Shown piece after piece: positions 1-64,000 of a stretch of 64,000 nt of DNA; within the stretch, counting starts at the first letter, position 1, and every line of letters begins with the position of its first letter. The stretch covers positions 5,930 to 69,929 of the forward strand of contig JBKJIA010000075.1 of NCBI GenBank assembly GCA_046598735.1, read 5' to 3'. The DNA comes from Polyangiales bacterium (lineage in GTDB: Bacteria; Myxococcota_A; Polyangia; Polyangiales; DASUME01). Below the pieces are notes generated by a model. That model searched no databases and was not told where the DNA came from. It saw nothing but the letters and a program-made list of their open reading frames with translations. The position numbers and the translations under genes are program-made.

Positions 1-133
1 GATCCTCCGCCTCTTGCCTATCTGCCCAAGTTTCCAGGCCTACGCATCGCCGTGGCTGGACCGCGTGGCACTGCGGTGATCAGACAGCGTGGTGGCATAT
101 AAGATCTTATACGGCCCGTCTTTGACCCAACCT

Positions 134-3100
134 CTACTCAGCCCCCTGGCTTGGACTTTGGGCGGCGTCGTCTAGCGCGGGGTCATCGTCGTCCTCTATC
201 TCTTCCTGGTCGCGACGCTTGCGTAAGGTGCGCTTTAGAAAGCCCCGCGATGTCGCAGCAAACCCGCCTTCGACCAGCGGTTGGGCCAAGGTCGACTTCT
301 CTACTTCGGCGCCGTCCACGCGCGCGATGAGGTACGAAAAACGCTCGCCGCGCGCGATGCTACGCGACAGCGCGTCGGCCACGAGCTTGGCATCCTCGCT
401 TTTCTCGCGCGGCTCTTCGCGGAAGAAGGTAAGGAGAGTATGTTCCTTGCGACCCAGCCAAGCGAGCAGGCGTCCGTCACTTGCCAAGACAACTTGTGCG
501 CCATCGGCGCGCATGGGCTTGGCGCCGTCGCGCGCGGGCCAAGCTAGGGCAGCGCCCCAGGCAGACGCTGGGTCCGTGGCGGCAAGCAAACGCGCGGGCT
601 CTTGGCTGCGGCTTTCACGTTCGTTGCGCAACAGCTCCTCGGCGCCAGGCTGCGCGAACTGAGCAGCGCCCAAGCCCTCCACGAAGTAGCCGCGACGCAC
701 ACGGCCCGCATCTTCCATCGCGCGCAAGACCTCGTACACGGCTGAAAACCCGCCGGGGATGCCCTCCGCGCGCAGCGCCTCACGCACCAGCACGCCGTGA
801 CGGGCAAGCAGCGAACGGACGAGACTTGCGCGCCTTACCGTTTCACTCACATCGCCGTAAGACAGTAAGGTCCAGCGCCCTTCGCTGCCGGGCAGAACCC
901 GACTTACACGTACGCCACGCTTGCGCTCAGCTTGCCCGCCTGCCGAGCGCGAGCGCAAAGGCTGGAACATGTCGTTCGTCACTTCGCCGGTCCACACCAG
1001 CTCCCACAGCGCTTCGAGCACATCGGGTGGAAATGCCAGCGTAAGCTTGACGAGCTCATAGAAGAAGACCGCGCCACGCTGATTCAGCACCTCGCGCACC
1101 TTGTCGATGAGCGGGCTGTGTTTGGGCGCGGGCTTGGGAGCGAGCTCCTCGAAATGGTCGCGAAAGTACAGTGCAACGCGGCTGCCTCCCGCAAGCTGGG
1201 GCTCGATGCCGCGCCACACAAGCTCGCCGGAAGCTAGAAGTTGATCCAGATCGGCGGGCGAAAAACCGGGCACGCGTGCGGGCAGGATGTCGCGCTCCAA
1301 AGCTCCGAGTGGCAACGGCACGCCCTCGAGTCGTTCGAGCGCAGTACGCAGCGCAGCTAAACCGCGCGCGCTACGTCCGATCCCGTGCCAGCCCAACAGG
1401 AAACGCGCATATGCGAGCTTGTCGACGGCTTCGACTTCCTTGCGCAACGCAGCGAGCGAGCGCCGCTTGATGCTGCGCATGACGTCCACGTCGCAAAAGG
1501 TAATGCCCGGTTTGTCGGGATGGATCTCGCCGCGCAACAGACGTCCGCGCGCCACCCACACGTCGAGCGCCGCACAGACCTGCGGCACGGGCACGCCATA
1601 GCGCGCAGAAAACTCTTCTGCCGCAAAGGGCCCATGCGTACGAGCGAACCGCGACAACAAATCCATGAGCGGCTCGCGCACCGGCTCGAGGTAAGCATTG
1701 GCAAGACCCGCAGGCGGCATGACACCCAACGCATCGCGATAGCGCGCGGCATCCTCGACTGCGATGAGCCTCGCCTCGCCTACAACCCTTACCTCGATGG
1801 CGCGACGCGCGCGCAACAGCGCAGCGACCAGCGGCGTGTCCGCGTCGCCCAAGCGCTGCGCAAGCTCGCCATGGCTAAGATCACCGATGAACAACAGTAA
1901 GTCGTGCAGCTCGTCTTCATGGCGGGGTGGATAGTCAAGGCGACTTACCATACGCGCGACGTCGACGATCGCGACCGGATCGAGCAGGTCCTTGAGCTCA
2001 GCCTGTCCCAAAAGCTCACGCAGCTGGCTGGGATCGATACTGAGCGCAGCCGCGCGACGCTCGGCGAGCGGGGCATCGGTGTCGTAGATGAAGTTGCCGA
2101 TATAGCTAAACAGTAAGCTCGCAGAAAATGGCGAAGGCTTTTCGCTGTCGACCGTGACCACCTTGACCTTATGACGCTGCACATCGGCCATCAGCGCAGT
2201 GAGCGCAGGTACATCGAACACGTCTTGCAGGCACTCACGGTAGGTCTCGAGTAAGATCGGAAAGGACCCGTAGCGCGAGGCGACTTTCAGCAAGTCTGCG
2301 GAGCGCTTGCGCTGTGCCCAGAGCGGCGAACGTTTGCCGGGATAGCGTCGGGGCAGGAGCAAGGCACGTGCCGCGCATTCACGAAAGTGCGAGGCGAACA
2401 GTGCCGTTTCGCCGATTGCGCCGATCAGAATCTCCTCGATTTCTTCTGGTAAAGGCAGGAGCGAGGCGATGTCTGGCGGCTCGTCACGCTCCGGAAAACG
2501 CAGCACGATCCCGTCATCGGTCCAGACGCTTTCGGCAACGGTGCCAAGCACCGTGCGCGCCTTCTCGGTGATGCAGATAGAAAGCGGCGAGTGCACACGC
2601 GAACCGTAAGGTGAAAGCAGACATACTCGGATGTCACCCACTTCGTCGAGGAAGCGCTCCACCACCAACTTCTTGTCGGTGGGCACGTGATAGGGCGCTT
2701 CTTGTTGCTCGCGCACGTAGCGCACGAGGTTGGTCGCGGCCTTGGTATCAAGGTGGTGATCGCGAGCGAGCAAGCGCAACGCTTCGGGCGTGTCGATACG
2801 TTCCAGCTTATGCAAGAGGCCGCCAATGCCGCGCCCAAGCTCCACACTGCGACCCAGTCTGTCACCATGCCAAAACGGCATCTTACCGGGCTGCCCCGGC
2901 GCAGGTGTCACCAGCACCCGATCGTGCGTAATTTCGGCGATGCGCCAGCTCGACGCACCGAGCACGAATACTTCGCCCTCGCGGGCCTCGAATACCATTT
3001 CCTCGTCGAGCTCACCTACGCGCCTACTGGTCTTACCATCACCGCCGTCTACTAGGAACACACCATATAAGCCGCGGTCAGGGATGACGCCGGCGTTTAG

Positions 3101-4648
3101 GATGGCGAGGCGTTTACTCCCCTTGCGCGCCTCGAGCACACCACGTTCTCGATCCCAAGTGACGCGAGCTTTGAGCTCGGCGAACTCATCCGAAGGGTAA
3201 CGTCCGGACAGCATGTCGAGCACGCTGTCGAAACTAGAGCGCGCAAGCTCCGCAAAAGGCGCCGCCTGCCGCACCAAGGCGAACAACACCTCGACATCGA
3301 TGCGCTCCTCGATAGCGACGATCGCCACGACATGCTGCGCCAACACATCGACGGGATTGCGTGGGTAGCGTGTTTCCTCGATCTCCCCTTCGCGCATGCG
3401 ACGCACGGCTTCCGCGCATGCGACTAAGTCACCTCGATGCTTAGGGAAGATAGTGCCCTTGGGATTGCCACCGACCTGATGGTTGGCGCGACCCACACGC
3501 TGTATGCCGGAGGTAACCGAAGGTGGTGATTCGATCTGCACCACGAGATCGATCGAACCGATGTCGAGCCCGAGCTCGAGGCTGCTCGTGGCGACGATGC
3601 ACGGCAGCGTGCCGCGTTTGAGCGCGTCTTCGATTTCGGCCCGTTGCTCACGCGCAACCGAGCCGTGATGGGCGCGCGCCAAGATCTCGCCCGCAAGCTC
3701 ATTGATGGCGCCTGCCAAACGCTCGGCCAGGCGACGGTTGTTAACGAACACCATGGTCGAGCGGTGGCTGCGCACGAGCTCGAGCAAACGCGGATGAATC
3801 GAGGTCCAGATCGAGCGCGGTGCCGCTGCATCTTCAGGCTCGCGCAGTGCGCCGGGACGCTCGCTTGCACGCAGCTCGGACATGTCTTCCACGGGCACTT
3901 CGATACTCAGCTCGATCGGTCGTGGGGCGCGGGCGTCTGCGATTTTGACCGGGCGCGGCACCATGACACCGTCTTGCTGCGTCAACCCGCCCAGTAACCT
4001 TGCCACCTCTTCCAAGGGGCGCTGTGTGGCGCTCAGTCCAATGCGCTGCAGCGGTCGCTTGCTCGTGCGCAACGCTTCCAGGCGCTCCATCGACAGGAAC
4101 AGATGGGCGCCGCGCTTGGTGGGTGCCATCGCATGGATCTCGTCGATGATCACCGTATCGACGGAGCGTAAGGTCTCGCGCGCGAGCGAGGTCAACATGA
4201 GATAGAGCGACTCGGGCGTAGTAATGAGAATGTCGGCCGGTTTGCGTAGAAAGCGCGCGCGTTCGTCACTGGGTGTGTCGCCTGTACGCATGGCCACAGA
4301 GAGCGTGCGATGGGCGATGCCAAGCCTGTCCGCCGTGCGCTCGATACCGGCCAGCGGCGCACGCAAGTTGCGTTCAACGTCGACGGCCAAGGCCTTGAGC
4401 GGCGACACGTAGAGCACACGACAACGCTCGTGCTTGAGCGGCTCCTCCGAAAAAAGTAAGCCATCAATGGCGCACAGGAATGCAGCCAACGTCTTACCTG
4501 ACCCCGTAGGAGCCACCAGCAGCGTACTAGCGCCGTCGAGGATCGAAGGCCAAGCGCGCTTCTGGGCATCGGTCGCAGCTGGAAAGGTGTCCTGGAACCA
4601 CACCCGAGTGGACTCGTTCAAGCGCGACAGCACCTGAGCCTTACTCAC
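134..4648 (-). CDS. lhr: ATP-dependent DEAD/DEAH-box helicase, Lhr family (long form with C-terminal domain)
   Basis: ORF 134..4672 (1512 aa). Walker A APTGSGKT, DEIH box, helicase C-terminal motifs and a long Lhr-type C-terminal extension. Likely start is GTG 4648, which gives a GTGA overlap with the stop of the upstream nei gene. Confidence 0.9.
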   Translation of the reverse strand: MSKAQVLSRLNESTRVWFQDTFPAATDAQKRAWPSILDGASTLLVAPTGSGKTLAAFLCAIDGLLFSEEPLKHERCRVLYVSPLKALAVDVERNLRAPLAGIERTADRLGIAHRTLSVAMRTGDTPSDERARFLRKPADILITTPESLYLMLTSLARETLRSVDTVIIDEIHAMAPTKRGAHLFLSMERLEALRTSKRPLQRIGLSATQRPLEEVARLLGGLTQQDGVMVPRPVKIADARAPRPIELSIEVPVEDMSELRASERPGALREPEDAAAPRSIWTSIHPRLLELVRSHRSTMVFVNNRRLAERLAGAINELAGEILARAHHGSVAREQRAEIEDALKRGTLPCIVATSSLELGLDIGSIDLVVQIESPPSVTSGIQRVGRANHQVGGNPKGTIFPKHRGDLVACAEAVRRMREGEIEETRYPRNPVDVLAQHVVAIVAIEERIDVEVLFALVRQAAPFAELARSSFDSVLDMLSGRYPSDEFAELKARVTWDRERGVLEARKGSKRLAILNAGVIPDRGLYGVFLVDGGDGKTSRRVGELDEEMVFEAREGEVFVLGASSWRIAEITHDRVLVTPAPGQPGKMPFWHGDRLGRSVELGRGIGGLLHKLERIDTPEALRLLARDHHLDTKAATNLVRYVREQQEAPYHVPTDKKLVVERFLDEVGDIRVCLLSPYGSRVHSPLSICITEKARTVLGTVAESVWTDDGIVLRFPERDEPPDIASLLPLPEEIEEILIGAIGETALFASHFRECAARALLLPRRYPGKRSPLWAQRKRSADLLKVASRYGSFPILLETYRECLQDVFDVPALTALMADVQRHKVKVVTVDSEKPSPFSASLLFSYIGNFIYDTDAPLAERRAAALSIDPSQLRELLGQAELKDLLDPVAIVDVARMVSRLDYPPRHEDELHDLLLFIGDLSHGELAQRLGDADTPLVAALLRARRAIEVRVVGEARLIAVEDAARYRDALGVMPPAGLANAYLEPVREPLMDLLSRFARTHGPFAAEEFSARYGVPVPQVCAALDVWVARGRLLRGEIHPDKPGITFCDVDVMRSIKRRSLAALRKEVEAVDKLAYARFLLGWHGIGRSARGLAALRTALERLEGVPLPLGALERDILPARVPGFSPADLDQLLASGELVWRGIEPQLAGGSRVALYFRDHFEELAPKPAPKHSPLIDKVREVLNQRGAVFFYELVKLTLAFPPDVLEALWELVWTGEVTNDMFQPLRSRSAGGQAERKRGVRVSRVLPGSEGRWTLLSYGDVSETVRRASLVRSLLARHGVLVREALRAEGIPGGFSAVYEVLRAMEDAGRVRRGYFVEGLGAAQFAQPGAEELLRNERESRSQEPARLLAATDPASAWGAALAWPARDGAKPMRADGAQVVLASDGRLLAWLGRKEHTLLTFFREEPREKSEDAKLVADALSRSIARGERFSYLIARVDGAEVEKSTLAQPLVEGGFAATSRGFLKRTLRKRRDQEEIEDDDDPALDDAAQSPSQGAE

Positions 4649-5487
4649 TGGACACCCCGCGCAGGTTGGCAAGTCGGACAGGTATAAGTCGAGCGCAACT
4701 GAGCTCCCGTGTGGCGCATCTCGATCTTAGTACCGCAATCGTAGCAAGGTTCACCCGCGCGCTCATAGACGGAGAGTAACCCCTCGCCCATGCGGCGATT
4801 GATGCGGGTCTTGCGTGCGTATGGGTGGGGATCGAAGGGATCGGGCAGCGTGCGCTTCTTGCCGTAAACATTGTCGAACATCTGAGTGCGAGCGAGCGTG
4901 ACCAGCGCATGGAGCTCTTCGTCGGTGTGAGCGGACACCGGCGCAAACGGATCCAGATGGAGCGTAAAGCACAACTCGCTCTTCCACACATTGCCGATCC
5001 CCGACATGACACTCTGATCCAGTAAGGCCTCGCCCAACGTCTGCTGGGCGCGCAACTTCAGTCGCACCACGGCCTCTTTGATCTCGAACACAGGCGCGAG
5101 TAGGTCTGGCCCCAGCCCGCGAAAGTGCGCATCGCTCTTGAGATCACGCGAGCGGATCAGGCGCGCGATGGGTGCGTCATACACGAGCACGCGATGTTGT
5201 TCGGTGTCGAGCACCACCACAGCACGAGCGTGATTCACACGACGTGTAGCGGCGCGCTCCTCAAGCAACGCCCGTCCATTCATCTTCAAATGCACGTGCA
5301 GTGCGAAGCCTCCCGCAAAGTGCACCAGTAGATTCTTACCGCGGGCTTCGACACCGACAATCTCGCTTCCCACAAGCCCATCCGTGCGTGCGGTACTACG
5401 CACGAGCTCGAGGGCGCGCAGAGGCTTCCCTGTGAGCGCCGGCGAAAGGACGAGCGCAAGGCGATGGAGGCTGTCCCCTTCCGGCAT
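4645..5487 (-). CDS. nei: Fpg/Nei family DNA glycosylase (endonuclease VIII-like)
   Basis: N-terminal MPEGD catalytic motif, H2TH region and C-terminal zinc finger CYDCG...CPTCQ. 280 aa. Confidence 0.85.
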   Translation of the reverse strand: MPEGDSLHRLALVLSPALTGKPLRALELVRSTARTDGLVGSEIVGVEARGKNLLVHFAGGFALHVHLKMNGRALLEERAATRRVNHARAVVVLDTEQHRVLVYDAPIARLIRSRDLKSDAHFRGLGPDLLAPVFEIKEAVVRLKLRAQQTLGEALLDQSVMSGIGNVWKSELCFTLHLDPFAPVSAHTDEELHALVTLARTQMFDNVYGKKRTLPDPFDPHPYARKTRINRRMGEGLLSVYERAGEPCYDCGTKIEMRHTGAQLRSTYTCPTCQPARGVQ

Positions 5488-5567
5488 GGATTTTCAATGT
5501 GCCATGAAGCCGGATGCTGCGCCCGAACGCAGCTGAGCGACTGCGGCCCTGGGCCATGCGCTAGAGT

Positions 5568-5906
5568 ATGGTCATGAGTTTGTACCGGGCCGAAAAGCTT
5601 ATCGATCTCGCTTGCTCGACGACCCACGAAGAGGAGGCGCGCACGGCCGCGCTGGCGGCGTGCAGGTTGATTCGCAAACACGGCTTGCAACTGACCCAAC
5701 GGCGAACGGGCGATGTACCCATGCCCGGTCAGCGTTCGCGCCCAGCACCTACGACCCAACGCGAGCCACCACGCCAAAAACCACCTAACGGCGGAGCGTG
5801 GTCGCAAGCGCGTCGTTCGGAACAATGCGAGAGTTGCGGCGGCGACATCCACTACGGAGACGACGTATACGTTGTCGCGGACGTAGTTTGGTGCAACCGA
5901 CACTGA
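5568..5906 (+). CDS. hypothetical small protein with C-terminal Cys/His zinc-ribbon-like motif
   Basis: 112-aa ORF. Helical N-terminus, Pro/Arg-rich linker and CESCGG...WCNRH at the C-terminus. No family recognised with certainty. Confidence 0.4.
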   Translation: MVMSLYRAEKLIDLACSTTHEEEARTAALAACRLIRKHGLQLTQRRTGDVPMPGQRSRPAPTTQREPPRQKPPNGGAWSQARRSEQCESCGGDIHYGDDVYVVADVVWCNRH

Positions 5907-5969
5907 GTACGCCACCGAAGCTTACTGCCCCAAGGAGTGCCGCACACAGCCGTGACGAGACCTTACGGT

Positions 5970-6404
5970 CTACTTATGGTGGCCGTAGCCGTGGCGAACG
6001 GCATCCTTGACTTCGTTCCAGCCGCGGTGGGTTGCATCCTTGGACGCTTCCCATTCGCTGCGCAGGGTGCCTTCCAGGTCGTCGTCCCAATCATGATGGG
6101 TCGCGCCGAACTGTTGACGTGCGCCATACCCGTAGCGAATGGGAGTCTCGACATCGCTCCATGCCAGGTTAGTTCGCGCTTTGGTACCGCCCGGAGCATT
6201 GGCTTGGTTGCGCGGCGGGATGACATCGGTTCCTGCCGCTTGCTTCACGGTATCGTCGACGTCCTGGTCGAGGTCACGACCGCCCGCCTTGAAGTCGCTT
6301 TTGGTCTGCTCCCAGTCGCGCTTCATGGCCTCTTTGACGTGCTCCCAGCCACTGCCGTGCTTGTCCTGAGTCCACCACTTCGGTTGCCAATTTGCCGTTC
6401 CCAT
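5970..6404 (-). CDS. hypothetical Trp/His-rich hydrophilic protein (stress-associated by context)
   Basis: 144-aa ORF, co-directional and directly downstream of the glsB-like gene. Repeated W-x-x-V-K-[ED]-A motifs. No TM segment. Confidence 0.5.
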   Translation of the reverse strand: MGTANWQPKWWTQDKHGSGWEHVKEAMKRDWEQTKSDFKAGGRDLDQDVDDTVKQAAGTDVIPPRNQANAPGGTKARTNLAWSDVETPIRYGYGARQQFGATHHDWDDDLEGTLRSEWEASKDATHRGWNEVKDAVRHGYGHHK

Positions 6405-6495
6405 TCGTCAATCTCCTTTTGAGCCTAGCGGTTTGCTCGCAAACTAGCCTGCCCCCGGTGAGACCGTGGGGCACGCGAACCTTACTTTGTCCACC

Positions 6496-6762
6496 TCAGC
6501 CGTGCAGCGTGCGTCCGCGGGACGCGAATCCGTAAACTGCCAGCACTGCCAGAGCGCCGAGGGTGCTCGCAAGGATGCCAGGTCCCTCTCCCGCAGTGGA
6601 GTCATACCAACCGAGTGCGCGTCCGATGAGCCCCGCGGCGACAGCTCCCGCGACACCCAACAACATGGTCACGAACATCCCACCGCCTTGCCGCCCCGGC
6701 ATGATCAACTTGGCAAGGGCACCTGCGATAAGACCGACGATCAGCATCCAAACGATTCCCAT
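6496..6762 (-). CDS. GlsB/YeaQ/YmgE family stress-response membrane protein
   Basis: MGIVWMLIVGLIAGALAKLIMPG... is a typical transglycosylase-associated/GlsB signature. Start moved to the internal ATG at 6762 of ORF 6496..6813. Confidence 0.8.
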   Translation of the reverse strand: MGIVWMLIVGLIAGALAKLIMPGRQGGGMFVTMLLGVAGAVAAGLIGRALGWYDSTAGEGPGILASTLGALAVLAVYGFASRGRTLHG

Positions 6763-6808
6763 GACATCCTCCAAAATGGGTGAGTTGCGTACCAGCAAAG
6801 AACGCCAT

Positions 6809-6824
6809 TGCATGTGTCGTGCCG
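6809..6824 (-). promoter_or_regulatory. candidate sigma-54 (-24/-12) promoter for glsB-like gene
   Basis: Minus strand reads CGGCACG-ACAC-ATGCA with GG-N10-GC spacing. Predicted TSS is about 36 nt upstream of ATG 6762. Confidence 0.5.
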
Positions 6825-6828
6825 CGCC

Positions 6829-6860
6829 CGCGAATGCCTCGCGAATGCCGCACGAATATC
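6829..6860. repeat. three tandem 11-bp-period direct repeats (CGCGAATGCCt / CGCGAATGCCg / CACGAATATCa)
   Basis: Read directly. The repeats abut the -24 element of the glsB-like sigma-54 promoter candidate. Confidence 0.6.
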
Positions 6861-6981
6861 AAATAGCTCAGCCCCTGATGGCAGCGGCTCTCACTGCCGG
6901 CGCTTTGAGCGCGCGCAGAGATCGTGGCGCGCATGCGCAAATCACGCATTCTTGCCGCAGTTGCTTCGCAGGCTCACCCCT

Positions 6982-7782
6982 TCAGCGCTGCATGCACAAG
7001 CGTCCGCCCCGGCTCGGGCCTGCCTCGTTCAAAAATACGTAGACCGTAAAGTCCCCGAATCGGTCGACGCACCACGAGCCGCCTTCCACAACCATCACGC
7101 CCTGGGGCGGCGCGTTGGCCTTGGATGCTTGGGGCTCGTACGTGGTGAACACCCCGTCGCTACCTTGCACGTGAACCGGGCAACCAAGCTCGTCCGCGCA
7201 GGGCGCCGGGGCCGCCAGCCACTCAGCACTATCGAGCTGCAGAACGAAGGTATCGCCTGCCTCCCACGTGCAAACGGGCAACGCCTGAGGCCAAAAAGGT
7301 GTGCCACCCAGGCGAGTGCCGGGCAGCACCTGAAAGGATGCGTCGTCGAGCTCGAGGAAATGATCGGCGTCAAAGAACTGCTTCAGCTGCTCGGGAGCCA
7401 CGCCGTCCTCACGCTCACTCCATCCGGTGACGACTAGGTAAGGGAGCAGGTTGACCTTAGTCATGGCAAAAGAGTGCGTGCGCTCGGCGGCTTTGAGCAC
7501 GAACACCGCGTTGGTTCCCACGTCCGGTTCCCATACTTCGCAGGAACCGGGGTCACTGAGGCACCAGAACACGAACATGCAGTCACCCTCCGCACCGAGC
7601 CGGAGTCGATCCGGATGGTGCGCGAGCTGACACACGAAGGACATGGCCGCCCCGCAGCGACTGCACACGGGCCAGCGCGCCTCGGGAAGACCCCAAGGCA
7701 AACCGCCGAAATGATCCCCTGGCGAGCTTGCCGGACCGTCGTCTAGCCAGCCGGGCGCGAGTGTGGGGACGAAGTAGCGCAT
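6982..7782 (-). CDS. DUF1963 (YwqG-like) family protein
   Basis: FGGLPWGLPEARWPVCSRCGAAMSFVCQL resembles the DUF1963 signature. 266 aa. Confidence 0.55.
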   Translation of the reverse strand: MRYFVPTLAPGWLDDGPASSPGDHFGGLPWGLPEARWPVCSRCGAAMSFVCQLAHHPDRLRLGAEGDCMFVFWCLSDPGSCEVWEPDVGTNAVFVLKAAERTHSFAMTKVNLLPYLVVTGWSEREDGVAPEQLKQFFDADHFLELDDASFQVLPGTRLGGTPFWPQALPVCTWEAGDTFVLQLDSAEWLAAPAPCADELGCPVHVQGSDGVFTTYEPQASKANAPPQGVMVVEGGSWCVDRFGDFTVYVFLNEAGPSRGGRLCMQR

Positions 7783-7843
7783 GACAGCTCCTAATGAGCG
7801 CGCGCATCTACCACGCGAGCCCCGACGCGCCCAATGTTATGCG

Positions 7844-7859
7844 TGGCCCCTGTCTTGCT
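7844..7859 (+). promoter_or_regulatory. candidate sigma-54 promoter
   Basis: TGGCCC-CTGTC-TTGCT, one mismatch to TGGCAC-N5-TTGCW. Predicted TSS falls at about 7870, immediately at ATG 7871. Confidence 0.5.
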
Positions 7860-7870
7860 ATACCGCTCCC

Positions 7871-8365
7871 ATGGGCCTCTCGCGAAAGTGGTGCGTGCTG
7901 ATAGCAGTACATGGTCCGTCATCGGTAGAGGTTTCGGTGTGGGCAGACCAAAACCTGCTCGTACCGTTGCCGCGGTCGAACAACCCGCTTGAGATCCTGA
8001 ACCGCATTGTGGCCGCGCTCGTGGACTTCAGAGAGGGCGACTCAATCACCGCCGTTGTACACAGTGCGCGCCCTGTGGCAGCTTGGTGTGGGGCGAACGT
8101 GCATCTGGCTTTGCATTGGATCGCCTATGTGTTGAGCGATGCATGTTGGCCGCAGGGCGAGAAGGCAGACTCCCGGAAGGGTGGAACTGCTGAGGCGAGG
8201 CCGGGCCCGTCGCAAAGCGGATGGCAGCTTCGCCCCGTATCGCCCGACGAACCCAGCGCCGAAGCGGGTCCCATCACAGGGCTCAGGCGCAAGATTGGTG
8301 ACCCGCAGGCTGAGGTCAGCGAGGCAGACGAAGAACGAACGCGGTCTTTGCCTCATCGGAGGTAA
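7871..8365 (+). CDS. hypothetical protein
   Basis: In-frame ATG 7871 within ORF 7781..8365, preceded by a sigma-54-like element. The 3' end overlaps the convergent kinase gene by 50 bp, and the C-terminus is low complexity. Confidence 0.35.
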   Translation: MGLSRKWCVLIAVHGPSSVEVSVWADQNLLVPLPRSNNPLEILNRIVAALVDFREGDSITAVVHSARPVAAWCGANVHLALHWIAYVLSDACWPQGEKADSRKGGTAEARPGPSQSGWQLRPVSPDEPSAEAGPITGLRRKIGDPQAEVSEADEERTRSLPHRR

Positions 8366-9425
8366 CCGTAATGTCCCCGCCGTGCGCGCGGGCGATGGTA
8401 CGTACGATGTAGAGGCCTAGGCCGGTACCGGGCTGCGTGCTCGCGCGCTCGAAGCGTTCGAACAACATCGGCATGCGATCAGCAGGGATAGGGTCTCCGC
8501 CATTCGTGATCTCGACTCGCATGTCGCTGCCTGCAGACGTCACTCGGATCAGCACCCAGCCACTCCCAAACTTGACTGCGTTGCTCAGTAAGTTTGCGAG
8601 CGCTTGCTGCACACGCCGCACATCGAAAGATCCGCACACGTTTTCGTCGATGTGCGGATCGAAGCGTATGGTCGGATGCGTGGCGCGAAAATCCTCGACC
8701 ACTTCAACGCAGAGCGCCGACAAGTCACCGTGGGTCTTGACGGTCTCAAGCTTACCGTGCGTGGCCTGGGCGAATACAAGCACGTCGGCCGTGAGCTGCT
8801 CCATGCGAGTGACCGCACGGCTGATGCGGGAGCTGACGCCGCGCACGGCCGGGTCTTCGTGCTCGTGCAGGATGCGTGCGCCCATGGCGACCACACTGAG
8901 CGGCGTACGCAGGTCATGGGCGAGCACGGCGATGTGTTTGTCCTTGGATTCGAGCGCTTCGGCCTGGCGTCTGATTTCGTGTTCCTGGTGATATAGGTCG
9001 ACGAAAGCACGCAGCTTCGCCAGTACCATATCCGTGTCGAGTGGCTTAGTAAGGTAATCCACCGCGCCCAGTGAATAGGCGCGACGCATCATCGAGCGAC
9101 TCATATCGACGGCGGTCAAGAACATCACGGGCGTGGAGCGCATGGAGGGCAGGGCGCGAAGTTGGGCCAACGTTTCGAGGCCATCTAGCCCGGGCATCAT
9201 CACGTCGAGCAGCACTGCCGCAAACTCCTGCTGCGCAAAAGACGCTATCGCCTCGGCTCCAGACGTCGCGGTCACGAGGTCCACGTCGAGCTGTTCGGTC
9301 AATGCTTGCAGGGCCACCAAGTTCGCGGGGGTGTCGTCGACAGCCAAGATGGGTGCGCGGTGGCCGGTACGGGCGAGGGAGGCGAGCATGTCCGTGCATA
9401 GTGACAGGCTTCCGACAGAATGCAC
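8316..9425 (-). CDS. hybrid response-regulator/histidine kinase (REC-HisKA-HATPase)
   Basis: N-terminal receiver (ILAVDDTPANL...LLDVMMPGLDG), H-box AVLAHDLRTPL and G-boxes GTGLGLYIV. An alternative start at 9389 is possible. Confidence 0.85.
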   Translation of the reverse strand: MHSVGSLSLCTDMLASLARTGHRAPILAVDDTPANLVALQALTEQLDVDLVTATSGAEAIASFAQQEFAAVLLDVMMPGLDGLETLAQLRALPSMRSTPVMFLTAVDMSRSMMRRAYSLGAVDYLTKPLDTDMVLAKLRAFVDLYHQEHEIRRQAEALESKDKHIAVLAHDLRTPLSVVAMGARILHEHEDPAVRGVSSRISRAVTRMEQLTADVLVFAQATHGKLETVKTHGDLSALCVEVVEDFRATHPTIRFDPHIDENVCGSFDVRRVQQALANLLSNAVKFGSGWVLIRVTSAGSDMRVEITNGGDPIPADRMPMLFERFERASTQPGTGLGLYIVRTIARAHGGDITVTSDEAKTAFVLRLPR

Positions 9426-9491
9426 ACCCGTCGGTCCCGCGCTTGACCCAGGTCCATACCGCGCTGCGAACCTCGGAAAAACCGAGCCAGA

Positions 9492-10568
9492 TTAGCGGGG
9501 CAGACGCAGCGAAAACGCGGTGCAGTCACTGTTCGATGTAACCGTCACGTCCCCGCCGTGAGCACGCGCGATCGAACGTACGATGTACAGACCCAGGCCG
9601 GTTCCGGGCTGCGTGTCGCTCGCACGCTCGAAGCGTTTGAATAGCGACGGGAGACGCTCAGCAGGAATGGGAGTTCCTCCGTTCGCGATCTCGACCGTCA
9701 CGAAGTCGGCTGCGGCGGTTAGCGCAAGCGAGACCCAGCCGTCGCCGAACTTGACGGCATTGCTGAGCAGGTTGCCTATCGCCTGCTGCATGCGGCGCGG
9801 ATCGAAGGAGCAGTTCGCGGCTGCCTGGATGCGGCGTTCAAAACGCACGTTTGGGTACGTAGCCTGAAAGTCATCCACAAATTCAGTGCAAAGCACAGCC
9901 AAGTCGCCGTACTCCAGCACCGGCTCGAGCTTACGGTCTGCCGCTTGCGCCAACGAGAGCACGTCGCTCGTGAGCTCTTGCATGCGATTTACGGCGCGAT
10001 CGATGCGCGTGGCGATGCCGCGTACCTGGGGATGCTCCTCGTCTTGCAACAAACGCGCACCCATCGCGATCACAGAAAGGGGCGTGCGCAAGTCGTGGGC
10101 GAGCACCGCGATGTGCTGATCCTTGGCCGCAAGAGCATTGGCTTGGCGTCTGATCTCTTGCTCCTTCTGATAAAGTGCGATGAACGCCGCGAGCTTGGCG
10201 AGCAGCGCTTCGGTGTCAAACGGCTTGGTAAGGTAGTCGACGGCCCCGAGCGCATACGCTCGGCTCATCATCGAACGATTCAAATCGCGCGCCGTCAGGA
10301 AAATGACCGGTGTCGTGCGGGCGCTAGGTAGCGCGCGCAGCTGCTTCAGTGTTTCCAGTCCGTCGATGCCAGGCATCATCACGTCGAGCAAAATCAGGGC
10401 GTACTCTCGGCGCGTGGAGTGCTCGATCGCCTCCGCGCCGGAAGCCGCGGTAATAAGGTCGATATCCAGATGGTCAGTGAGCGCCTGCAAGGCCAGCAGA
10501 TTCGCGGGGGTATCATCCACTGCCAAAATCGGGACGCGGTAAGCTGGGCTGATGGAGGATCGGTCCAT
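9492..10568 (-). CDS. hybrid response-regulator/histidine kinase (REC-HisKA-HATPase), tandem paralog of 8316..9425
   Basis: Same architecture. Roughly two-thirds identical to its neighbour by eye. Confidence 0.85.
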   Translation of the reverse strand: MDRSSISPAYRVPILAVDDTPANLLALQALTDHLDIDLITAASGAEAIEHSTRREYALILLDVMMPGIDGLETLKQLRALPSARTTPVIFLTARDLNRSMMSRAYALGAVDYLTKPFDTEALLAKLAAFIALYQKEQEIRRQANALAAKDQHIAVLAHDLRTPLSVIAMGARLLQDEEHPQVRGIATRIDRAVNRMQELTSDVLSLAQAADRKLEPVLEYGDLAVLCTEFVDDFQATYPNVRFERRIQAAANCSFDPRRMQQAIGNLLSNAVKFGDGWVSLALTAAADFVTVEIANGGTPIPAERLPSLFKRFERASDTQPGTGLGLYIVRSIARAHGGDVTVTSNSDCTAFSLRLPR

Positions 10569-10999
10569 GAACCCCGAGCGTGACAGGCCTAGCCAAAAAA
10601 GCCCACCGAACCGTCATGCCTGGCGCAATCATCGCGCAATCAAGCCCTCCGGACCGCGTGGGCGGCGAAAGCTGGAGTCCGCCGAGCGTCAGCATCCCCT
10701 ACGAAACCATGCCCGCAAACTTGCGCAGCCTGCTATGCGGTGAGCAATGCGGCGGCTCTGGCGTCGCCGAGCGTCGCCAGCGAGCAGGCCCAGAATGACC
10801 GATGAAGATAGCTGTATTTTTGCACCGATCGGGATGGCGCGCGTGGTCTACTCGCGGTACCAGAAGTGATGTTTCGCACCACGCCTCGGATCTGAGCTCA
10901 GCCAGATCCAGCCACATAAGCACCGCCGCAAGCACGCGACCCAACCTTACCTTCGAAGTCGGTTTACCTACCCTTTGAACCTGGAAGCGAGGCGCGCAA

Positions 11000-12598
11000 A
11001 TGGAAGCCAGTTCCATCCTCATGCCGGAAACAGATCAGGCGCATCCCTGCGTCATGGTCGTCGAAGATGATCAGCGCATCGGGGAGGCCTTGACGCACCT
11101 GTTGCACGCCGAAGGATATCGCGTGGACCGCTGTTGGGATGGAAAGGAAGCTATCGCCCATCTGCGCGCAGGCACCCATCCCGACGTGATCTTGCTGGAT
11201 CTGATGATGCCGCACGTGAACGCCTGGGAGTTTCGGGTCCAGCAAAAGCACGAACCAGAATGGGCGGAAATCCCGGTTATCGTAATGTCCGCCGACGACT
11301 CTCCGCAGGCCTCTGCGATCGACGCAGATGCGTATCTCAAAAAGCCCTTCGCTGACACCGTTCTGCTCGATAGCCTGGGCCGCTTGCTACACGGGCGCAA
11401 TCAAGCGCGACGCGACGCCCGCGCAGCCGAGCTCGACCGCATGAATGCGTTGGGCGTCTTGGCGGCGGGCCTCACCCACGAAATCAACAACCCGCTCGCC
11501 TTGATTTCGGGCAATTTGCAGCTCTCCCAGCGGAAGTGCAGGCAGGTCGAAAAGCAGCTGCCTGCCGACGCCAAGTCACTGGTAGATGACCTTACCCATA
11601 TGCTCGCGCAGGCTCAGGCCGGGGTAGATCGCATAGCCGATGTTGTGCGCGGCGTGTCGGCATTCGCGCATCCGGATACGGATCACGTGGTGCCCATGCA
11701 TATTCAGGAGGTGCTCGAGTCCAGCCTGCAACTCGTGGCCAACGAGGTACGACACCACGCTCAGATCGTGCGCGAGTACGCGCCGGTCCCCGCGGTGCTG
11801 GGCAATCCCGCTAAGCTGCAGCAGGTGTTCACCAACCTGCTGATCAACGCTTTGCACGCGATGGACGGGGAACGCGCAACCGCCAACGTCCTGCGTGTCG
11901 CCACGCGCGTTGGAACAGACAATCAGGTGGTGGTCAGTATCTCGGACTCGGGTAACGGGATTGGCCCCGAAGTCCTGGCTCACATCTTCGATCCATTTTT
12001 TTCGACCAAAGAGGTGGGCACCGGCATGGGACTCGGGCTGGCGATATGCCAGCGTTTGATTTCCAACATGGGAGGCACGATCTCCGTCAGTACGGCGCAG
12101 GGGCGCGGTTCCACATTCTCGGTGACGTTCCCCAAGCGGGAGCGCGCTCAGGCGGCCACTCCACCTCCGGCCACGATGGCGTCCACGAGTAAGCGTGCAT
12201 CGGTGCTGGTGGTCGATGACGAAAACATGATGTGCGACCTGTTGCAAAACATGTTGCAAGAACAGTACGACGTGACGACGATTTCGAACCCGCGAGAGGC
12301 GCTGCCAAGGCTACTACAGGGCGAACCTTTCGACCTCGTACTGTGCGATTTGATGATGCCCGAGCTGACCGGCATGGACCTGCACACGGAGCTATCCAAA
12401 ACGCGTCCTGAGCAAGCCGCCCGCTTCGTGTTTATGACGGGCGGCACCTTCACGGAGCGCGCCCGCGACTTCCTCGACCAAATCGAAGGCGCGCCGCTCA
12501 ACAAGCCGTTCCGTGCGGAGGAGTTGTACGCAATGGTCTCCCAACGTTTGCAGCGATTCTCAGAGCGCGAAAGCCAACAACCCCACGCCTACAACTAG
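11000..12598 (+). CDS. hybrid sensor histidine kinase (REC-HisKA-HATPase-REC)
   Basis: N-terminal receiver, H-box LTHEINNPL, GTGMGLGLAI, and a C-terminal receiver (VLVVDDENMM...LCDLMMPELTG). Confidence 0.85.
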   Translation: MEASSILMPETDQAHPCVMVVEDDQRIGEALTHLLHAEGYRVDRCWDGKEAIAHLRAGTHPDVILLDLMMPHVNAWEFRVQQKHEPEWAEIPVIVMSADDSPQASAIDADAYLKKPFADTVLLDSLGRLLHGRNQARRDARAAELDRMNALGVLAAGLTHEINNPLALISGNLQLSQRKCRQVEKQLPADAKSLVDDLTHMLAQAQAGVDRIADVVRGVSAFAHPDTDHVVPMHIQEVLESSLQLVANEVRHHAQIVREYAPVPAVLGNPAKLQQVFTNLLINALHAMDGERATANVLRVATRVGTDNQVVVSISDSGNGIGPEVLAHIFDPFFSTKEVGTGMGLGLAICQRLISNMGGTISVSTAQGRGSTFSVTFPKRERAQAATPPPATMASTSKRASVLVVDDENMMCDLLQNMLQEQYDVTTISNPREALPRLLQGEPFDLVLCDLMMPELTGMDLHTELSKTRPEQAARFVFMTGGTFTERARDFLDQIEGAPLNKPFRAEELYAMVSQRLQRFSERESQQPHAYN

Positions 12599-12627
12599 CT
12601 GCGCCGGCGGCGCCGCCTGACGGCTTC

Positions 12628-13608
12628 TTATTGCGCGAGGTCCTTCGTGACCGCGTCGATGCGCTCCAGCACCTCGGATGTCAGCTTGGGTAGCAACTCC
12701 AGCGCTTTGAGATTTTCTTTGAGCTGATCGAGCTTCGAGGCGCCCAAAATGACCGTGCTGACCTGAGGGTTCTTCGCAGCCCAAGCAATCGCCAGCTGAG
12801 TTACCGACCCGCCCAGCGACGCGGCAATTTCTGCGAGCTTCACCACGGCGTCGTTCTTTGCTTTGTCGGTCAGGCCCTCGCGCAAGAAGCTCAGGTTAGC
12901 CATGGCACCGCGCGTTCCTTCGGGAATGCCGGCCTTGTATTTGCCGGTCAGCAAACCTGACGCGAGCGGGCTCCAAGTGGTCAAACCCAAGCCGATATCC
13001 TGGTAGAGGGATGCGTACTCGCGCTCCACGCGTGCTCGGTGAAACAAGTGATATTGGGGCTGCTCCATCACCGGCTTGTGCAAGTGCAGGCGCTCCGCGA
13101 CGTCATATGCGGCGCGAATCTGCTCGGCGCTCCATTCGCTCGTTCCCCAATACAGCGCCTTACCTTGCTGGATGATGTCGTGCAGCGCGCGCACGGTTTC
13201 TTCGATCGGCGTGTGCGGATCCGGGCGATGACAAAAGACTAGGTCCACATAGTCGAGCTGCAAGCGCTTGAGCGAACCATCGATAGCCTGCATCAGATAC
13301 TTACGGTTGAGCGTGTCCTTACCGTTGACGGGTGCTTTGGCCCGATCGATGCCCCAGAAGAACTTCGTCGACACGACGTAGTTGAGACGAGGCCAAGCCA
13401 GCGCTTTGAACGCCTCGCCCATGACCACTTCGCTTTGTCCGTTCGCGTAGGCCTCGGCGTTGTCGAAAAAGTTCACGCCTGCATCGAAGGCTTGCGCCAT
13501 GCATGCGCGGGCTGCGCTTACGTCGATTTGGTTTCCGTAGGTCACCCAAGAGCCAAAAGACAACTCACTCAGCTGCAGGCCGGATCGGCCGAGGCGACGG
13601 TATTTCAT
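12628..13608 (-). CDS. aldo/keto reductase (Kv-beta-like subfamily)
   Basis: [21 protein letters not shown]...[14 protein letters not shown] is a typical AKR N-terminus. Start set to ATG 13608 inside ORF 12628..13971. Confidence 0.85.
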
Positions 13609-13712
13609 GGCGTCTCCGTTCTGTGCGCCGCGACTGCTAGGGCAGCGCTCTCCAAGATTGGTTGGCGGAACCCTACCAGAGTCGCGCGCCAAGGCACCTG
13701 CGTTGCAAAGAC

Positions 13713-14402
13713 TCAGGTGCCCGCGCGAGCGCGAGGTGTGCGCCTGCTCTCGCTTGGCAACCTTGCTCCACAGTGAGCTTGTGCCTGTTGAGCGCGCTCG
13801 CACAGGGCATCGCGCGCGGCGCCTTGAGACGCCCCCAGCACGAGCAAACAGGCCGCATAAACAAAAGCCGACCGATAACCGAGCGGCGTAAGCGCGCCGC
13901 TTGCGCACTCGATGGCACTGACGACGGTCTGCGCTGAAAGGCGCGCCGCGAGCGTGCTCGGATCGGCCCATGTCGCAAGCTCGCCGTGCCCTTGCATCTC
14001 GCGCAGCGTACTCTCGGCCTCGCCGCGAATCTGCTCACTTACTTTCCACGCCAAGCCCTGGCCCGTTTCGGACTTGAGGAACACGCCCATGAAGGCGCGC
14101 TCGTCGTCGTCCGTTCCCGAGAAACCGCGGGACCAGAGCTCGAATAGCCCGAGTAAGCGCTGATATCCGCGACCCGGAACTTCCCCCAGACTCTGCGCTC
14201 GCACCGACGCTTCCACGTAGGGCTGCATGGCTTCGTTCAACAGCCCCTCCTTGCTGCCAAAGGTTCGATAGATCGTAGGCACGGAGATCCGGCAGGCCTT
14301 CGCCAACGCGCGCACGTTTACCCCCTCGACCCCGTGCTTGATGACAAAGCGCCGTGCAGCGCCCAAGATCCGTCGACGCCGCTCGACGAGCTGCTTTTCC
14401 AT
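13713..14402 (-). CDS. TetR/AcrR family transcriptional regulator
   Basis: HTH region [32 protein letters not shown]. Start taken at [13 protein letters not shown] (14402). Confidence 0.8.
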
Positions 14403-14440
14403 TAGGCTGACGGAGTTTGGACTAGCGCGCGGCGACATCT

Positions 14441-14473
14441 GATAACATGTTAACATCGCGATAACGCGTTATC
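14441..14473. promoter_or_regulatory. two operator-like palindromes (GATAACATGTTAAC and GATAACGCGTTATC)
   Basis: 14460..14473 is a perfect 14-bp palindrome. 14441..14454 contains the perfect 10-bp core TAACATGTTA. The centres are 19 bp apart, in the intergenic region between the TetR gene and the divergent SnoaL-like/SDR genes. Confidence 0.65.
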
Positions 14474-14564
14474 AACACCAACACCGTGCTTTTCATAGGC
14501 TTATCGCAGCTTAATCCGGCCTTGAAAACACGAAGCATGAAGCGACCGAAAGAGGCTCTCCACG

Positions 14565-15038
14565 ATGACAACCGTAAGCTCTCCCACCGCCAAAAAGGGC
14601 ACGGGCGCCCGCCTTACGCTCGACAATCTTCCCCAGGTGCTCGGTCGCTCTATTGGCGGCGACGGCAAGCCGAGCTGGGATCACATCTACGAGTACTACG
14701 CGCCCAACATGCGCTTTCAGGATTCGATCCAGACCATTCACGGACGCGAGCCCTTTATCGAGATGTGCCAGCGTCTTGCGAAGCGCTCCAAGGAGCTGCG
14801 CATGGACATCACGGGTCTGGCCCAGAACGGTAACTTCATCTTCTTTCAATGGACGATGACGATCAAATTTGGCGACACCAAGACCACCCCACTCTACGGC
14901 TGCAGCAAGCTGACCCTGAACGAACATGGTCAGATTCTCGAGCAGCGCGACTACTACGACTTATGGGGGGACACCTTTGACATCATCCCGGGCTTCAACC
15001 GCCTCTATCGCGGCTTCATGCGCAAGGTGTTCGGATAA
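14565..15038 (+). CDS. SnoaL-like / NTF2-fold protein
   Basis: 157 aa with a small alpha+beta NTF2-like pattern. RBS AGAGG lies 9 nt upstream of the ATG. Confidence 0.55.
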   Translation: MTTVSSPTAKKGTGARLTLDNLPQVLGRSIGGDGKPSWDHIYEYYAPNMRFQDSIQTIHGREPFIEMCQRLAKRSKELRMDITGLAQNGNFIFFQWTMTIKFGDTKTTPLYGCSKLTLNEHGQILEQRDYYDLWGDTFDIIPGFNRLYRGFMRKVFG

Positions 15039-15039
15039 T

Positions 15040-15996
15040 ATGATGTTTATCAAGCTTACTCCCCAACGTAGTACCAACGTAAGCATGCAAGGCCGCGTAT
15101 GCGTGATCACGGGTGCAAACTCCGGCGTTGGTTTCGAGACTGCTAAGCGACTTGCCCAGGCGGGTGCGCATGTGGTGATGGTATGTCGCAGCGAACAACG
15201 CGGCATGGCAGCCAAGCGTCTCATCGAAGCCGTGGCAACCGGACCTGTCGACTTACTGTGCGCAGACCTTTCCGTGATGTCGAGCGTGCGCGAGCTAGCC
15301 AAGGAGCTGCTCGCTCGCTACCCGCAGATTCACGTGTTAATCAACAACGCGGGGCTACACTCCACCACGCGCTCCAGCACGGTGGATGGCTTTGAGACGA
15401 CGTTCGCGGTGAACCACCTGTCGACGTTCCTGCTCACCATGTTGCTGCTCGACAGGCTCAAGGCGAGTGCGCCTGCGCGCATCATCCATGTGAGCTCCCA
15501 GGGGCATCGCTTCGGCGGCTTGGACCTCAACGACTTGCACTGGGAAAAGCGCTTCTATCGTGGCCTCAAGGCCTATGGCGCTGCCAAGACCGCCAACCTA
15601 CTCTTCACGTGGGAGCTCGCGGAAAAGTTACGTGGCACGGGTGTCACCGTAAATGCTGTGCACCCAGGAGAAGTAAAGACTCAGATCGGACGCGACAACG
15701 GCCGTCTCTGGCATGCATTCCACGAGCAAGTCGTGTCTCGCATGCTCAAGGACGCAAGCTTGTCAGGAGAGGCGCTCTATTATCACGCGGCAAGCCCCGA
15801 GCTTGCTCGCGTGAGTGGACGCTTCTTCAACATGACACACGAAGAAAAGCCACACGCTCACGCTCGGCCCGGCTCTAGCCGGTCGCTTGCGAAGATCGTG
15901 TGGCTACTCAGTGAGCAACTGACCGGCCTGACCCGCTCTGTAGAAGCACCCCTACCCACGAGCTTGCCCGTAGCAAGAGTGCCGGCATCGAGCTGA
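15040..15996 (+). CDS. SDR family oxidoreductase
   Basis: TGANSGVGFETA Rossmann motif, NNAG, and catalytic Y-x3-K (YGAAK). Start ATG 15040 lies right after the upstream stop. Confidence 0.85.
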   Translation: MMFIKLTPQRSTNVSMQGRVCVITGANSGVGFETAKRLAQAGAHVVMVCRSEQRGMAAKRLIEAVATGPVDLLCADLSVMSSVRELAKELLARYPQIHVLINNAGLHSTTRSSTVDGFETTFAVNHLSTFLLTMLLLDRLKASAPARIIHVSSQGHRFGGLDLNDLHWEKRFYRGLKAYGAAKTANLLFTWELAEKLRGTGVTVNAVHPGEVKTQIGRDNGRLWHAFHEQVVSRMLKDASLSGEALYYHAASPELARVSGRFFNMTHEEKPHAHARPGSSRSLAKIVWLLSEQLTGLTRSVEAPLPTSLPVARVPASS

Positions 15997-16043
15997 GTGC
16001 CTGAGCCTGAGCCTGAGGGAGCCCTACCGTGTCAGCCAGGGAG

Positions 16044-16928
16044 TCACATCGCTTTGGGCTGGACTACGATTTCGACGCGGCGGTTGTTGGCGCGTCCCTC
16101 GGCCGACTTGTTGTCTGCGATTGAGCGAGTCGAGCCAAAGCCCGCCGCCGTCACACGGTCCGCTGCGATACCGCGCGACACCAGGTAGTCGCGAACGGTC
16201 TGCGCACGACGTTGTGACAGGTCATCGTTGTACTTCGCTGCGCCCTGCGAATCGGTGTGTCCTTCGACCACCATCTTCGAATCTGGGTCCTGCTGGGTCA
16301 ACGCTTCTGCAACGCTGTTCAACTTGACCTGCGCTGCGGGCAAGAGCTCCGCTTTGCTCGACGCGAACAACACGCCGCCTGAAAGCGTGATGACCATGCC
16401 GCGTGCTTCTTGCTTCACCGAAGCAAACTTGGCGAGGTCCGCCGCAGCTTGTGCCGCACGCTTCTCAGCGGCCTCGCGCGCCTCTTTCTCGGCTGCCAAC
16501 TGCTGTGCCTGGCCCTCCATCGCCGCACCCTGGACCGCCAGCTGCTGCTTGGCTGCCCCGAGCTGCGCCGCCGTGGCCTTCACCTGCGCCGTTTCGGCGT
16601 TGTGCATGGCATTGACGGTCTTCTCCTGAGCATTACTCGCTTTGGTCGAGCTCGCGCGGACCTCCGCGATCTTTGCGCGTCGGTCGGCAACGTACGCAAG
16701 GTCTCGTGTATCCTGCGTGTCTCCGTCTTCGGTGAACGACTTCTCCGCCGCGTCCATCGCTAGTTGGGCGGTATGGAGATCGGACGGGTTGAGCTGCGCC
16801 GCCGGACCGTGCTGCGCACGATCGAACGATTCGCGCGCAGAGATCAGATCGGCCGGTGGTGTCGTCGTGGCACAACCAAGGCTGGAGAGGACAACAGTAA
16901 GGCCGAGGCTCGCGATTGACTTTTTCAC
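16044..16928 (-). CDS. OmpA-family lipoprotein with coiled-coil linker
   Basis: Lipobox LSSLGC, an Ala/Gln-rich coiled coil, and a C-terminal OmpA domain (GHTDSQG...NRRVEIVV). Confidence 0.85.
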   Translation of the reverse strand: MKKSIASLGLTVVLSSLGCATTTPPADLISARESFDRAQHGPAAQLNPSDLHTAQLAMDAAEKSFTEDGDTQDTRDLAYVADRRAKIAEVRASSTKASNAQEKTVNAMHNAETAQVKATAAQLGAAKQQLAVQGAAMEGQAQQLAAEKEAREAAEKRAAQAAADLAKFASVKQEARGMVITLSGGVLFASSKAELLPAAQVKLNSVAEALTQQDPDSKMVVEGHTDSQGAAKYNDDLSQRRAQTVRDYLVSRGIAADRVTAAGFGSTRSIADNKSAEGRANNRRVEIVVQPKAM

Positions 16929-17296
16929 TGGTGTGCTCCTTGTTCCATATTCGTCGAACGCTGAACGTTCGCCTGATCGACCGCGCTCTTCGCTGAGTCC
17001 TCAGCGTCTTCTTCTCGAGTCAGGGCAACTGCAAGCTCCGCGTCTGCCTTGGCGCGCGTGAGCAAGCTCTTGGCCTTCTCGTTGTCGTCATCTTCCATGG
17101 CAGCTTTCGCCTGGGCGATCTGCTCCTCGGCAAGCTTGAGGTGGAGCTGCGCTTTGGGATTCTTCTGCCCGCCCAGCTCATTGGCGCTGCGACTTGCAGC
17201 TTGAACTTCGGCCAACTGATCCGTGGGGGGCGGGATACTACCTCCGCAACCAAGCGCAAGCAGCAGCGGTGCGATCATCTTGATGGATGTTTTCAT
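16925..17296 (-). CDS. DUF4398-like lipoprotein
   Basis: Lipobox LALGC. The helical Ala/Glu-rich body is typical of DUF4398 proteins that pair with OmpA-family genes. 4-nt overlap with the OmpA gene. Confidence 0.65.
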   Translation of the reverse strand: MKTSIKMIAPLLLALGCGGSIPPPTDQLAEVQAASRSANELGGQKNPKAQLHLKLAEEQIAQAKAAMEDDDNEKAKSLLTRAKADAELAVALTREEDAEDSAKSAVDQANVQRSTNMEQGAHQ

Positions 17297-17493
17297 GAGC
17301 TCTTCTCGACCTTCGTCTTGAACGTCGTCGTTGTTATCCGTAGCTGAAAGACGACGTCGTCATTCAGCACGTCGATCTGCTGTTCGGTCGTACCGCCATT
17401 GCGCGCATGTTCGCGCGATTGCGGCTGACCTAGCAGCACCCCGATTTTGCTAGTGCCACGCTTCGCGTCGCCGAGCAACTAAACTATGTGTAC

Positions 17494-17509
17494 TGCATGG
17501 AACGTGCCG
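17494..17509 (-). promoter_or_regulatory. candidate sigma-54 promoter for DUF4398/OmpA operon
   Basis: Minus strand reads CGGCACG-TTCC-ATGCA with correct GG-N10-GC spacing. It lies about 187 nt upstream of ATG 17296 and just downstream of the adjacent EBP gene. Confidence 0.5.
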
Positions 17510-17615
17510 CCTACGAAAGAAGCTATTTTGCGGATGAGTCGTGGCAAACCGATGCTAACCGTCTGCCGCGTCATGGGCATGCTCCGAAACGCCACAGCCT
17601 TAATGTCCCAACACG

Positions 17616-18977
17616 TCATTCGACGCCGTAGCTCTTGAGCTTGCGATACAAAGTACGCCGATCGAAGCCGAGAGAAGTCGCCGCCTGGGTCTTACTTCCA
17701 TTCAACGCTTGCAGTACTTGAAGGATGTAGCGCCGTTCGACTTCTTCCATCGGTAGAAGCTCAAGCGGATTCTCGAGCGGCAAAACGAAGTTCTTTCCTT
17801 GAAATTCGCTGATGTACTCGGGCAAATCTTGGACGGTAATGCAGTCGCCCTGGGTCAGGGCTACGGCTCGCTCCATGCAGTTCTGAAGCTCGCGTACGTT
17901 GCCGGGCCAGGTATAAGTAAGCAGCTTCTCTGCGGCGGATGCATCGAGCCCGGATAGCTGCTTCTTGGAATTTCGCACGTAGTGCTGGATGAAATGCTCT
18001 GCGAGCAAGAGCACGTCGTTGCCGCGTGCGCGCAAGGGGGGCATGTGAATGCGGATTACGTTAATCCGATAGTAGAGGTCCTCGCGAAAGCGCTGCTCTG
18101 AAACTTCGCTCTCTAGATCGCGGCTGGTTGCGGAAATGACGCGCGCATCGAAGGGCTGCTCGCGATCGGCGCCCACGGGTCGTACCTTACGCTCTTGCAA
18201 CGAACGCAGCAGTTTCACCTGAGTCGCGAGCGGCATCTCCCCTATCTCATCCAGGAACAACGTGCCCCCGTTCGCTTGGATGAACAGACCCTTACGGCTC
18301 GCCCTCGCGTCGGTAAACGCGCCGCGCTCATGACCGAATAGCTCGCTTTCGAGCATCGAGTCCGGAACGGCCGCACAATTGAACGCCACGAGCGGCCCTG
18401 ATTTACGCGGCCCACTTTGGTGCAACGCTCGCGCAACCAACTCCTTGCCCGTGCCGCTTTCGCCAGTGATGAGCACGGTCGCATCGGTATCGGCCAGTCG
18501 CGCGAGCATCTCGTAGACCTCTTGCATCGCCGGGCTTTTGCCGATCATGTCGGCAGGAGGCCGGTGGCGCGCCACGACGTCTCGGAGGTGCTTGTTCTCT
18601 TCTTTCAGTTGCCGATGCTCGAGTGCGCGCGTCAGCGTCAGCAAGAGCTCGGGAAGCTGAATGGGCTTGGAAATGAAGTCATAGGCGCCCGCGCGAATGG
18701 CCGCCACCGCCGTCTCCATGCTGCCAAAAGCGGTCACTAAGATCACGGGCAAATTGGGCCAGCCCGCATGCACACGGCGACACAGCTCGATGCCCGTCAT
18801 GCCAGGCATGTTCAAATCCGTGATCACCGCATCGAACTCCTCACGTTCGAGCACGAGCAGGCCACTCGTTCCTGAATGGGCAGACACCACCTCGTAGTCG
18901 CGATGACCCAGCAAGGTACTGATCACCTCGCAGACGGCGGTGTCATCATCGATCAGAAGCAGCCTAGCTTTCGTCAC
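17616..18977 (-). CDS. sigma-54-dependent response regulator (NtrC family: REC-AAA+-HTH)
   Basis: Receiver D-box, Walker A GESGTGKE, GAFTDA loop, ESELFGHE and a C-terminal Fis-type HTH. Confidence 0.9.
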   Translation of the reverse strand: MTKARLLLIDDDTAVCEVISTLLGHRDYEVVSAHSGTSGLLVLEREEFDAVITDLNMPGMTGIELCRRVHAGWPNLPVILVTAFGSMETAVAAIRAGAYDFISKPIQLPELLLTLTRALEHRQLKEENKHLRDVVARHRPPADMIGKSPAMQEVYEMLARLADTDATVLITGESGTGKELVARALHQSGPRKSGPLVAFNCAAVPDSMLESELFGHERGAFTDARASRKGLFIQANGGTLFLDEIGEMPLATQVKLLRSLQERKVRPVGADREQPFDARVISATSRDLESEVSEQRFREDLYYRINVIRIHMPPLRARGNDVLLLAEHFIQHYVRNSKKQLSGLDASAAEKLLTYTWPGNVRELQNCMERAVALTQGDCITVQDLPEYISEFQGKNFVLPLENPLELLPMEEVERRYILQVLQALNGSKTQAATSLGFDRRTLYRKLKSYGVE

Positions 18978-20085
18978 TGTCGCCGCCCTTCAAGCCGTGC
19001 TTCGGAAGGTAAACCGTAAACGAAGCGCCCTGCCCCAGCTGACTCTCTACCTGAATCCAACCCTCATGCTCGCGTGCGATGCCCTGCGCCACGGACAAGC
19101 CCAGACCCGTACCGCCATCCGCGCTTTTGGTTGAAAAGAAGGGCTCGAACACTTGCCCTATCGACTCTGGCGCAATGCCGACGCCACGATCGGTCACGTC
19201 GATGCACACGTAATCGCGCACCTTACCCTCCGGATCATCGATAGGAGCTCTCGCTTCATCGCGAACACGAACCGTCAGGGTGCCGCCGTTGGGCATCGCT
19301 TGAACGCCGTTCATGACAAGGTTGACGATCACTTGGAGAAGCTTGTCCGCGTCGCCATCGATCTCGATGGCGGGCTCTGCCAACTCGACATGGGTGTTGG
19401 TTCGATGCTTCTTCGAGATGTGCTCAGACAACATCAGTGCCTTACGCACCACGGATACCAGATCGAGACGAGAAATCTTGGCGGGCTGCATGCGCGCAAA
19501 GGATAGAATTTCGCCGATGATACGCGTCATGCGCCGCGATTGCTCGACGATCACCGACGCGCTCTGTTGCACCTCCTGGGGCGTCATCGAGTCACCTGAC
19601 AGGATAAGCTGAGCGCGCAGCTCGATCACGTTGAGCGGGTTACCAAGCTCGTGCGCAACAGAGGAGGCAAGCCTACCCAAGGTGGCGATGCGATCTGAGT
19701 GTCTTAGCTGGTCTAGCGCTGCGATGTGCGCCTCGGCCGTAAGCTGGGCCGCTTGTAGCTGATCACACATGGTGTCCATCTCGAACGCCAGGCTCCCGAT
19801 CTCGTCACGCCGTTCCAAGCCCAAACGGTTGCTGAAGTCTCCGGAGCCAACCGCCTTGGCCATCACCACGAGCCTACGAATCGGCCTGAAGACTGCGTAG
19901 TGCGCCACGCCGGTAGCGATCAAGCCTACGCCAAGGATCAACACGCTCATGACGATCAGACTCGCGCGCTGCGCCTCGAGCATGAAGAACGCCACGCAGC
20001 CCATGGCTAGCACGGCCAATAACCACAGCACGAACTTCGTTTCGAGGTCCATGCGGTCGTTCCAAGCGGACAATAGGCTGTTCAC
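18964..20085 (-). CDS. sensor histidine kinase (2 TM, HAMP, HisKA, HATPase)
   Basis: H-box SVAHELGNPL and G-boxes GTGLGLSVA. Overlaps the downstream EBP gene by 14 nt. Confidence 0.85.
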   Translation of the reverse strand: MNSLLSAWNDRMDLETKFVLWLLAVLAMGCVAFFMLEAQRASLIVMSVLILGVGLIATGVAHYAVFRPIRRLVVMAKAVGSGDFSNRLGLERRDEIGSLAFEMDTMCDQLQAAQLTAEAHIAALDQLRHSDRIATLGRLASSVAHELGNPLNVIELRAQLILSGDSMTPQEVQQSASVIVEQSRRMTRIIGEILSFARMQPAKISRLDLVSVVRKALMLSEHISKKHRTNTHVELAEPAIEIDGDADKLLQVIVNLVMNGVQAMPNGGTLTVRVRDEARAPIDDPEGKVRDYVCIDVTDRGVGIAPESIGQVFEPFFSTKSADGGTGLGLSVAQGIAREHEGWIQVESQLGQGASFTVYLPKHGLKGGDSDES

Positions 20086-20208
20086 GCCTGGCCCGTAGCA
20101 CCCTTGGCCTCGCGCATCACCACGACCGGCAGAAACTAGCCACGAAGGAACGACGAATTACCGTCTGCGCCGGGCAACGCACGCGCGATGCATCCGATGC
20201 AGGACGAT

Positions 20209-20682
20209 TCAGCGCTGCTTCTGGTAGGTACCCACGAGCTCTACTTTGCCCAGCACGTGTCCTTCCATCGCCTTCTCGAGCACGGCCTTGCTGGGCTCTG
20301 CCAGGTCGCCCAGCAACGCGTCGAGCGCGTACAGCTTGTGGAAGTAGCGATGGCGCCCGATCGGAGGACAAGGCCCGCCATAGCCAGTTCTATCCCAATC
20401 GTTCTTACCTTCGCGCGCCGTCGGCGGCAGCGGCTTGCCCCCTTCCGGTAACCCTTGCGTGGAAGGTGGCAGGTCGTAGAGCAGCCAGTGCACCCACACG
20501 CGCTGGGGTGCGGCAGGGTCAGGCGCATCGGGATCGTCGACGATCAGCACGAGACTCTTGGTCCCCGCAGGCAGGTTCCCCCAAGCCAAGGCGGGCGCTA
20601 AGTCGTCGCCCTCGCAGGTGTGCTCGCGCGGGATTTCGCCATGGTGGCGAAAGGCCGGGGACTCAAGTGTAAGCGTGGCCAT
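20209..20682 (-). CDS. YbhB/YbcL (PEBP/Raf-kinase-inhibitor-like) family protein
   Basis: DDPDAP...HW...GYGGPCPP...HRYFHKLYAL signature. Confidence 0.85.
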   Translation of the reverse strand: MATLTLESPAFRHHGEIPREHTCEGDDLAPALAWGNLPAGTKSLVLIVDDPDAPDPAAPQRVWVHWLLYDLPPSTQGLPEGGKPLPPTAREGKNDWDRTGYGGPCPPIGRHRYFHKLYALDALLGDLAEPSKAVLEKAMEGHVLGKVELVGTYQKQR

Positions 20683-20923
20683 TGCTGATCTCCTCCTTCT
20701 GGGTGTATCGCGCCCAGTCTAGCCTAGTCGACGCGAGAAGGAATTGTGCGTGATACTTCTCGCGCGGCGCGTCCTGCTCGGCGGAGGCCCGAGCCCAAGG
20801 CACTTGGCGTCGCCCGCGATGCACCCACTCGATGGAACACCCTACTATCGGCGCGCGATCCCGATTCGACATCGCAACCTAAGCAACGCCACCAGTCATG
20901 CGCCAGATGAATGAGCTCAAACC

Positions 20924-21220
20924 TTACGGTTCCTTGTGGTCTTGCCCATCCAGCGACGCTCGTAAAGCATGCAAAAGGTCTTGGGGGGGCCGGGCCGGCG
21001 TCACTTCCTCATAGGGATACTTACCTTCGATCATCCGATTCACGAAGCCACCTTTGCTACTAGCGCGCTTCAAGAACTCGTAGGCGCCCGAAGGCACGTC
21101 GCGATAGCGGTAGACGCGGCCATTTCGAAATTCGAGCTCCAGCTCTTGGGTGGCAAGGTCGTAGCCGGCTGAAATGACGGTCGTCGAAGAGAGGGGGTCA
21201 CGTCGCATGGCCCGCACCAT
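20924..21220 (-). CDS. KTSC domain-containing protein
   Basis: ISAGYD...LELEFRNGRVYRYRDVP..YEFLKRASSKGGFVNRMI matches the KTSC pattern. An internal start was chosen in ORF 20924..21427. Confidence 0.7.
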   Translation of the reverse strand: MVRAMRRDPLSSTTVISAGYDLATQELELEFRNGRVYRYRDVPSGAYEFLKRASSKGGFVNRMIEGKYPYEEVTPARPPQDLLHALRASLDGQDHKEP

Positions 21221-21362
21221 GACTCGTTTTCGTAGGTAGGGCGAGCGAGCACCCTGCAGGGCGCGCGTCGCTGTGCTGTGCGAAGAGTCCTGCCTGCGAT
21301 CTGGATGGGCAAGGGCACCAGCCGGTGAGCCGCGCGCAGATCCTTCGCAAGCTTGAGCGAGG

Positions 21363-21377
21363 GCGCAGCGATTGCGC
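21363..21377. promoter_or_regulatory. palindrome GCGCA-GCGAT-TGCGC (candidate EBP binding site)
   Basis: Perfect 5+5 inverted arms, 42 bp upstream of the -24 element at 21419. A degenerate second copy (GCGCA-GAATC-CGCGA) lies at 21385..21399, 22 bp away centre to centre. Confidence 0.45.
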
Positions 21378-21418
21378 GTGATCCGCGCAGAATCCGCGAA
21401 TCCACCCGCATTACGAGG

Positions 21419-21434
21419 TGGCACCAAGTTTGCG
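21419..21434 (+). promoter_or_regulatory. candidate sigma-54 promoter ahead of the cco/cbb3 cluster
   Basis: TGGCAC-CAAGT-TTGCG, a full match to TGGCAC-N5-TTGC. Predicted TSS is at about 21445. Confidence 0.55.
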
Positions 21435-21449
21435 ATGGCGCCTGTCGAG

Positions 21450-22136
21450 ATGAATGGTCTGGTTGTCGCAGCGTTCTCCGGCGCAAGTCTCGCAGTCGTT
21501 AGCAGCGCACATTGCGCCGTGATGTGTGGGCCAGTGGTGATGGCTTCGAGCGCGCGCAGTGGCGGTGGTGGTTTACGCTACTTTAGCGGGCGCTTAGTCA
21601 CCTATACCCTCCTTGGTGCGCTCGCTGGCAGTAGTGGCCATCTGCTGACTTCCTTGGGGCCTACCAAGTGGATCGAAGCGGCTCTGTCATGGGCACTGGC
21701 CGTGGCGCTGCTCGCTTCTGCCGTGCGCTATCTGTCGCCAGCGCGTGTAGCCGCCCCGATCAAGCTTCACCGTAAGCCAAGAGTAAGCCTAGTCAGTCGA
21801 CTCTTGGCCGCCGTGGCGGATGATCCCCTGCTGCTCGGTGCGGCCACGGCGCTACTGCCCTGTGGCGTGCTGTTCACCGCGCTCGTAGCGGCCGCAGCCC
21901 TAAGATCTCCCGCGGCTGGCGCCATGGTCATGGCGACTTTTGCCAGTCTGTCTGGCCTTGCATTGATTGGTATGTCGAGCCTCGGACATCGGCTATCGCT
22001 CGGCGCGTCGGGACGTCGCGTGCTGGCCGTGGGTCTGCTTGCAGGCGCCGCGCTAATGATTTGGCGGCCCATCCCCATGTTGCGCAGCACGGGTAACGTG
22101 CCCGCCTGTCACGCGCACGTTGCAGAGGCGCATTAG
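21450..22136 (+). CDS. TauE/SafE- or DsbD_2-like membrane protein associated with cbb3 maturation clusters
   Basis: Polytopic membrane protein with the N-terminal SSAHCAVMCGP motif. ATG 21435 is an alternative start but lies upstream of the predicted TSS. Confidence 0.65.
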   Translation: MNGLVVAAFSGASLAVVSSAHCAVMCGPVVMASSARSGGGGLRYFSGRLVTYTLLGALAGSSGHLLTSLGPTKWIEAALSWALAVALLASAVRYLSPARVAAPIKLHRKPRVSLVSRLLAAVADDPLLLGAATALLPCGVLFTALVAAAALRSPAAGAMVMATFASLSGLALIGMSSLGHRLSLGASGRRVLAVGLLAGAALMIWRPIPMLRSTGNVPACHAHVAEAH

Positions 22137-22138
22137 TC

Positions 22139-24532
22139 ATGCAGCTTGCCAGCAACATCGCGACGCCACGCGCGCATGCCAGCGCGCTCGATGCCTTGTG
22201 CACACACTGCCGCCAACCCTTACCTCGCGGCGCGCGCTCGACGTTCTGTTGCGAAGGCTGCGAGCGTGTGCATGAGCTGCTAACTCGTTCCGGCCTCGAT
22301 CGTTACTACAGCCTGCGCGGCGAACAGCGTCTCGCGCCGGTCGGCGAGCAAGTCCACGGCCAACACACCTGGCTCGATGCGCTGGAGGCAGACACGGCGG
22401 GGCAGCCCGTGCGTCGGGTTTCCTTCGACGTGCAGGGCATCCAATGCGGTGCCTGCGCTTGGCTTATCGAAGCGCTGTTTCGCCGCGCCACGGATGGCTA
22501 TCGCATCGAGGTCAACCCCGCGCTCGGGCGCATTCTGTGCAGCGTCGGACCTGCGTTTTCGCTGCACGCGTTCGTCGCAAGCCTGGAGGAGCTCGGCTAC
22601 CGGCTGGGCCCTGCGACGAAAGCCATCTCCAGTCAGTCGGAGGGCCTGGTCCTGCGCACGGGGATCTGTCTCGCGCTCGCTGCCAACACGGTCTTACTCA
22701 GCGCGACCACTTACTTCGGTCTGGCCGAGGGTCCGATCTTCGAGCTCGTTCAAAACATAAGCTTTGCGCTCGCCACTCTGAGCGCACTCGTCGGTGGCAG
22801 TTACTTCGTCGATCGCGCCTATCAGGGCCTGCGTCGCGGCGTGTTGCACCTGGACCTTCCCATCGCCGTAGGCATGGGTCTCGCTTATGCGGGCTCGGCC
22901 TGGTCGGTATACTTCGGCGGCGGTCACGCGAGTTACCTCGACACAGTGAGTGTGTTCATCGCACTGATGTTGGTAGGCCGGCTGCTGCAGGAACGTCTGG
23001 TTGAAAAAAACCGCCGTCAGCTGCTCGCAAGCGACGGCTCGAGCGGTCTACTGGCACGCCGCGTGCGCGACGGACGTACCGAGCTTGTGCCTTGTCCCAC
23101 CTTACTATTGGGCGACGAGCTCCTGGTCTGCCCGGGCGAGATCGTACCGGTCCGCGCACGGCTCGAAGATAACCATGCGGAATGTTCCCTGGACTGGATC
23201 AACGGCGAAAGTGAACCGCGGACATTCGTGCACCGCCAAGAGCTCCCCGCAGGCGCAATCAATGTCGGCAAGAGTGCACTCTCGATCACGGCCCTTGCCA
23301 GTTTCGAACGCTCAGACCTGGATGTGCTGCTGCGCGACGACGCGAGTCACAAAGCACGCTCAACCGGCGACTTCTGGGACCTGCTCTCACGCATCTACGT
23401 GGTGCTGGTGCTGGTGGCCACGGCCGTAGGTGCCGCGATCTGGCTGCTGCGCGGAGCCCCGATTCTGCAGGTGCTCGACGTGTGCACCGCCGTGTTGGTG
23501 GTAACCTGTCCGTGCGCCTTTGGGATCGCCACTCCTCTCGCGTACGAGCTAGCTGTCAGCGGATTGCGCAACGCGGGATTGTTTGTAAGGGATGGCAGCT
23601 TCTTCGATCGCGCAGCGAGCATCAAGCGCATCGTTTTCGACAAGACCGGCACGCTCACCACCGGCAGCCTGGTACTGCGCACGCCCGAGCAGCTATCCAC
23701 CCTGGATTTCGCGAGCCGCCAGGCGCTTTATGATCTTAGTGCACGCAGTAACCATCCCAAGAGCATGGCTGTCGCCAATGCACTGCGCGAGCTCGATGAT
23801 CACGTGCGCCTAAGTCAAACGCTCGTCACGGAAATGCCTGGCCGAGGCCTAGAGCTCTCGCGCGCCGGCGTCACCTATCGCTTCGGCGAGCCGCGCTGGG
23901 CAACGGGCTCTGCTGCCACCTCCGTGTCTTGTGGTCCCGTTCTGACTCGGGATGGCGTAACGGTGGCCGTCTTGGAGAGTGCGGAAGTGTCCCGTCCAGA
24001 TGCCGTCGAAGAAGCACACGCCTTAGTCGCAGACGGTTACACACTCTGGATCGCCAGCGGAGACGAACAGTCCCGCGTTGATCTGATGGCAAACACCCTT
24101 GGAATTCAGGCCGACCAAGCGATCGGTAACCTGAGCCCAGAAGCCAAGTGTTCCCTTATCGCCGACCTGGATCGCAACGACACCCTGATGATCGGCGACG
24201 GCATCAACGATGGTCCTGCGCTGTCTAGGGCGCGTTGCTCTGGAACGCCTGCCGTGGATCGCCCATTCGTCCCGGCGCGCGCAGACTTCTACTTCTTGAC
24301 GCCGGGCCTGGCACCTGTGCGCGTGGCCCTGCGTGCCGCACGTGCGGTGCGAAAGGTCGTGCGCCACGCGCTCGCCTTTGCCACCTTATATAATGTCTTT
24401 GCGGTCGCGCTCTGTTACGCAGGGCTGATGCGACCCTGGCTGGCTGCTGTGTTGATGCCAGCCAGCTCGCTCTTGGTGCTTGGCTACACCGCCTTTGCAT
24501 TGTCGCCGCGGAGACCGCTGTGGAGGTCGTAG
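22139..24532 (+). CDS. ccoI: copper-translocating P1B-type ATPase, CcoI/FixI-like
   Basis: N-terminal Cys-rich metal-binding region, HMA-like GIQCGACA, CPC motif (TCPCAFG), DKTGTLT and GDGINDGPAL. Located beside ccoS/ccoNO. Confidence 0.85.
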   Translation: MQLASNIATPRAHASALDALCTHCRQPLPRGARSTFCCEGCERVHELLTRSGLDRYYSLRGEQRLAPVGEQVHGQHTWLDALEADTAGQPVRRVSFDVQGIQCGACAWLIEALFRRATDGYRIEVNPALGRILCSVGPAFSLHAFVASLEELGYRLGPATKAISSQSEGLVLRTGICLALAANTVLLSATTYFGLAEGPIFELVQNISFALATLSALVGGSYFVDRAYQGLRRGVLHLDLPIAVGMGLAYAGSAWSVYFGGGHASYLDTVSVFIALMLVGRLLQERLVEKNRRQLLASDGSSGLLARRVRDGRTELVPCPTLLLGDELLVCPGEIVPVRARLEDNHAECSLDWINGESEPRTFVHRQELPAGAINVGKSALSITALASFERSDLDVLLRDDASHKARSTGDFWDLLSRIYVVLVLVATAVGAAIWLLRGAPILQVLDVCTAVLVVTCPCAFGIATPLAYELAVSGLRNAGLFVRDGSFFDRAASIKRIVFDKTGTLTTGSLVLRTPEQLSTLDFASRQALYDLSARSNHPKSMAVANALRELDDHVRLSQTLVTEMPGRGLELSRAGVTYRFGEPRWATGSAATSVSCGPVLTRDGVTVAVLESAEVSRPDAVEEAHALVADGYTLWIASGDEQSRVDLMANTLGIQADQAIGNLSPEAKCSLIADLDRNDTLMIGDGINDGPALSRARCSGTPAVDRPFVPARADFYFLTPGLAPVRVALRAARAVRKVVRHALAFATLYNVFAVALCYAGLMRPWLAAVLMPASSLLVLGYTAFALSPRRPLWRS

Positions 24533-24732
24533 CACTCTTACTGTTCATCGGTGCGGTCTGGGTGCTCTTCGCACTCGGCCTGTTCGCCTGGAGCTTGCTG
24601 CAGAAGAATCACGAGCACGCGGACCGCCTCGCGCTGCTTCCCCTTGAAGACAATTGGCACGATCGCGCCGCGGGAGCATTAGACGCGCTGCCCGGGCACG
24701 ACACGAAAGAGAGAAAGGCCCCAGTCCCATGA
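24520..24732 (+). CDS. ccoS: cbb3 oxidase maturation protein CcoS/FixS
   Basis: 70 aa with a single TM helix followed by an acidic tail. GTG start. ATGA overlap with ccoNO. Confidence 0.7.
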   Translation: MEVVALLLFIGAVWVLFALGLFAWSLLQKNHEHADRLALLPLEDNWHDRAAGALDALPGHDTKERKAPVP

Positions 24733-27098
24733 CGTCCGCATCCCTGGGCGCGCAGTCCACCGACCTGAGTGTCGGACCGCGCACCGTCACCTTCCGCTAC
24801 GACGACCGCATCGTAAACCAGTTCATCTGGGCATCGGTGGTCTTTGGGCTCGTTGGGCTCCTGGTGGGCCTGCTGATCGCGCTGCAGCTGGCCTTCTGGC
24901 AGGCCAACATGGGACCTTATCTAAGCTTTGGGCGGCTGCGTCCATTGCATACCAATGCAGTCATCTTTGCCTTCGTCGGCAATATGATCTTCGCGGGCGT
25001 TTACTACAGCACGCAACGTCTGCTCAAGACACGCATGGCCTCTGACGTACTGAGTCGCATTCACTTCTGGGGCTGGCAAGCGATCATCGTCGCGGCGGCC
25101 ATCACCCTTCCACTTGGCTTCACCCAGGCCAAGGAGTACGCGGAGCTCGAGTGGCCTATCGATCTCGCGATCGCAGTCATCTGGGTCATCTTCGCCATCA
25201 ACTTCTTTTGGACTTTGGCCCAGCGCCGCGAAAAGCAGCTGTATGTGGCGCTTTGGTTCTATATCGCCACGCTGATCGCCGTCACGGTCCTACACGTGAT
25301 CAACAGCCTCGCCATCCCCGTGTTCGCGTTCAAGAGTTACAGCGTGTTTGGAGGCGTGCAAGACGCCCTCGTGCAGTGGTGGTACGGGCACAACGCCGTC
25401 GCGTTCTTCCTCACCACCCCCGTGCTTGGCATCATGTACTACTTCTTGCCCAAGGCGGCAGATCGACCGGTCTTCTCCTATCGGCTTTCGATCATCCACT
25501 TCTGGGCGCTGGTATTCATGTACATCTGGGCGGGTCCTCACCATCTCTTGTACACGGCCCTGCCGGATTGGGCCCAGAGCCTCGGCATGGTCTTCAGTAT
25601 CATGTTGTGGGCCCCGAGCTGGGGTGGCATGTTGAACGGCCTACTTACCTTGCGGGGCGCCTGGCATAAGCTGCGCACGGATCCAGTGCTCAAATTCTTT
25701 GCAGCGGGTGTCACGTTCTACGGCATGGCCACCTTCGAAGGCCCCTTACTAAGCATCAAGTCGGTGAACGGCTTGGCGCACTATACCGATTGGATCGTGG
25801 GCCACGTACACGCAGGTGCCCTGGGCTGGAACGGCTTCATGGCCGCCGGCATGTTCTATTTTCTATTGCCGCGTCTCTATCGCACCACGCTGTATTCACG
25901 AGCCGCCGCGGACTTTCACTTCTACATCGGCACCGTCGGTATCCTGCTCTACGTTATCTCGATGTGGGTAAGTGGCATCACCCAGGGCCTCATGTGGCGC
26001 GCGGTCAACGAGGGCGGCGGGCTCATGTACCCGAACTTCGTAGAGACACTGCTCGCGATCAAGCCGATGTACTGGATGCGCCTGACTGGCGGATCGTTCT
26101 ACCTGATAGGCTTTCTGATCATGATCTGGAACCTGGTCATGACCGCACGCAGCGGCTCCCTGGCGGATGAAGAAGTCAGCACGATCGAGCTGCGCGATCC
26201 GACCCCGAAAACACCGTGGCAGGACATCGCCTTTGGCAAACCGGTCATCATCTCGGTCGTCATCTCCCTGCTATTTGCGCTATTTCCTTTCGTCGAACCC
26301 ATCGCCAACGTGGCGCTGATGGGTATGGTCGTGGGCATTGGTTTACTTGCATCTCTATCCCTGACTGAAAAGCGTCGCGACCGCCCCACTTGGCATGCGG
26401 TGCTGGAAGGACGCGCCGTATGGTTCACTTCCTTTACGGTCGTGGCAGTGCTCGCAGGCGGCGTCTCTGAGCTTATCCCCATCATCATCACGGGCCACCA
26501 GACCTTGGTGAGCACCAAGAACGTTCCCTACCGCGCCCTTGAGCTCGAAGGGCGCGACGTGTACGTGAAAGAGGGTTGCTACAACTGCCATTCTCAGATG
26601 ATTCGGCCGTTCAAATGGGAGACCGCGCGCTACGGCGAAGTTTCCACGGCCGACGAATCCATCTTTGATCACCCTTTCCAGTGGGGATCCAAGCGTACGG
26701 GACCGGACCTTGCACGCGTGGGCACCAAGTACAGCCCTGCCTGGCATTACCGTCATATGATCGACCCGCGCGAGATCTCGCCCGGCTCCAACATGCCGAG
26801 CTACGCGCACTTGGCCCACACTAAGATCGATTTTGGCACCTCGACCGACAAGCTGCGCGCGATGCGCTCGATAGGTGTTCCCTACTCCGCAGGACAGGTG
26901 GCCAATGCAAGCGCAGACGCGCGGCTGCTTGCCCAGCAAATCACGCAGGAGCTCGCCCAAAGTGGCGAAACGAACGTGGCGCCAGACAGCGAGCTCGTGG
27001 CCCTGATCAGCTTCTTGCAGCGCCTGGGTAAGCCCGGCCTTGCACCCCCGAGCGGCGTCGAAGCACCGCTCAAAGTCAGCCTGCGCGGAGGTGAGTGA
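24729..27098 (+). CDS. ccoNO: cbb3-type cytochrome c oxidase, fused subunits I and II (CcoN-CcoO)
   Basis: 12+ TM heme-copper oxidase core with His ligands. The C-terminal part carries the CcoO heme motif CYNCHSQMIRPF. Start is ATG 24729 in ORF 24654..27098. Confidence 0.9.
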   Translation: MTSASLGAQSTDLSVGPRTVTFRYDDRIVNQFIWASVVFGLVGLLVGLLIALQLAFWQANMGPYLSFGRLRPLHTNAVIFAFVGNMIFAGVYYSTQRLLKTRMASDVLSRIHFWGWQAIIVAAAITLPLGFTQAKEYAELEWPIDLAIAVIWVIFAINFFWTLAQRREKQLYVALWFYIATLIAVTVLHVINSLAIPVFAFKSYSVFGGVQDALVQWWYGHNAVAFFLTTPVLGIMYYFLPKAADRPVFSYRLSIIHFWALVFMYIWAGPHHLLYTALPDWAQSLGMVFSIMLWAPSWGGMLNGLLTLRGAWHKLRTDPVLKFFAAGVTFYGMATFEGPLLSIKSVNGLAHYTDWIVGHVHAGALGWNGFMAAGMFYFLLPRLYRTTLYSRAAADFHFYIGTVGILLYVISMWVSGITQGLMWRAVNEGGGLMYPNFVETLLAIKPMYWMRLTGGSFYLIGFLIMIWNLVMTARSGSLADEEVSTIELRDPTPKTPWQDIAFGKPVIISVVISLLFALFPFVEPIANVALMGMVVGIGLLASLSLTEKRRDRPTWHAVLEGRAVWFTSFTVVAVLAGGVSELIPIIITGHQTLVSTKNVPYRALELEGRDVYVKEGCYNCHSQMIRPFKWETARYGEVSTADESIFDHPFQWGSKRTGPDLARVGTKYSPAWHYRHMIDPREISPGSNMPSYAHLAHTKIDFGTSTDKLRAMRSIGVPYSAGQVANASADARLLAQQITQELAQSGETNVAPDSELVALISFLQRLGKPGLAPPSGVEAPLKVSLRGGE

Positions 27099-27301
27099 TG
27101 TTGAGTCTGGTCGCTTTGGATTTCTTTCAGAAGAGTCCCATGCTGGTCTTCCCGTTGTTGGCGTTGGCGCTCTTCATGTTGGTCTTCTTCGTGGTCACGG
27201 TTCGCACGGTACTGACCCAGAAGTCCCGATATGAGGCGGTCGCGCGCCTTCCGCTCGAAAACCAAAGCTCAGCCTCGCATCAGGAGGTGGTTCGTGAGTA
27301 A
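27095..27301 (+). CDS. ccoQ: small membrane subunit, CcoQ-like
   Basis: 68 aa with one TM helix, positioned between ccoNO and ccoP. Confidence 0.5.
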   Translation: MMLSLVALDFFQKSPMLVFPLLALALFMLVFFVVTVRTVLTQKSRYEAVARLPLENQSSASHQEVVRE

Positions 27302-27884
27302 GCCAGAGCGTATCGTCGACGCCATTCAGGGCGAGATCATCCACGTCTACGACGGCATTCAAGAGGCAGACAACCGTCTACCCGTGTGGTGGTTGTGGAC
27401 ATTCTTCGGCGCCATCCTCTTCTCCATAGGATACTGGTTCTGGTACGAGGAATTCGAAGCTGCTCCCGGCCTCACCCAGGCCTACTTCATCGAGCGCGAA
27501 AGCGAGCAAGAGAAGCAGGGTAAGGATCCCACCGATGCCCAACTGATGGCTCAGCTCGGCACACCGGCGGTAAGCGCTGGCGCGCAGCTCTTCGCGACGA
27601 ACTGCGTGGTGTGTCACGAGACCAAGGGGCAAGGTAAGATCGGTCCCAACCTGACTGATCCGCTCTGGATCCATGGCGGTGAGCCACTCGCGATATACAA
27701 AACGGTTCGAGATGGTGTGCCTGCCAAGGGCATGCCCTCGTGGGGTCCACTTCTGGGTCGCGCGAGCGCGCTCCAGCTCACGGCGTTCGTCCTATCCATT
27801 CGCGATAGCAATGTGCCAGGTAAGGCGCCGGAGGGTGAGCCCATGACCGCTGGTATCGCTCCGTCACCCTCGGCTTCGCCATGA
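27294..27884 (+). CDS. ccoP: cbb3-type cytochrome c oxidase subunit III (CcoP), monoheme form
   Basis: FixP N-terminal motif DGIQEADNRLPVWW, a TM helix and a single CVVCH heme site. GTG 27294 is preceded by AGGAGG. Confidence 0.8.
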   Translation: MSKPERIVDAIQGEIIHVYDGIQEADNRLPVWWLWTFFGAILFSIGYWFWYEEFEAAPGLTQAYFIERESEQEKQGKDPTDAQLMAQLGTPAVSAGAQLFATNCVVCHETKGQGKIGPNLTDPLWIHGGEPLAIYKTVRDGVPAKGMPSWGPLLGRASALQLTAFVLSIRDSNVPGKAPEGEPMTAGIAPSPSASP

Positions 27885-29260
27885 GCGCGCAGCCCCGCAC
27901 GCGCCGCTCGTTGCCTATTCTCGATCAAACGAGCGCGCTGCGGCCCGATGGCGGACGCAACTTCGTCGTGCCCGCCGACGTCTCAGGTAGGTTCACGCTC
28001 TTGCGTCAAATCGTGTTCGTGCTCTTAATTGTGGTGTACGTGGCGTTGCCTTGGCTTCAAATCAAAGGACATCCCGCGGTCTTCCTTGATATTCAGCACC
28101 GCGCGTTCTACCTATTCGGCGCCACGTTCAACGCGCAGGACGTGTGGATGGCGTTCTTCCTATTGAGTGGCATCGGCTTCTTACTGATCCTGATGACGGC
28201 GCTGTGGGGCCGTATTTGGTGCGGTTATGCGTGCCCGCAGACCGTGTTCCTGGAAGGGGTATACCGCCGCGTGGAGCGCTGGATTGAGGGCCCCCGCAAT
28301 CGACACATGCTCCGCGATCGCAGTCCCCTGAGCTTCGATCGGGTCTGGCGCAAGCTACTCAAACACAGCCTGTTCATCGTGCTGTCGTTCTTGGTTGCGC
28401 ACGTGTTCCTTAGCTACTTTGTCTCTATCCCGGCGCTGTTCGACATGATGACGCAGCGCCCGAGGGAACATCCGGAAGCCTTTGCTTGGGCCTTTGGCGT
28501 GACCTCAGTCATGTACTTCAATTACGCGTGGTTTCGTGAACAGTTGTGTGTCGTGATCTGCCCATACGGTCGACTGCAATCGGTGCTCACCGATGCGGAC
28601 ACCTTACTTATCGGCTACGACACGCAGCGCGGAGAGCCACGCGGTAAGCTTACAGAGAAGGACAAAGGCGATTGCATCGATTGCGGTCGCTGCGTGGCCG
28701 TGTGTCCGACCGGCATCGACATTCGCAACGGTCTGCAGCTCGACTGCATCGGCTGCACGGCCTGTGTGGATGCCTGCGACGAGGTGATGGAAAAGATTGA
28801 TCGCCCGAAGGGACTCGTGCGCTACGACTCGCTCAACGGTCTGGCACGCAAGCCTGGGCGCTTCTTGCGACCCCGCGTATACCTGTATACCTTTTTGGGC
28901 GCGCTCGGCCTGGTGGTTGCAGGTTTCTCGCTGCAACGTCACGTGTCATTCGAAGCGAACCTGCTGCGTCTGCAGGGTGCCCCCTACCTGCTCGAAGGTG
29001 CACGCGTGCGCAATGCCCTCGAGCTGCACGTGGTGAACAAGCGTGGCGAGCCCACCACCTTCAAGCTTGCACCCGTGCCCGGTCAGGACCTCGAATACGT
29101 GATCGCTAGGCCCACTCTTACTCTTTCGTCATTCGCGGCGGAGCGCGTGCCGGTATTCGTGCTTGGCCCCAACGACGGCCGTCCACGCAAGGTGCGCATT
29201 CGCATCGACGATGGCCAGGACCCGCGCGTGGTCGAAGGCGCCTTTGTGGCCCCCCACTGA
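27881..29260 (+). CDS. ccoG: cytochrome c oxidase accessory protein CcoG/FixG (4Fe-4S, polytopic)
   Basis: TM helices, CIDCGRCVAVCP and CIGCTACVDAC ferredoxin motifs. ATGA overlap with ccoP. Confidence 0.85.
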   Translation: MSAQPRTRRSLPILDQTSALRPDGGRNFVVPADVSGRFTLLRQIVFVLLIVVYVALPWLQIKGHPAVFLDIQHRAFYLFGATFNAQDVWMAFFLLSGIGFLLILMTALWGRIWCGYACPQTVFLEGVYRRVERWIEGPRNRHMLRDRSPLSFDRVWRKLLKHSLFIVLSFLVAHVFLSYFVSIPALFDMMTQRPREHPEAFAWAFGVTSVMYFNYAWFREQLCVVICPYGRLQSVLTDADTLLIGYDTQRGEPRGKLTEKDKGDCIDCGRCVAVCPTGIDIRNGLQLDCIGCTACVDACDEVMEKIDRPKGLVRYDSLNGLARKPGRFLRPRVYLYTFLGALGLVVAGFSLQRHVSFEANLLRLQGAPYLLEGARVRNALELHVVNKRGEPTTFKLAPVPGQDLEYVIARPTLTLSSFAAERVPVFVLGPNDGRPRKVRIRIDDGQDPRVVEGAFVAPH

Positions 29261-29350
29261 ACCCGACCACGAGCACAGGCCAGCAAACAACGAAACGAAC
29301 GCGCCGACTAACCGTAAGGTCTCGACTAGGCGCTCTCAGCACAGGCTCGC

Positions 29351-30529
29351 TTAGATGCGTGACTCCAACAGGGCTCCTCGCAGCAGGTATGCGCGGGCCT
29401 TTCTGGGATCTTTTGCGATCGCTCGCAGCTCCTGATTGCGCCGTTCGGCCTCTGACTCTTTCGCAACCAAGTCGCTGTAGTTCTTGTCTGCGTTGGCCTG
29501 CACGCTCTGCACAGCCGCCTGCTTGCGTGTGGTCGCATACGCATCGAGCGCCTGAGTAAGGCCCCCCGCGCGCACGCTCTGCAAAGCGCGCGCAAGCTCG
29601 TGGGCGTCGTGGATGCCACTATTCATGCCCATGCCGCCAGTTGGATTGTTGAGATGGGCCGCATCGCCCGCGAGCAACACCCGGCCGATACGAAAGCTCT
29701 CGGCTACGCGTTGATGGACACTGTATACGCCGGCCACCTTGATCGCGAACGGCACCTCCGCGCCCAACAGGCGCTTCATGCGGGCGCGCACGGAGGCCTC
29801 GCTTTTGGCGACCGCCGGATCAGCCTGACTATCCAGGCGGAATACCGTGCGCACGAGGTCCGGGAGTTGCATCGCGATAACCCACTCCTCGGGATCGTAT
29901 AAGTAAGCGCAGCCCGCAATACCCGGGAAGTAGTCGCGAAGGTTGATGTCCGAGCCAACGAGCAAGAACTGATCGGGGTAAGTCTTACCGTGTAGCGCAA
30001 GGCCAAGCTGGCTTCTGATTGGGCTGTGTGCCCCATCGCAGGCAACCAGGTAGTCCCCCTCGAAGGTTTTCTCCCCCTCGGAAGTTTCGACGCGGATGCG
30101 CACCCCTTGCTCATCGGCTTCGAAGCCCTGCGTGCGATGCCCCATGTACAGCGTTGCTAGGCCGGTCGCCTCCAGCGCGCGTCGCAGGATGCGCGTGATG
30201 TAGTTCTGCGGACATTGCAGGCGAAAGGGATAGGGCGTGTCCTTCGCGATCAGCGCATAAGGTAGCTCCGCCAGCATCGTACGGGTCGGTCGGTCCCAGA
30301 ACTGAAGGCGGTCGATCTTATAGCCCCGATCGATCACGGCGTCGGCCACCCCCCATTCGGCGAACATCTCGAGCGTGGATGCGTGCACGGTGCTGGCGCG
30401 CATTTCATCCGAGAGCTCCGCCTCTGCCTCGAATACGCGAACCGTGACGCCATTACGCGCCAAGGATAGCGCCAACGATAGTCCAACGGGGCCCGCCCCC
30501 GAAATCAAGATCGGTTTGGAACCAGACAT
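29351..30529 (-). CDS. FAD-dependent aromatic-ring monooxygenase (PheA/TfdB/MhpA-like)
   Basis: GAGPVGLSLAL dinucleotide fold and the GDAAHLNNPTGGMGMNSGIHDA motif. Confidence 0.8.
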   Translation of the reverse strand: MSGSKPILISGAGPVGLSLALSLARNGVTVRVFEAEAELSDEMRASTVHASTLEMFAEWGVADAVIDRGYKIDRLQFWDRPTRTMLAELPYALIAKDTPYPFRLQCPQNYITRILRRALEATGLATLYMGHRTQGFEADEQGVRIRVETSEGEKTFEGDYLVACDGAHSPIRSQLGLALHGKTYPDQFLLVGSDINLRDYFPGIAGCAYLYDPEEWVIAMQLPDLVRTVFRLDSQADPAVAKSEASVRARMKRLLGAEVPFAIKVAGVYSVHQRVAESFRIGRVLLAGDAAHLNNPTGGMGMNSGIHDAHELARALQSVRAGGLTQALDAYATTRKQAAVQSVQANADKNYSDLVAKESEAERRNQELRAIAKDPRKARAYLLRGALLESRI

Positions 30530-31803
30530 TACCTTACTCCGAATTGAGGCTGCCCTGCCCCCATGATCAACATCTTTGCCACTTCAAGCCGCCCGCGCTC
30601 TGCGGGGAATGCTTGCACCAGACCCATGATAAGATCGCGCACTGCGCGTGCGACCGGGCTGATGTTCATGGTGGCGCTGGTGCCACCGCATTTGAGCGCG
30701 TCGATGGCCACGTCGAAGCAGCGCTCGGTGACGGCGCCCTTGCACATGCGCCAGTGCATGATGACCTCGTCCTTGGGCAGCAAAGCGGGCTCACTCGTCT
30801 CGAGCTCCATTTGCCTGCGTGTCCATAGGTAGGCAGTCTCCAAATTGACCCGCATCTTACCTACCAGCTCCTGATGAAACGGACTTGTGCCGATGGGCTC
30901 GCCGGTGTCTTGGAACTTGTTCGTAGTAAGGTGTTGGATCGTGAAGTCATAGACGGCTTGTGCGCCTCCAAGGTAAGCCGAAGCCGCGGCCGCCTGATTG
31001 CCGACGAAAGAGCCGCGGCTCATCTGCATCATGCGTGTGAAGGCACCGGGCACCGTGAGCGCTTCAGTGTCAGGGATGAACACATTTTCCATCACGAGCC
31101 CGTGGGTGGCACTGGCGCGCATGCCGATCGCGTCCCACTTCACGCGCTCTCGCACGCCCGCGGCATTTCGCGGCACAAAGAAGAGCGCGAGCCCCTCGGC
31201 CGTGCTGTGGCCCTCGAGCTTGGCCGTGACGAGATACTCGTCTGCAACCCCCGTAGCGCAACCGAAGCTCTTCTCACCATTCAACAGCCAGCCGCCTCGA
31301 GTCTTCTTGGCTTCGGTCGAGATCGTGATCGCGTTGCCCGCATTCTTATTGGTTTCGGAGGCAAAATTGGCCAGCCACTTGCCCTCCCTTCCCATCTTGC
31401 ACAGCACCTTTTCTGCAAAGGGTTTGACGAGCGTTACCTCCTCCGCAGAGAACAGACCCGCTTCGATCGCTTCGAGCGCGAGCAAGCCGCGCGAGGCGCT
31501 CGAACAATGAAAGAAGAAGCTCAGCGCAGTCGACGGACAGGCCTGCGACATGGCATAGGTCGCCGCCATCAGGTCGCGCAGACCGCCGCCGAGTCCTCCG
31601 TAGGCAGTGGGTATGATCAGGCCGAACAGACCGGCTTCCCGTAAGGTTGCCACGTGGGACATGGGAAACTCGCCGCTGCGATCGGCCTCGGCCGCTTTCT
31701 CGCGCAGCGCTGGCAGCACCCGATCCACGCGCGCAGCGCGGCTGATTTCGACTTCGCTCATACGCTCGAGAAAGCGCATGGCAGTTACCCTCGTCTGGTT
31801 CAT
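30529..31803 (-). CDS. acyl-CoA dehydrogenase family protein
   Basis: ACAD-like N, middle and C domains by pattern. Start is ATG 31803, which gives an ATGA overlap with the upstream gene stop. Confidence 0.7.
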   Translation of the reverse strand: MNQTRVTAMRFLERMSEVEISRAARVDRVLPALREKAAEADRSGEFPMSHVATLREAGLFGLIIPTAYGGLGGGLRDLMAATYAMSQACPSTALSFFFHCSSASRGLLALEAIEAGLFSAEEVTLVKPFAEKVLCKMGREGKWLANFASETNKNAGNAITISTEAKKTRGGWLLNGEKSFGCATGVADEYLVTAKLEGHSTAEGLALFFVPRNAAGVRERVKWDAIGMRASATHGLVMENVFIPDTEALTVPGAFTRMMQMSRGSFVGNQAAAASAYLGGAQAVYDFTIQHLTTNKFQDTGEPIGTSPFHQELVGKMRVNLETAYLWTRRQMELETSEPALLPKDEVIMHWRMCKGAVTERCFDVAIDALKCGGTSATMNISPVARAVRDLIMGLVQAFPAERGRLEVAKMLIMGAGQPQFGVR

Positions 31804-32606
31804 GGTGCAGCCCCGCGATCCACTCCCCACAACGCGTCCACGAGCTGCGCGCCAAGGTCCTGACCTAACATCTCGAAAGCGAGGTCGTTGACAGGATCGC
31901 GACGCGCGACAGTCGAGCGCACGAAACGGTCTCGCGCCAAGAGCTGCGGTCGTTCCTCGAAGGGCACCGGCTCCGCTTGGTCGACGAGCTTGATCCAGTG
32001 GTCCATCAACTTATGTGCGTGTTGGCCAAGGTCTTCGATGAGGCCGAGGTCCGTCTGCCCCGAGTAGCAGGTATGGGCGGGCGAGAGGGCCACGCGCATA
32101 TACGTGCTCTGCGAGACGAAATAAGTCAGCCGTGGGTCGTTCCGCAACTTGATAAAGTCATGATTGAGCGCTTCGTAGTTGCGGTCGACATACTCAGGAT
32201 TCGTCCACAGGTCCACACGCGGCGGCATGTCCATAAAGGTAAAGAGCTGCGGCACGGTACCAAAGACGATAGTAAGGTGCGGCACGCGCACCTGCGGTCC
32301 AAGCCAGATGTTGAGGTGCTGATTGGTAAAGCCTTCTGTCGGGTTGCCAAGCCAGGACCACATGATCCAATCGATCTCAGGGCCACTAAAGCCGTTGATC
32401 GATCCGTTGTACTTACCATCGGGGCTCTGATAACTCTTCCACTTGGCACTGCCTGCGTGTGGAGTGAGCTCGAAACGGGCCTTGAGCTTGTCTACCAGAC
32501 TCGAGAGGATGCTCCAGGTCTTCTGGAATACGGCGCTGTTGTCGACGCCCTTGCCTGCAGCATACATCTCCTGGATCGTCTTCGTCGTAGTCGGTTGAAT
32601 CTGCAT
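31800..32606 (-). CDS. red chlorophyll catabolite reductase (RCCR)-like / bilin-reductase-superfamily protein
   Basis: 268 aa. Segments IDWIMWSWLG, LNIWLGPQVRVPHL, MDMPPRVDLWTNPEYVDRNY and YFVSQSTYMRVALSPAH run parallel to plant RCCR blocks as I recall them. This is recognised from memory and not verified by HMM. Confidence 0.45.
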   Translation of the reverse strand: MQIQPTTTKTIQEMYAAGKGVDNSAVFQKTWSILSSLVDKLKARFELTPHAGSAKWKSYQSPDGKYNGSINGFSGPEIDWIMWSWLGNPTEGFTNQHLNIWLGPQVRVPHLTIVFGTVPQLFTFMDMPPRVDLWTNPEYVDRNYEALNHDFIKLRNDPRLTYFVSQSTYMRVALSPAHTCYSGQTDLGLIEDLGQHAHKLMDHWIKLVDQAEPVPFEERPQLLARDRFVRSTVARRDPVNDLAFEMLGQDLGAQLVDALWGVDRGAAP

Positions 32607-32662
32607 GGCCTGCTCCTCCGGAATTTCTGCGCGCCCATAGGAACGGCGCGCGCAAGCGCCGT

Positions 32663-32678
32663 TGCAAAGCCGATGCCG
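32663..32678 (-). promoter_or_regulatory. candidate sigma-54 promoter for RCCR-like/ACAD/monooxygenase operon
   Basis: Minus strand reads CGGCAT-CGGCT-TTGCA with correct spacing. Predicted TSS is about 46 nt upstream of ATG 32606. Confidence 0.5.
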
Positions 32679-32731
32679 GATTCTACCGATCGGTTTCGCT
32701 CGGGAATTTCGCGGCAGGTTCAGGAGGCGCT

Positions 32732-32746
32732 GCGCACGAACTGCGT
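32732..32746. promoter_or_regulatory. near-palindrome GCGCA-CGAAC-TGCGT (candidate EBP site)
   Basis: One arm mismatch. Sits between the two divergent sigma-54 promoter candidates at 32663 and 32886. Confidence 0.35.
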
Positions 32747-32885
32747 GCAGCCCATCCAGTCACGCAAGACTCGCGCTGCGACTACGAACCTTACTGTGAC
32801 TGGGCACGCCATCCTGTGATGGGGGCAGCGGCACCGCGCACGGCCGCAACCGTGCATCGCCGGTTTCAGCGCGAGCCCGGCCTCT

Positions 32886-32901
32886 TGGCGCGGCTCCTGC
32901 A
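32886..32901 (+). promoter_or_regulatory. candidate sigma-54 promoter for USP-CBS-USP genes
   Basis: TGGCGC-GGCTC-CTGCA with correct GG-N10-GC spacing and two mismatches. Lies 72-87 nt upstream of GTG 32973. Confidence 0.45.
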
Positions 32902-32972
32902 ACAGACGGCAGCAATGGGCGCGGGCAACGACTTCGATGGAGTCGTTGTCAGCCCTTCGAGAAGGAGGCACT

Positions 32973-33407
32973 GTGGCAACCATCAAAAAAATTCTAAGCC
33001 CCGTCGATTTTTCCGACGCGGCCTGGCCCGCTATCCGTGCTGCGGAAGCGTTGGCCCACGAAACCGGGGCGGAGCTCACGCTCCTTCACGTCGTCGAGGA
33101 TGCATCGTACGCGTTCCCAGAAGGGGGCTATCTCTCGCCTCGCATCATCGAAGAGTATGAAGCGGCCATGGTCGCCAAACTGTCTGCGCTCGCCGCCGGG
33201 CTGCGCACGGACATCGCAGTGAGCGCGCGGACCGTGCACGGCGTCCCTTATCAAGCCATTGTCGACGCGGCAGAAAAGGAACACGCGAGTATGATAGTCA
33301 TGGGCACGCACGGACACAGTGGGCTGTCCCATCTATTTCTGGGAAGCGTGGCCGAGCGTGTGGTCCGTCTATCTAAAGTGCCGGTCTTGACGGTACGCAC
33401 TGCATAG
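32973..33407 (+). CDS. universal stress protein (UspA family)
   Basis: KKILSPVDFSD...MGTHGHSGLSHLFLGSVAERVVR...VPVLTV. GTG 32973 is preceded by GAAGGAGG. Confidence 0.85.
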   Translation: MATIKKILSPVDFSDAAWPAIRAAEALAHETGAELTLLHVVEDASYAFPEGGYLSPRIIEEYEAAMVAKLSALAAGLRTDIAVSARTVHGVPYQAIVDAAEKEHASMIVMGTHGHSGLSHLFLGSVAERVVRLSKVPVLTVRTA

Positions 33408-33441
33408 TAGCGTTTGCGCAAGCTACGCGGAGGGTAAGGAG

Positions 33442-33867
33442 ATGACTATGGAACAGACCGTTGGAGACATCATGACGAAGGCTGTGGTCACCCTCCTCGA
33501 GGAGGAGAGTCTCTCGCAGGTCCGTGCGAGCTTGCCCCGCTATCGCTTCCGCCACCTGCCCGTAGTCGACGACGGTAAGGTCGTGGGCATGCTCAGTGAA
33601 CGTGACATGTTGCGCGCCACAGTGGCGGGCGTCGATGTTAGCGCCGCGGCCCACGCCCGTGAGGAGCGCTTCCTCGAGCGAGCTTTCGTGCGCGATCTGA
33701 TGCAGACCAAAGTCGTGACGGTACGTGCCAGCGATTCGCTCAAGCAGGCCGGCAAGCTCATGCTCGAGCATCGGATAGGTGCGCTGCCCGTGGTAGATGG
33801 CGACAACAACTTGCTCGGCATCGTCACGGAAAACGACCTAGTTCGGACGATCGTTGCCGCGCCCTGA
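33442..33867 (+). CDS. CBS-pair domain protein
   Basis: Two CBS repeats (VGDIMT...HLPVVDDGKVVGMLSERD and DLMQTKV...GALPVVDGDNNLLGIVTEND). Confidence 0.85.
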   Translation: MTMEQTVGDIMTKAVVTLLEEESLSQVRASLPRYRFRHLPVVDDGKVVGMLSERDMLRATVAGVDVSAAAHAREERFLERAFVRDLMQTKVVTVRASDSLKQAGKLMLEHRIGALPVVDGDNNLLGIVTENDLVRTIVAAP

Positions 33868-33883
33868 AGAAGGTCCGTTTTGT

Positions 33884-33924
33884 GATGCGAAGCAGAGCTC
33901 CTGTTTTCGCATGTGCTTCGCATC
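33884..33924 (+). repeat. perfect 11-bp inverted repeat (GATGCGAAGCA ... TGCTTCGCATC), stem-loop
   Basis: Read directly. 19-nt loop and no U-tract. Lies between the CBS stop and the next USP start. Confidence 0.5.
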
Positions 33925-33962
33925 GTAAGAGACAACGTTCAGCCTGAGAGGAGGCCGCGATC

Positions 33963-34403
33963 ATGGGCAAAAAGATACTGGTAGCGCACGATTTTTCGGA
34001 CCCAGCTAAACGAGCGCTGGCTTTCGCCGTCGACCTGGCCTCCGTCCTGGGCGCAAGCCTGGAGGTGGTGCATGTGCACCAGGACGTCTACAGCGGTCGC
34101 GGCGACCCGGCGCTTGGCTTACCCTGGCCGACCGCGAACCAAGAGGAGCGCTACCTACGTTTCCTCGATACCGAGCTAGAGCGCGTGGTGCGCGAGGTGG
34201 TAGGCGACGACGACATCGCGGTCAAAAGGCATGTCGTACGCGGTGAGCCAGTCAAAGCGATCGAGACGATGGCCGCCGAACTGGGCGCGGACATGATCTG
34301 TCAGGGATCCACGGGCAAAGATGCCGTCGCGCGCTTGCTGCTAGGCAGCGTGTCCCAGAGGCTGTTGCGCACCAGTAAGGTACCCGTTCTGACCGTTCAT
34401 TGA
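33963..34403 (+). CDS. universal stress protein (UspA family)
   Basis: KKILVAHDFSD...GSTGKDAVARLLLGSVSQRLLRTSKVPVLTV. Confidence 0.85.
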   Translation: MGKKILVAHDFSDPAKRALAFAVDLASVLGASLEVVHVHQDVYSGRGDPALGLPWPTANQEERYLRFLDTELERVVREVVGDDDIAVKRHVVRGEPVKAIETMAAELGADMICQGSTGKDAVARLLLGSVSQRLLRTSKVPVLTVH

Positions 34404-34502
34404 TCGGGCTAGCGCTCGTTCATCCAAACAGTAAGGCGGCGCCCAGAGCGCTACCTCGACTGAACGCGGAAGCCAGCGCCTCCTTGGCCAGTCGTCAAGT
34501 GA

Positions 34503-34940
34503 TCACTCGGGGACGTGCACACTGAGCACCGGCACGGTCGCCGTGCGCACCACGCGTTCGGCGGTACTGCCCAGCAGAAAGCGTCGAAAGCCACTGCGAC
34601 CATGGGTCCCGATCACGATGAGCTCGGCGTGAATCTCCTGCGCGCGCTCGACGATGGCTTCCGCTGGCTGTCCTTGCCGCAGGACCGTCGTTACCGCTAC
34701 ACCGCGACCACGCACGCTATCGCGCAAAAGGTCGAGAGCACCCTGCGCACTATTGGTAAGGTTCGTAATAAAGGTGGGGCTGACCGTGACCGGAGCATCC
34801 GGCAAGGCCATGACCGGCAACTGGTATGCGTGAAACAGCTCGACTTCGGCCTGCATGGCTTTCGCCAGCTCCTCGGCCTTCGCCAGGGCCTGCTCGGAGC
34901 CCGTGGAAAAATCGACGGGACATAAGATCTTCTTGGTCAC
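34503..34940 (-). CDS. universal stress protein (UspA family)
   Basis: KKILCPVDFS...IGTHGRSGFRRFLLGSTAERVVR..VPVLSV. GTG start in a GTGA overlap with the upstream EBP stop. Confidence 0.85.
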   Translation of the reverse strand: MTKKILCPVDFSTGSEQALAKAEELAKAMQAEVELFHAYQLPVMALPDAPVTVSPTFITNLTNSAQGALDLLRDSVRGRGVAVTTVLRQGQPAEAIVERAQEIHAELIVIGTHGRSGFRRFLLGSTAERVVRTATVPVLSVHVPE

Positions 34941-36397
34941 GGGGAATTCCTTTCGCTTGGATGATCGGATTGGGGCTCACCATCCTCGGCAAAGGCACCC
35001 GTCAGGCCCCACTCCTTGAGGCGATACTGAATCTTACGACGGCTGATGCCAAGCATCTCGGCGGCTCGTGCAGTCGAACCGTCAACGGCTTCCAAGGTCT
35101 GCAGGATGGCCATGCGCTCGAGCTCCGCCATGGCAACGCCAGGGATGAGCAGGCTCGCCTCCTGGAGAGTCTCGCCTCTAGCGCCTGGCAAAAGCTCAGG
35201 TCCGATCTGGGGACCGCGACACATCACCACGGCCCGCTCCATCGCGTTCTCGAGCTCGCGCACGTTACCGGGCCAGGGGTAAGCTAGAAGAGCACGCAAC
35301 GCATCGTCGCTGAAGCCTTGGATGGTGCGAGCGTTCTCGGCCGTGAAGCGACGCAGGAAGTGCTGCGCCAGCAAAGGAATGTCGCTCCTACGCACGCGCA
35401 GGGGCGGCACCTCGAGCTGCACGACATTCAGGCGGTAGAACAGGTCCTCGCGAAACGCGCCATTCTTGACTCTTTCCTTCAGGTCGCGATTGCTCGCAGC
35501 AACGATGCGAACGTCAACCGTAAGGGTCTCGTTGCCGCCTACACGCTCAAACTGCTTCTCCTGCAGGAAGCGCAACAGCTTGATCTGAATAGAGGGTGGG
35601 ATCTCGCTCACCTCATCGAGGAATAGGGTGCCACCATCCGCTTGCTTAAAGCGCCCCTCCCGACGCCCGGTTGCGCCGGTGAACGCGCTCTTCTCGTGAC
35701 CGAAGAGCTCTGATTCGAGCAGGCTCTCTGCGAGCGCTGCACAGTTCAAACGGACGAATGGTTTGTTCCTGCGCGGAGAATTCTGGTGGATCGCCGCCGC
35801 AATCAGCTCCTTGCCCGTGCCGCTCTCGCCATGGATCAACACGGTAGCGCGACTGGGCGCCACCTGCGCTATCGTCTTGACGAGCTGCTGCATGGACGGG
35901 TGATCGCCGAGGATGTTGCCCATGCTGAATCGTTCATCAAGACGCTTTCTAAGTTCGCTCGCCTCCCGCGACAGCTTGGCCTTTTCACACGCGCGACCCA
36001 CCAACGCGGAAACCGCATCGAGGTCGAGCGGCTTGGTAAGGTAGTTCTCCGCGCCGGCTTGAATGGCCCGCACTGCGGTATCGATGGATCCAAACGCTGT
36101 CATCACCAAGAAGGAAGCGTGTGGAACGCGGGGCTTACCCATTTCGAGCAGGCCAAGCCCATCGAGCACGGGCATCTTGAGATCAGTCAGCACCACATCG
36201 GGCCCAAAGGACTCGAGCATCTCGAGCGCCTGCTGGCCGTCCGCTGCCACGTCCGTGACGTAACCTTCGTCGCGCAACAGCTCTGCCAAGGCATTGCGTG
36301 CGTTGGCTTCGTCATCGACGACCAGCACACGACCTCGATCGCCGTTCAAAGGAGGAGCGGACTCGACAACATGGGGCATGGCTCGCGAGGCTTGCAT
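34937..36397 (-). CDS. sigma-54-dependent response regulator (NtrC family), paralog A
   Basis: REC (VLVVDDEANARNA...LTDLKMPVLDG), AAA+ (GESGTGKE, GAFTGA-type loop, ESELFGHEK) and a Fis HTH. The start may be the internal ATG at 36379. Confidence 0.9.
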   Translation of the reverse strand: MQASRAMPHVVESAPPLNGDRGRVLVVDDEANARNALAELLRDEGYVTDVAADGQQALEMLESFGPDVVLTDLKMPVLDGLGLLEMGKPRVPHASFLVMTAFGSIDTAVRAIQAGAENYLTKPLDLDAVSALVGRACEKAKLSREASELRKRLDERFSMGNILGDHPSMQQLVKTIAQVAPSRATVLIHGESGTGKELIAAAIHQNSPRRNKPFVRLNCAALAESLLESELFGHEKSAFTGATGRREGRFKQADGGTLFLDEVSEIPPSIQIKLLRFLQEKQFERVGGNETLTVDVRIVAASNRDLKERVKNGAFREDLFYRLNVVQLEVPPLRVRRSDIPLLAQHFLRRFTAENARTIQGFSDDALRALLAYPWPGNVRELENAMERAVVMCRGPQIGPELLPGARGETLQEASLLIPGVAMAELERMAILQTLEAVDGSTARAAEMLGISRRKIQYRLKEWGLTGAFAEDGEPQSDHPSERNSP

Positions 36398-36414
36398 CTT
36401 CTGGTCGCACTCAA

Positions 36415-36430
36415 AGCAAAGCCCGTTCCA
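36415..36430 (-). promoter_or_regulatory. candidate sigma-54 promoter for EBP-A/USP operon
   Basis: Minus strand reads TGGAAC-GGGCT-TTGCT, one mismatch. Predicted TSS at about 36404 favours the ATG 36379 start. Confidence 0.5.
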
Positions 36431-36459
36431 AGCAGAAAACCCCGAATTTGCACGAACCG

Positions 36460-36474
36460 GCGCAAATGGTGCGC
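36460..36474. promoter_or_regulatory. palindrome GCGCA-AATGG-TGCGC (candidate EBP site)
   Basis: Perfect arms. Lies between EBP-A and the divergent sigma-factor gene, 30 bp beyond the -24 element. Confidence 0.45.
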
Positions 36475-36533
36475 GAGAGACCGTCGACGGTGAAAGACCT
36501 GCGCGTACCCGTCAAACGAGCGGTCTCCCGACG

Positions 36534-37421
36534 ATGGCGAAACCGCGGGTACTCATAGGGACGTCCGTCGTTGGCACAGCCGCTGCACAGAGGTCGGCGG
36601 AGGTGAGCGTGTCTGCAAACGACTACGACTGGGGACGGTACCGACAAAGCGCGAGCGAAAAGCCGCTGCTCGATGCCTCCCGTGAGCGCGCGCTCCTTGA
36701 ACGCGCCAAGCGAGGCGACCGCCAAGCGATGTCGGAGCTCGTCGACAGCCATCAGCGGTTGGTCGTTCAAATCGCTTCGCGGTATTCCCGTGAAGGCTTG
36801 AGCGCCCACGACCTCATGGCCGAAGGCATGCTTGGGCTGCTCGAAGCGACCCTACGCTTCGACCTCGCGCGTGAGTCGCGCTTTGCAAGTTATGCCACGT
36901 GGTGGGTGCGAGCTTATGTGCGCAGGCACGCGCTTCAGAATCGGCGCATCGTGGGTATGCCCAACTCCCGCGGTGCCCGCATCGCGGCCTCGCGCATACG
37001 CAGCACGGAACGTGGGCTCACTCAAGCCCTGGGACGTCCACCGTCTCGATCTGAGATTGCTCAGGCCCTGGAAGTTTCGGAGCAAGATGTGGAGCTGGTG
37101 CTGCAGGCGCTATCGGCGCGAGACACCTTACTGTTTCAAGGAGAGGCCGATGCCACGTTCGAGCTTCCTGACGCCAGCATGGGCCCCGAGGAGGCACTGG
37201 CAGACGCCGAGTTGCGCGCCGAACGCGCCTGCTTCGTGCACGAAGCATTCGAAGACCTGAGCGGACGCGAGCAAGCCGTCGTGCGCGGTCACCTCTATTC
37301 GGAGGATAGTCGCAGCCTCGCTGAAATCGGCCGCGGACTGGGCGTATCTCGACAGCGCGCCGGGCAAATTCTCGCGGGCGCACGCGAAAAACTCAGGGCA
37401 AGACTTGCAAGAGTTGCCTAG
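36534..37421 (+). CDS. sigma-70 family alternative sigma factor (regions 2, 3 and 4; group-3-like)
   Basis: Region 2 (HQRLVVQIASRY...DLMAEGMLGLLEA..RFD...FASYATWWVRAYV) and region 4 HTH (RSLAEIGRGLGVSRQRAGQI). Start is ATG 36534 in ORF 36294..37421. Confidence 0.8.
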   Translation: MAKPRVLIGTSVVGTAAAQRSAEVSVSANDYDWGRYRQSASEKPLLDASRERALLERAKRGDRQAMSELVDSHQRLVVQIASRYSREGLSAHDLMAEGMLGLLEATLRFDLARESRFASYATWWVRAYVRRHALQNRRIVGMPNSRGARIAASRIRSTERGLTQALGRPPSRSEIAQALEVSEQDVELVLQALSARDTLLFQGEADATFELPDASMGPEEALADAELRAERACFVHEAFEDLSGREQAVVRGHLYSEDSRSLAEIGRGLGVSRQRAGQILAGAREKLRARLARVA

Positions 37422-37467
37422 CGGCGCTTTTGGGTCGACATTGCAGCAAAATTAGTGTGGAGGATTC

Positions 37468-38085
37468 ATGACTGAGGCAAACAGTAAGGTCGTAGTAGTG
37501 GGGGTGGACTTTCAACGCTACGGCGACGAGGCGGCTCTCAGCGCCCTTCGCATGTTGCACGATGGCTCGGCCCGTGTGGTGCACATGCTGCACGTGCTCG
37601 ACCCGCGGGACGTGATCGACGATCCTGAAGCACCGGCGCTTCAGACAGAAGAAGAAGTGGTGGAACGCGCGCCCGCGATCCTGCACGAACGCAGCACACG
37701 CCTTGCGTCCTCAATCGGGGTGACCTTTGCTCCCCATGCCTTGCGCACCCATGCGCGCGTCGGGCGCGCGGTGGAAACCTTACTTCAAATGACCGTGGAC
37801 TACGAAGCGGACCTGCTGATTGTGGGCACCCACAGCCGCCGCGGGATCGACAGGCTGGTGCTCGGGTCGGTTTCAGAAGAGCTCGTTCGCAAAGCGCGCT
37901 GCCCCGTGCTGGTGGCAAGGCCGAAAGACTACGCAGGCGCAGACAAGACCCAGCTACCCGACGCGCCTTACGCAAAAGGCGAGGCTCCCGAGCGCCAGCG
38001 CGATGTTACAGGCCACGTGGTAAGCACCGAATCCGATGGTTGGCATCCTTCCGGTTCGGCACCCACCGGCATGCGCATCGTATGA
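37468..38085 (+). CDS. universal stress protein with C-terminal extension
   Basis: VVVVGVDF...VGTHSRRGIDRLVLGSVSEELVRKARCPVLV, plus a tail of about 55 aa. GGAGG RBS. Confidence 0.8.
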   Translation: MTEANSKVVVVGVDFQRYGDEAALSALRMLHDGSARVVHMLHVLDPRDVIDDPEAPALQTEEEVVERAPAILHERSTRLASSIGVTFAPHALRTHARVGRAVETLLQMTVDYEADLLIVGTHSRRGIDRLVLGSVSEELVRKARCPVLVARPKDYAGADKTQLPDAPYAKGEAPERQRDVTGHVVSTESDGWHPSGSAPTGMRIV

Positions 38086-38158
38086 GTGGCGTCACCTGAG
38101 TATTGCGCGGACTAGAGGAGAGCTTGCCTGAGTCTGCTCGAGGCATGCGCGGAGCAGT

Positions 38159-39409
38159 ATGAGTTTCTTATCCTCTCAGGAAGCGCGTCTCGGCTTGGCG
38201 TTGGCCATTGGTTTACTAATCGGCACAGAGCGCGAACGCAGGCACGCCGAACGTGCCCGCAGAGGCCCTGCCGGCATGCGCTCTTTCGGCTTGGTCGGCT
38301 TCCTGGGCGGACTGTTCGGCTATCTGGGGTCGATGCCGCTCGTGACGACTGGCGCGGCTATCGTGGGCCTGTCGTCCATCGCAGCCTACGTGATGAACCG
38401 CGACGATCCGGATCGCGGCATGACCACGGAGCTTTCGCTGGTGGTCACGTACGGCTTGGGCGTGCTGGCGCTAAGCAACCCCACCCTGTCCGCAGGCGGG
38501 GCCGCGGTCGTCGCATCACTGCTCGCGTTTCGCGGTGGGTTGCACAAATTCGCCCAGGAAATCCTGAGCCAGGAGGAGCTGCATGACAGCCTGGTTTTCT
38601 TGCTGTTTGCGCTGGTCGTGTTACCCATTGCACCTGACGCGCAGGCAGGTCCCTACGGAGCCATCAACCCACAATCGCTGACGCGCTTGGTCGTGGTACT
38701 GATGTTCCTGACGGGCGTGGCGCATATCGCGCAGCGTTTGGTAGGGGCGCGCCTCGGTCTGACTCTCACAGGCTTCGTAGGAGGCTTCGTTTCGAGTAGC
38801 GCCACCATTGCACTCTTGGGTAGCTGGGCCAAAGAGCATCCCACTGCTTGGCGAAGCGCGGTGTCCGGCGCGCTGGCCTCGAGCGTGGCAACGATCGTTC
38901 AGTACTTCGTGATCATCTCTGTGGTCGACTCGCGGCTACTTCAGGTGCTCTTACCTTCCCTCGGCAGTGCAGCTGTTGTGGCAGTGCTGCTCACTGCTGC
39001 TTTCACCTGGTGGCAGGAGCCCGGAGACGCCCTGCCCGAGAAGTCAGGTCGTGCATTTCGCTTGTGGGCTGCGCTCGGATTTGCGCTCGTCTTCTCCCTG
39101 GTGAGCATCGCCTCAGCAGCGCTACGCGAGCGCATGGGCAGCGCCGGCATCTTGCTCGTGTCCACTCTGGCAGCCTTGGTGGACGCGCACTCCACGGCAG
39201 GCTCCGTCGCGGCGCAATACCGCGATGCAAGACTGGACGCGCACACCGTCCAGCTGGCGATCATCGCCGCGCTCTCGGCAAACACCCTGACCAAGGTCGT
39301 ACTCGCGTGGACGGGTAGGCAGGTCAAGTACGGGCTGTGCGTCACGGCTTCGGTGCTGTTGATCGCAGCCGCAGCATGGCTGGGCCTAATGGTGGTAGGC
39401 CCGCTCTGA
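38159..39409 (+). CDS. MgtC/SapB-like N-terminal domain plus DUF4010 membrane protein
   Basis: LALAIGLLIGTERERR motif and a polytopic membrane profile across 416 aa. Confidence 0.6.
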   Translation: MSFLSSQEARLGLALAIGLLIGTERERRHAERARRGPAGMRSFGLVGFLGGLFGYLGSMPLVTTGAAIVGLSSIAAYVMNRDDPDRGMTTELSLVVTYGLGVLALSNPTLSAGGAAVVASLLAFRGGLHKFAQEILSQEELHDSLVFLLFALVVLPIAPDAQAGPYGAINPQSLTRLVVVLMFLTGVAHIAQRLVGARLGLTLTGFVGGFVSSSATIALLGSWAKEHPTAWRSAVSGALASSVATIVQYFVIISVVDSRLLQVLLPSLGSAAVVAVLLTAAFTWWQEPGDALPEKSGRAFRLWAALGFALVFSLVSIASAALRERMGSAGILLVSTLAALVDAHSTAGSVAAQYRDARLDAHTVQLAIIAALSANTLTKVVLAWTGRQVKYGLCVTASVLLIAAAAWLGLMVVGPL

Positions 39410-39471
39410 ACCGTATAGGGTGCGTGAGCTACCGTTGGCGAGCGCATGAACGGTAAGGTTCGCGGCGCGCC

Positions 39472-39486
39472 GCGCAAAGCCTGCGA
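39472..39486. promoter_or_regulatory. near-palindrome GCGCA-AAGCC-TGCGA (candidate EBP site)
   Basis: One arm mismatch. About 105 bp upstream of the -24 element at 39592. A further GCGCAAAC half-site lies at 39503. Confidence 0.4.
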
Positions 39487-39591
39487 ATCCGAGCTCGCAA
39501 ACGCGCAAACGGATCGTCAGGTTTGGCGGCGAACGCGGCAACGCACGAACGTGGACCGCACTAGCTGCGGATCTGTCTCTATTTTTCAGCC

Positions 39592-39607
39592 TGGCACAAC
39601 GCCTGCA
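39592..39607 (+). promoter_or_regulatory. candidate sigma-54 promoter for Rieske oxygenase gene
   Basis: TGGCAC-AACGC-CTGCA, one mismatch. Predicted TSS is about 53 nt upstream of ATG 39671. Confidence 0.55.
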
Positions 39608-39670
39608 CTGGGGAAGCGAACCCCAGCGGCTCGGCGCGTGCCGTGCTGCTGCATGGCGTAGGAGCGCGGC

Positions 39671-40813
39671 ATGTACATTAACTTCTGGTACGCGATGGTA
39701 GAAAGTAAGAACGTGAGCCACGACAAGCCTTCGCACGTGCGGAGGCTGTACCAGGACTTCGTGCTGTGGCGCGATGACCAGGGCAAAGTGCATTGTCTGC
39801 ACGATGTGTGCTCCCACCGCGGCGCCAAGCTGTCCAAGGGCGAAATCCGAAACAACTGCGTACAGTGTCCTTACCATGGCTGGCGGTTCCAAGGCTCGGG
39901 CGATGTCGAGTACATTCCTAGCCTCGGCAAGGACGGACAAAAGTTCCCGCAGCGCACACGCATCGACTCGTATCCAGTCGAAGAGCACTACGGAGTCATC
40001 TTCGCTTTTTTGGGCGATCTGCCCGAGAGCGAGCGCCCACCCTTACTGTTGCCAAATCGCAACCCCAAGGCTCAGGATTATTCAGGTAAGCAATGGCGGC
40101 ATGCAACGCTGGGCTGGGATATCAACAGCAACTACGAGCGCTGCGTCGAAAATGGGCTCGACCCGTCGCACAACGAGTTCGTGCATCCTTCTCACGGCTA
40201 TCAGGGACAGAACCTCGACGAGTATTATGTGCCTGAGTACGACGTAGAGCATCACCCCTGGGGCCAGAGCTTCATGGTCGACTTCAATGCTCCCCCCTCC
40301 ACCGCAGGTGTGGCGGCCCAGGCCGGTCGCACCGAAGGCGGCAAGCTCAACGCGGGCGCAGGGCACAACGGACCGAACCAAGTATGGACCTATATCCACA
40401 TTACCCCCGAAATGTGGGCCCATCAGTACTTATACGAGACGCCAGTGGATAGCCGCCATACGCACGCTATCAACGTAAGCCTGGTAAACTTCGTCGACGC
40501 AGAGACCAGCGACGACGATATCAACGCGATGAATGCCTATATCGCGGGGCAGGACGTGGTGGTGCTCAACGAGGTCATGCCAGTAACGACGCCCGAAGAC
40601 GCCTCTTCGGAGGTCATGATGCCGTCAGACAAGTGTGTGCTGGAGTATCGCCGCTATCTCAAGCGCTGGGATAGGCGCGGATGGCGTATCGATCACAAAG
40701 CCGTCGAGGCCACGTTGGGCGAAAAGGTATACGCCATCCCCTCGCCGCGCAGGCGCACTGAAAAAGGCTGGGTATTTCCGCCTATCCCCCTTGTACCTGG
40801 ACATGAAGACTGA
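39671..40813 (+). CDS. Rieske [2Fe-2S] non-heme-iron oxygenase (alpha-subunit-only type; VanA/KshA/PAO-like class)
   Basis: Rieske CSHRGAKLS...CPYHGWRF and the mononuclear iron motif NGLDPSHNEFVH. Confidence 0.8.
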   Translation: MYINFWYAMVESKNVSHDKPSHVRRLYQDFVLWRDDQGKVHCLHDVCSHRGAKLSKGEIRNNCVQCPYHGWRFQGSGDVEYIPSLGKDGQKFPQRTRIDSYPVEEHYGVIFAFLGDLPESERPPLLLPNRNPKAQDYSGKQWRHATLGWDINSNYERCVENGLDPSHNEFVHPSHGYQGQNLDEYYVPEYDVEHHPWGQSFMVDFNAPPSTAGVAAQAGRTEGGKLNAGAGHNGPNQVWTYIHITPEMWAHQYLYETPVDSRHTHAINVSLVNFVDAETSDDDINAMNAYIAGQDVVVLNEVMPVTTPEDASSEVMMPSDKCVLEYRRYLKRWDRRGWRIDHKAVEATLGEKVYAIPSPRRRTEKGWVFPPIPLVPGHED

Positions 40814-40816
40814 GTA

Positions 40817-41554
40817 CTAAGGCGACTCTCGGGCTCCGTGGCCCAACATGTAGCCATCGGCCCGGGCCAAGAACAGTAAGATGTCCGAGGCCGAGAGCAT
40901 GCCCACGATCTCCCCGTGGGTGGATACGACGACCGCGCGCGAGGTCTGCTCGAACACCATGACCGCAGCGGCGCGAGTCACGGGCGTGCTCTCTTGCAAG
41001 GTAAGGGGCCGGGGGCTCATGACACTCTGCGCGTCGCGCGAGCGGCGCGGCAAGCCGGGCGCACGCGACCCGCCCGCGATGCCTACGACGCCTACGACGC
41101 GCTCCTCTTCCTTGATTGCGCCGGCTGCGTGCACGTCGAGCAATGCATCTGACTCCGACGCGATGCCCAACAGCACCCCTTGGGGATCGACGACGGGGAC
41201 CGCTTTCAAGCCGGTCTGCAGGAACAGCTCTATCAACGCGTCGAGCGAAAGCGTCGGTCGCACGCACAGTACGTTGCGCGTCATCAAGTCGGAGACCGGT
41301 AAGCGTGGCAGTTGCAGGGGGCGCGCAGCACTCTCGCCGCCGCCTGCGTACGGACCGGGGCAGTGGACCTCAACGGGTCGCCCTTCCGCGTCGAATGTGA
41401 TCTCCCTCAGGTGGGGGCAGCGCGCGCATTGCTCAAGTGGCACGCTGCTTTCCTGTCGCTCGCAGCGCACCCAACGTTGCTCACTCTGCCCGCGCTGGGG
41501 CTCCGCGTAATAGACGCGTGTCACCTGATGCGTATCGGCTTCGCGGGACGTCAT
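40817..41554 (-). CDS. CBS-pair protein with N-terminal Cys-containing (zinc-ribbon-like) region
   Basis: CBS pair in the C-terminal 150 aa. Start revised to ATG 41554 (MTSREAD...), which has an AGGAGG RBS 7 nt upstream and a sigma-54 promoter 18 nt upstream. ORF track: 40817..41689. Confidence 0.75.
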   Translation of the reverse strand: MTSREADTHQVTRVYYAEPQRGQSEQRWVRCERQESSVPLEQCARCPHLREITFDAEGRPVEVHCPGPYAGGGESAARPLQLPRLPVSDLMTRNVLCVRPTLSLDALIELFLQTGLKAVPVVDPQGVLLGIASESDALLDVHAAGAIKEEERVVGVVGIAGGSRAPGLPRRSRDAQSVMSPRPLTLQESTPVTRAAAVMVFEQTSRAVVVSTHGEIVGMLSASDILLFLARADGYMLGHGARESP

Positions 41555-41582
41555 GGCACCCCCTCCTGCATCGTGTTGCTTA

Positions 41583-41598
41583 CGCAAGGGCAGTGCCA
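41583..41598 (-). promoter_or_regulatory. candidate sigma-54 promoter for CBS gene
   Basis: Minus strand reads TGGCAC-TGCCC-TTGCG, a full match to TGGCAC-N5-TTGC. Confidence 0.6.
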
Positions 41599-41711
41599 GG
41601 GCCATCAAGTGGGAGCGTGCGCGGTTGGCTCGTTCCTTGCGCTCCTCGACGACACGTACGATGGAGCCTACAAGTAAGGGCGCCGTCACAACTCAAAAAA
41701 AGGAGTCCACC

Positions 41712-41981
41712 ATGGGCGAAGTGACCAAACAGAAATTCACGCGTGAGCTCGATGCCCTCGTCACGATCCGTGATGAGCTCAAGCTGAAGGCGCATCTTGC
41801 CAAGGCCGACCTCAAGGACGAGCTCGATCGCCTGGAAACGAAATGGCAACAGGTCGAGAACGACCTAAGACTTACGGTCGACCATGCCAAGGAACCCCTC
41901 CAAGACATCGGCCACAAGACGGGTGAGCTCCTCAAAGAGCTGAAAAAAGGCTACGAGAGCGTTCGTGACCGTCTCAGCTGA
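41712..41981 (+). CDS. small coiled-coil hypothetical protein
   Basis: 89 aa. ATG 41712 is preceded by AAGGAG. Charged heptad-like sequence. Confidence 0.5.
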   Translation: MGEVTKQKFTRELDALVTIRDELKLKAHLAKADLKDELDRLETKWQQVENDLRLTVDHAKEPLQDIGHKTGELLKELKKGYESVRDRLS

Positions 41982-42825
41982 TTCCAACGAAGCTAAGACC
42001 GCACCTCAAGACCCGATTCACATGCGAGTGGTCGAGTTGCGCAAGAGCTATGGCGACCACGAAGTGCTCAAGGGGATTACCTTCGACGTGCATCGTGGGT
42101 TGACCAACGTGATCATCGGGGCGAGCGGCTCCGGTAAGACCGTGCTCTTGCGCCAGCTCGTGCGGCTCGAACGCCCAGACTCGGGCAGCATCGAGATCGA
42201 TGGCCAGGACATCGTGCCCCTGGGCGAGGCGCAACTTTCGCGCTTCCGACGCAAATTTGGCATGGTGTTTCAGGATTCGGCGCTCTTCGACTCCATGGAC
42301 GTGCTCGACAACGTCGCCTTCCCACTGCGCGAGCATCAACCTGACCTTTCGCGCGCAGAGGTCGCAAAGCGGGTTGAAACCCTTCTGGAGGCGTTGGGCG
42401 TAGGGGCGGCCATCCGTAAGCTTCCCGCCGAGCTTTCGGGTGGCATGAAGAAGCGAGTGGCTGTGGCGCGCGCCCTGATCATGGAACCTGAGATGCTGAT
42501 CTACGACGAGCCCACGCGCGGCCTCGATCCGATCTTATCGCGCACTGTCGATCAGCTGATCGAATCCACGCGCGAGCGATTTGGCGTGAGCTCGGTGTTG
42601 ATCACCCATGACATGCGGTCGGTGCTCGCGATCGCCCAACACGTCAATCTACTGATCGATGGACGCATCGAGACGAGCGAAACGGTCGCAGACTTCGTCG
42701 AGAGCCAAAACCCCAAGGTACGCAAGTTCATGAAGGCCAGCGGCATCAACCTGGAAGCTTGGAAGGAAGGCCACGGGTATGGCGCGCCCGTAACTGCTGC
42801 AACCTTACCGTCTGCTAAAACGTAA
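41965..42825 (+). CDS. ABC transporter ATP-binding protein (MlaF/Mkl-like), no adjacent permease
   Basis: Walker A GASGSGKT, Q-loop, signature LSGGMKKR and Walker B LIYDEPT. The start could be ATG 42022. Confidence 0.8.
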   Translation: MTVSADSNEAKTAPQDPIHMRVVELRKSYGDHEVLKGITFDVHRGLTNVIIGASGSGKTVLLRQLVRLERPDSGSIEIDGQDIVPLGEAQLSRFRRKFGMVFQDSALFDSMDVLDNVAFPLREHQPDLSRAEVAKRVETLLEALGVGAAIRKLPAELSGGMKKRVAVARALIMEPEMLIYDEPTRGLDPILSRTVDQLIESTRERFGVSSVLITHDMRSVLAIAQHVNLLIDGRIETSETVADFVESQNPKVRKFMKASGINLEAWKEGHGYGAPVTAATLPSAKT

Positions 42826-42838
42826 GGCCTGACATCAG

Positions 42839-44413
42839 CTAGGCCGCAATGTAGAAACGTGCGATCGTGCCGCCACCCTCGCGCGCCACGAGCTCGATCT
42901 CGCCGCCATGCTGCGCGACGATCTTACGGACGATGGCAAGGCCGAGGCCGGTGCCACCCTGCTTGCTGGTCACGAAAGGTTGGAAGGCCTCGTCGATCAC
43001 CGCAGCGGAGACGCCGGGACCGTCGTCACAGACAGCGATCGATACGCCACCTTGTTCGCGCGGCTGAGCTTGGATTTCCACGTGGCCATAACCCCGCTCG
43101 GATAACGCCTCGATGGCATTACCAAGTAAATTGATCACCACCTGTTTCAGGCGATCCGCGTCCGCACGCATACTCAGCGTGGGCTCGGATACGCGAATCG
43201 TGAGGGTCACGCCCACGCTCTGGGCAAGGGGCTGTTTGAGCGTGACAACGGACTCGAGCAGCTCTGACACGGAGCAGGCCCGCCTATCGAGTTGGCGGGG
43301 CCGCGCGAGGTTCAAGAAGTCGTCGAGCAAAACAGACAGCCTATCGAGCTCGGCGCGCACGAGCTCCGCGGGCTCCACGACTTGCTTGCTCAGCGCGGGG
43401 CTCGCAGCAGACATGCCCGCACTCGCAGGATCCACCGCGCGTCGCGCGCGCCGGATCAACAGCTCGAGCTGAAGCTTGGCCGCATTGAGCGGGTTGCGAA
43501 TTTCGTGGGCTAAGCTCGTGGTGAGCGTGCCCATCACTGCCATCGCTTCGGTCTCCGCAGTCTTACGCTCGAGCTCCAAGCGCGCCGTGATGTCGATCCC
43601 TACGGCTAGCACGAGCGAGTCCGAACCCGAGCGTCCTTCCATGCTCGCGAGCGATGCGTGCGCTGTGGTCCTTACTATTCCGCCTGCAGGTGTCTGTTCC
43701 TTCATGCGCGTCTGCAACGGCATGAACGTCCAGCGAATCACACGGGCGCGCTTACCTCCGTCATGGTGACCTTCGTGATCGCGGACAGGCTCGCCCGCGA
43801 TCGCTTGCTCGATCGCTTGTGCCAACTTGGGTGCACAATCAGCGCGAGCGAGCGAGGTGAACTCGCGTCCCACCAAGGCCGACTGGCTCACGCCTAAACG
43901 CTCCGCCGCAAAGCGATTGGCAAAGCGGATGGTTCCTTCGCGGCTCAAGCCCAGAATGCAGGCCTCTACCGTTTCGACCATGCTGCGATACAGCGCTTCC
44001 GAAGCTAACAAGCGCTGACTGAGCGCCTGCTTTTCGCGCTTGAGCGCAACTTGCGCCAGGGCTCGCTTGACCAGCGTGACGAGATGCTCAGGCTCGAAGG
44101 GCTTGGGTATGTACGCATATACGCCACGCCGAATCGCTTCGATCGCGCTGTGCAAGGTCGCATTGCCTGTCATCAACAGGATCTCACCGTAAGGGCTGTA
44201 GCTGCGCAATCGCGGCAGCAGATCGAGCCCGCTTTCGTTGCCAGCGAGACCGATGTCGACGATCGCAAGATCGAAACCGCCATCGGACGCAGCAAGATTG
44301 GCGGAGGCAGCATCCGCTGCGAACACGACTTCGATGCCCTCATCTTGCAGCATTTCGGCGATGTTTTCGGCCAGCGCCAGGTTGTCTTCCACCACCAAGA
44401 CGCGCTCGTTCAC
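42839..44413 (-). CDS. hybrid sensor kinase (REC-PAS-HisKA-HATPase)
   Basis: N-terminal receiver, PAS-like middle region, H-box SLAHEIRNPL and GTGLGLAIV. Confidence 0.85.
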   Translation of the reverse strand: MNERVLVVEDNLALAENIAEMLQDEGIEVVFAADAASANLAASDGGFDLAIVDIGLAGNESGLDLLPRLRSYSPYGEILLMTGNATLHSAIEAIRRGVYAYIPKPFEPEHLVTLVKRALAQVALKREKQALSQRLLASEALYRSMVETVEACILGLSREGTIRFANRFAAERLGVSQSALVGREFTSLARADCAPKLAQAIEQAIAGEPVRDHEGHHDGGKRARVIRWTFMPLQTRMKEQTPAGGIVRTTAHASLASMEGRSGSDSLVLAVGIDITARLELERKTAETEAMAVMGTLTTSLAHEIRNPLNAAKLQLELLIRRARRAVDPASAGMSAASPALSKQVVEPAELVRAELDRLSVLLDDFLNLARPRQLDRRACSVSELLESVVTLKQPLAQSVGVTLTIRVSEPTLSMRADADRLKQVVINLLGNAIEALSERGYGHVEIQAQPREQGGVSIAVCDDGPGVSAAVIDEAFQPFVTSKQGGTGLGLAIVRKIVAQHGGEIELVAREGGGTIARFYIAA

Positions 44414-45135
44414 GCGGCGTCTCCGCGCAGCGTGGCGAGAGCATTCACCAGGGCATCAGGAGCAAAAGGCTTCACCATTAGTTGCGCGCGCGTACCGAGC
44501 TCGGCAATCAATGGTGTGTCGTGCTCATCCACATCGAAGCCCGTCACCAAGATGACTGACAGATTGGAAGTGCGGGCAAGCTCCGCCGCGAAGTCCGCAC
44601 CATCGCCGTCGGGGAGTCGGATGTCGATGATCGCAGCCACTAAGGCTTTTCCGAGCACGCGGCGCGCGCTTGCCAATGAATGGGCGCAGTGCACGCGATA
44701 CCCGCTTTCGGTCAGCGCTTCGGACAAGGCCGCGCTGAGCTCCAGATCATCGTCCACGAACAGCACGTCGCGATTGTCGCCACCTTCCTGTTCGAGTGCC
44801 TGCAGAAGCTCAGGTAAGGGTACTGGCTTCATCAGCACCCTGCGCACACCGGCCGCTAGTGCAGAGGCGATGCGATCGTCTTCCGTATAGGCCGTCATCA
44901 GAATGAAAAGCGTGTGCGGATGGGTCTCACGCAGGCGCCGATGCAGACCGACTCCGTCGAGCCCCGGCATGCGTACGTCGAGCAAGGCCACGTCGAATTT
45001 CTTGTCTTCGGATTCGGCCAGCGCACGCGCGGGGTCATCGAACACGCATACCTCGTAGCCCTCAAGCTCGAGTATTTCGCCCAAGTCCTCGGCCAAGGCT
45101 CGGTTGTCATCCACGATCAAGGCTCGCCGCGCCAT
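44410..45135 (-). CDS. response regulator with two tandem receiver domains (REC-REC, no output domain)
   Basis: Two CheY-like modules (ALIVDDNRAL...LLDVRMPGLDG and VLFVDDDLEL...IIDIRLPDGDG). Confidence 0.85.
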   Translation of the reverse strand: MARRALIVDDNRALAEDLGEILELEGYEVCVFDDPARALAESEDKKFDVALLDVRMPGLDGVGLHRRLRETHPHTLFILMTAYTEDDRIASALAAGVRRVLMKPVPLPELLQALEQEGGDNRDVLFVDDDLELSAALSEALTESGYRVHCAHSLASARRVLGKALVAAIIDIRLPDGDGADFAAELARTSNLSVILVTGFDVDEHDTPLIAELGTRAQLMVKPFAPDALVNALATLRGDAA

Positions 45136-45138
45136 CAG

Positions 45139-46341
45139 CTACTCCGCAAAAGCCTGGGGAAATCGCACCTCGAAGCGTGCGCCGCCTAAACTACTGCGCA
45201 AGGCGCGAATGTCACCGCCGTGCTTCTCCGCAACACGCCGACATAGCGCAAGCCCCAGCCCAAGCCCGCGCGCACGTGTGGTGGCAAGCGGCTCGAACAA
45301 ACGGTGGCGAAGCTCTTCGGCGATGCCTTCACCCGTGTCCTCGACAGACAAGATCATCGTTGCCGCTTCGCGGGCCACCTGCACACGCACCTTACGGTCT
45401 GCTAGCTCGCTGAGCGCCTGAATGGCGTTGGTCACGAGATTCACGATCAGGTGGCGGAGCTGCTTAACATCCAGCTTGGCGTCGGGCAGATCCGCTGGCA
45501 CGTCGATAGTGATCTCCACCGTATCGCGCAGGGGAACTTCATCGATCACGGAATGTAAGAGTGCTTCGATCGCTACAGGCGCAGTGACAAGCGGTCGATC
45601 GCGGGCCAGCTCGAGCAGGTCGGAAATGATATTAGTACATGCGGTAAGTTGCTCGCCCAAGCGGCGAGTATGCCGCTCGATGCTGCTATCGCCGACGGGA
45701 ATTCGCTTCTTCAACAAATGCAGCGAGGTTTCCATCACGGCCAGCGGGTTACGCAGCTCGTGCCCCACGAAGCCCGCAAGCTGGCCCAGGGTCGCAAGCC
45801 GTTCACTATCGCGGATGCGCGTGGTGTAGTCCTCGGAATAGGTCTGCAGCATGATCGCAAGCTCGAGATCACAGATTTTATCGAGTGCTTGATGTGCAAG
45901 GCTGCGCCGCTCGGCCACAAACTCCGAGCTGTCAACAGCGGTATGCAGGCCCTCACGCACGATGTTCATGGCCCCAAGCACGTACCGTTGATCGAGTTGA
46001 ATGCGTACGTGCGTGCGACCAATTTTTGCGCGCAACCTGAGATAGTCGACGCCATAGACGCCCGACACCACGCCTTCGAGCCACTGCCTCAAAAACGTCT
46101 TCTGACGTTCAATCTGGGGGGTTCCCCCCTTGAATACGGACAAGGCTGTTGGGTTTTGCTGAATCGCCTCATAGAAACGATCGACGATGCCCGCAAAAGC
46201 GGGCTCCACGCTGGGTCGCAAATCCGCGAGCACCTGAGCGTGGGCCTGACTAAACCCCACGTAGCGCTTAAGCTCTTCGAGAAATTCCTCTTCCCACACT
46301 CGGGCAGACGCCTTTCCTGCCTTGATTGACGGCCCTATCAT
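45139..46341 (-). CDS. globin-coupled sensor histidine kinase (protoglobin domain-HisKA-HATPase)
   Basis: N-terminal globin-sensor pattern (FYEAIQQNP...IGRTHVRIQLDQRYVLGA), then H-box FVGHELRNPL and GLGLGLALC. Confidence 0.75.
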   Translation of the reverse strand: MIGPSIKAGKASARVWEEEFLEELKRYVGFSQAHAQVLADLRPSVEPAFAGIVDRFYEAIQQNPTALSVFKGGTPQIERQKTFLRQWLEGVVSGVYGVDYLRLRAKIGRTHVRIQLDQRYVLGAMNIVREGLHTAVDSSEFVAERRSLAHQALDKICDLELAIMLQTYSEDYTTRIRDSERLATLGQLAGFVGHELRNPLAVMETSLHLLKKRIPVGDSSIERHTRRLGEQLTACTNIISDLLELARDRPLVTAPVAIEALLHSVIDEVPLRDTVEITIDVPADLPDAKLDVKQLRHLIVNLVTNAIQALSELADRKVRVQVAREAATMILSVEDTGEGIAEELRHRLFEPLATTRARGLGLGLALCRRVAEKHGGDIRALRSSLGGARFEVRFPQAFAE

Positions 46342-46383
46342 CTCGACCTTCGTTCAGGTTGCAACCGGAATCCGGAATGAATG

Positions 46384-46399
46384 TGCAACCTGCGGGCCA
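46384..46399 (-). promoter_or_regulatory. candidate sigma-54 promoter for globin-kinase operon
   Basis: Minus strand reads TGGCCC-GCAGG-TTGCA, one mismatch. Predicted TSS is about 32 nt upstream of ATG 46341, which has a GAAGG RBS. Confidence 0.55.
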
Positions 46400-46604
46400 G
46401 GCCCATGGACGGCCTCGGAAAGAGGCTCACCGCCTGCTGGCGCCCTCTGTGCAGAGAAACGCACGCCCCACCCGGTACGTGTCGGCGTCGGGTTTGCGCG
46501 CTACACCGCCTTGCGATGCAAGGCTTGCGTCTGCAACGGGTACCGACGTACCCAAGCAACGAGCGCTCAATCGAGCACTTTCACTTCAAGAAAAAGGACG
46601 CCCT

Positions 46605-48071
46605 GTGAGCTCGCCGCCATCCTCCTCATCCGCTGCCAGCGTCGCCAACCCGGGAGGGTTTAAAGGACGCGTGCTCGTGGTGGATGACGAAGCCAATGCT
46701 CGCAATGCTTTGGCTGAGCTTCTGCGCGACGAAGGCTACGTCACCGAGGTGGCGGCCGACGGCAGTCAGGCCCTACGCGTCTTGGAATCGTTCGATCCTC
46801 ACGTCGTGCTAACCGATCTGAAGATGCCGGTGCTCGACGGCCTATCACTGCTCGAACAAGGGAAACTCTTAGTACCCCATGCCGCCTTCGTCGTGATGAC
46901 TGCGTTTGCAAGCATCGACACCGCCGTGCAAGCGATCAAGCGCGGAGCGGAAAATTACCTGACCAAACCCCTCGATCTCGACGCCGTGTCCGCACTGGTG
47001 GGACGTGCCTGCGAAAAAGCGTTGCTTTCGCGCGAGATGAGCGAGCTGCGACTCCGGCTCGAGCAGCGCTTCAGCGTGGGCAACATTCTCGGCGATCATC
47101 CTTCGATGCAGCGGCTCCTCAAAAGCGTCGCGCAGGTGGCCCCGAGCCGCGCAACGGTGCTCATCCACGGCGAAAGTGGTACCGGCAAGGAGCTTATCGC
47201 GGCAGCGATCCATCAAAACTCGCCGCGCAAGGATAAGGCTTTCGTGCGCCTCAACTGCGCAGCGCTGGCCGAGAGCCTGCTCGAATCGGAGCTATTCGGC
47301 CACGAAAAAGGCTCCTTTACGGGGGCGGTCACACGTCGCGAAGGTCGCTTCAAGCAGGCCCACGGCGGGACGCTTTTCCTGGACGAGGTCAGCGAGATTC
47401 CCCTTTCGCTGCAAGTCAAACTATTACGCTTCCTGCAAGAAAAGCAGTTCGAGCGCGTGGGCGGCAACGAAACCCTGACGGTCGACGTACGCATCGTCGC
47501 CGCCAGCAATCGCGACCTCAAAGAGCGGATGAAAGACGGTCTGTTTCGCGAGGATTTGTACTATCGGCTGAACGTGGTGCAGGTAGATGTTCCACCCTTG
47601 CGCGTTCGCAAGAGCGATATCCCGCTTTTGGCACAGCACTTCTTGGTCCGCTTTGCGGACGAAAATGGCCGCGACATCACCGGCTTTAGCGACGCAGCGC
47701 TGCGCCTGATCTTGTCTTACAGTTGGCCTGGCAACGTGCGCGAGCTCGAGAACGCGGTCGAGCGCGCAGTCGTCATGTGCGACGGTGAGCAGATCCAACC
47801 TGAGCATTTGCCGATGCACGGCCAGGAGACCATCCGGGATACCGAGCTGCTCATTCCCGGCATCACCATGGCCGAGCTCGAACGCCTAGCGATTCTGCAG
47901 ACGCTGGAGTCGGTGTCCGGTTCCACGGCCAAGGCGGCGGAGCTGCTCGGCATCAGTCGCCGAAAAATCCAATATCGCCTACGCGAGTGGGGGATGGGCG
48001 AGAGCGGCGACGGCGGCGAGGTCACCCATGATCAGGATAGCGCTGACGCGCTCGAATCAGGAGACGACTGA
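46605..48071 (+). CDS. sigma-54-dependent response regulator (NtrC family), paralog B
   Basis: Same architecture as 34937..36397 and about 85% identical over the part compared by eye. Start GTG 46605 (AAGGA RBS) in ORF 46326..48071. Confidence 0.9.
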   Translation: MSSPPSSSSAASVANPGGFKGRVLVVDDEANARNALAELLRDEGYVTEVAADGSQALRVLESFDPHVVLTDLKMPVLDGLSLLEQGKLLVPHAAFVVMTAFASIDTAVQAIKRGAENYLTKPLDLDAVSALVGRACEKALLSREMSELRLRLEQRFSVGNILGDHPSMQRLLKSVAQVAPSRATVLIHGESGTGKELIAAAIHQNSPRKDKAFVRLNCAALAESLLESELFGHEKGSFTGAVTRREGRFKQAHGGTLFLDEVSEIPLSLQVKLLRFLQEKQFERVGGNETLTVDVRIVAASNRDLKERMKDGLFREDLYYRLNVVQVDVPPLRVRKSDIPLLAQHFLVRFADENGRDITGFSDAALRLILSYSWPGNVRELENAVERAVVMCDGEQIQPEHLPMHGQETIRDTELLIPGITMAELERLAILQTLESVSGSTAKAAELLGISRRKIQYRLREWGMGESGDGGEVTHDQDSADALESGDD

Positions 48072-48149
48072 GCCGCGAGCCGCCCATCGCCCATGGCAGA
48101 GCACAAGTACGGTCGGCCGTAGTCATGCAGAATCAACACGTGGTCGGTA

Positions 48150-49460
48150 TCACGTGAACACGTAGTGCCGGTGGAGCGCTGCTGCCATCAGCTCGCCGCG
48201 AAAGCTTGGATGGGCAAGCGCGGCCAGGGCGTACACGCGCTCGCGAACACTCTTGCCCCATAAGTCTGCGATTCCGTACTCGGTCACCACATAGCGAACA
48301 TCGCCCCGTGTGGTCACTACCGCGGAACCTTCTTCGAGCGCCGCTTGAATGCGACTAACGCTGCCGCCCTTGGCCGTGGAGGGTAGCGCGATGATCGCCT
48401 TACCACCCTTGCTGCGCGACGCGCCCCGCACGAAGTCCACTTGCCCGCCGATGCCCGAGAAAAAATGACCCAGCAGCGTGTCAGACACCACTTGTCCTGT
48501 CAGGTCCACGGCCAGGGCCGAGTTGATCGCGATCATCTGGCTGTTGCGTGCGATCACGAAAGGGTCGTTGGTAAAGTCAGAAGCGCGGAGCTCGATCGCG
48601 GGATGATCGTCTACCCATGAATAGAGCGCCTGACTACCCATCACGAACGAAGTCACCATCTTATGGGGTAATAATGTCTTCTGCTTGCCGTTCACTACAC
48701 CCGCTTCAGCCAGGCGCATGACACCGTCCGATAGCATCTCAGTATGAATACCGAGGTCATGATGTTGTGCGAGCGCAGCCAAGACCGCGTCTGGTATTTG
48801 TCCTATACCCGTCTGCAAGGTGGCGCCGTTCGGCACAAGACTCGCAACATGCGCACCAATCGCGCGCTCCACGTCGCTCGGTTCGTCGCAGTTCGCGATC
48901 AAGAGCGGGCGTTCGATCGGGATCAACCAATCGATATCCGCCACGGCCAAGAAAGAATCGCCATGCGTACGCGGCATGTGAGGGTTCACTTCCGCGATCA
49001 CCAGCTGCGCCGTGTCCACCGCGGCGCGCACCACATCGACCGAGACACCCAGACTGACGAAGCCGTGTACATCGGGCGGACTGACCTGAATCAACGCGAC
49101 GTCGATGCCGACTCGCCCGCTGCGAATGAGCTCTGGGATCTCGGACAGGAACACGGGCATGAAGTCCGCGCGGCCTAGGTGCACGGCCTCCCGTACGTTC
49201 GCGCCGATGAAGAACGCGCGATGTCGGAAGCGCGCGGCAAATTCAGGTCGCACGTAAGGTGCGGGACCGAGCGTGAGCAGGTGAACGATCTCGTTGTCAT
49301 GCAGGTGGTCGCCTTGCTCTACGAGCGCGTTGACGAGGCTTAGCGGTTCCGCGGCGCCGGAGCCGATCATGATGCGCTGTCCCGCGCGCACGGATAGCAG
49401 CGCCTCGCCGGGCGTGGTCACCTTGGATCGATAGGTCTGCTGCCAATCTGAGTCTTTCAC
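48150..49460 (-). CDS. acetyl-CoA hydrolase/transferase family protein (4-hydroxybutyrate CoA-transferase-like)
   Basis: 436 aa. Family pattern includes GIGQIPDAV, SGIGGQVDF and TEYGIADL. Confidence 0.8.
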   Translation of the reverse strand: MKDSDWQQTYRSKVTTPGEALLSVRAGQRIMIGSGAAEPLSLVNALVEQGDHLHDNEIVHLLTLGPAPYVRPEFAARFRHRAFFIGANVREAVHLGRADFMPVFLSEIPELIRSGRVGIDVALIQVSPPDVHGFVSLGVSVDVVRAAVDTAQLVIAEVNPHMPRTHGDSFLAVADIDWLIPIERPLLIANCDEPSDVERAIGAHVASLVPNGATLQTGIGQIPDAVLAALAQHHDLGIHTEMLSDGVMRLAEAGVVNGKQKTLLPHKMVTSFVMGSQALYSWVDDHPAIELRASDFTNDPFVIARNSQMIAINSALAVDLTGQVVSDTLLGHFFSGIGGQVDFVRGASRSKGGKAIIALPSTAKGGSVSRIQAALEEGSAVVTTRGDVRYVVTEYGIADLWGKSVRERVYALAALAHPSFRGELMAAALHRHYVFT

Positions 49461-49497
49461 GTATTTGTGCTCTCCTGCGGATCAATCGTCGTGTTGG

Positions 49498-49513
49498 TGC
49501 ACGGAGCACGCCA
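49498..49513 (-). promoter_or_regulatory. candidate sigma-54 promoter for CoA-transferase gene
   Basis: Minus strand reads TGGCGT-GCTCC-GTGCA with correct spacing and three mismatches. Predicted TSS is about 27 nt upstream of ATG 49460. Confidence 0.4.
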
Positions 49514-49576
49514 AGGCAGTGGTCACTCGCTTCCTAGTCCCCGTTCGTCCGGCATCCGTAGGAAAGAACGCGGCCT

Positions 49577-49591
49577 GCGCAAATCCTGCGC
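49577..49591. promoter_or_regulatory. palindrome GCGCA-AATCC-TGCGC (candidate EBP site)
   Basis: Perfect arms. Followed by GCGCA-AATCA-TGCCA at 49607..49621 and a GCGCAAAC half-site at 49628. Lies in the divergent region between the CoA-transferase and triple-USP genes. Confidence 0.45.
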
Positions 49592-49701
49592 CCAAAGCCG
49601 CGCACCGCGCAAATCATGCCAATATCTGCGCAAACACGAACATTGCGGGGCGACACCTGGCTTGCGCTTTCCGGTCGCACCAGCGTGTCTATCTCCAAGA
49701 G

Positions 49702-51030
49702 ATGGTCATCGTTTACGGTACCGATCTATCCACCCAGTCGCATCTCGTGGCCAGCGCTGCCGCCGCGCTCGCCGTGCGCCTTGCAGCCACAGAGCTTTTC
49801 CTGGTGCATGTGCTTGAGAACAATCTCATCAGTCGCTTAGATGGTCCGCAGCTCGAGCTGCTAAAAGCTCAAACGCTTGAGCGCCTGACGCAAGACGCCA
49901 CGCAGCTCGCCACAACCTTCAAGCTTGCGCGCGTCGAGCCGGTTTTGCTGATGGGAGCGCCGGCGGAGCTTCTGCCTCGTTTTGCCCACTCGAAGCAAGC
50001 GGCCCTGCTAGTCATGGCTTCGCAAGGGCATGGTGCAACGCCTCTCTACCGGATAGGAGGCACGTCCGAACGCGTCGCCCTCAGCTCGGAGGTACCGGTG
50101 CTCGTGGTGCGCGATGAGGCGCCATTTCGAGCGTGGGCGAGCGGCGAACGGCCCCTGCGTATCTTAGTAGGGCTCGACTTCACGACGAGTAGTGACGCCG
50201 CTGTGCACTTGGCCAAGACCCTCAGACGGGCGGGCACCTGCGACCTTACGTTCGCACATATCCACTATGGATACGATGCCGCACGCCGGTACGGTATTGC
50301 GCCCCTGGCCAGCGCTTCGCTCGTCGACGCAGACCGTCAGACGGACGACTTGCTCAGGCGTGATCTTGCAGTTCGTGTCGGCGAGCTACCCGGTGAGGGC
50401 GCGGTCACCTTCCTACCGCGTACCGGCTTTGGTCGGCTTGGGGATCACCTGCTGGAAATCGCAGAGGCCGAACGCGCCGACCTTATCCTAGTTGGTACCC
50501 ATCGGCGTAGTGGAGCGCGCAGGCTCGCCTCTGTCTCGAGCGTGGTGTTGCACTTTGGCCATGCTGCGATCGCCTGCGCGCCGCCAGAAATGAGCGCGCC
50601 GCCGGAAGGGCGCGCCGTCCGTCATGTCCTTATACCCACCGATCTCTCGCCCTTTGCCAACTACGCAATCGCTCAAGGCTACCGAATGCTCGCCGAAGGT
50701 GGTGGCGAGGTACACCTCATCCATGTGCTAGATCCCATTTCGGCCGACGCTCGCTCTCCGATTGCTCGAGCAGAGCTAGTCCACCAGTTGCGCGCCCTAG
50801 TACCCGATTGGGCGGCGAAACACAGCATCGTCACGCGAACAGACGTGGTAGTTCGGGGTGATATCGCGGACGCCGTCCATGAAACGGCGGCTCGCATGGC
50901 CGCAGATATGATCTGCATGGCTTCGCACGGCCGTTCAGGCATACGGCGTGCGGTCTTAGGTTCCATCGCGGAGCAGGTGATCCGTGGTAGTCACATCTCC
51001 GTATTGGTGGTGCGTCCGCCCTCGCCATAA
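49702..51030 (+). CDS. triple universal-stress-protein-domain protein
   Basis: Three successive USP modules, each ending in a G-x2-G-x9-G(S/T)-like ATP motif (ASQGHGATPLYRIGGTSERV, GTHRRSGARRLASVSSVV, ASHGRSGIRRAVLGSIAEQV). Start is ATG 49702. Confidence 0.8.
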   Translation: MVIVYGTDLSTQSHLVASAAAALAVRLAATELFLVHVLENNLISRLDGPQLELLKAQTLERLTQDATQLATTFKLARVEPVLLMGAPAELLPRFAHSKQAALLVMASQGHGATPLYRIGGTSERVALSSEVPVLVVRDEAPFRAWASGERPLRILVGLDFTTSSDAAVHLAKTLRRAGTCDLTFAHIHYGYDAARRYGIAPLASASLVDADRQTDDLLRRDLAVRVGELPGEGAVTFLPRTGFGRLGDHLLEIAEAERADLILVGTHRRSGARRLASVSSVVLHFGHAAIACAPPEMSAPPEGRAVRHVLIPTDLSPFANYAIAQGYRMLAEGGGEVHLIHVLDPISADARSPIARAELVHQLRALVPDWAAKHSIVTRTDVVVRGDIADAVHETAARMAADMICMASHGRSGIRRAVLGSIAEQVIRGSHISVLVVRPPSP

Positions 51031-51176
51031 GAGCGAGGGAGCGCGACTAAGGGGTCGCGCCTACGAGGAACCATCGGGGTCGCTCAGTGGTGGTCTGGAA
51101 GTAGACGAGTCCCTCATGTTACTCGCTTGGCATGCTTGTTGAGTGTGCGAGGAGCATCGTCGATGCGAGGATAAGT

Positions 51177-52607
51177 ATGGAAAGACTCAGCGGACTGGAT
51201 GCGACTTTTCTCTACGTGGAGACGCCGACCATGCACATGCAGGTCTCGTTGCTCGCACTCCTGGATCCTAGGGAAGCGCCTGGAGGCTACGACCATACCC
51301 GACTCGAAGCCTTGCTCGAACAGCTGGCCTACCAAACCCCTAAGCTACGCCGCAAGCTCGTGCAGGTACCGTTGGGACTCCACCACCCGGTTTGGGTCGA
51401 GGATCCTCACTTTCATCCAGTCCACCATCTCAAGCGGATCGCCTGTCCGCTGCCAGGTGGAACGAAGGAGCTTGCAGATCTGTGCGGTCGCATCAACAGC
51501 ACTCCACTCGATCGTTCACGCCCCTTGTGGGAAATCTGGGTGATCGAGGGCCTCGCACAGGGCCAGTTCGCTCTGCTCGCGAAACTTCACCATTGCCTTG
51601 CGGATGGTATGGCCGGAGCTGGGCTGCTCGCGAGTTTGTTCAGCATGACGAAGGAACCGGCCAAGAGCGCACCCGTGGCATCAACACTGACTGCGCACGA
51701 CGGGATGCCCAGCACGCCCAAGCTCATGCGCGACGCGCTGCTCGATCGTTTGACAGCCTCGCGCCAAATCGGCCGCATCTATGGGCGTACGGCCAAGGCC
51801 CTCGATCTGATTCGAAGCAGACGAAGCGACAGCGAATACCATGCCGGCGCCACTCCCATCTTGGATGTTCCACGCACCCCCTTCAACGCTCCGATCACTG
51901 CCCAACGTTCTGCCGCTTTTGCGCGCGTTTCTCTGGAGGAGGTGCGCGAGATCTGTAAGGTATACTCCGTGAAGGTCAACGACGTGGTGCTCGCACTGTG
52001 CGCCGGTGCGCTGCGTCGCTATCTCGAGCCCAAAGGCGACCTCCCCCTCGCTCCGCTTGTCGCAGCCTGCCCCGTCGCAGTACCCAGGAGCGACATTCAC
52101 GCGCACGGTAGTAACCATGTAGCCGTGATGTTTACCTCCTTGGCCACCAACCTGGAGGACCCTGTGGAAAGGCTCCTCGCCATCCGCAGCACGGCAAGTG
52201 GTGCCAAGGAAGAGCTCCGCACCTTCGGGAACGAGACGATGGGCGACTGGGCCGAGCTTTCATCGCCGGTCCTCTTTACGGCCAGTACCCGGGTCTACTC
52301 TAAGTATCGGCTATCGAGCCTGCACCGTCCGCTCCATAACGTCATGATCTCGAACGTGCCTGGCCCGCCCATGCCCATCTATCTCGATGGGTCGAAGCTT
52401 ACCGCCGCCTACCCCATGGGCCCTGTGATCGAGGGTGCAGGGCTCAACATCACCGTCATGAGCTATGTAGGGCACCTCGACTTTGGGTTTCTTGCCGCTA
52501 CCGCACTGGTGCCGGACCTTTGGCGGCTTGCGGATGCGATCGCACCGAGCTTGGCGGAGCTGCTCGATAGGTCCCGTGCGCGCGTCGAGGTCGACGTCAG
52601 CGTGTGA
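51177..52607 (+). CDS. wax ester synthase / diacylglycerol acyltransferase (WS/DGAT)
   Basis: Catalytic HHCLADG (HHxxxDG), an N-terminal LSGLDATFLY-type motif, and 476 aa from ATG 51177. Confidence 0.85.
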   Translation: MERLSGLDATFLYVETPTMHMQVSLLALLDPREAPGGYDHTRLEALLEQLAYQTPKLRRKLVQVPLGLHHPVWVEDPHFHPVHHLKRIACPLPGGTKELADLCGRINSTPLDRSRPLWEIWVIEGLAQGQFALLAKLHHCLADGMAGAGLLASLFSMTKEPAKSAPVASTLTAHDGMPSTPKLMRDALLDRLTASRQIGRIYGRTAKALDLIRSRRSDSEYHAGATPILDVPRTPFNAPITAQRSAAFARVSLEEVREICKVYSVKVNDVVLALCAGALRRYLEPKGDLPLAPLVAACPVAVPRSDIHAHGSNHVAVMFTSLATNLEDPVERLLAIRSTASGAKEELRTFGNETMGDWAELSSPVLFTASTRVYSKYRLSSLHRPLHNVMISNVPGPPMPIYLDGSKLTAAYPMGPVIEGAGLNITVMSYVGHLDFGFLAATALVPDLWRLADAIAPSLAELLDRSRARVEVDVSV

Positions 52608-52663
52608 GCACGTGGATCCAAACGCGCACTCGCAAGTCTAGCGCCTGAATTCCAAGAGTAAGG

Positions 52664-53536
52664 TCAGCCGGCTTCGGCGTCTTGCGCTATCAGGTCGTCG
52701 CACAGCAAACTTGGGTGCAGCAGCATTTGCTCCTCGATGTCCATGTCTTGGCGGAAAGTCGTGATCAGGTGCGCGAGCGCTGCTGCCATGGCCGCAGGTG
52801 GCTCCGACGGCTCGTCGAACTGGGCCACGATCCGTTCGAGCGATCGCCTTTGCTCAACGTGCTCGGCGATCAGACGATCAGAGCGCACCTTCCCGAACGC
52901 GTCCAGCGCTGCAAGCGCGGGCGCGAGCAGGCGATTTTCGAGCTCCATGTGGCGACACAGACCCGTGTAGAGTTGGTAAGCGATGCCTCGCAATGACAGG
53001 ACCTCCTGATCGCCAAAGCCACCGCCCGAAAGGATGCGCTGCGCGTGTTCTTCGGAACGAAGAAGCAAGGCTCGGATATTGACGTGCTCGCTCAAAATCA
53101 CACTGCGGACCTGGCTGGGTGTCATTTGCAATGATTCGGGCTGATCCGCCTCGATCAGCTCGGCCAGGACCCTGATCGCGTCGTTCTTCGTGAAGAGGCC
53201 GACGAGACGCTTGCCTTGCATCACAACCGCGCAGTCGGCCTTGTGAGCGGCCATGGCACGCGCCGCCCGTGCCACGGGTGTGTCCTCGGTCAAGGTAAGC
53301 GGTTCGGATGTCAATACCTCCTCGATGGTAACCTCTGCCAAGTCCAAGTCGAGAGCGCCCACCAACGTGAGGTCGTGCTCCGACAGCACTCCGCTCAACA
53401 CCCCTTCCCGGACCACGGGCAGGTAGCAGATCCCGAGCTCACGCATACGGTGGGAAGCAGCTTCCAGGGTCTGCTCGATGGGGATCGAGTGAGGGGCGAA
53501 CGTCATGTAGTCTCGCACTTGGTATTGGAGCGGCAT
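52664..53536 (-). CDS. CBS-pair protein fused to a hemerythrin-like (HHE cation-binding) domain
   Basis: N-terminal CBS pair. The C-terminal about 140 aa carries spaced H/E/D motifs (SEHVNIR, CRHMELEN, AEHVEQR, DMDIEEQMLLH). AGGAGG RBS. Confidence 0.6.
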   Translation of the reverse strand: MPLQYQVRDYMTFAPHSIPIEQTLEAASHRMRELGICYLPVVREGVLSGVLSEHDLTLVGALDLDLAEVTIEEVLTSEPLTLTEDTPVARAARAMAAHKADCAVVMQGKRLVGLFTKNDAIRVLAELIEADQPESLQMTPSQVRSVILSEHVNIRALLLRSEEHAQRILSGGGFGDQEVLSLRGIAYQLYTGLCRHMELENRLLAPALAALDAFGKVRSDRLIAEHVEQRRSLERIVAQFDEPSEPPAAMAAALAHLITTFRQDMDIEEQMLLHPSLLCDDLIAQDAEAG

Positions 53537-53591
53537 AGGTTCCTCCTAACGTGACAAGACGACATGACAAACGGGTACCATGACCTTAATG

Positions 53592-53607
53592 AGCACGCGC
53601 CGTGCCA
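53592..53607 (-). promoter_or_regulatory. candidate sigma-54 promoter for CBS-hemerythrin gene
   Basis: Minus strand reads TGGCAC-GGCGC-GTGCT with correct spacing. Predicted TSS is about 45 nt upstream of ATG 53536. Confidence 0.55.
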
Positions 53608-53911
53608 GCGGAAAAACCCGCTGAATGTCGCAGGGTGGCGCAAGATTCGCACAAAACTTTTTTGCCTGGAGCTTGCGTTGGCGCAAAGCCTTCGTCTCGC
53701 TTTGCCGAGCACGCAAAATGTTCGCCGCGCATCGCTCGGGGAGCCATTGTCTCATACAACGGGACAGTTAGTTTTCTCCAAGATTCCCCTGTCCGGTCCC
53801 CAATCCGAGTGTACTTACCTCGGGTCGCCCGAGACTTGCTCGGAGCGATAGTAGGCGGCGTTGGGACTTCGACGCGCGCCGGCAGCGGCTTTCGCGCACG
53901 CGGGGTTTTCA

Positions 53912-56353
53912 GTGAACATTCGAGCTATTAACGTAGGGTTTGGGCTGCTTTGTGTGGCGCTGTGCAGCGCCTGTGCTGATGACGGCAAGAACGGCGCAGC
54001 GTGCTCAGTCGCAGAGCAGAGCGATGGCAGCGTTACCATCGCTTGCGCCGACGGCAGCACCAGCACCTTAGTGCCGCCCCGCCCGGTGGATGGCGGCGTG
54101 GCCGGGTCTGCTTGCAGCGTGGAGCGCGACGCGAATGTGGTCACGATCCGTTGCCCCGATGGGTCGAGCGTGACCCTCGATGCGGCGGCGGCTGACGCAG
54201 GCACAGGCACAGGTGGCGTCTGCAGCGTGACCCAAGCCAGCGACGGCAGCATTGACATCGTCTGTCCCGACGGCAGCCATGCAACCTTACCTGGGACTAA
54301 AGTGGTGGCCGCAGGGGCCAAGGTCGGCGCGGCGACGGCGAGCTGCGGCACTTGTCACGATTCCGATCAAGCAAAGGCGCATTTTACGGTGATGACTGTG
54401 CAGCTCGACGCGGGTCCCCAGGAGACCTGTGGCACCTGCCATCGTGAAACCAGTTTGGAGCCGGTCTCGCGCGTGCATAGTCGCCTCGAGCTGGGCCTGC
54501 CTGGACTCAAGGTGCAGATGATCAGCAGCGAGATCGACACGGTGACGCGTAAGGCGCGCGTGCGTTTGCAGCTCAGCGACGGAGCTGGCGCACCGCTAGC
54601 ACGCACGGGTGTATCGTTCAGCTTCACGCTCGCGAAGGTCAACACGATCAGCAATGCGGCGGGCACGGCGCAGCTGGCGGGGCCCTACCAGAGCTATTTG
54701 AATCGCACCGTCACGCAGCTCGATTCAGCGGCTTATCCACTGGGTACAAATACGCCGCGAACAGTCCAACAGCCAACCACGGAAGCCGGCACGGGCACAT
54801 TCACTGCCGTGTCGGACGGCGTGTATGACTATACCTTTTTCTACACCTTGCCGGTTGGCTACGACGCGACCGCAAGTCATGTGGTGGGGTTATACGCGAC
54901 GCGCACCTTGGACGGCGTGCGTTTTGTTGCCAACGCCGAGCGCTTCTTCGTACCGAACGACGCGAACGCGACGCCTCGCATGCGCGACGCGGTCAAGACT
55001 GAGACCTGCAATAACTGCCATAACCCGCTTTCGGCCCACGGGGGCGCACGACAGGACGTGCAGCTATGCCTGACCTGCCATTCCCAGGGCGCGCTCGACC
55101 CCGAGAGCGGCAATAGCTTGGATCTGAATGTGATGATTCATCGCATTCACCGCGGTAAGAACTTGCCTAGCGTGCGTGCCGGCACACCGTACAGCATCGT
55201 CGGGCGCGGGCTGAGCACGGCTGATTTCTCGCGCGTGGGTTACCCCCAGCCGATCGAGAATTGTCAGAGCTGTCATACCAAGAGCGACGGCGATCGTTGG
55301 ATTACCAACGGTACGCGCACGGCTTGCACGTCTTGTCACGACAACATCGACAAAGCGCCAGCGGCCGGAGGCCACCCATTTCAGCTCAACGCCGATGCGA
55401 CCTGCGGCACCGCGGCCTGTCACGCTCCGGGCGGTAACGTTCCCGATGCTTTCGAGGCGCACAAGACGTTCTTGAATCTCGACACGGCCAGCGTATTCGA
55501 GCTCGAAATCCTGAGTGTCTCCGTCGTGACTGCAGATAGTGCCCCAGCAGTTCGCATCAGGGCGCGTACGGGCACGCGTGCCACAGGCGCGATCCTGCCA
55601 GTCACGAGCGTCGACAACCTGTCGCTGCTGAGTGTGTTCATCAATGGTCCTAACAGCGGCTACGGCTTGAGCGGCAACACCATCGTGCCCATTACCAAGG
55701 CGGAGCTCGCGGCTCTCACCATGGATGCCACGCATCCGGGCGAGTTTACTTTCGCGCTACCCAAAACCTTGCGCGAAACCGTAGGCAGTCTTGGCGACCC
55801 AGAGCTTGACAGCTACACGCTCAGCCTGCGCGGCGCTTACGATCCTACGCCTGGGATAGCTCCGGATAACGATCGCACCGACATGCTGAAGAATCCCGCG
55901 GCCGCGTTTACAGCCAGCGAGGAGCTATTGGTGCGACGGCCTGTCGTTGAGACTGCCAAATGTAACTCCTGCCACGGCGACCTGCGTGGTCACGGTGGCG
56001 GCATTCTTGCCAAAAACGTGGAGCAGTGCGTGATGTGTCACACGGGCACGCTCGACACTCGCGTACGTCAAGGCGCGAACAAGGTTGCGGGCGCCACCAC
56101 CTCCTTACGCTTCTCGACGTTGGTGCACCGCATCCACGGCAAGGGCGTCGCGAAGCTGCCCTACTACGCGTACGGATTCAGCGCAGCTGCGCCGTTCCCA
56201 AAGCTAGACTTCTCGGCGGTACCGTTTCCAGGTGACGTGCGCGACTGCGCAAGCTGTCACGCCGCGGGGACCTACTTCTTGCCGTTGCCCGAGGGAGACC
56301 CGCCGACTCAGACCGCCATATTGGATGCCGAGGGGAAGGTTACCGGACCTTAG
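53912..56353 (+). CDS. decaheme c-type cytochrome, MtrC/OmcA-like, probable lipoprotein
   Basis: 9 CXXCH plus 1 CX4CH (CGTAACH). Heme clusters alternate with beta-rich segments. CNNCHNPLSAHGG and CNSCHGDLRGHGG are MtrC/OmcA-style. The ORF track starts at TTG 53861, and GTG 53912 gives a cleaner signal peptide. Confidence 0.75.
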   Translation: MNIRAINVGFGLLCVALCSACADDGKNGAACSVAEQSDGSVTIACADGSTSTLVPPRPVDGGVAGSACSVERDANVVTIRCPDGSSVTLDAAAADAGTGTGGVCSVTQASDGSIDIVCPDGSHATLPGTKVVAAGAKVGAATASCGTCHDSDQAKAHFTVMTVQLDAGPQETCGTCHRETSLEPVSRVHSRLELGLPGLKVQMISSEIDTVTRKARVRLQLSDGAGAPLARTGVSFSFTLAKVNTISNAAGTAQLAGPYQSYLNRTVTQLDSAAYPLGTNTPRTVQQPTTEAGTGTFTAVSDGVYDYTFFYTLPVGYDATASHVVGLYATRTLDGVRFVANAERFFVPNDANATPRMRDAVKTETCNNCHNPLSAHGGARQDVQLCLTCHSQGALDPESGNSLDLNVMIHRIHRGKNLPSVRAGTPYSIVGRGLSTADFSRVGYPQPIENCQSCHTKSDGDRWITNGTRTACTSCHDNIDKAPAAGGHPFQLNADATCGTAACHAPGGNVPDAFEAHKTFLNLDTASVFELEILSVSVVTADSAPAVRIRARTGTRATGAILPVTSVDNLSLLSVFINGPNSGYGLSGNTIVPITKAELAALTMDATHPGEFTFALPKTLRETVGSLGDPELDSYTLSLRGAYDPTPGIAPDNDRTDMLKNPAAAFTASEELLVRRPVVETAKCNSCHGDLRGHGGGILAKNVEQCVMCHTGTLDTRVRQGANKVAGATTSLRFSTLVHRIHGKGVAKLPYYAYGFSAAAPFPKLDFSAVPFPGDVRDCASCHAAGTYFLPLPEGDPPTQTAILDAEGKVTGP

Positions 56354-56357
56354 TCCC

Positions 56358-58436
56358 ATGGACCTCGACTTCCATGCCATGGTGGCCCGCATAAGACTTA
56401 CGGCGCTGGTGCTCACGTGCGCGTGCCATTTCTACGCGTGCGAGGGGCCAATGGGACCGCGCGGGCGAACGGGCCAAGCGGGAGCTGCGGGGCCCGCGGG
56501 CACTCGCGATGGCGGCGCAGTACTCGATGCTGGCAAGTCTGACGCCGCGACCGTAGATGCGGGCGCAGCCTTCGACGGCGTATTCGGGCTCGTACGCGAC
56601 CGCGCGGGGATGCCCGTGGTGGGGGGTCGCGTCTTTCTCGTGCCCGCGCAACGCGTCGCGGAGCTTGCGACCATGCCCATCGACCTTACTGTGTCCGCGG
56701 AGCTTTCGTCCCGCGCAAGCCACGATGAGCCCCTCGAAGACATTCTCGATCTCGAAGCTGACATGCTGCCGAGCGCGCTCAGCGATCCCCAAGGCAACTA
56801 CCGTTTGGCGCCCATCCCCGAAGGCGCATTCTTTGTGGTGTATAAGCCTGCGCTCGAAGATGGCGCGCATTTGCCCGGCGGCGATGCCGGGCGAACGCCG
56901 CGAGCTGCGGAAACCTTACGCGGCGCACGGTTAGATCTGGTCGTCAGTAGCGTACCCTCGGCTGAGGCCCGATACGTAGGCTCCTCACCGTGCGTGACTT
57001 GCCACGCTCGGCACTCGAGCTTTGCGAGCGCCCACGCGCTGACGCTGCGCGTGCCAGGACAAAGCTCCCCCATGCAGGACACTGCCCCCGCACCGCGCAT
57101 CGACGAAGCACTGCACGCCTTCGAGCGGGGCACGATCTTATACTTTTACGATTGCGCGGCGAATCGCGCACCTTTGCCCGCTTGTCGCGTGAGGAGCACG
57201 GCACCGGCCGATCTAAGCAGCGTTCGGATGCGTGCCCGACTGCTGCGCGATCGCACCTTAGCGGAGGGGACGCTGGGCGCGTTTTACGTGGAGCTCGAAA
57301 CGCCGGACGCCAGCACAGTCGCGCGCTATCCGGTCGTGCTCACCCTGGGCGGTGCACTCTCTTATCAGCAGTACGTGACTCGCGTGGCACTGCCGGCCGG
57401 AGGCTTCACCTATCTCATCTTACCTTTTAGCTACCAACTGGCGGGCGACGACACATTACCTTCCTACCGCGACTTTCGGTGGGTCGCATATAGAGCCGAA
57501 GATTGGGTGAGTCTGGCTCAAGGTAGCCTTTCGCAGCCGGCCTTCACGCAGGCCTTCGACCGGCAATGCGCAGGTTGTCACGTGACCGGCCTTTCCCTGC
57601 GGGGTGATGCGGCAGAGGGTTTCAGGGCCTCCGCTGTGGCGGAACGCGATGGCGTGTTTGACTTGGATGGGGATGGTCGCAAGGAGCTCTTAGCAGTGGG
57701 CTGCGAGTCCTGTCATGGGCCAGGCTCCGAGCACATCGAACGCAGCCCGCGCGGCCAACATATCGTGTCGCCGCAGCTGCTCACGCCAGAACGTCAGACG
57801 ATGCTGTGCGGCAACTGTCATGGTCGTCATCTCGGAATCGGCGGCGCCCTCACGCCGCTCGATCAACACATGCACATGCCGCGCGCAGGCCTGCGGCGCA
57901 GCGAGTTTCTTGCAGGCCACGTGTCGGCGATCGAATCCGGCAACGACGTGTTTTTTGGCTCCGGCGACTCCCGTCTCGGTCGCCAGCAATACACGGATTT
58001 TCTACAGTCTACTAAGTATCGCAACGGTAACCTGTTGGCGACTTGCAGCGATTGCCATGCTCCCCACCGCGAACGAGATCTCCCCTTCGATTTGCGCTAT
58101 GCGAGCAGTGATTCAAATGGCTGCGTAGGCTGTCACGCGGCAGCCAAAGACCTGCATGCACACGCGCTCGCCAAGGTCGGCTACGATCACGTGCGTGGGG
58201 TGGATCAAACGCAACTCACTTGCGCGCGCTGTCACATGGTCAAGACCGGCGCCGCCGGTGCACACACAAGAGGCCTGCTCGATCAGGCCGTGCCTGGGCA
58301 AAGCGCTGCGTACTTCATGGGGGATCGCACAAGCCACCGTTTCAGGTTTGTGAGTCGGGCGAAGCAAGCGGAGCAACCCACGGCGGCCACGGACGGCTGC
58401 GCGTACTGCCACAGTGCGATTTCGAACAAGCCATGA
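56358..58436 (+). CDS. octaheme c-type cytochrome with N-terminal collagen-like tract and carboxypeptidase-regulatory-like domain
   Basis: 8 CXXCH including the c554/c552-style CESCHGPGSEH. Seven G-X-Y triplets at 56445..56507. Start ATG 56358 lies 5 nt after the upstream stop. Confidence 0.75.
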   Translation: MDLDFHAMVARIRLTALVLTCACHFYACEGPMGPRGRTGQAGAAGPAGTRDGGAVLDAGKSDAATVDAGAAFDGVFGLVRDRAGMPVVGGRVFLVPAQRVAELATMPIDLTVSAELSSRASHDEPLEDILDLEADMLPSALSDPQGNYRLAPIPEGAFFVVYKPALEDGAHLPGGDAGRTPRAAETLRGARLDLVVSSVPSAEARYVGSSPCVTCHARHSSFASAHALTLRVPGQSSPMQDTAPAPRIDEALHAFERGTILYFYDCAANRAPLPACRVRSTAPADLSSVRMRARLLRDRTLAEGTLGAFYVELETPDASTVARYPVVLTLGGALSYQQYVTRVALPAGGFTYLILPFSYQLAGDDTLPSYRDFRWVAYRAEDWVSLAQGSLSQPAFTQAFDRQCAGCHVTGLSLRGDAAEGFRASAVAERDGVFDLDGDGRKELLAVGCESCHGPGSEHIERSPRGQHIVSPQLLTPERQTMLCGNCHGRHLGIGGALTPLDQHMHMPRAGLRRSEFLAGHVSAIESGNDVFFGSGDSRLGRQQYTDFLQSTKYRNGNLLATCSDCHAPHRERDLPFDLRYASSDSNGCVGCHAAAKDLHAHALAKVGYDHVRGVDQTQLTCARCHMVKTGAAGAHTRGLLDQAVPGQSAAYFMGDRTSHRFRFVSRAKQAEQPTAATDGCAYCHSAISNKP

Positions 58437-58477
58437 GTCGTCTAGCCCGCGCACGCCCTGATCACCGAGCACGCCAA

Positions 58478-58774
58478 TCAGCGAGCGTCGCGCGCGGCGG
58501 TCGCCTTGCCGGCTTGCCTTGCCTGCAGCTGCGCCAGCACGACTGCAGCGCAGTAACAAAGCAGCGCCAAGGTGCCGACCGCCTGACCTACGCTCATCGA
58601 GATGATCACAGGAAACGGTGTCGGATCGAGCACGGACCAGCACATCAGTCCCATCGACAAGAGACTCGCCACGCAGGAGGCACGCACCATCTGCGCAACA
58701 CTCAGGCGGCGAAGCCCGCGGGCGGGGTTTGTATCGGATGGATCAGACGCGGGAGCGCGCGCAGCAGGGCTCAT
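58478..58774 (-). CDS. small two-TM membrane protein, translationally coupled to the NapC/NirT-like gene
   Basis: 98 aa with two hydrophobic helices. ATGA overlap with the upstream stop at 58771. Confidence 0.5.
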   Translation of the reverse strand: MSPAARAPASDPSDTNPARGLRRLSVAQMVRASCVASLLSMGLMCWSVLDPTPFPVIISMSVGQAVGTLALLCYCAAVVLAQLQARQAGKATAARDAR

Positions 58775-59445
58775 GGCGACACCTTTCTATCTTGCGTGGG
58801 GACCTTAGCTCCGGCGGCTTTCTTCTTCGCCTCTTCTCGGGCTGCCTTAGTGAATGGGTGGGCATAGCCATGACAACCGGCACTCGCGCAGCTTACCTCC
58901 CCTCTTCGCACCTGCGGCAGAGCCGACCCGTGGTCGGGCACGTCGAGCCAAAGGCGGGTGGTCGTGCTGTGGCAGTGCATGCAGTTGGTATTGGGGAGGG
59001 GCTTATACAGCGCGAGCTCGGGCAAGGTCTCTTGGAGTGTCTGCTTACGGTACTTTCCCAAGTATTCTTTGACGTGGACCATACCGTTCAACTTGGTAAA
59101 GACCGCTCCAAACATGCCGTAGTCCGCGTGGCAGGTGTAACAACTCTCCTCGCCAAAAGCGGGGTTGCGACTATGTCGGGCCGCAAGCGATTGACTGTGA
59201 GGATCTTGCGCGTCGCCAGTGTGTGCCAGCATCACGTGGCAGGATCCGCAAAACTGCACTTCCTTGGTGGCTTGCAGCCCGGCGGCGTTGCCACTGAGTG
59301 CGCTCAGGATCGGCAGCACCCCCAAGCCAAGGAAAAGCCAAAGCTGGGTTGCGAAGTGAAAGGTCGGACGCTTGATCAAATAGACAAGCACGATCAACGC
59401 ACCGAGCGCTGCACAGACGAGAGCTACGATGCCGCTAGTAGACAT
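58771..59445 (-). CDS. membrane-anchored tetraheme cytochrome, NapC/NirT/NrfH (CymA-like) family
   Basis: N-terminal TM helices, 3 CXXCH plus a terminal CX4CH (CASAGCHGYAHP). Layout is parallel to CymA/NrfH. The ORF track extends to 59613, which would add a third TM helix but overlap the divergent gene. Confidence 0.7.
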   Translation of the reverse strand: MSTSGIVALVCAALGALIVLVYLIKRPTFHFATQLWLFLGLGVLPILSALSGNAAGLQATKEVQFCGSCHVMLAHTGDAQDPHSQSLAARHSRNPAFGEESCYTCHADYGMFGAVFTKLNGMVHVKEYLGKYRKQTLQETLPELALYKPLPNTNCMHCHSTTTRLWLDVPDHGSALPQVRRGEVSCASAGCHGYAHPFTKAAREEAKKKAAGAKVPTQDRKVSP

Positions 59446-59501
59446 GCTTTCGCGGTAAGTACGCGCCGCTGCCGCGATGTAAAGCACAAGCGGGCAGGTG
59501 C

Positions 59502-60764
59502 ATGTTAACGCGCTCCAACCTCGCGCATAAGCGGCGAACAGGCCAAGCGACCAGGCCGACCAGGCAGGTGCGCACGGCGTCGCACCGGGCATGCCTAAGC
59601 CTATGGATAACACTCAGCTGGCTTTGCGGGGAGACCAACAGCGCACTGGCCCAGCCCCTTACGTTGACCCTGGAGGGATGGGGACAAACTTATCAACCCG
59701 CGGCGCTCGTCAATCTAGAAGCAACCTCCAAAGTCTATCCGTGGCTGCGTATGGAGACTCAGATCTGGACCGGACAGTCGCCATTGCCTGCTGGCTCGCC
59801 CGGGGATGTGGTGGTGCTCGCAGCGGTGGTGCAGGATCCGACCGGCCACCTGCAAGCGCGGGCGGGGCGCTTCGTGCTGACCACAGGTGCGGTGCGTCCG
59901 ATTCACATGGATGGCGGCTCGGTGCGTCTGCAAACACCTTCAGGTTTCTCCGCAGAAGCATTTTCTGGCTCGCCCGTGGTGCCGCGCTTTGCGAGTCGCA
60001 GCTATGATTGGTTGGTGGGCGGTAGGCTCGCTCAGCGCTTCGGTCGCTGGGGAGCGCTCGGTGCTTCGTATGTCGAGCAGCGCGACAGGGGCCGCAGCGC
60101 CGATCGAGAAGTGGGAGCAGATGCCGTGCTCTATCCTATGGCGCGCACCGATCTGAGCGGACGCTTTTCTTACGATTTGCTTTCGGCAGGCATGAGCGAG
60201 GTTAGTGTTACCGGATCCATGGGTAGCATCGACCGGCGAGCGGAGCTGTTTACCACCTTGCGCAATGCCTCGTTGATCTTACCTGCCACCTCACTGTTCA
60301 GCGTACTTAGTGATGCGCCCAGCTTGCAGAGTGGAATGAGTGGTCGCATCCGCGTTGCTCCGCGTTTGCGGCTCGAGGGGCTCGCTGCGTACCGCGGGCT
60401 CGACGGCGCACACGGCGCTCGCCTCAAGCTCGCTGCCAGGTTGTGGCTCGACGACGAGGGCGCAAGTGCGATCGAGGGCGCTATCACACGCGACGGTGTG
60501 ACCGGGCAACGTTGGACTGGTGCGCGCGTGCTCGCCTATCGCGACGTCGTGCAGGCGATCCGTCTGACGGCCGAGCTCGAGCTAGTGGCGCCCGATGAGC
60601 CTGCGATGCGCGGTCGACTCTGGCCTTGGGGCAGACTGTCCAGTCGCTATGCAGTCAACGATGCCTGGCACCTTAGTGCGGGAGTAGAGGGCAGCTCCTC
60701 CCCGCAATTCGTGCGCCTGTTTCAAGCCTTGCTACGGGTAGCTTACCATGTCGGCGCGACATGA
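59502..60764 (+). CDS. putative outer-membrane beta-barrel protein (porin component candidate)
   Basis: Signal peptide ending ALA-QP, cleaner from GTG 59568. Alternating amphipathic beta-strand pattern throughout, with no Cys or heme motifs. ATGA overlap with the next cytochrome gene. Confidence 0.45.
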   Translation: MLTRSNLAHKRRTGQATRPTRQVRTASHRACLSLWITLSWLCGETNSALAQPLTLTLEGWGQTYQPAALVNLEATSKVYPWLRMETQIWTGQSPLPAGSPGDVVVLAAVVQDPTGHLQARAGRFVLTTGAVRPIHMDGGSVRLQTPSGFSAEAFSGSPVVPRFASRSYDWLVGGRLAQRFGRWGALGASYVEQRDRGRSADREVGADAVLYPMARTDLSGRFSYDLLSAGMSEVSVTGSMGSIDRRAELFTTLRNASLILPATSLFSVLSDAPSLQSGMSGRIRVAPRLRLEGLAAYRGLDGAHGARLKLAARLWLDDEGASAIEGAITRDGVTGQRWTGARVLAYRDVVQAIRLTAELELVAPDEPAMRGRLWPWGRLSSRYAVNDAWHLSAGVEGSSSPQFVRLFQALLRVAYHVGAT

Positions 60765-61804
60765 AAGTCGGCACGCCGTTGTTGCTTCTGGCCGCAACCA
60801 TGCTCGTGGCGTGTGCGGCCATGCTCGGGATCAAGGCTGTTGGTGACAAACCGTTTGAGCATCGCGCTCACGTGCTCCAAGGCATCCACTGCTTTCAGTG
60901 TCATCAGGGCGCAGAGGTCGCCGGCGAAAGCGGCGCCATGCATTTGCCTGACACCCAGGACTGCGTGAGCTGTCACGAGCAGCCCCATAACCCGAGCGCC
61001 TGCAACCAGTGCCACGGTTCACACACCTTGCGTCAGCAAGCCGTGGTCGCACGCGAGCACCTCAAGTTCGAGCATCCCGCGCATGTTGATGCGGCCAAGG
61101 GTAATTGCATTCGCTGTCATATGGATGTGGGCACGGGGGATGGTCCATTACGTCCCAGCATGGCCACGTGCTTCACCTGCCATCGGCATGAGAAGCAGTG
61201 GCAAGTTACCGACTGCGATGGTTGCCATGTGGATCTGCAGGTCGAGCGCAGTCTGCCCGAGAGTCACGTGGTCCATGGCCCGGACTTCATGCGCGAACAT
61301 GGCGTGCGCGCTGCGAGCGAAGGGCAGCTATGTACTACCTGCCATAGCGAGCGCACCTGTGCCGCGTGCCATGGCACCACGCTACCCGCCCTACCAAGCC
61401 GACTGCACTTCGACCAACCTGAGCGTGCTGATATGCACCGTGCGGGTTTCTTGGCGCGGCACTCCCTCGAGGCGCGCTCCGATCCTGCTGCGTGCGTGAC
61501 CTGCCATAGCGAGTCCTCCTGTCGCTCCTGCCATAGTCGGGAGAAGGTGGCAGCCGGAGAAGGCCGTGCCTCGCCTCACCCCCAAGGTTGGGTGGGATTG
61601 CCAGGGGAACCCAATCCCCACGGAAGTGCGGCGCGTCTCGATCCCGTGTCATGCGCTAGTTGCCATAGCGGAGCGGGCGAGCAGTTGTGTGTGAGCTGTC
61701 ATCGCGTGGGAGCCGCTGGTGGTAACCCACATCCTGCAGGCTTCAACAGTCAGAAGGCATGGACCGAGATGCCATGCAGACTGTGCCACCAGGGGCCGTT
61801 ATGA
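60761..61804 (+). CDS. 13-heme c-type cytochrome lipoprotein (c3/c7-type polymer)
   Basis: Lipobox MLVAC and 13 CXXCH in 347 aa. c3/c7-style F-x-H-x2-H-x(n)-CXXCH units (PFEHRAHV...CFQCH, LKFEHPAHV...CIRCH). Confidence 0.85.
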   Translation: MKVGTPLLLLAATMLVACAAMLGIKAVGDKPFEHRAHVLQGIHCFQCHQGAEVAGESGAMHLPDTQDCVSCHEQPHNPSACNQCHGSHTLRQQAVVAREHLKFEHPAHVDAAKGNCIRCHMDVGTGDGPLRPSMATCFTCHRHEKQWQVTDCDGCHVDLQVERSLPESHVVHGPDFMREHGVRAASEGQLCTTCHSERTCAACHGTTLPALPSRLHFDQPERADMHRAGFLARHSLEARSDPAACVTCHSESSCRSCHSREKVAAGEGRASPHPQGWVGLPGEPNPHGSAARLDPVSCASCHSGAGEQLCVSCHRVGAAGGNPHPAGFNSQKAWTEMPCRLCHQGPL

Positions 61805-63462
61805 AACGCGCCCTCTTGGTAAGCCTTACTATTTGTGCTCTGGGAGCTCTCGCGTGGGCCGCCGTGTATGCACTGGAGCTGCGCGCGGCCACGGCGCCAC
61901 CCTCCCCGACAGCCTACGTGCAGGCGACCTGGGCCGTGTATCGCTTCGGGCCAGGACACCAGACCCACGTGACGGACCTGAGTCTTGACTGCGATGGCTG
62001 CCATCAGGAAGCCGAACAGCATTTCGATCGCCCCGGCCCCACGGCATGCGTCAACTGTCACGAGCACGAAGCTAAGATAGATCACGCCCTGGTCGCGGTG
62101 GACGAGCAGGGGCATGCGCTCGATCCTCACACGTCTAGCGACCCGAAAACGGTGGCGGAGTGCGTGCGCTGCCATGGCTTTGGGCCCGACCCCAATGTAA
62201 AGGCAGATGATTGTCTGCGCTGTCACAGTAAGGCACAGGCAGATGTACCGGCTGTGGTGGTGCACGCGGAGCAGGCTTGCACCACCTGTCACGATGTACA
62301 CGACAACAGCGTATCAGCCATCGCATGCCAGACCTGCCATAAGGTCATGGTCGAGCATGGCCATCGCGACGTGCCAAACGCAAGTCAATGCCTCGATTGC
62401 CATCGCGTGCATGCGGCCGGCGAGAACGCTCAGACCAGCTGCATCGAGTGCCACAACGAACACAGTAAGGTACCCGTGCCCGCCTCCGCCGCTGCCCATG
62501 GTGGTGCACACAGTTGTGGTGGTTGCCATGCTCCCCACGGCTTTAGCAGGGCCGAGGTACAACCCTGTCAATCGTGCCATTCAGGGCAGCGCGCGCTGCC
62601 AGGTAAGGGGCACGCCGAATGCAGCGCGTGCCACGCGCCCCACGCAGCCGGCGAGTCAGCGCGGCTCGGAAACGTATGCCTGAGCTGCCATCGTGACGTA
62701 CAGCTCAAGCACGATCCGAGTGTCGATGCACGCACGGCCTGTACGAGCTGCCACGCTGCTCATCCCAAGTCGAGCAGCACGCAACCCGCTGACTGCGTCG
62801 GTTGTCATCGCGAGATAAGCCACGATCAGAAGTCTGCGCATGCGCCCGGCGTGGCTTGCACTGGTTGTCATGCTCCCCATGCTTTCAACCCAGCGAGTCA
62901 CGCTCAAACTGCGTGCGCGGGCTGCCACGCCCAAGAGTTGAGTGCTGTCAGCAAGCAGAAGGGACATGCTCGTTGCCAGGGGTGCCATACTTCGCTGCCC
63001 CACGGAGGGGTGGGCGCACCGCTGCCTTGTGGCAGCTGTCACCGTGAGCAAGCGAGTGAGGTCCATGCTGGACACGCTACCTGTACCAACTGCCATGATG
63101 CACACTCAGGTGCTCAAGAGGCAGGCAACTGTGCCAGCTGTCACCGCGAGCAAACTAGCCACCTTAGCAAGAAGCATGGTCCTTGCCAGAGTTGTCATGA
63201 GCCCCACGGTGCCACGCCCAGTAAGGCGGTCGCTGATTGTTCCAGCTGTCACAGTAAGACTAAGCTTCCAGGGTTGCATGAGGTGCCGCAGCACATGAGT
63301 CGGTGCAACAGCTGTCATCAGGTGCATGCCACAGAAGCCCCCGGTGCGCGCGAAGGGTGCTTGACTTGCCACAAGGAGCGAGTGGATCATCAGCCGACGG
63401 CCACGCGCTGCGATGGTTGTCACGCCTTTCGCAGTGCGCCCAGTCCGCGGAAGTCGCCATGA
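61801..63462 (+). CDS. 25-heme c-type cytochrome built from paired-CXXCH repeats
   Basis: Signal peptide, then 25 CXXCH in 553 aa spaced 16-25 aa apart, with one 38-aa gap. Motifs alternate between CXXCHxPH-type and CXXCH(R/K)E-type. ATGA overlaps at both ends. Confidence 0.85.
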   Translation: MKRALLVSLTICALGALAWAAVYALELRAATAPPSPTAYVQATWAVYRFGPGHQTHVTDLSLDCDGCHQEAEQHFDRPGPTACVNCHEHEAKIDHALVAVDEQGHALDPHTSSDPKTVAECVRCHGFGPDPNVKADDCLRCHSKAQADVPAVVVHAEQACTTCHDVHDNSVSAIACQTCHKVMVEHGHRDVPNASQCLDCHRVHAAGENAQTSCIECHNEHSKVPVPASAAAHGGAHSCGGCHAPHGFSRAEVQPCQSCHSGQRALPGKGHAECSACHAPHAAGESARLGNVCLSCHRDVQLKHDPSVDARTACTSCHAAHPKSSSTQPADCVGCHREISHDQKSAHAPGVACTGCHAPHAFNPASHAQTACAGCHAQELSAVSKQKGHARCQGCHTSLPHGGVGAPLPCGSCHREQASEVHAGHATCTNCHDAHSGAQEAGNCASCHREQTSHLSKKHGPCQSCHEPHGATPSKAVADCSSCHSKTKLPGLHEVPQHMSRCNSCHQVHATEAPGAREGCLTCHKERVDHQPTATRCDGCHAFRSAPSPRKSP

Positions 63463-64000
63463 CACGTCATCATACTATCCGCTTGCTTCTGATGGTTGTG
63501 TTGTGCGCAGCACCCTTCGCGTGCCGAGAGCGACGGGTGCTCGACGAGGACAGCGGGCCGACCTTTGCAGATGTGAAGCCTGTGCTGGATGCGGAATGCG
63601 TCAAGTGTCACAGCGGCCCACAGCCTGCAGCAGGCTATACCCTTAACACATATTATGGGGCAATCGGTTGCACGAAGGATGGTCGCGTGATGACGGCACC
63701 TGCCGGTTCCACTGCGCCCCTGATTGCGGCGCTACGCAGTGCCACCCACCGCACCTTACTAGATCAAGAACAGGAACAGCTATTGGCGCGCTGGGTCCGC
63801 GCTGGAGCCCCTGCCAGGCCCGGACAGGTGCACGCAGCAGGCATCAGCGATCCACGCAGCCAAGGCTGGCACGGCACGCTGGCGGCGAATGATGATTGGG
63901 CTCCCCTGCATAGCCCGGCCGCGCCGCTCGTCTGCGGCGCATGTCACGCAGGCGCTCCTGTGCGCCCGGACGGGGTGCGCTTCGCAGCTCCAGGCGCGCC
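63459..64000 (+). CDS. c-type cytochrome domain protein, 5' partial (runs off window end)
   Basis: Translated by hand with no stop to the window end. Signal/lipoprotein-like N-terminus (LLLMVVLCAAPFAC), CVKCH in a Planctomycete-cytochrome-C-like context, and a second CGACH. Absent from the ORF track because it has no stop. Confidence 0.6.
   Translation, partial: MTRHHTIRLLLMVVLCAAPFACRERRVLDEDSGPTFADVKPVLDAECVKCHSGPQPAAGYTLNTYYGAIGCTKDGRVMTAPAGSTAPLIAALRSATHRTLLDQEQEQLLARWVRAGAPARPGQVHAAGISDPRSQGWHGTLAANDDWAPLHSPAAPLVCGACHAGAPVRPDGVRFAAPGA

Follow-up and report, generated by a model that had tools for sequence, protein, structure and literature searches.

Predicted sigma-54 promoters and NmpR-type boxes in a gene island of a Polyangiales soil myxobacterium

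The NmpR system of Myxococcus xanthus and an NmpR-like system in the window

In Myxococcus xanthus NmpR, an activator that responds to oxygen, binds GCGCA-N5-TGCGC, with a gap of 14-15 nt between its sites S1 and S2, and NmpR-dependent expression requires a sigma-54 site, mutation of which abolishes expression (PMC11841059). The targets comprise the NmpR-autoregulated CBS-nmpR operon, nmpUTS, whose nmpU promoter is NmpR-bound, a USP, an operon of a P-type ATPase plus cbb3 oxidase and a hemN-hemerythrin operon; only half of the promoters predicted in silico were bound by NmpR protein (PMC11841059).

The window analysed here, a stretch of 64,000 nucleotides from a Polyangiales soil myxobacterium, holds about fourteen convincing predicted sigma-54 promoters in 47 kb, most of them behind NmpR-type boxes. 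It encodes an NmpRSTU-like set as in the oxygen-sensing M. xanthus phosphorelay, but with two NmpR-like activators, EBP-A and EBP-B. The operon at 42839..46341 has the architecture and gene order described for M. xanthus NmpU/T/S (PMC6211767), and the CBS-pair gene 40817-41554 is the counterpart of mxan_4236; this likeness to the Nmp proteins is one of architecture, gene order and boxes. Three NtrC-type REC-AAA+-HTH activators are present in the window, with the GAFTGA-type loops SAFTGA, GSFTGA and GAFTDA. EBP-A and EBP-B are 80% identical, with a near-identical HTH, and EBP-A belongs to a family whose members, found on many Myxococcota contigs, share 70-89% identity; EBP-C, which carries the GAFTDA loop, is 42% identical to EBP-A.

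Placement of the -24/-12 elements

An earlier note on this DNA had listed twelve near-consensus sigma-54 elements, and all twelve 16-mers were found at the coordinates and on the strands it gave. Eleven of them match TGGCAC-N5-TTGCW with no more than two mismatches, while the element at 49498 has three and is a weak match; those at 21419 and 41583 match TGGCAC-N5-TTGC in full, as had been claimed, and the proposed leaders of 0-190 nt agree with predicted 5' UTRs of 1 to 187 nt. The list was incomplete in that it omitted 36572(+), 41626(+) and the weak 46438(+). At 7844, 21419 and 36572 the predicted 5' UTRs of 1-11 nt lack a Shine-Dalgarno sequence, which is unusual.

The window was scanned with a sigma-54 weight matrix, an approximation of the Barrios 1999 compilation rather than a curated model, at a cut-off of at least 11 bits; a plain IUPAC consensus gave the same answer. 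The raw total of consensus matches in the whole window, 50 compared with 39 +/- 6 in shuffles, is not significant (10 of 100 shuffles reach 50), and it is therefore the placement of the matches that counts. Fourteen of the 50 fall inside the promoter zone, defined as intergenic strand-positions that face a start codon no more than 300 nt away, which makes up 5.6% of strand-positions (binomial p 4.5e-7). The density of sites scoring 11 bits or more is 11- to 23-fold higher in such start-facing intergenic DNA than in the rest of the window (p between 6e-5 and 4e-12 according to the map of genes used): the first gene map places 9 sites in the 6.4 kb promoter zone and 15 in the 121.6 kb elsewhere (OR 11, p 1e-6), a conservative longest-ORF map gives an OR of 10.8 (p 6e-5), and a map with homologue-corrected starts gives 14 versus 10 sites (OR 23, p 4e-12). 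The oriented intergenic segments contain 14 sites, against 0.73 +/- 0.85 expected and a maximum of 4 in 1000 dinucleotide shuffles. GG, T(-14) and GC are invariant in all 14 sites, and C(-23) is found in 13. The caveat that the background inside genes had not been measured is settled, within the window, in favour of the original reading, the intergenic density being the higher.

Table 1. Coordinates of predicted promoter elements, activator boxes and signalling genes in the window.
Feature	Position	Strand	Details
Sigma-54 element CGGCACGACACATGCA	6809..6824	-	12.4 bits, intergenic, co-oriented; predicted 5' UTR about 36 nt; precedes GlsB/YeaQ-type (Transgly_assoc, Pfam) gene 6496-6762
Sigma-54 element TGGCCCCTGTCTTGCT	7844..7859	+	11.7 bits; ends 11 nt before ATG 7871 of conserved hypothetical gene 7871-8365
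Sigma-54 element CGGCACGTTCCATGCA	17494..17509	-	12.3 bits; 106 nt downstream of HK-EBP pair, 197 nt before DUF4398 / DUF4398-OmpA genes (16044-17296; Pfam)
EBP-C, NtrC-type activator	17616-18977	-	Pfam Sigma54_activat 3e-72, Response_reg, HTH_8
HAMP histidine kinase	18964-20052	-	within 17616..20052
Tandem NmpR-type boxes GCGCAGATCCTTCGC + GCGCAGCGATTGCGC	21334..21377		starts 29 nt apart (14-nt gap)
Sigma-54 element TGGCACCAAGTTTGCG	21419..21434	+	13.9 bits; precedes DsbD_2-ccoI(P-type ATPase)-ccoS-ccoNO-ccoQ-ccoP-ccoG cluster (21450-29260)
Sigma-54 element CGGCATCGGCTTTGCA	32663..32678	-	11.3 bits; predicted 5' UTR about 46 nt; precedes RCCR-like / acyl-CoA dehydrogenase / FAD monooxygenase operon (29351-32606; Pfam)
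Tandem NmpR-type boxes	32732..32776		1 and 2 mismatches, starts 30 nt apart
Sigma-54 element TGGCGCGGCTCCTGCA	32886..32901	+	12.0 bits; predicted 5' UTR about 61 nt; precedes USP-CBS-USP operon (32973-34403), ribosome-binding site GAAGGAGG
EBP-A, NmpR-like NtrC-family activator (REC-AAA+-HTH)	34937..36328	-	Pfam; then USP 34503-34940
Sigma-54 element TGGAACGGGCTTTGCT	36415..36430	-	14.9 bits; before EBP-A/USP
Tandem NmpR-type boxes, GCGCAAATGGTGCGC (perfect) + 2-mismatch box	36460..36504		second box 30 nt on
Additional sigma-54 element TGGCACAGCCGCTGCA	36572..36587	+	14.9 bits, intergenic, co-oriented; precedes sigma-70-family sigma factor gene (36609-37421; Pfam), then USP and MgtC/DUF4010
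Sigma-54 element TGGCACAACGCCTGCA	39592..39607	+	16.1 bits, top score in window; precedes Rieske oxygenase gene 39671-40813; predicted 5' UTR about 53 nt
Sigma-54 element TGGCACTGCCCTTGCG	41583..41598	-	13.3 bits; 28 nt before ATG 41554
Additional candidate sigma-54 element TGGCTCGTTCCTTGCG	41626..41641	+	12.1 bits; precedes small ORF 41712-41981 and ABC ATPase gene
nmpU-nmpT-nmpS-like operon	42839..46341	-	Pfam; architecture
REC-PAS-HK hybrid kinase, NmpS-like	42839-44413	-	Pfam
Dual-receiver protein, NmpT-like	44410-45135	-	Pfam
Protoglobin histidine kinase, NmpU-like	45139-46341	-	globin domain vs AfGcHK (5ohe), E 1.7e-24
Sigma-54 element TGGCCCGCAGGTTGCA	46384..46399	-	12.6 bits; 42 nt before ATG 46341 of nmpU-like operon
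Weak candidate TGGCGCCCTCTGTGCA	46438..46453	+	9.1 bits; 217 nt before EBP-B
EBP-B, second NmpR-like activator	46671..48071	+	Pfam; divergent from nmpU-like operon
Weaker sigma-54 element TGGCGTGCTCCGTGCA	49498..49513	-	10.2 bits, 3 mismatches; 37 nt before GTG 49460 of acetyl-CoA hydrolase/transferase gene
Tandem NmpR-type boxes, GCGCAAATCCTGCGC (perfect) + 2-mismatch box	49577..49621		second box 30 nt on; upstream of 49498(-)
Sigma-54 element TGGCACGGCGCGTGCT	53592..53607	-	13.9 bits; 55 nt before ATG 53536 of CBS-hemerythrin gene (Pfam); AGGAGG ribosome-binding site
Three NmpR-like boxes	53638, 53681, 53711 (53638..53725)		2 mismatches each; upstream of 53592(-)

Activator boxes, conservation and individual promoters

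Tandem GCGCA-N5-TGCGC boxes, 29-30 nt apart, occur in five promoter regions, and this sequence and spacing are those of the experimentally defined M. xanthus NmpR site. Eight box pairs at 29-31 nt spacing were counted (1.0 being expected, and 4 the most seen in any of 200 simulations), five of them directly upstream of sites, and each of the three perfect boxes lies 44-112 nt upstream of a predicted sigma-54 site. Tandem boxes are clear at 21419, 32663, 32886, 36415, 36572, 49498 and 53592 and partial at 39592, 41583 and 46384. The pair at 21334..21377, centred at about -104 and -75 relative to the 21419 promoter, matches the S1/S2 sites of M. xanthus NmpR in sequence and spacing (PMC11841059); the pair at 32732..32776 is common to the divergent promoters 32663(-) and 32886(+), and that at 36460..36504 sits between the divergent 36415(-) and 36572(+). 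With the start of USPx3 placed at ATG 49702, the boxes at 49577..49621 are intergenic. An 11.1-bit matrix match at 49606(-) was rejected as a promoter, as it is the NmpR-type box at that place. Upstream of 53592, the boxes at 53681 and 53711 are 30 nt apart, and the 11.4-bit match at 53636(+), which overlaps the first box, probably represents a box rather than a promoter of the cytochrome genes.

Homologous loci were taken from metagenomic contigs fetched via island genes, a non-random genome sample, and among these a -24/-12 element lies upstream in 17 of 42 homologues of genes that have a site in the window, and in 2 of 84 homologues of control genes. Of the 46 metagenomic homologues of the CBS gene, 21 have a site scoring 10 bits or more in the 200 nt upstream, while the in-gene control gave 0 of 46; the element is present in L081, L082 and L083 alike, with a spacer that varies. 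Such retention of the -24/-12 element before homologous genes of other organisms, together with a variable spacer, supports the sigma-54 reading. Across 89 related loci, a box with at most one mismatch was found upstream of 26 of 91 strong sigma-54 matches and downstream of 2 of 91, and in L082 a tandem pair of perfect boxes separates two divergent sigma-54 sites, a layout as at 36415/36572. Only a single soil metatranscriptome had contigs on the 1.9-kb stretch tested, two of 151 nt each, and these were uninformative about transcript 5' ends.

The predicted transcription start of 21419 (about 21445) lies 5 nt before ATG 21450, which predicts a near-leaderless mRNA; for the Pfam DsbD_2 match the start must lie no further downstream than about 21477. 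In an Aridibacter MAG (L004), the operon homologous to the RCCR-like one behind 32663 is preceded, at a distance of 183 nt, by a site of 14.5 bits, and the first USP of the 32973-34403 operon has an upstream site of at least 11 bits in 5 of 8 homologues. The site before EBP-A/USP would provide autoregulation, and three of the four closest homologues (L082, L157, L116) have sites of 11-15 bits. Its predicted start at about 36404 is just 7 nt upstream of ATG 36397; such a leader is too short for a ribosome-binding site, and the promoter thus argues against ATG 36397. It does not specifically support the start at 36379 that had been proposed in its place, and GTG 36328 is favoured on account of the source annotation (463 aa) and the alignment with the paralogue. 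For 36572 the predicted 5' UTR to GTG 36609 is 11 nt, so that the start codon is uncertain. Upstream of 39592 there is one 1-mismatch NmpR box at 39472 with a half-site 30 nt on; a site was found in 0 of 117 Rieske homologues, an 86%-identical Polyangiales one included. A LysR-like gene precedes this Polyangiales homologue.

The shorter CBS coding sequence (40817..41554) suggested by the earlier note is borne out by homologue lengths and N-terminal alignment, and the AGGAGG ribosome-binding site is present before ATG 41554. Back to back with 41583, the candidate 41626 overlaps an NmpR-like half-site, and its assignment is ambiguous because, on the opposite strand, it can be read as an NmpR box with 2 mismatches. 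The 41626 element is identical in L081, an identity that is uninformative at that divergence. The 16-mer of 46384 is likewise identical in L081 at unchanged distance, and in more distant loci the nmpU-like homologues score below 11 bits upstream. The 46438 site is doubtful, none of six EBP-B homologues having an upstream site of 10 bits or more. The 49498 element has a perfect upstream box, and a 65%-identical CoA-transferase homologue in L116 has a 15.9-bit site; for CBS-hemerythrin, one of two distant homologues has a 10.2-bit site.

At 6809 no tandem boxes were found and the one distant homologue examined is without a site, the support for this element coming from the enrichment statistics. 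At 17494 an upstream search showed neither NmpR boxes nor an inverted repeat; given its adjacency, the HK/EBP-C pair probably serves this promoter. At 7844 the predicted start (about 7870) and ATG 7871 imply a leaderless mRNA. The gene is real, with an N-terminus conserved from ATG 7871, and (C/G)GG(C/T)C(C/T)C-N4-TTGCA is kept 11-16 nt before the ATG of its homologues in L164-L169 (four distinct sequences), so the predicted near-leaderless geometry is conserved. Both 6809 and 7844 would be served by activators other than those named for the remaining promoters.

Competing explanations and the proposed regulon

It is unlikely, though worth weighing, that only the boxed and conserved subset of about 8-10 sites are working promoters, the rest (6809, 17494, 39592, 41626, 46438, perhaps 49498) being look-alikes, scoring activator boxes or unproductive sigma-54 holoenzyme binding sites. 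The lack of the 39592 site in all Rieske homologues fits this, as do 6809 and 17494, with neither boxes nor comparative support, the overlap of 41626, 49606 and 53636 with NmpR-like boxes, the binding of NmpR to half of the in-silico promoters in M. xanthus (PMC11841059) and a background of roughly 0.7 false sites within the promoter zone. However, with fewer than one false positive expected at 11 bits or more, five or six sites would be left unexplained; moreover, 39592 combines the top score with a 1-mismatch box 120 nt upstream, and 17494 occupies exactly the interval that separates an HK-EBP pair from the neighbour genes, a classic layout.

We regard it as very improbable that the element is the operator of another DNA-binding protein, or a sigma-70-family/ECF promoter resembling -24/-12. 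The link to RpoN in the Polyangiales host is drawn from sequence, a sigma-70-family sigma factor gene lies within the island (36609-37421), and GCA...TGC cores are common to the NmpR box and the sigma-54 consensus; yet the gap between GCA and TGC is 5 nt in the box and 7 nt in the element, which is asymmetric, oriented towards the gene in every case and invariant in GG/GC at exactly 10-nt spacing with a variable spacer, sigma-54-specific AAA+ activators are encoded alongside, and in M. xanthus mutating the corresponding site abolishes expression (PMC11841059). Chance GG-N10-GC-type matches in 61.5% G+C DNA, selected by eye from intergenic DNA, are hardly credible: the unremarkable window total, some 10 sites scoring 11 bits or more within genes or facing away from them and 992 occurrences of the minimal core are outweighed by an enrichment specific to orientation and position, by none of 1000 shuffles reaching one third of the observed count, by conservation upstream of homologues and not of control genes, and by co-occurrence with upstream boxes.

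The interpretation of the earlier note as sigma-54 promoters is thus supported by the oriented enrichment, the three NtrC-type activators, the conserved -24/-12 element and the tandem NmpR boxes, and we consider it highly likely, judging from sequence features, that the listed elements are real sigma-54 (RpoN) promoters, the majority forming one regulon. From motif presence and placement, cross-species conservation, boxes and protein architectures we infer RpoN dependence, the oxygen signal, the transcription start sites and the pairing of each promoter with its activator. If the system works as modelled for M. xanthus, the heme kinase would cease phosphorylating the hybrid kinase when O2 falls, and the hybrid kinase would phosphorylate the activator EBP. 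The activator would oligomerise on the tandem GCGCA-N5-TGCGC boxes about 60-140 bp upstream of the promoters and use ATP to convert the closed complex of sigma-54 holoenzyme at the -24/-12 element into an open one. Its targets would be the cbb3 oxidase together with the genes for its maturation, USP and CBS proteins, CBS-hemerythrin, the CoA-transferase, the RCCR-like catabolic operon, the Rieske oxygenase and the alternative sigma factor, and the Nmp-like signalling genes would themselves be among the activated targets. The kind of system is not new: the island is a larger, clustered version of the M. xanthus NmpR regulon, which was described in 2025.

Sequence and placement of the sigma-54 elements

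All twelve 16-mers that the earlier note had picked out as sigma-54 promoters are present on the strands and at the window positions by which the sites are named here (see table). Eleven have at most two mismatches to TGGCAC-N5-TTGCW and 49498 (TGGCGTGCTCCGTGCA) has three; the full TGGCAC-N5-TTGC match it had reported at 21419 and 41583 is found at both. The table includes three elements absent from that list. Across the 14 sites retained, GG, T(-14) and GC are invariant, with GG and GC exactly 10 nt apart, and C(-23) occurs in 13, C(-21) in 12 and A(-22) in nine.

Candidate sigma-54 elements, NtrC-type activators and NmpR boxes (window positions; pairs are given by the starts of the two boxes)
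Feature	Position	Strand	Gene or genes	NmpR boxes	Remarks
sigma-54 element	6809	(-)	glsB-like gene		
sigma-54 element	7844	(+)	hypothetical gene 7871-8365		
sigma-54 element	17494	(-)	DUF4398/OmpA genes		
sigma-54 element	21419	(+)	DsbD_2-ccoI-cbb3	clear tandem, 21334/21363	
sigma-54 element	32663	(-)	RCCR-like operon	clear tandem, 32732/32762	
sigma-54 element	32886	(+)	USP-CBS-USP	clear tandem, 32732/32762	
sigma-54 element	36415	(-)	EBP-A	clear tandem, 36460/36490	
sigma-54 element	36572	(+)	sigma-factor/USP/MgtC-DUF4010 genes	clear tandem, 36460/36490	TGGCACAGCCGCTGCA, 14.9 bits; not in earlier note
sigma-54 element	39592	(+)	Rieske oxygenase	partial	
sigma-54 element	41583	(-)	CBS gene	partial	
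sigma-54 element	41626	(+)	small ORF and ABC ATPase		12.1 bits; overlaps box-like sequence; not in earlier note
sigma-54 element	46384	(-)	nmpU-like operon	partial	
sigma-54 element	46438	(+)			weak, 9.1 bits; not in earlier note
sigma-54 element	49498	(-)	CoA-transferase	clear tandem, 49577/49607	
sigma-54 element	53592	(-)	CBS-hemerythrin	clear tandem, 53681/53711	
NtrC-type activator	17616-18977	(-)	EBP-C		Pfam REC-AAA+-HTH
NtrC-type activator	34937-36328/36397	(-)	EBP-A		Pfam REC-AAA+-HTH
NtrC-type activator	46671-48071	(+)	EBP-B		Pfam REC-AAA+-HTH

In the window, which has a G+C content of 61.5%, plain-consensus matches number 50, against 39 ± 6 in dinucleotide shuffles. As this bare count is unremarkable, the real question is where the matches lie. 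We scored sites with a sigma-54 weight matrix, an approximation of a published compilation, counting those of at least 11 bits; the consensus-pattern and conservation tests are independent of the matrix details. The gene map was built from codon statistics and annotated with Pfam, and the promoter zone was defined as all strand-positions that are intergenic and directed at a start codon within 300 nt. With the first gene map, nine sites fell in the 6.4-kb promoter zone and 15 in the other 121.6 kb (odds ratio 11, p = 1e-6). A map of longest ORFs gave an odds ratio of 10.8 (p = 6e-5), so the result is not a circular product of start codons chosen with the promoters in mind. Once four starts had been corrected by independent homology, the distribution became 14 against 10 (odds ratio 23, p = 4e-12). 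Dinucleotide shuffles of the oriented intergenic segments led to an expectation of 0.73 ± 0.85 sites, with a maximum of four in 1000 shuffles, compared to the 14 observed. Without any matrix, 14 of the 50 plain-consensus matches lie in the 5.6% of strand-space that makes up the promoter zone (p = 4.5e-7). Conditioning on the bare GG-N10-GC core (992 cores), which is a diluted test, left only T(-14), C(-23) and A(-22) enriched (p = 6e-4 to 0.05). The comparison of intergenic with genic density that the earlier note had called for thus favours the promoter zone within the 64-kb window, and the placement of the elements is confirmed to be far beyond chance.

Several matrix matches were set aside. 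Those at 49606(-) and 53636(+) fall on NmpR-type boxes and were not counted as promoters, 51128(+) and 33907(+) were rejected for want of GC or GG, and 13692(+) was rejected since no gene lies in its direction. This last site (13692-13707, AGGCACCTGCGTTGCA, 11.2 bits) stands between the aldo-keto reductase and TetR genes and is directed into the TetR antisense strand; it is probably a chance match, possibly an antisense promoter. Four intragenic sense-strand sites of 12-13.5 bits, at 2358-2373(-), 25662-25677(+), 36273-36288(-) and 63173-63188(-), are compatible with chance background; PMC11841059 cites reports of intragenic sigma-54 promoters for Nla28 and pilR of M. xanthus.

The shorter CBS reading frame proposed in the earlier note is upheld, as the homologues measure 240-245 aa and their alignment begins at ATG 41554, ahead of which AGGAGG is found as described. 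Its choice of 36379 for EBP-A, one of two NmpR-like activators, gives way to GTG 36328, which is preceded by GAGG and is favoured both by the call of the source annotation (463 aa) and by the onset of similarity to the second such activator, EBP-B. A start at ATG 36397 is argued against by the predicted transcription start site at about 36404, which leaves a leader of 7 nt. The triple-USP gene begins at ATG 49702, rather than at 49465 or 49519: the USP fold opens with MVIVYGTD, and upstream of it the long ORF has 79 codons that look non-coding, being of low complexity and rich in Ala, Asn and His. The boxes at 49577/49607 are therefore intergenic, within a true gap of 241 nt between this gene and the CoA-transferase gene. 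No sigma-54 site of its own was found for the triple-USP gene at 8 bits or more. The hypothetical gene behind 7844 (7871-8365; P0018) is real and conserved from ATG 7871. The source annotation starts the protein at GTG 7937 (142 aa), but homologues keep the 22 residues upstream (M..RKWCVLLAV...VSVWAD), which identifies ATG 7871 as the start; the family has no Pfam domain.

Conservation of the elements and predicted leaderless transcripts

The window sequence itself was found only in soil metagenomes, the closest named relative being an uncultured Polyangiales MAG. We compared three contigs carrying CBS homologues, L081 and L083 (GCA_038257655.1) and L082 (JGI metagenome). Their islands combine an EBP, a protoglobin kinase, receiver proteins, a PAS kinase, CBS proteins, USPs, MgtC/DUF4010, a sigma factor and cco genes. 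The CBS gene follows a -24/-12 element in each (TGGCACTGCCCTTGCG, TGGCACCGACCTTGCG and TGGCATTCCCCTTGCG), with a variable spacer, and elements also stand ahead of the USPs, the EBP and the kinase operon. With the CBS alignment, a metagenome scan found 46 homologues (25-44% identity) for which upstream DNA was available; in 21 of them the coding strand carries a site of 10 bits or more in the 200 nt ahead of the gene, in most cases 11-70 nt away from the start. The control stretch of equal length inside the genes gave 0/46 and the opposite strand 5/46, the latter probably being divergent promoters.

This comparison was extended to homologues of every window gene, with a threshold of at least 11 bits for the upstream site. 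Genes behind a predicted site here have homologues with a site in 17 of 42 cases, compared to two of 84 for unrelated or operon-internal genes; for USP and CBS paralogues that are operon-internal here, the count is 10/37. None of 117 Rieske homologues carries a site, which marks 39592 as specific to this locus; even the 86%-identical copy from Polyangiales, found downstream of a LysR-like gene, has none. Scanning the genome collection with the Rieske oxygenase brought up homologues that are mostly gammaproteobacterial and non-syntenic, and that lack sigma-54 sites.

Some related loci differ in gene content or integrity. Boxed sigma-54 sites precede a beta-CASP/metallo-beta-lactamase RNase-like gene at L081 1672-1687 and at L082 18617-18632 and 16161-16176, with LOG-family (Lysine_decarbox) genes nearby; both gene types are absent from the island in the window, which suggests that regulon content varies between lineages. 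At L081 4982-6183 three separate ORFs (Protoglobin, HisKA, HATPase_c) are called for the orthologous protoglobin histidine kinase, which indicates either frameshifts (a pseudogene) or assembly errors. A 21-kb locus of an Aridibacter sp. MAG (Acidobacteriota) encodes homologues of the RCCR-like protein (35%), the acyl-CoA dehydrogenase (55%), the FAD monooxygenase (50%) and the Rieske oxygenase (58%), with a 14.5-bit sigma-54 site 183 nt ahead of the RCCR-like gene. These four genes may form one catabolic pathway moving between phyla.

A few elements lie unusually close to their start codons. The -12 GC of 7844 places the predicted transcription start 1 nt before ATG 7871, and four distinct homologue contigs (46-71% identity) keep (C/G)GG(C/T)C(C/T)C-N4-TTGCA 11-16 nt before the ATG; from these two distances the transcript is predicted to be leaderless, with a conserved geometry. 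The element at 21419 predicts a 5-nt leader before ATG 21450 of the cbb3 cluster, whose start, judging from the Pfam DsbD_2 match, can lie no further downstream than about 21477. For the sigma-factor promoter at 36572 the predicted 5' UTR is only 11 nt, which makes the start codon GTG 36609 uncertain. Matches in soil metatranscriptomes came from a single run and consist of two 151-nt contigs at depth 2, which yielded no 5' ends. That some sigma-54 promoters of this lineage are built for leaderless or near-leaderless mRNAs is a tentative reading of these spacings, and one we consider somewhat less probable than not. If true, it would couple enhancer-dependent transcription to Shine-Dalgarno-independent translation in part of a low-oxygen/stress response; a literature search on leaderless sigma-54 transcripts turned up no relevant report.

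Tandem NmpR-type boxes and the probable identity of the regulon

The three NtrC-type activators of the window have strong Sigma54_activat matches (E 2e-73 to 3e-72) and GAFTGA-type loops reading SAFTGA, GSFTGA and GAFTDA. The gene rpoN is not in the 64-kb window; it is present in the studied Myxococcota and essential in M. xanthus. Also encoded are a cbb3 oxidase cluster, many USP and CBS proteins, a CBS-hemerythrin protein, multiheme cytochromes, a Rieske oxygenase, an RCCR-like/ACAD/monooxygenase operon, a CoA-transferase and a sigma-70-family sigma factor, as well as, in this order, a protoglobin histidine kinase, a dual-receiver protein and a REC-PAS hybrid kinase.

In M. xanthus, the NtrC-like NmpR binds exactly GCGCA-N5-TGCGC, prefers an S1-S2 gap of 14-15 nt (starts 29-30 nt apart) and controls a regulon of seven promoters and 23 genes, expression requiring the sigma-54 site (McAllister et al., 2025, PMC11841059). 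All three perfect copies of this palindrome in the window stand 44-112 nt upstream of predicted sigma-54 sites. When up to two mismatches are allowed, eight pairs have start-to-start distances of 29-31 nt, where 1.0 would be expected and none of 200 simulations exceeded 4. Five of these pairs, with box starts 29-30 nt apart, are intergenic, lie directly upstream of sites and serve seven of them, two of the pairs being common to divergent promoters. At the CBS promoter the half-sites are 20 nt apart, here and in L082, a distant relative in which pairs of perfect boxes precede the CBS promoter and also occur between divergent sigma-54 sites. Across 89 related loci, a box with at most one mismatch occurs upstream, within about 200 nt, of 26 of 91 strong sigma-54 matches, and downstream of two of 91. 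No convincing activator palindrome was found upstream of 17494 or 6809. The site at 17494, which has no NmpR box and lies between the EBP-C gene with its histidine kinase and the DUF4398/OmpA genes, probably belongs to a separate two-component system.

NmpU, NmpT, NmpS and NmpR are a protoglobin kinase, a two-receiver protein, a hybrid kinase with an N-terminal receiver and an NtrC-like regulator (Bretl et al., 2018, PMC6211767). The first three architectures are matched by 45139-46341, 44410-45135 and 42839-44413 in U-T-S order (Pfam), and that of NmpR by EBP-A and EBP-B, which are 80% identical. The globin domain of the kinase matches the structure 5ohe of Anaeromyxobacter AfGcHK (E 1.7e-24). 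The NmpR regulon of M. xanthus takes in the nmpR operon, headed by a CBS gene, together with nmpU-T-S, a USP, hemN-hemerythrin, pilR and an operon of P-type ATPase plus cbb3 oxidase (PMC11841059); in the window, genes of the CBS, USP, P-type ATPase plus cbb3 oxidase, hemerythrin and nmp classes stand behind 41583, 32886, 21419, 53592, 46384 and 36415. The EBP-A family is unusually conserved, with more than 100 clusters at 69-89% identity over the full length (P0025-P0143), which come from metagenomes of soil and sediment as well as MAGs of Myxococcaceae, Polyangiales and Sandaracinaceae; its 70-89% identity across many Myxococcota contigs is compatible with, rather than proof of, orthology to MXAN_4240 (NmpR).

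Placement, the three activators, upstream conservation and the NmpR boxes together support the sigma-54 interpretation of the earlier note, and most of the sites are very probably functional sigma-54 promoters. Judged from its sequence, the island is a putative expanded and clustered NmpR/sigma-54 oxygen-utilisation regulon in Polyangiales, a system of a type already known. By homology with the M. xanthus model, the heme kinase would phosphorylate and so silence the hybrid kinase at high O2, and at low O2 the hybrid kinase would phosphorylate EBP-A/B; the activator would then oligomerise on the tandem boxes and remodel closed sigma-54 holoenzyme complexes.

The sigma-70-family gene (36609-37421; regions 2, 3 and 4) lies directly behind a strong sigma-54 site with NmpR boxes, an arrangement that would constitute a cascade from sigma-54 to a sigma-70-family factor.

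Comparison with known systems

Classical NtrC/sigma-54 promoters such as glnAp2 combine a GG-N10-GC element, tandem upstream sites and a phosphorylated REC-AAA+-HTH activator that drives open complex formation with ATP. The window sites share this architecture and differ in the signal (by analogy O2, in place of nitrogen), in the box sequence and in some predicted 5' UTRs of 1-11 nt. For sigma-54 biology at large the finding is an expected one, with only the possible leaderless transcripts being unusual.

DosR/DevR of Mycobacterium tuberculosis is a functional analogue, not a homologue, a comparison also drawn by the authors of PMC11841059. There, too, a heme kinase senses low O2 and many USPs and a CBS-pair protein are induced, and a WS/DGAT-type acyltransferase is encoded nearby; at the WS/DGAT gene of the window (51177-52607), no sigma-54 site with an intact GC reaches 9 bits. 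However, DosR belongs to the NarL type, works at sigma-70 promoters and has GAF-heme kinases, whereas the kinase here is a globin kinase. A further comparison is with AfGcHK of Anaeromyxobacter sp. Fw109-5, which has a homologous globin sensor domain and a partner protein with two receiver domains; in Anaeromyxobacter, as in the window, a CBS-pair gene adjoins the kinase operon (PMC11841059). AfGcHK itself is known from biochemical and structural studies, and sigma-54 promoters are not known to have been described for that system.

The nearest counterpart is NmpRSTU of M. xanthus, which shares with the window all four protein architectures, the U-T-S gene order, tandem GCGCA-N5-TGCGC boxes that precede sigma-54 promoters and are separated by 14-15 nt, and overlapping targets (CBS, nmpU operon autoregulation, USP, P-type ATPase plus cbb3 oxidase, hemerythrin). 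Activator box, box spacing and promoter architecture, as predicted here, are thus conserved from M. xanthus to Polyangiales, extending a regulon known experimentally from a single species (in 2025) to Polyangiales and many uncultured soil Myxococcota, and the promoter and box pairs of the island offer a set directly testable in M. xanthus. The systems differ in host, which here is a Polyangiales MAG and not a Myxococcus. In the window the activator is duplicated, the CBS gene lies outside the activator operon and links to pilR and hemN were not seen. At least 10 candidate promoters are gathered within about 33 kb, in contrast to seven dispersed over the M. xanthus chromosome, and the predicted target list is larger by the RCCR-like/ACAD/monooxygenase catabolic operon, the Rieske oxygenase, the CoA-transferase and the unit of alternative sigma factor, USP and MgtC/DUF4010, which hints at how these aerobes remodel respiration and metabolism as oxygen falls.

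Follow-up and report, generated by a model that had tools for sequence, protein, structure and literature searches.

A probable NmpRSTU-type oxygen-limitation island

A described homologue of the locus considered here is the NmpRSTU phosphorelay of M. xanthus, which has been characterised experimentally (published in 2018 and 2025; PMC6211767, PMC11841059). In M. xanthus, NmpU phosphorylates the NmpS receiver and thereby turns NmpS off. The NmpR regulon is induced by hypoxia and depends on both NmpR and sigma-54; low oxygen raises a regulon reporter 6.5-fold, and this rise requires NmpR. Besides the nmp genes, the published regulon comprises a hemerythrin, a USP, a CBS protein and a P-type ATPase with cbb3, and its authors already likened the USPs to their counterparts in the dormancy regulon of M. 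tuberculosis (PMC6211767, PMC11841059). A sigma-70-family sigma factor is not reported in the NmpR regulon in the M. xanthus study. The NmpR site is GCGCA-N5-TGCGC, which occurs in pairs 14-16 bp apart with -24/-12 elements downstream (PMC11841059). The Fe(II)-O2 and Fe(III) forms of the kinase AfGcHK are active, whereas the deoxy Fe(II) form is not.

Here, we analyse a 64-kb stretch of DNA (the window) from an uncultured myxobacterium of the Polyangiales, in which a region of about 32 kb is probably an NmpRSTU-type oxygen-limitation regulon that brings together the regulators and the majority of their targets. Domains were identified by Pfam and NCBIfam scans and gene starts were refined; several first-start ORF calls proved over-extended. 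Related loci were sampled as 83 globin-kinase loci from Myxococcota species representatives, with orthology based on synteny and local best hits. Our in silico evidence is drawn from the domain architectures and conserved catalytic residues of the proteins, the order of the genes, the site pairs and their accompanying -24/-12 elements, and conservation across genomes. Every gene listed in the original prediction is found in the Pfam and NCBIfam scans, including five USP genes with seven USP domains and three CBS proteins, one of them a hemerythrin fusion (Pfam). The sequence evidence also supports its proposal that the island genes form a coherent low-oxygen module.

A proposed globin-kinase relay

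The signalling genes are the following (domains by Pfam):

42839-46341, minus strand, nmpU-nmpT-nmpS-type operon (Pfam, AfGcHK structure alignment, REC alignment, M. xanthus comparison)
45139-46341, minus strand, NmpU-like globin-coupled kinase, Protoglobin-HisKA-HATPase
44410-45135, minus strand, NmpT-like REC-REC protein
42839-44413, minus strand, NmpS-like hybrid kinase, REC-PAS-HisKA-HATPase
46384-46399, minus strand, predicted -24/-12 element TGGCCCGCAGGTTGCA upstream of the globin kinase
46605-48071, plus strand, EBP2, NmpR-type, REC, sigma-54 AAA+ and HTH_8, GSFTGA loop
34937-36397, minus strand, EBP1, NmpR paralogue, REC, sigma-54 AAA+ and HTH_8, SAFTGA loop
17616-20085, third, more distant EBP with a HAMP kinase, just upstream of the island

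Four window proteins match NmpU, NmpT, NmpS and NmpR of M. xanthus in domain architecture and gene order, with identities of 42% (NmpU-like), 35% (NmpT-like), 39-45% (NmpS-like) and 55% (NmpR-like). EBP2, which is divergent from the globin-kinase operon and 93% identical to its copy in locus L009, has the same GSFTGA loop as M. xanthus NmpR and a near-identical HTH recognition helix. EBP1 is 55% identical to NmpR and 80% identical to EBP2, so that the two EBPs, originally described as nearly identical, are better called paralogues. The haem and phosphorylation residues are kept: structure alignment equates Y57, H111 and H194 of the globin kinase with Tyr45, His99 and His183 of AfGcHK, and all three are invariant across 14 homologues. 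Furthermore, the REC alignment shows the Asp, Thr and Lys residues kept in all receivers, and the alpha1 specificity segment of the first NmpT receiver resembles that of the NmpS receiver and differs from those of the EBPs, as in M. xanthus. The window's hybrid kinase contains a PAS domain whereas M. xanthus NmpS has none; this domain could provide an added or altered input.

The relay proposed here takes three points from the M. xanthus and AfGcHK experiments, namely which way phosphate is transferred, that hypoxia induces the response, and that the EBPs bind DNA; it would run as follows. With O2 on its haem, the NmpU-like kinase would autophosphorylate and supply phosphate to two partners, the NmpT-like protein, whose first receiver would serve as a phosphate sink, and the NmpS-like kinase, which would be kept off by phosphorylation of its N-terminal receiver. 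A drop in O2 would silence NmpU and leave NmpS active to phosphorylate the two NtrC-type paralogues, EBP2 and EBP1. Bound to GCGCA-N5-TGCGC sites in pairs, these would open sigma-54 promoters at the cbb3 operon, the USP and CBS genes, the CBS-hemerythrin gene, the CoA-transferase gene, their own regulatory genes and the gene for an RpoH-like sigma factor, which may in turn switch on further genes as a second tier.

The opposite sign, in which the presence of O2 (exposure or oxidative stress in a micro-aerophile) turns the module on, suggests itself because the globin kinase would be active when O2-bound, as AfGcHK is in its Fe(II)-O2 and Fe(III) forms, and the extra PAS domain means that the inverting step of M. 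xanthus need not be identical here. We consider this unlikely, since NmpU turns NmpS off in M. xanthus and the NmpR-dependent reporter goes up in hypoxia, the REC-HK architecture, receiver Asp and specificity-segment pattern are as in M. xanthus, and a high-affinity cbb3 oxidase and a hemerythrin fit oxygen scarcity.

NmpR-type sites and predicted sigma-54 promoters

Candidate NmpR-type site pairs with gaps of 13-17 bp number seven in the window against 0.62 expected (maximum four in 60 simulations), an enrichment of about 10-fold, and five of the seven lie at island promoters, each 42-110 bp from a -24/-12 element. Perfect GCGCA-N5-TGCGC matches occur three times in the 64 kb, always within island promoter regions. 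In the related loci, 77 pairs are found in 47 of 83 loci compared with 7-15 in simulated sets (about 7-fold), and these precede CBS, globin-kinase, USP, EBP and sigma genes. A caveat is that many -24/-12 matches are to be expected by chance in the window, with its 61% GC: 50 occur against 39 expected.

The cbb3 oxidase operon opens the island:

21334-21377, putative NmpR-type pair, S1 GCGCAGATCCTTCGC and S2 GCGCAGCGATTGCGC, gap 14 bp
21419-21434, plus strand, predicted sigma-54 -24/-12 element TGGCACCAAGTTTGCG, 42 bp after S2 and shortly before ATG 21450
21450-29260, plus strand, cbb3 oxidase operon (Pfam)
21450-22136, plus strand, DsbD_2-family membrane protein (Pfam)
22139-24532, plus strand, CcoI-type P-type ATPase (Pfam)
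between the ATPase and CcoN-CcoO, plus strand, ccoS-like small ORF
24654-27098, plus strand, fused CcoN-CcoO (Pfam)
between CcoN-CcoO and CcoP, plus strand, ccoQ-like small ORF
27231-27884, plus strand, CcoP (Pfam)
27881-29260, plus strand, CcoG/FixG (Pfam)

Site S2 is a perfect match and the geometry of the pair agrees with published NmpR promoters (PMC11841059). The orthologous cbb3 operon of M. xanthus is NmpR-dependent, and the globin kinase adjoins the same operon in loci L001, L007, L022, L026, L029 and L052. The comparison of the cbb3 promoter covers three other loci, as most fetched loci end before it.

The USP and CBS genes and their neighbours lie further downstream (domains by Pfam unless stated otherwise):

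32663-32901, divergent control region, predicted elements on both strands
32663-32678, minus strand, -24/-12 element CGGCATCGGCTTTGCA
32732-32746 and 32762-32776, putative NmpR-type pair, gap 15
32886-32901, plus strand, -24/-12 element TGGCGCGGCTCCTGCA
32937-33407, plus strand, USP1
33442-33867, plus strand, CBS1, CBS-pair protein
33963-34403, plus strand, USP2
34503-34940, minus strand, USP3, after EBP1 with a 4-nt overlap
37468-38085, plus strand, USP4
38159-39409, plus strand, MgtC/DUF4010 membrane protein (Pfam, NCBIfam)
40817-41554, minus strand, CBS2, CBS-pair protein, refined ATG 41554, AGGAGG ribosome-binding site
41583-41598, minus strand, predicted -24/-12 element upstream of CBS2
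41626-41641, plus strand, predicted -24/-12 element before the sll1863-like gene
41712-41981, plus strand, sll1863-like small protein, 89 aa
41965-42825, plus strand, ABC-type ATPase
49702-51030, plus strand, triple-USP protein, true start ATG 49702
52664-53536, minus strand, CBS-hemerythrin fusion protein
53592-53607, minus strand, predicted -24/-12 element TGGCACGGCGCGTGCT of the CBS-hemerythrin gene
53638-53652 and 53681-53695, NmpR-like sites of the CBS-hemerythrin gene, one perfect half-site each

The window has no USP or CBS copy outside 32.9-53.5 kb. CBS2 adjoins the hybrid kinase also in L002, L007 and L009, and the genes for the sll1863-like protein and the ABC-type ATPase are found again in L001 and L009, on opposite strands. 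Two findings speak against the regulon reading. Good NmpR sites were not found in the CBS2/small-protein region, which has -24/-12 elements, and the nmpU/EBP2 intergenic region holds a degenerate site pair only, upstream of the -24/-12 element on the kinase strand (at higher coordinates); the -24/-12 element itself is conserved in L009, L004 and L007.

An FNR box is present in none of the island promoters, which supports wiring that is, as judged from sequence, not via FNR. Pfam scans reveal no GAF-haem kinase or LuxR-type regulator inside the island, in agreement with the predicted wiring via EBPs, sigma-54-type promoters and a haem-globin kinase and not DosS/DosT-DosR.

A sigma factor gene as a candidate target

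Between EBP1 and USP4 lies a sigma factor gene:

36415-36587, EBP1/sigma-gene divergent control region
36415-36430, minus strand, predicted -24/-12 element, EBP1 side
36460-36474 and 36490-36504, putative NmpR-type pair, the first site GCGCAAATGGTGCGC perfect, gap 15
36572-36587, plus strand, predicted -24/-12 element TGGCACAGCCGCTGCA, sigma-gene side
about 36609-37421, plus strand, RpoH/RpoS-like sigma-70-family sigma factor, regions r2/r3/r4 (Pfam, NCBIfam)

The alternative sigma factor of the original prediction is thus present, yet it is not sigma-54, as it has sigma-70 regions r2/r3/r4, and rpoN is absent from the 64-kb window. The sigma-54/EBP system appears to control it as a target, so that it would not be the sigma-54 partner. 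Copies in related loci have -24/-12 scores of at least 17.5 on the gene's strand in 10 of 10 cases (at least 18 in eight), compared with one of ten reaching 17 and none reaching 18 on the opposite strand, and NmpR-type pairs lie upstream of the sigma gene in seven loci.

The remaining genes of the island, accessory units among them, are the following:

29351-32606, minus strand, lineage-specific three-gene accessory operon (Pfam, NCBIfam)
29351-30529, minus strand, FAD monooxygenase
30529-31830, minus strand, acyl-CoA-dehydrogenase-like (ACAD-like) flavoprotein
31800-32606, minus strand, RCC-reductase-like (RCCR) protein
39472-39486 and 39503-39517, putative NmpR-type pair before the Rieske gene, the first site GCGCAAAGCCTGCGA, gap 16
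39592-39607, plus strand, predicted -24/-12 element TGGCACAACGCCTGCA before the Rieske gene
39671-40813, plus strand, Rieske/VanA_C-type non-haem iron oxygenase, lineage-specific accessory (Pfam, NCBIfam)
48150-49460, minus strand, CoA-transferase of the acetyl-CoA hydrolase/transferase family (Pfam, NCBIfam)
49498-49513, minus strand, predicted -24/-12 element upstream of the CoA-transferase
49577-49621, putative NmpR-type pair in the CoA-transferase/triple-USP divergent region, GCGCAAATCCTGCGC perfect and GCGCAAATCATGCCA, gap 15
51132-52607, plus strand, WS/DGAT acyltransferase after the triple-USP gene, above the TIGR02946 cut-off

The CoA-transferase is butyryl-CoA:acetate-like with a score below the equivalog cut-off (NCBIfam). 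In L002, a CBS-USP-CoAT-USP operon stands behind an NmpR-type pair.

The sigma factor and the storage-lipid enzyme might extend the NmpRSTU-type regulon, without excluding it, into a two-tier stasis programme, in which the Nmp cascade with its duplicated NmpR and the sigma-54-dependent RpoH-like sigma factor would control respiration and growth arrest including WS/DGAT storage lipid, functionally like DosR. The site pair and -24/-12 element before the sigma gene and their recurrence in related copies are consistent with this, as is the control region shared by the triple-USP/WS-DGAT and CoA-transferase genes with its perfect site pair; outside this genome, genes for a ribosome hibernation factor and for a DksA-like protein also stand behind NmpR-type pairs (a single case each). 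However, WS/DGAT occurs in 0 of 83 globin-kinase neighbourhoods, and globin kinase, USP and CBS genes are found in 0 of 12 WS/DGAT-anchored loci, which yield a single EBP-like match in the weakest locus (2e-4, 30% over about 115 residues). Moreover, a convincing -24/-12 element was not found on the plus strand of the triple-USP/WS-DGAT unit, and the M. xanthus regulon has no reported sigma factor of this family. Hence, we regard the two-tier programme as rather unlikely, and the predicted parallel to tgs1 is weak. The Rieske oxygenase is not found in the 83 related loci and the RCCR/ACAD/FAD operon is absent from them, save for a weak ACAD-like match (24% identity) in L068. As WS/DGAT, Rieske oxygenase and RCCR operon are not conserved neighbours, a storage-lipid or dormancy reading is unsupported, and 'dormancy' or 'stasis' would be an analogy, not a result.

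Conservation of the island in Myxococcota

Among the 83 loci, the globin kinase neighbours a REC protein in 55, an EBP in 53, a hybrid kinase in 49, a USP in 36, a CBS protein in 34, cbb3 in about 10, a sigma factor in nine and the CoA-transferase in five. In the closest relative (about 94% identity), the accessory genes differ from those of the window. Together with the non-conserved neighbours, this suggests a block made of a conserved core and lineage-specific additions, so that conservation of the block, which the original prediction proposed to test, holds for the core and fails for WS/DGAT, Rieske oxygenase and RCCR operon.

The same variable genes, along with non-conserved multihaem cytochromes and the frequency of chance -24/-12-like matches, could be taken to mean that unrelated stress-annotated operons merely lie side by side with no common regulation. 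This is very unlikely, given that the core families recur at the globin kinase in dozens of species, that paired sites are enriched in both the window and the related loci and fall in promoter regions, including those of the accessory Rieske gene and RCCR operon, and that the window confines its USP and CBS genes to the island. Clustering exceeds chance: independent genomes of Myxococcota have the same families around their globin kinases, and the region is bracketed by regulatory sites of a shared type. Accessory content that varies between close relatives might also point to a horizontally acquired genomic island, but we deem this extremely improbable: GC is uniform throughout the window (0.59-0.64) with no break at the island edges, neither tRNA genes nor integrase or transposase domains (Pfam scans) were found, and the core is vertically widespread in Myxococcota.

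Comparison with known systems

The original prediction saw in the island a convergent assembly of a hypoxia programme. A newly seen convergent invention is rejected, as the control hardware is homologous to M. xanthus NmpRSTU, whose regulon is already published and comprises the same gene families. Since the relay matches NmpRSTU, the island would be a known system in a larger and clustered form, rather than a new system. Possibly new are the clustering, the duplicated NmpR and the putatively sigma-54-driven RpoH-like sigma factor, which is conserved in about 10 genomes.

Gene content of the island

The gene inventory was drawn up by scanning the ORFs at 20.9-56.4 kb with Pfam and NCBIfam, and every item of the gene list in the original prediction was found to be present. 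Over-extended ORF starts, once refined, expose clean divergent control regions of 157-330 bp.

Main genes of the island
cbb3 cluster (+): DsbD_2 protein, CcoI-type P-type ATPase, fused CcoN-CcoO, CcoP, CcoG, ccoS-like and ccoQ-like small ORFs
29351-32606 (-): RCCR operon
32937-33407: USP1
33442-33867: CBS1
33963-34403: USP2
34937-36397 (-): EBP1
39671-40813 (+): Rieske/VanA_C oxygenase
40817-41554: CBS2
42839-46341 (-): three-gene operon of Protoglobin-HisKA-HATPase globin kinase (45139-46341), REC-REC protein (44410-45135) and REC-PAS-HisKA-HATPase hybrid kinase (42839-44413)
46605-48071 (+): EBP2
ATG 49702: real start of the triple-USP gene
CoA-transferase of the acetyl-CoA hydrolase/transferase family
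51132-52607: WS/DGAT
52664-53536: CBS-hemerythrin protein

The five USP genes carry seven USP domains, and a hemerythrin domain is fused to one of the three CBS-pair proteins. All USP and CBS copies in the 64-kb window lie within 32.9-53.5 kb. The WS/DGAT protein matches PF03007 (237 bits), PF06974 (110 bits) and TIGR02946 (461 bits; cut-off 310), and its assignment from these profiles is one of family membership. Two identifications had to be revised. The alternative sigma factor contains sigma-70 regions 2, 3 and 4 and is RpoH/RpoS-like, not sigma-54, which rules it out as the partner of the EBPs; no rpoN gene was found in the 64-kb window. EBP1 and EBP2, described as nearly identical, are paralogues with 80% identity. 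The GC content is 61% across the window without a compositional break. A mobile-element origin of the island was rejected, as were known RNA elements, for which the window was searched.

Two accessory loci within the island and several genes beyond its edges deserve description. The RCCR operon is headed by a match to the plant red-chlorophyll-catabolite reductase family (PF06405, E 4.5e-18), also encodes an acyl-CoA-dehydrogenase-like flavoprotein and an FAD monooxygenase, and lies behind an NmpR-type site pair and a -24/-12 element. The Rieske/VanA_C protein has SdmA, a bacterial sterol 4-beta-methyl monooxygenase, as its top NCBIfam match at a score far under the cut-off (101 vs 600 bits); it is an O2-requiring oxygenase behind a candidate hypoxia promoter.

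Genes flanking the island
8316-9425 and 9492-10568 (-): tandem REC-HisKA-HATPase hybrid kinases
11000-12598 (+): REC-HisKA-HATPase-REC kinase
12628-13971 (-): aldo/keto reductase ORF
17616-18977 (-): third NtrC-type EBP
18964-20085 (-): HAMP-HisKA-HATPase kinase
20209-20682 (-): PEBP-family protein
20924-21220 (-, refined): KTSC-domain protein
53861-56353, 56232-58436, 60761-61804 and 61759-63462 (+): multihaem c-type cytochromes

The multihaem proteins are large and have MtrC/MtrF-like and cytochrome c7/c3 domains; the cluster suggests a pathway for electron transfer that is extracellular or periplasmic. Its first gene has an upstream region in common with the CBS-hemerythrin gene, in which NmpR-like half-sites occur. 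At the other edge, the PEBP and KTSC genes are divergent from the cbb3 promoter region, and no -24/-12 element was found on their strand.

A probable relay of the NmpRSTU type

The NmpRSTU system has been characterized in M. xanthus (Bretl et al., 2018, PMC6211767; McAllister et al., 2025, PMC11841059). NmpU, a protoglobin kinase and AfGcHK homologue, is active when O2 is bound to its haem; for NmpT, a REC-REC protein, the role of a phosphate sink has been proposed; NmpS is a REC-kinase hybrid and NmpR is an NtrC-type EBP (PMC6211767). Phosphorylation of the NmpS receiver by NmpU switches NmpS off, and when O2 is limiting NmpS phosphorylates NmpR (PMC6211767). NmpR binds GCGCA-N5-TGCGC sites, usually paired 14-15 bp apart, and activates sigma-54 promoters (PMC11841059). 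Its targets comprise a CBS-protein/nmpR operon, the nmpUTS operon, a USP gene, a P-type ATPase with the cbb3 operon, and a hemN-hemerythrin operon (PMC11841059). A reporter of the CBS-protein operon rose 6.5-fold in hypoxia in an NmpR-dependent manner, and induction of mxan_4236 by oxygen limitation depends on both NmpR and sigma-54 (PMC11841059).

Each of the four components has a counterpart here. The globin kinase combines Protoglobin, HisKA and HATPase_c domains (Pfam), as NmpU does, and is 42% identical to M. xanthus NmpU; its residues Y57, H111 and H194, which do not vary among 14 homologues, correspond to Tyr45, His99 and the H-box His of AfGcHK. The NmpT-like gene begins 3 nt past the globin-kinase gene and encodes two Response_reg domains (35% identity to NmpT), both carrying the acceptor Asp. 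The hybrid kinase gene overlaps it by 4 nt and encodes REC, PAS_4, HisKA and HATPase_c domains; identity to NmpS is 39-45% over the REC and kinase parts, the PAS insertion being extra. EBP2, divergent from nmpU, consists of REC, sigma-54 AAA+ and HTH_8 domains. With M. xanthus NmpR, EBP1 and EBP2 share 55% identity, and with another EBP of that locus 38%; their putative orthology to NmpR is judged from this comparison within the locus. The GSFTGA loop of EBP2 is the same as that of NmpR, the HTH recognition helix is near-identical, and the receiver Asp, Thr and Lys residues are all present. Furthermore, in their alpha1 specificity segments NmpT-R1 and NmpS-REC form one group and the EBPs another, the pattern seen in M. 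xanthus (PMC6211767); this is indirect support for a like order of phosphotransfer. At the level of sequence, the window proteins thus match NmpRSTU in every respect compared.

Other signalling genes lie upstream of the island. The third EBP is 41-42% identical to EBP1/EBP2 and 44% identical to M. xanthus NmpR; it is paired with the HAMP kinase directly upstream of the island, and the two are probably a separate sigma-54 two-component system. The tandem hybrid kinases are receiver-first like M. xanthus NmpS and divergent from the kinase at 11000-12598, and the intergenic region between these genes contains an NmpR-like site with one mismatch at 10623 (GCGCAATCATCGCGC).

NmpR-type sites and candidate sigma-54 promoters

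The 64 kb contain three perfect matches to the published NmpR site (21363, 36460 and 49577), all in island control regions; about 0.8 would be expected by chance, and by our own arithmetic these regions make up only about 3% of the window. By criteria close to those of the published promoters, a site pair was counted when one site had no more than 1 mismatch, the other contained one perfect half-site, and 13-17 bp separated them. The window contains seven such pairs; 0.62 are expected, and the highest number in 60 simulations was 4. Five island promoters have a pair with a gap of 14-16 bp and, in each, a -24/-12 element 42-110 bp away. The published target architecture, a pair of GCGCA-N5-TGCGC sites with a spacing of about 14-15 bp and a -24/-12 element downstream, is found here. 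The regulatory sites bracket the originally predicted island (21363-53607) almost exactly.

Island promoters with an NmpR-type site pair (operon; pair; gap in bp; -24/-12 element)
cbb3 operon; 21334 / 21363; 14; 21419 (+)
RCCR operon / USP1; 32732 / 32762; 15; 32663 (-), 32886 (+)
EBP1 / sigma factor; 36460 / 36490; 15; 36415 (-), 36572 (+)
Rieske oxygenase; 39472 / 39503; 16; 39592 (+)
CoA-transferase / triple-USP; 49577 / 49607; 15; 49498 (-)

Some island promoters have weak NmpR-type sites, and units such as triple-USP/WS-DGAT and USP2, for which no convincing -24/-12 element was found, are candidates for control by the RpoH-like sigma factor. The CBS-hemerythrin gene is preceded by a strong -24/-12 element at 53592 and by sites with one perfect half-site, and the globin-kinase operon by a conserved -24/-12 element at 46384 with only a degenerate site pair. 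Candidate sites for autoregulation are of two kinds: a perfect pair in the EBP1 promoter region, and a strong conserved -24/-12 element with a degenerate pair, kept in the closest relative (L009), in the nmpU/EBP2 region. Three related loci (L001, L002 and L007) have clear NmpR-type pairs where this region has the degenerate one. Across the related loci, 77 pairs were found in 47 of 83 loci (7-15 in simulated sets), and they precede CBS (15), globin-kinase (14), USP (10), EBP (10) and sigma (7) genes.

The -24/-12 consensus by itself is uninformative, with 50 matches over the window vs 39 expected, and an ad hoc score has a high background too. We therefore relied on gene position, pairing with NmpR sites and cross-genome conservation. 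Comparing forward and reverse -24/-12 scores discriminates weakly for USP, CBS, globin-kinase and EBP genes, a good number of which lie inside operons or are divergent from a neighbour. The sigma gene alone gives a clean signal: among its copies in related loci, the score on the gene strand is at least 17.5 in 10/10 and at least 18 in 8/10, the opposite strand reaching 17 in 1/10 and 18 in 0/10, and the element lies at a constant distance from the gene. The corresponding check of the cbb3 promoter, with three usable loci, was mostly uninformative because the fetched loci stop short of the operon start.

Control by an FNR/Anr-type regulator was considered. FNR-box-like matches occur at about twice the shuffled frequency over the window (23 vs 11.5), several of them in cco genes and the CoA-transferase gene. 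However, none of the island promoter regions contains an FNR box (TTGAT-N4-ATCAA, core TGA-N6-TCA) at up to 2 mismatches, and Pfam scans detected no CRP/FNR-family protein in the island. The matches all lie inside coding sequence, and the excess may be a codon or dipeptide effect; FNR/Anr control was rejected.

Two further features were noted. A pair outside the island (13892-13934, gap 13) lies near the 5' end of the aldo/keto reductase ORF; the Pfam domain of this ORF begins only at residue 137, and the pair may thus sit in the true promoter region. Between CBS1 and USP2, a perfect 10-bp inverted repeat (ATGCGAAGCA ... TGCTTCGCAT, 33884-33925) lacks the T-run of a typical terminator and could act as a palindromic regulatory site or form an RNA hairpin.

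Conservation across Myxococcota

Homologues of the globin kinase number in the thousands, the closest being from uncultured Myxococcota and the nearest from a Polyangiales MAG (L009, 94% identity). Eighty loci were fetched from species-representative genomes, and 83 loci in total were searched with every island protein.

Island genes beside the globin kinase in related loci
REC protein: 55/83
EBP: 53/83
Hybrid kinase: 49/83
USP: 36/83
CBS: 34/83
cbb3 subunits: about 10/83
Sigma factor: 9/83
CoA-transferase: 5/83
WS/DGAT: 0/83
Rieske oxygenase: 0/83
RCCR operon: 0/83, with one weak ACAD-like match (24% identity) in locus L068
MtrC-like cytochrome: 0/83

Individual loci reproduce much of the island. 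L001 contains USPs, the ABC ATPase, the small protein, the sigma factor, an EBP, the kinase operon and a cbb3 cluster, and L002 contains a CBS-USP-CoA-transferase-USP operon, an EBP, the kinase operon and an additional CBS and USP gene. The closest relative has MgtC, EBP2, the kinase operon, the ABC ATPase with the small protein, and CBS2 in common with the window, and has accessory genes of its own (beta-CASP RNase, cytochrome c', alcohol dehydrogenase, LOG-like protein). Together with the 83-locus counts, these different accessory genes show that the island is a conserved core with lineage-specific additions. Co-occurrence of the block in relatives, a check that had been proposed for the island, therefore holds for the core and fails for WS/DGAT, Rieske and RCCR.

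The original prediction had likened the WS/DGAT gene to the storage-lipid gene tgs1. In 12 WS/DGAT-anchored metagenome loci, globin kinase, USP and CBS genes were found in none, and one EBP-like match came from the weakest locus; the anchoring matches are all distant (at most 46% identity), close orthologues lying outside the sample. These loci argue against a conserved WS/DGAT linkage. Neither the tgs1 parallel nor membership of WS/DGAT in the regulon is supported.

In the closest relative, a Polyangiales MAG, two divergent EBP/globin-kinase pairs are present (L004 3151-5740 and L009 3268-6180), with 94%/93% and 83%/87% identity to the pair of the window, which itself has one globin kinase and two EBPs. 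Evidently, recent duplication and reshuffling have affected the sensor module in this lineage. In other Myxococcota, NmpR-type pairs precede genes for an S30AE ribosome hibernation factor, a DksA/TraR-type protein and cytochrome c', and cytochrome c' and the beta-CASP RNase recur beside the globin-kinase operon (L051 734-1120; L057 15264-15698; L038 8019-8639; L001 148-678; L009 10910-11398 and 1763-3172 for the hibernation-factor, DksA, cytochrome c' and RNase cases). All four are candidates for a wider regulon, and none is encoded in the window.

Proposed mechanism and significance

We consider it probable that the island is an oxygen-limitation regulon of the NmpRSTU type. Falling O2 would silence the globin kinase, the hybrid kinase would thereby be de-repressed and would phosphorylate the EBPs, and these would activate sigma-54 promoters. 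As targets we propose the cbb3 operon, the USP, CBS, CBS-hemerythrin and CoA-transferase genes, the regulators themselves and the RpoH-like sigma factor. We infer the direction and sign of signalling, as well as EBP binding, from the experiments on M. xanthus and AfGcHK. By the same analogy, phosphate would pass from NmpU to NmpS-REC and NmpT-R1 and from NmpS to NmpR, phosphorylated NmpS being inactive. The extra PAS domain of the hybrid kinase could alter its inputs. The observation underlying the original prediction is confirmed and its interpretation partly supported.

Relative to M. xanthus, the physical clustering, the duplicated NmpR, the PAS insertion in NmpS and the larger number of USP domains may be new. 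The most notable candidate new target is the RpoH-like sigma factor, predicted to be sigma-54-dependent, conserved in about 10 genomes and absent from the regulon reported in the M. xanthus study. In the literature library searched, no publication on such extensions of the M. xanthus regulon was found. A further-reaching and rather doubtful reading places the Polyangia NmpRSTU system in a two-tier cascade, in which the duplicated NmpR would act through a sigma-54 promoter on the RpoH-like sigma factor and the clustered regulon would join high-affinity respiration with growth arrest. To the growth-arrest part may belong the USPs, the CBS energy sensors, acyl metabolism by the CoA-transferase and WS/DGAT lipid and, in relatives, the hibernation factor, DksA and cytochrome c'. 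If true, this cascade would correspond, in a Gram-negative organism and on unrelated hardware, to the dormancy regulon of mycobacteria.

Work on NmpRSTU has so far been confined to one organism, in which targets are scattered and were found promoter by promoter. The island and roughly 80 related loci present the relay with its USP, CBS and cbb3 targets as a conserved Myxococcota neighbourhood. The published NmpR site predicts targets outside Myxococcus, and hence regulon members can be read from genome context. Nominated additions are the RpoH-like sigma factor under sigma-54 control, the CoA-transferase, cytochrome c', the hibernation factor and the duplicated NmpR. For aerobic soil bacteria exposed to O2 fluctuation, this would be a second, independent USP-rich haem-sensor hypoxia module besides DosR. 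The chief value of the finding is that it points to the wider Nmp regulon and a possible cascade of sigma factors.

Comparison with known systems

The original prediction had compared the island with the DosS/DosT-DosR system of M. tuberculosis, a comparison already drawn for USPs by the NmpR authors (PMC11841059), whose hypoxia assay was borrowed from the M. tuberculosis rapid-dormancy model. In both cases, a haem O2-sensor kinase is connected to a USP-rich set, including a tandem-USP protein, and a CBS-pair protein; the DosR set also holds a WS/DGAT (tgs1). The parallel stands for the USP and CBS target families and does not extend to the hardware. DosS/DosT are GAF-haem sensors unrelated to the globin found here, and they are active when deoxy, whereas NmpU/AfGcHK are active when oxy, the signal being inverted by a second kinase. 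DosR is a LuxR/NarL-type regulator at sigma-70 promoters, in contrast to the NtrC-type EBPs at sigma-54 promoters, and a respiratory oxidase is a central target here, unlike in DosR. Pfam scans detected neither a GAF domain nor a LuxR/GerE-type HTH in any island protein, which sets the island apart from DosRST and limits the resemblance to target families (USP, CBS, WS/DGAT).

The lxa locus of Burkholderia cenocepacia (Sass et al., 2013, PMC3721108) is likewise a clustered low-oxygen locus in an aerobe. Its approximately 50 genes include six USPs and cation-transporting ATPase, electron-transfer, PHA storage-polymer and regulatory genes, and it is required for survival in anoxia. It is associated with an Anr/Fnr-type motif (TGA-N6-TCA), whereas the island promoters have no FNR-type box; it contains no globin kinase or EBP, and it is confined to one Burkholderia lineage, whereas the island core is widespread in Myxococcota. 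The FixLJ-FixK and Anr/Fnr systems of Proteobacteria also induce ccoNOQP/ccoGHIS at scarce O2 through a haem or Fe-S sensor. However, their sensors contain PAS-haem or an Fe-S cluster instead of a globin, and a one-step two-component or one-component regulator acts at sigma-70 promoters without kinase-on-kinase inversion and without an EBP.

The globin domain of AfGcHK (Anaeromyxobacter sp. Fw109-5; PDB 5OHE) aligns with the island kinase over residues 18-171 (E 3e-25), with Tyr45 and His99 kept, the H-box histidine present and a REC-REC protein encoded directly downstream. The sequence similarity is distant only, and the work on AfGcHK concerns sensor biochemistry, not a regulon. The M. xanthus authors report that genes of the M. 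xanthus nmpR operon are missing from Anaeromyxobacter.

NmpRSTU itself is the closest match. It has the same four architectures in the same nmpU-nmpT-nmpS order, the haem ligands, receiver Asp and GSFTGA loop are kept along with a near-identical recognition helix, and the same enhancer site, in pairs 14-16 bp apart, is followed by sigma-54 promoters. The target families (CBS, USP, P-type ATPase with cbb3, hemerythrin, nmp genes) are also the same. Differences concern arrangement and extent. The M. xanthus regulon is scattered over at least 7 promoters round the chromosome, whereas here it mostly occupies one 32-kb block; NmpR is duplicated and NmpS has an extra PAS domain, unlike in M. xanthus; and nmpR is divergent from nmpU, whereas in M. 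xanthus it lies downstream of nmpS and converges with it. Nor does the window show a pilR link. Seven USP domains compare with one USP gene reported in the M. xanthus regulon, and the candidate targets extend to the RpoH-like sigma factor, the CoA-transferase, the Rieske oxygenase and the RCCR/ACAD/FAD operon. The island thus adds an enlarged representative to a kind of system that is already known.

Follow-up and report, generated by a model that had tools for sequence, protein, structure and literature searches.

The NmpRSTU system of Myxococcus xanthus (Bretl et al. 2018, PMC6211767; McAllister et al. 2025, PMC11841059) is the closest described relative of the regulatory locus analysed here. 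Using EMSA and mutagenesis of lacZ reporters, McAllister et al. (2025, PMC11841059) showed that NmpR binds the dyad GCGCA-N5-TGCGC. NmpR sites are tandem, with gaps of 14–15 nt and 5 nt between 15-bp sites (29–30 and 20 bp start to start), and sites with mismatches in both dyads were unbound (PMC11841059). The regulator activates CBS, USP, P-type ATPase/cbb3 and hemN-hemerythrin genes, its own operon and nmpUTS, the nmpU promoter being NmpR-dependent; the same study draws a USP/hypoxia parallel with DosR/DevR of Mycobacterium tuberculosis (PMC11841059).

Here we analysed a 64-kb stretch of DNA (the window) from an uncultured Polyangiales-like myxobacterium, in which GCGCA-N5-TGCGC recurs upstream of sigma-54 promoters. 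Judged from the sequence, the dyad very probably serves an NmpR-type sigma-54 activator as its enhancer site. Because both site and NmpR were demonstrated experimentally in M. xanthus in 2025 (PMC11841059), the dyad system of the window is a further example of the known NmpR system and not a new kind.

Results

Paired dyads precede seven promoter regions

Rescanning the window confirmed the coordinates of the three perfect copies (21363–21377, 36460–36474 and 49577–49591) and two one-mismatch copies (32732–32746 and 39472–39486, both with the GCA-N5-TGC core intact) given in a preliminary description of this DNA. All five lie between genes, as had been claimed, once the gene map is corrected with Pfam; the KTSC gene, for instance, starts at about 21208 rather than at the 21427 listed for that ORF. 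Distances to the -24/-12 elements, previously put at 30–140 bp, are 34–154 bp, start to start, from a GG-N10-GC element. The scan also recovered the secondary sites described at 21385 (+22 bp) and 49607 (+30 bp), together with the half-site at 49628. It added dyads that had been overlooked at 32762, 36490, 46485/46516 and 53711, and one at 21334 that has one mismatch and precedes 21363 by 29 bp. In total, seven promoter regions show paired-dyad geometry, with pair spacings of 29, 30, 30, 31, 31, 30 and 30 bp, before the same gene classes as the M. xanthus NmpR targets. Several of the partner sites are weak, with 2–3 mismatches. The sites stand shortly before a sigma-54 element oriented with the downstream gene, the exception being the triple-USP promoter with its non-canonical -12. 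The dyad does not accompany every sigma-54 promoter of the window, being absent at promoters 46438, 53636, 17509 and 6824.

Upstream of the cco operon, three dyads span 21334–21399: GCGCAGATCCTTCGC at 21334 (one mismatch), GCGCAGCGATTGCGC at 21363 (perfect) and GCGCAGAATCCGCGA at 21385 (two mismatches). Spaced 29 and 22 bp apart, they precede a plus-strand sigma-54 -24/-12 element, TGGCACCAAGTTTGCG (21419–21434), at offsets of -85, -56 and -34 counted from its -24 T (21419). This element is followed by DsbD_2 (about 21451–22136), the CcoI P-type ATPase, a fused CcoNO, CcoP and CcoG (to 29260); in one related locus (L036), a CcoI homologue likewise lies downstream of a dyad pair. A second pair, with 30-bp spacing (32732–32776), consists of GCGCACGAACTGCGT at 32732 (one mismatch) and ACGCAAGACTCGCGC at 32762 (two mismatches). 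Its offsets are -68/-98, a canonical geometry, from the minus-strand promoter at 32678, where the sigma-54-like element CGGCATCGGCTTTGCA (32663–32678) precedes genes (32606 down to 29351) for an RCCR-like protein, an acyl-CoA dehydrogenase and an FAD monooxygenase. Relative to promoter 32886 on the plus strand, the offsets of the pair are -154/-124; here the sigma-54-like element TGGCGCGGCTCCTGCA (32886–32901) precedes a USP-CBS-USP group (32937–34403).

One dyad pair (36460–36504, spacing 30 bp; GCGCAAATGGTGCGC at 36460, perfect, and GTGAAAGACCTGCGC at 36490, two mismatches) is common to two divergent promoters. On the minus strand, at -44/-74 from promoter 36430, the sigma-54-like element TGGAACGGGCTTTGCT (36415–36430) precedes a USP gene (34503–34940) and EBP1 (34937–36397, minus strand), a response regulator of NmpR type (REC, sigma-54 AAA+ and HTH_8 in Pfam). 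EBP1 is predicted to regulate itself through this element, and in orthologous loci a dyad and sigma-54 promoter also stand upstream of the EBP gene. On the plus strand, at -112/-82 from promoter 36572, the sigma-54 element TGGCACAGCCGCTGCA (36572–36587) precedes genes for an RpoH-like sigma-70-family factor (36609–37421), a USP (37468–38085) and an MgtC/DUF4010 protein (38159–39409). In seven related loci, too, a dyad and then a sigma-54 promoter are followed by a homologous sigma-factor gene and an EBP gene, in that order. Further along, GCGCAAAGCCTGCGA at 39472 (one mismatch) and a weak partner 31 bp away, GCGCAAACGGATCGT at 39503 (three mismatches), occupy 39472–39517, with the former at -120 from promoter 39592; the plus-strand sigma-54 element TGGCACAACGCCTGCA (39592–39607) precedes a Rieske oxygenase gene (39671–40813).

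The genes for putative signalling partners follow a weaker pair (46485–46530, read on the minus strand, spacing 31 bp): GCGCAAACCCGACGC at 46485 has two mismatches and ACGCAAGCCTTGCAT at 46516 has three, with the GCA-N5-TGC core intact. Both are kept exactly in one related locus (L004), and two others (L005 and L006) carry perfect dyads upstream of globin-kinase genes. The minus-strand sigma-54 element TGGCCCGCAGGTTGCA (46384–46399) stands before nmpU-, nmpT- and nmpS-like genes, all on the minus strand. The NmpU-like protein (45139–46341) is a protoglobin-coupled histidine kinase (Pfam Protoglobin, HisKA and HATPase_c) whose globin domain has 5ohe (AfGcHK) as its best PDB match and whose proximal-His segment reads LRAKIGRTHVRI versus LRCRIGRMHVRI in NmpU. 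The NmpT-like protein (44410–45135) has two receiver domains, matched by two Pfam Response_reg stretches, and the NmpS-like hybrid kinase (42839–44413) has an N-terminal receiver followed by PAS, HisKA and HATPase_c (Pfam). Gene order (nmpU-nmpT-nmpS) and architectures are those described for the M. xanthus Nmp proteins. Divergent from this operon lies EBP2 (46605–48071, plus strand), an NmpR-type response regulator by Pfam and, by alignment, 80% identical to EBP1; the window site scan found no dyad at EBP2's own promoter.

Two more promoters complete the set. Before a triple-USP gene (about 49703–51030) and a WS/DGAT gene (51132–52607), positions 49577–49635 hold GCGCAAATCCTGCGC at 49577 (perfect), GCGCAAATCATGCCA at 49607 (two mismatches, core intact) and the half-site GCGCAAAC at 49628, with spacings of 30 and 21 bp and the dyads at -81/-51 from 49658. 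The plus-strand element there, TGGCTTGCGCTTTCCG (49658–49673), lacks the canonical -12 GC (it has TTCC), and we call it a probable sigma-54 element mainly because the dyads lie at the canonical distance. Before the CBS-hemerythrin gene (52664–53536), three weak dyads with two mismatches each (53638, 53681 and 53711, within 53638–53725) stand at -45, -88 and -118 relative to the minus-strand promoter 53607, whose sigma-54 element is TGGCACGGCGCGTGCT (53592–53607). CBS-hemerythrin and hemerythrin genes recur downstream of dyad promoters in related loci. Of the half-sites that the preliminary description had related to the dyad, those at 53638 and 53681 thus fall within weak dyads of a promoter; those at 10622 and 10634 have no partner and no promoter at the usual distance, overlap a weak sigma-54-like string and are not supported as sites. 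Since M. xanthus sites mismatched in both dyads were not bound, the nmpUTS-like and CBS-hemerythrin sites and the second sites 36490 and 32762 are uncertain.

Two regulators share the recognition helix

Three EBPs of the window (EBP1, EBP2 and EBP3, the last at 17616–18977) combine Pfam REC, sigma-54 interaction AAA+ and Fis-type HTH_8 domains, as in NtrC-family EBPs. None reaches an NCBIfam equivalog cut-off (for the AtoC model, the score is 525 and the cut-off 714), so they are not AtoC, ZraR or NtrC proper. Full-length M. xanthus NmpR (MXAN_4240) was absent among the best 120 protein matches, and a tag query gave nothing; short primer-derived NmpR peptides match EBP1 and EBP2, its candidate orthologues, better than EBP3, and a primer-derived NmpU peptide matches the window kinase.

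EBP1 and EBP2 have the same recognition helix, GISRRKIQYRL, and nearly identical HTH regions throughout, and should therefore read the same DNA. A reading in which one paralogue alone uses the dyad, with the other diverged in partner kinase or promoter subset or acting as a competitor or heteromer partner, is possible but rather unlikely. It would fit the differences at several positions between the two receiver domains, the retention of two EBP paralogues in several MAGs, and the layout of the window, where EBP1 alone has a dyad-sigma-54 promoter of its own and EBP2 sits beside the nmpUTS-like genes with no upstream dyad; the shared helix and near-identical HTH speak against it. Such a division of labour refines the assignment of the dyad to an NmpR-type activator rather than replacing it.

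It is improbable that the dyad is a real operator with another reader, whether EBP3, a RegA/PrrA-like or other HTH_8/Fis-type regulator, or a repressor. The gene for EBP3 lies 2.4 kb from the cco dyads, and the RegA/PrrA box has the outer bases GCG-N9-CGC, which resemble the dyad. However, the helix of EBP3 differs (GFDRRTLYRKL), dyads are absent from the promoter on that side (17509), and no RegA-type regulator was found in the window, the matches being confined to receiver domains. Among 80 loci, a dyad with a sigma-54 promoter occurred in 31 of 61 with an SRR(K/T)IQYRLKEW-type helix and in 0 of 19 with other helices (Fisher P = 1.6e-5); many of the 30 helix-bearing loci without such a pair are short or truncated contigs. 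M. xanthus NmpR itself, moreover, binds this sequence.

The dyad is enriched in non-coding DNA and recurs in related loci

Could these dyads be chance products of a GC-rich genome, in a motif picked after the sequence had been viewed? Over the whole window, the count alone would allow it: the preliminary description had estimated well under one perfect site per 64 kb, but dinucleotide shuffles give 0.89, and the three perfect copies are not significant, as 11 of 100 shuffles reach at least three. The signal in the window is confinement to non-coding DNA. This fraction, 9.8% of the window, holds three perfect dyads against 0.086 expected (P about 5e-4) and eight with at most one mismatch against 1.44 expected, with none of 2,000 simulations reaching seven.

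We compared these counts with 1.2 Mb of related Polyangiales/Sandaracinaceae loci. In the non-coding DNA of 36 close loci, the dyad ranked first among 60 dyads of the same composition, with 8 copies against at most 2. Enumeration of all palindromic 5-mers with gaps of 0–12 upstream of sigma-54-like sites also placed GCGCA-N5-TGCGC first (15 of 68 upstream regions versus 1 of 68 controls in this unbiased enumeration), followed by the nested forms CGCAG-N3-CTGCG and GCAGA-N1-TCTGC; the fuller form in these loci is GCGCAR-N3-YTGCGC. Its position is also constrained, with a peak 50–100 bp upstream of the -24 element. Near sigma-54-like sites, 13 of 27 perfect dyads in close loci lie at -100 to -51 and 12 of 19 in distant loci at -150 to -51, versus a flat profile for five control dyads. 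Tandem pairs are spaced 29–31 bp (18 pairs) or 21–23 bp (6 pairs). Genes downstream encode globin kinases, CBS-hemerythrin, CBS, USP, CcoI and hemerythrin proteins, EBPs and RpoH-like sigma factors, and an Acidobacteriota locus (L054) carries two perfect dyads at -109/-78. In favour of chance, the dyad also outnumbers every other same-composition palindrome within the genes of the related loci (34 copies), so sequence alone does not define a site. The non-coding excess, the first rank in independent loci, the position peak against flat controls, the fixed pair spacing and an identical consensus defined by experiment in another myxobacterium, M. xanthus, make chance very improbable.

A structural role for the dyads in DNA or RNA (as hairpins, REP-like repeats or terminators) is a next to negligible prospect: inverted repeats of this size (5-bp arms, 5-nt spacer) could fold into a small hairpin, but a 5-bp stem is marginal, the dyads lie upstream of promoters and not at gene 3′ ends, no T runs follow them, and the spacer sequence varies while the arms and 30-bp pair spacing are conserved.

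Discussion

The earlier proposal that GCGCA-N5-TGCGC is the UAS of the duplicated EBPs is borne out by the helix that both share, the first rank of the dyad in independent DNA, its positioning and pairing, its co-occurrence with the helix and the M. xanthus NmpR experiment. NmpU-, NmpT- and NmpS-like signalling partners are encoded beside EBP2. From these data we infer binding of the sites by EBP1 and EBP2, low oxygen as the signal, and the roles of the paralogues. The window would then hold a complete NmpRSTU-type oxygen-sensing phosphorelay with two output regulators. By analogy with M. xanthus, falling oxygen would turn the NmpU-like globin kinase off, freeing the NmpS-like hybrid kinase to phosphorylate the EBP or EBPs. 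EBP dimers on paired dyads (29–31 bp start to start, the proximal site 44–100 bp from the -24) would assemble the AAA+ ring and open the sigma-54 promoters. Predicted targets are the CcoI/cbb3 operon, the USP/CBS operons, CBS-hemerythrin, the Rieske oxygenase, the triple-USP/WS-DGAT operon, the RCCR-like/acyl-CoA dehydrogenase operon, the RpoH-like sigma factor, the nmpUTS-like operon and EBP1 itself.

On this reading of the DNA, about seven operons of the uncultured host would gain a regulator, a mechanism and a likely signal, low oxygen sensed through a haem kinase. At least two orders of Myxococcota share the NmpR operator known from M. xanthus, so the motif can be used for regulon prediction in MAGs. 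Beyond the M. xanthus study (PMC11841059), the locus adds a second copy of the regulator, an RpoH-like sigma factor as a conserved target, WS/DGAT as another target, and a spread beyond Myxococcaceae. For Polyangiales and Sandaracinaceae jointly, the evidence leaves evenly balanced a broader reading: that the NmpR-type relay was duplicated and, through rewiring, came to control a larger dormancy-like programme, comprising a cascade from sigma-54 to an RpoH-like sigma-70-family factor (an arrangement kept in at least seven related loci), storage lipid (WS/DGAT), multiple USPs and a Rieske oxygenase, which converges functionally on mycobacterial DosR, and that the operator-regulator pair reaches beyond Myxococcota (L054). 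In the published Nmp work that we found, the dormancy-like rewiring, sigma cascade, WS/DGAT target and Acidobacteriota occurrence are not described. The paralogues, sigma-factor target, WS/DGAT and USP arrays and possible Acidobacteriota occurrence would extend a recently described system, leaving the general view of such systems unchanged.

Compared with M. xanthus NmpRSTU, the window has the identical consensus, in tandem sites within about 100 bp upstream of sigma-54 promoters, and the same order of protoglobin kinase, double receiver and REC-HisKA hybrid kinase with an NtrC-type output regulator. Shared targets, predicted in the window, are CBS, USP and hemerythrin genes, the P-type ATPase with cbb3 oxidase, and two operons of the system itself, that of nmpU and that of the regulator; the 64 kb showed neither a pilR nor a hemN target. 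Unlike M. xanthus, with its one regulator, the window has two paralogues, and predicted targets specific to it are the RpoH-like sigma factor, the Rieske oxygenase, triple-USP with WS/DGAT and the RCCR-like/ACAD/monooxygenase operon. The PAS domain (Pfam) of the window NmpS-like protein may be a further difference from M. xanthus NmpS. The divergent placement of a regulator beside nmpUTS is an arrangement described for Anaeromyxobacter, not M. xanthus (PMC11841059). AfGcHK of Anaeromyxobacter sp. Fw109-5 (PDB 5ohe/5ohf/6otd) is the best match of the window sensor domain and also has a double-receiver partner encoded beside the kinase; the genes under the AfGcHK system are unknown (PMC11841059), whereas in the window a regulon can be predicted.

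Tandem dyads on the same helical face, 50–150 bp upstream of -24/-12 and bound by dimers that form an AAA+ ring, are also the layout of the NtrC, NifA and DctD UAS. The sequences differ, the NtrC site being TGCACC-N5-GGTGCA and the NifA site TGT-N10-ACA, as do the signals: probably oxygen via haem in the window, not nitrogen or dicarboxylates. DosR/DevR is a hypoxia-responsive two-component output that acts on USPs, a CBS protein and a WS/DGAT-type triacylglycerol synthase. Its likeness to the window system is a functional analogy only, as the regulator belongs to an unrelated family (NarL/LuxR-type, acting at sigma-70 promoters) and both operator and sensors differ.

Gene content and regulators of the window

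GC3-based calling separated genes poorly at the window's GC content of about 62%, and the gene map was built from Pfam matches. It shows a group of genes related to oxygen and stress, among them a CcoI P-type ATPase with a cbb3 oxidase (fused CcoNO, CcoP and CcoG), six USP genes, CBS and CBS-hemerythrin proteins, WS/DGAT, a Rieske oxygenase and an RpoH-like sigma-70-family factor (36609-37421, +). The two cbb3 subunits CcoN and CcoO appear fused because COX1 (CcoN, aa 52-481) and FixO (CcoO, aa 581-793) share a single 814-aa ORF at 24654-27098 (+). For the protein at 31800-32606 (-), Pfam gives a match to the plant-type family of red chlorophyll catabolite reductase (RCCR; PF06405, E = 4.5e-18); its gene comes first in an operon that also encodes an acyl-CoA dehydrogenase and an FAD monooxygenase. 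Extracellular electron transfer is hinted at by a cluster of large multihaem c-type cytochromes with MtrC/MtrF-like domains (53861-63462, +), between which sit two proteins without a Pfam match (58618-59508 and 59502-60764).

Three enhancer-binding proteins (EBPs) of REC-AAA+-HTH_8 architecture are encoded: EBP1 (34937-36397), EBP2 (46605-48071) and EBP3 (17616-18977). EBP1 and EBP2 are 80% identical and have the recognition helix GISRRKIQYRL in common; EBP3 is 42% identical and carries another helix. Divergent from EBP2, on the minus strand, lie a protoglobin-HisKA-HATPase kinase, a protein of two receiver domains and a REC-PAS-HisKA-HATPase hybrid kinase, together referred to as the nmpUTS-like operon. 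The sensor domain of the first kinase finds its best match in the solved AfGcHK globin domain (5ohe). EBP3 is paired with its own HAMP histidine kinase (17616-20085, -), and a sigma-54-like element, CGGCACGTTCCATGCA (17494-17509, -), precedes a small hypothetical gene and a gene of the OmpA family. The window site map placed no NmpR-type dyads at this element, and the EBP3 side is therefore a separate sigma-54 circuit.

A palindromic dyad is enriched in non-coding DNA

The palindrome GCGCA-N5-TGCGC (the dyad) has exactly three perfect GCGCANNNNNTGCGC copies in the window (21363, 36460 and 49577), precisely those listed in the preliminary description; the 26 one-mismatch copies window-wide include the two that it named, at 32732 and 39472. 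Its chance estimate of well under one perfect copy per 64 kb proved too low when applied to the entire window, where dinucleotide-preserving shuffles (n=100) give 0.89 copies and 11 of 100 reach three. The whole-window enrichment (3 versus 0.89 expected) is not significant in these shuffles. Non-coding DNA makes up 9.8% of the window and holds all three perfect dyads, against 0.086 expected from first-order Markov simulations of the window's non-coding segments (n=2000; P about 5e-4). With up to one mismatch, 8 non-coding dyads were seen versus 1.44 expected, and none of the 2000 simulations reached 7. The signal shows only when the test is confined to non-coding DNA.

The half-site GCGCAAA is skewed likewise, with 11 of its 24 copies in the window being non-coding. 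A perfect 8-bp palindrome, TTGCGCAA (33413-33420), includes an NmpR half-site and lies outside any 15-bp dyad, in the 34-bp gap between a USP gene (32937-33407) and a CBS gene (33442-33867). The dyad also resembles the RegA/PrrA box (GCG-N9-CGC), a reading that gave way to the exact NmpR consensus once that was found in the literature.

Dyads are arranged upstream of sigma-54-like promoters

About a dozen intergenic GG-N10-GC elements in the window fit the sigma-54 consensus at at least 9 of 11 positions. With offsets counted from the T of the -24 TGG, the cco operon promoter (21419, +) carries dyads at -85 (one mismatch), -56 (perfect) and -34 (two mismatches). At the promoter of the RCCR-like operon (32678, -), dyads lie at the canonical offsets of -98 (two mismatches) and -68 (one); these two, at 32732 and 32762, are also at -154 and -124 relative to a USP promoter (32886, +). 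The EBP1 promoter (36430, -) is preceded by dyads at -74 (two mismatches) and -44 (perfect); these two, at 36460 and 36490, also stand at -112 and -82 from the sigma-factor promoter (36572, +). Upstream of the Rieske oxygenase (39592, +) is a one-mismatch dyad at -120 with a weak partner 31 bp on. The triple-USP/WS-DGAT promoter (49658-49673, +) again has dyads at canonical offsets, -81 (perfect) and -51 (two mismatches, core intact); its -12 element reads TTCC, where TTGC is usual, and this is either an unusual sigma-54 promoter or a case in which the real promoter went unrecognised.

Several partner sites in the window are weak. At the nmpUTS-like operon (46399, -) the dyads lie at -131 (three mismatches, core intact) and -100 (two mismatches), and at the CBS-hemerythrin gene (53607, -) they lie at -118, -88 and -45 (two mismatches each). 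By analogy, both assignments are tentative because M. xanthus promoters mismatched in both sites were not bound (PMC11841059). Convincing dyads were not found in the window site map at promoters 46438 (EBP2), 53636, 17509 and 6824. The half-sites at 10622 and 10634, which the preliminary description had related to the dyad, fall within TGGCGCAATCATCGCGCAA (10619-10637, +), a stretch between two hybrid kinase genes that contains a one-mismatch dyad and doubles as a weak sigma-54-like string. We rejected them as NmpR sites, as the site there (mapped at 10623) has neither a partner dyad nor a downstream promoter at the usual distance.

The dyad recurs in related loci and tracks the recognition helix

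A scan for EBP1 relatives yielded 80 loci (1.2 Mb), the closest from Polyangiales, Sandaracinaceae and other Myxococcota MAGs. Among 60 palindromes of the same composition, the dyad ranked first in approximate non-coding DNA of the 36 closest loci (8 versus at most 2) and was also the commonest within genes. By position, 13 of 27 perfect dyads in close loci lay at -100 to -51 from sigma-54-like elements and 12 of 19 in distant loci at -150 to -51, versus a flat profile for five control dyads. When all 5-mer palindromes with gaps of 0-12 were enumerated without bias upstream of 68 sigma-54-like sites, the same dyad came top (15 upstream regions versus 1 control), followed by its own nested forms. 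Pairs were spaced 29-31 bp (18 pairs) or 21-23 bp (6 pairs), the proximal dyad mostly starting 45-90 bp upstream of the -24 T. The symmetry extends inward to GCGCAR-N3-YTGCGC, at positions that had not been selected for.

Genes downstream of dyads in related loci encode globin kinase, CBS-hemerythrin, CBS, USP, CcoI and hemerythrin proteins and the EBP itself. A dyad with a promoter was found in 31 of 61 loci with an SRR(K/T)IQYRLKEW-type helix versus 0 of 19 others (Fisher P = 1.6e-5). The layout of the sites, the way they are kept from genome to genome and their tie to the recognition helix are all shown by these data.

In phylogenetic footprinting of the window's seven intergenic regions, an alignable counterpart turned up among the 80 loci for the nmpU-EBP2 spacer alone; it comes from the closest relative (L004) and at 88% is too near to inform, and both weak nmpU dyads are preserved exactly there. 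Regulator duplication seems common in the group and not confined to the window, because several single MAGs give two different NmpR-type loci (L003/L004, L007/L024, L030/L032 and L014/L055).

The RpoH-like factor scores under every NCBIfam equivalog cut-off. A dyad and sigma-54 promoter precede it in the window and its homologues in seven related loci (L008, L016, L018, L022, L033, L034 and L042), in which the sigma-factor gene immediately precedes that of the NmpR-type EBP. This recurring order points to a conserved cascade in which sigma-54 acts ahead of an alternative, RpoH-like sigma factor. The operator may also reach beyond Myxococcota, because in Candidatus Polarisedimenticolia (Acidobacteriota; L054, 7714, -) the perfect tandem dyads GCGCAGAATCTGCGC and GCGCAGACTTTGCGC lie at -109 and -78 from a strong sigma-54 element, adjoining a 51%-identical EBP with the variant helix ISPRTIQYK.

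The dyad matches the published NmpR operator

GCGCA-N5-TGCGC has been defined in M. xanthus as the consensus that NmpR binds, NmpR being the NtrC-like output of the NmpRSTU phosphorelay (McAllister et al. 2025, J Bacteriol 207:e00280-24, PMC11841059). It was established there by EMSA with truncated and mutated probes and by lacZ reporters that depend on the dyads as well as on the sigma-54 site. The preliminary description, working from raw sequence, was right to read the dyad as a candidate enhancer site of the duplicated EBPs. Short NmpR and NmpU peptides, deduced from mutagenesis primers in that study, align with EBP1/EBP2 and the globin kinase, including the proximal-histidine segment, and the NmpR peptides fit EBP1/EBP2 better than EBP3. 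The best 120 EBP2 homologues were all at least 69% identical, of Polyangiales type and without the NmpR peptide tags, and a 46-aa chimeric NmpR tag query returned no candidate. Probable orthology of EBP1/EBP2 with NmpR rests on synteny, peptide fragments, operator identity and regulon content.

An NmpRSTU-type relay is the best-supported reading. The oxygen-bound globin kinase would hold the hybrid kinase off; at low oxygen, the hybrid kinase would phosphorylate one or both NmpR-type EBPs, which would occupy the dyad pairs and, as oligomers, activate the sigma-54 holoenzyme. Dyad binding and activation by the EBPs are proposed by analogy with M. xanthus, the only species for which they have been shown, and we infer that oxygen is the signal and what each of the two paralogues does.

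Comparison with NmpRSTU of Myxococcus xanthus

The motif, regulator family and biological theme are already published. The Nmp literature that we found contains no duplicated regulators (which recur in several MAGs), no conserved RpoH-like sigma-factor target, no WS/DGAT, Rieske oxygenase or RCCR-like operon targets and no perfect tandem dyads in Acidobacteriota. These additions widen a known system, overturn nothing and would not surprise a specialist.

In M. xanthus, the two 15-bp sites are separated by 14-15 nt (29-30 bp start to start) at five of the seven promoters that are bound, by 5 nt at pilR and by 24 nt at nmpU, and the GCA-N5-TGC core is unbroken in every bound site (PMC11841059). 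The M. xanthus regulon comprises a CBS-led operon including nmpR, the nmpU-nmpT-nmpS operon, USP, P-type ATPase and cbb3 oxidase genes, hemN-hemerythrin, mxan_1578 and pilR; NmpU is a protoglobin kinase, NmpT a pair of receiver domains, and NmpS a hybrid of REC-HisKA-CA type. The window matches this system in operator, pair spacing, promoter class, the architectures and order of its signalling genes and target classes, and is a fresh instance of it in another myxobacterial order.
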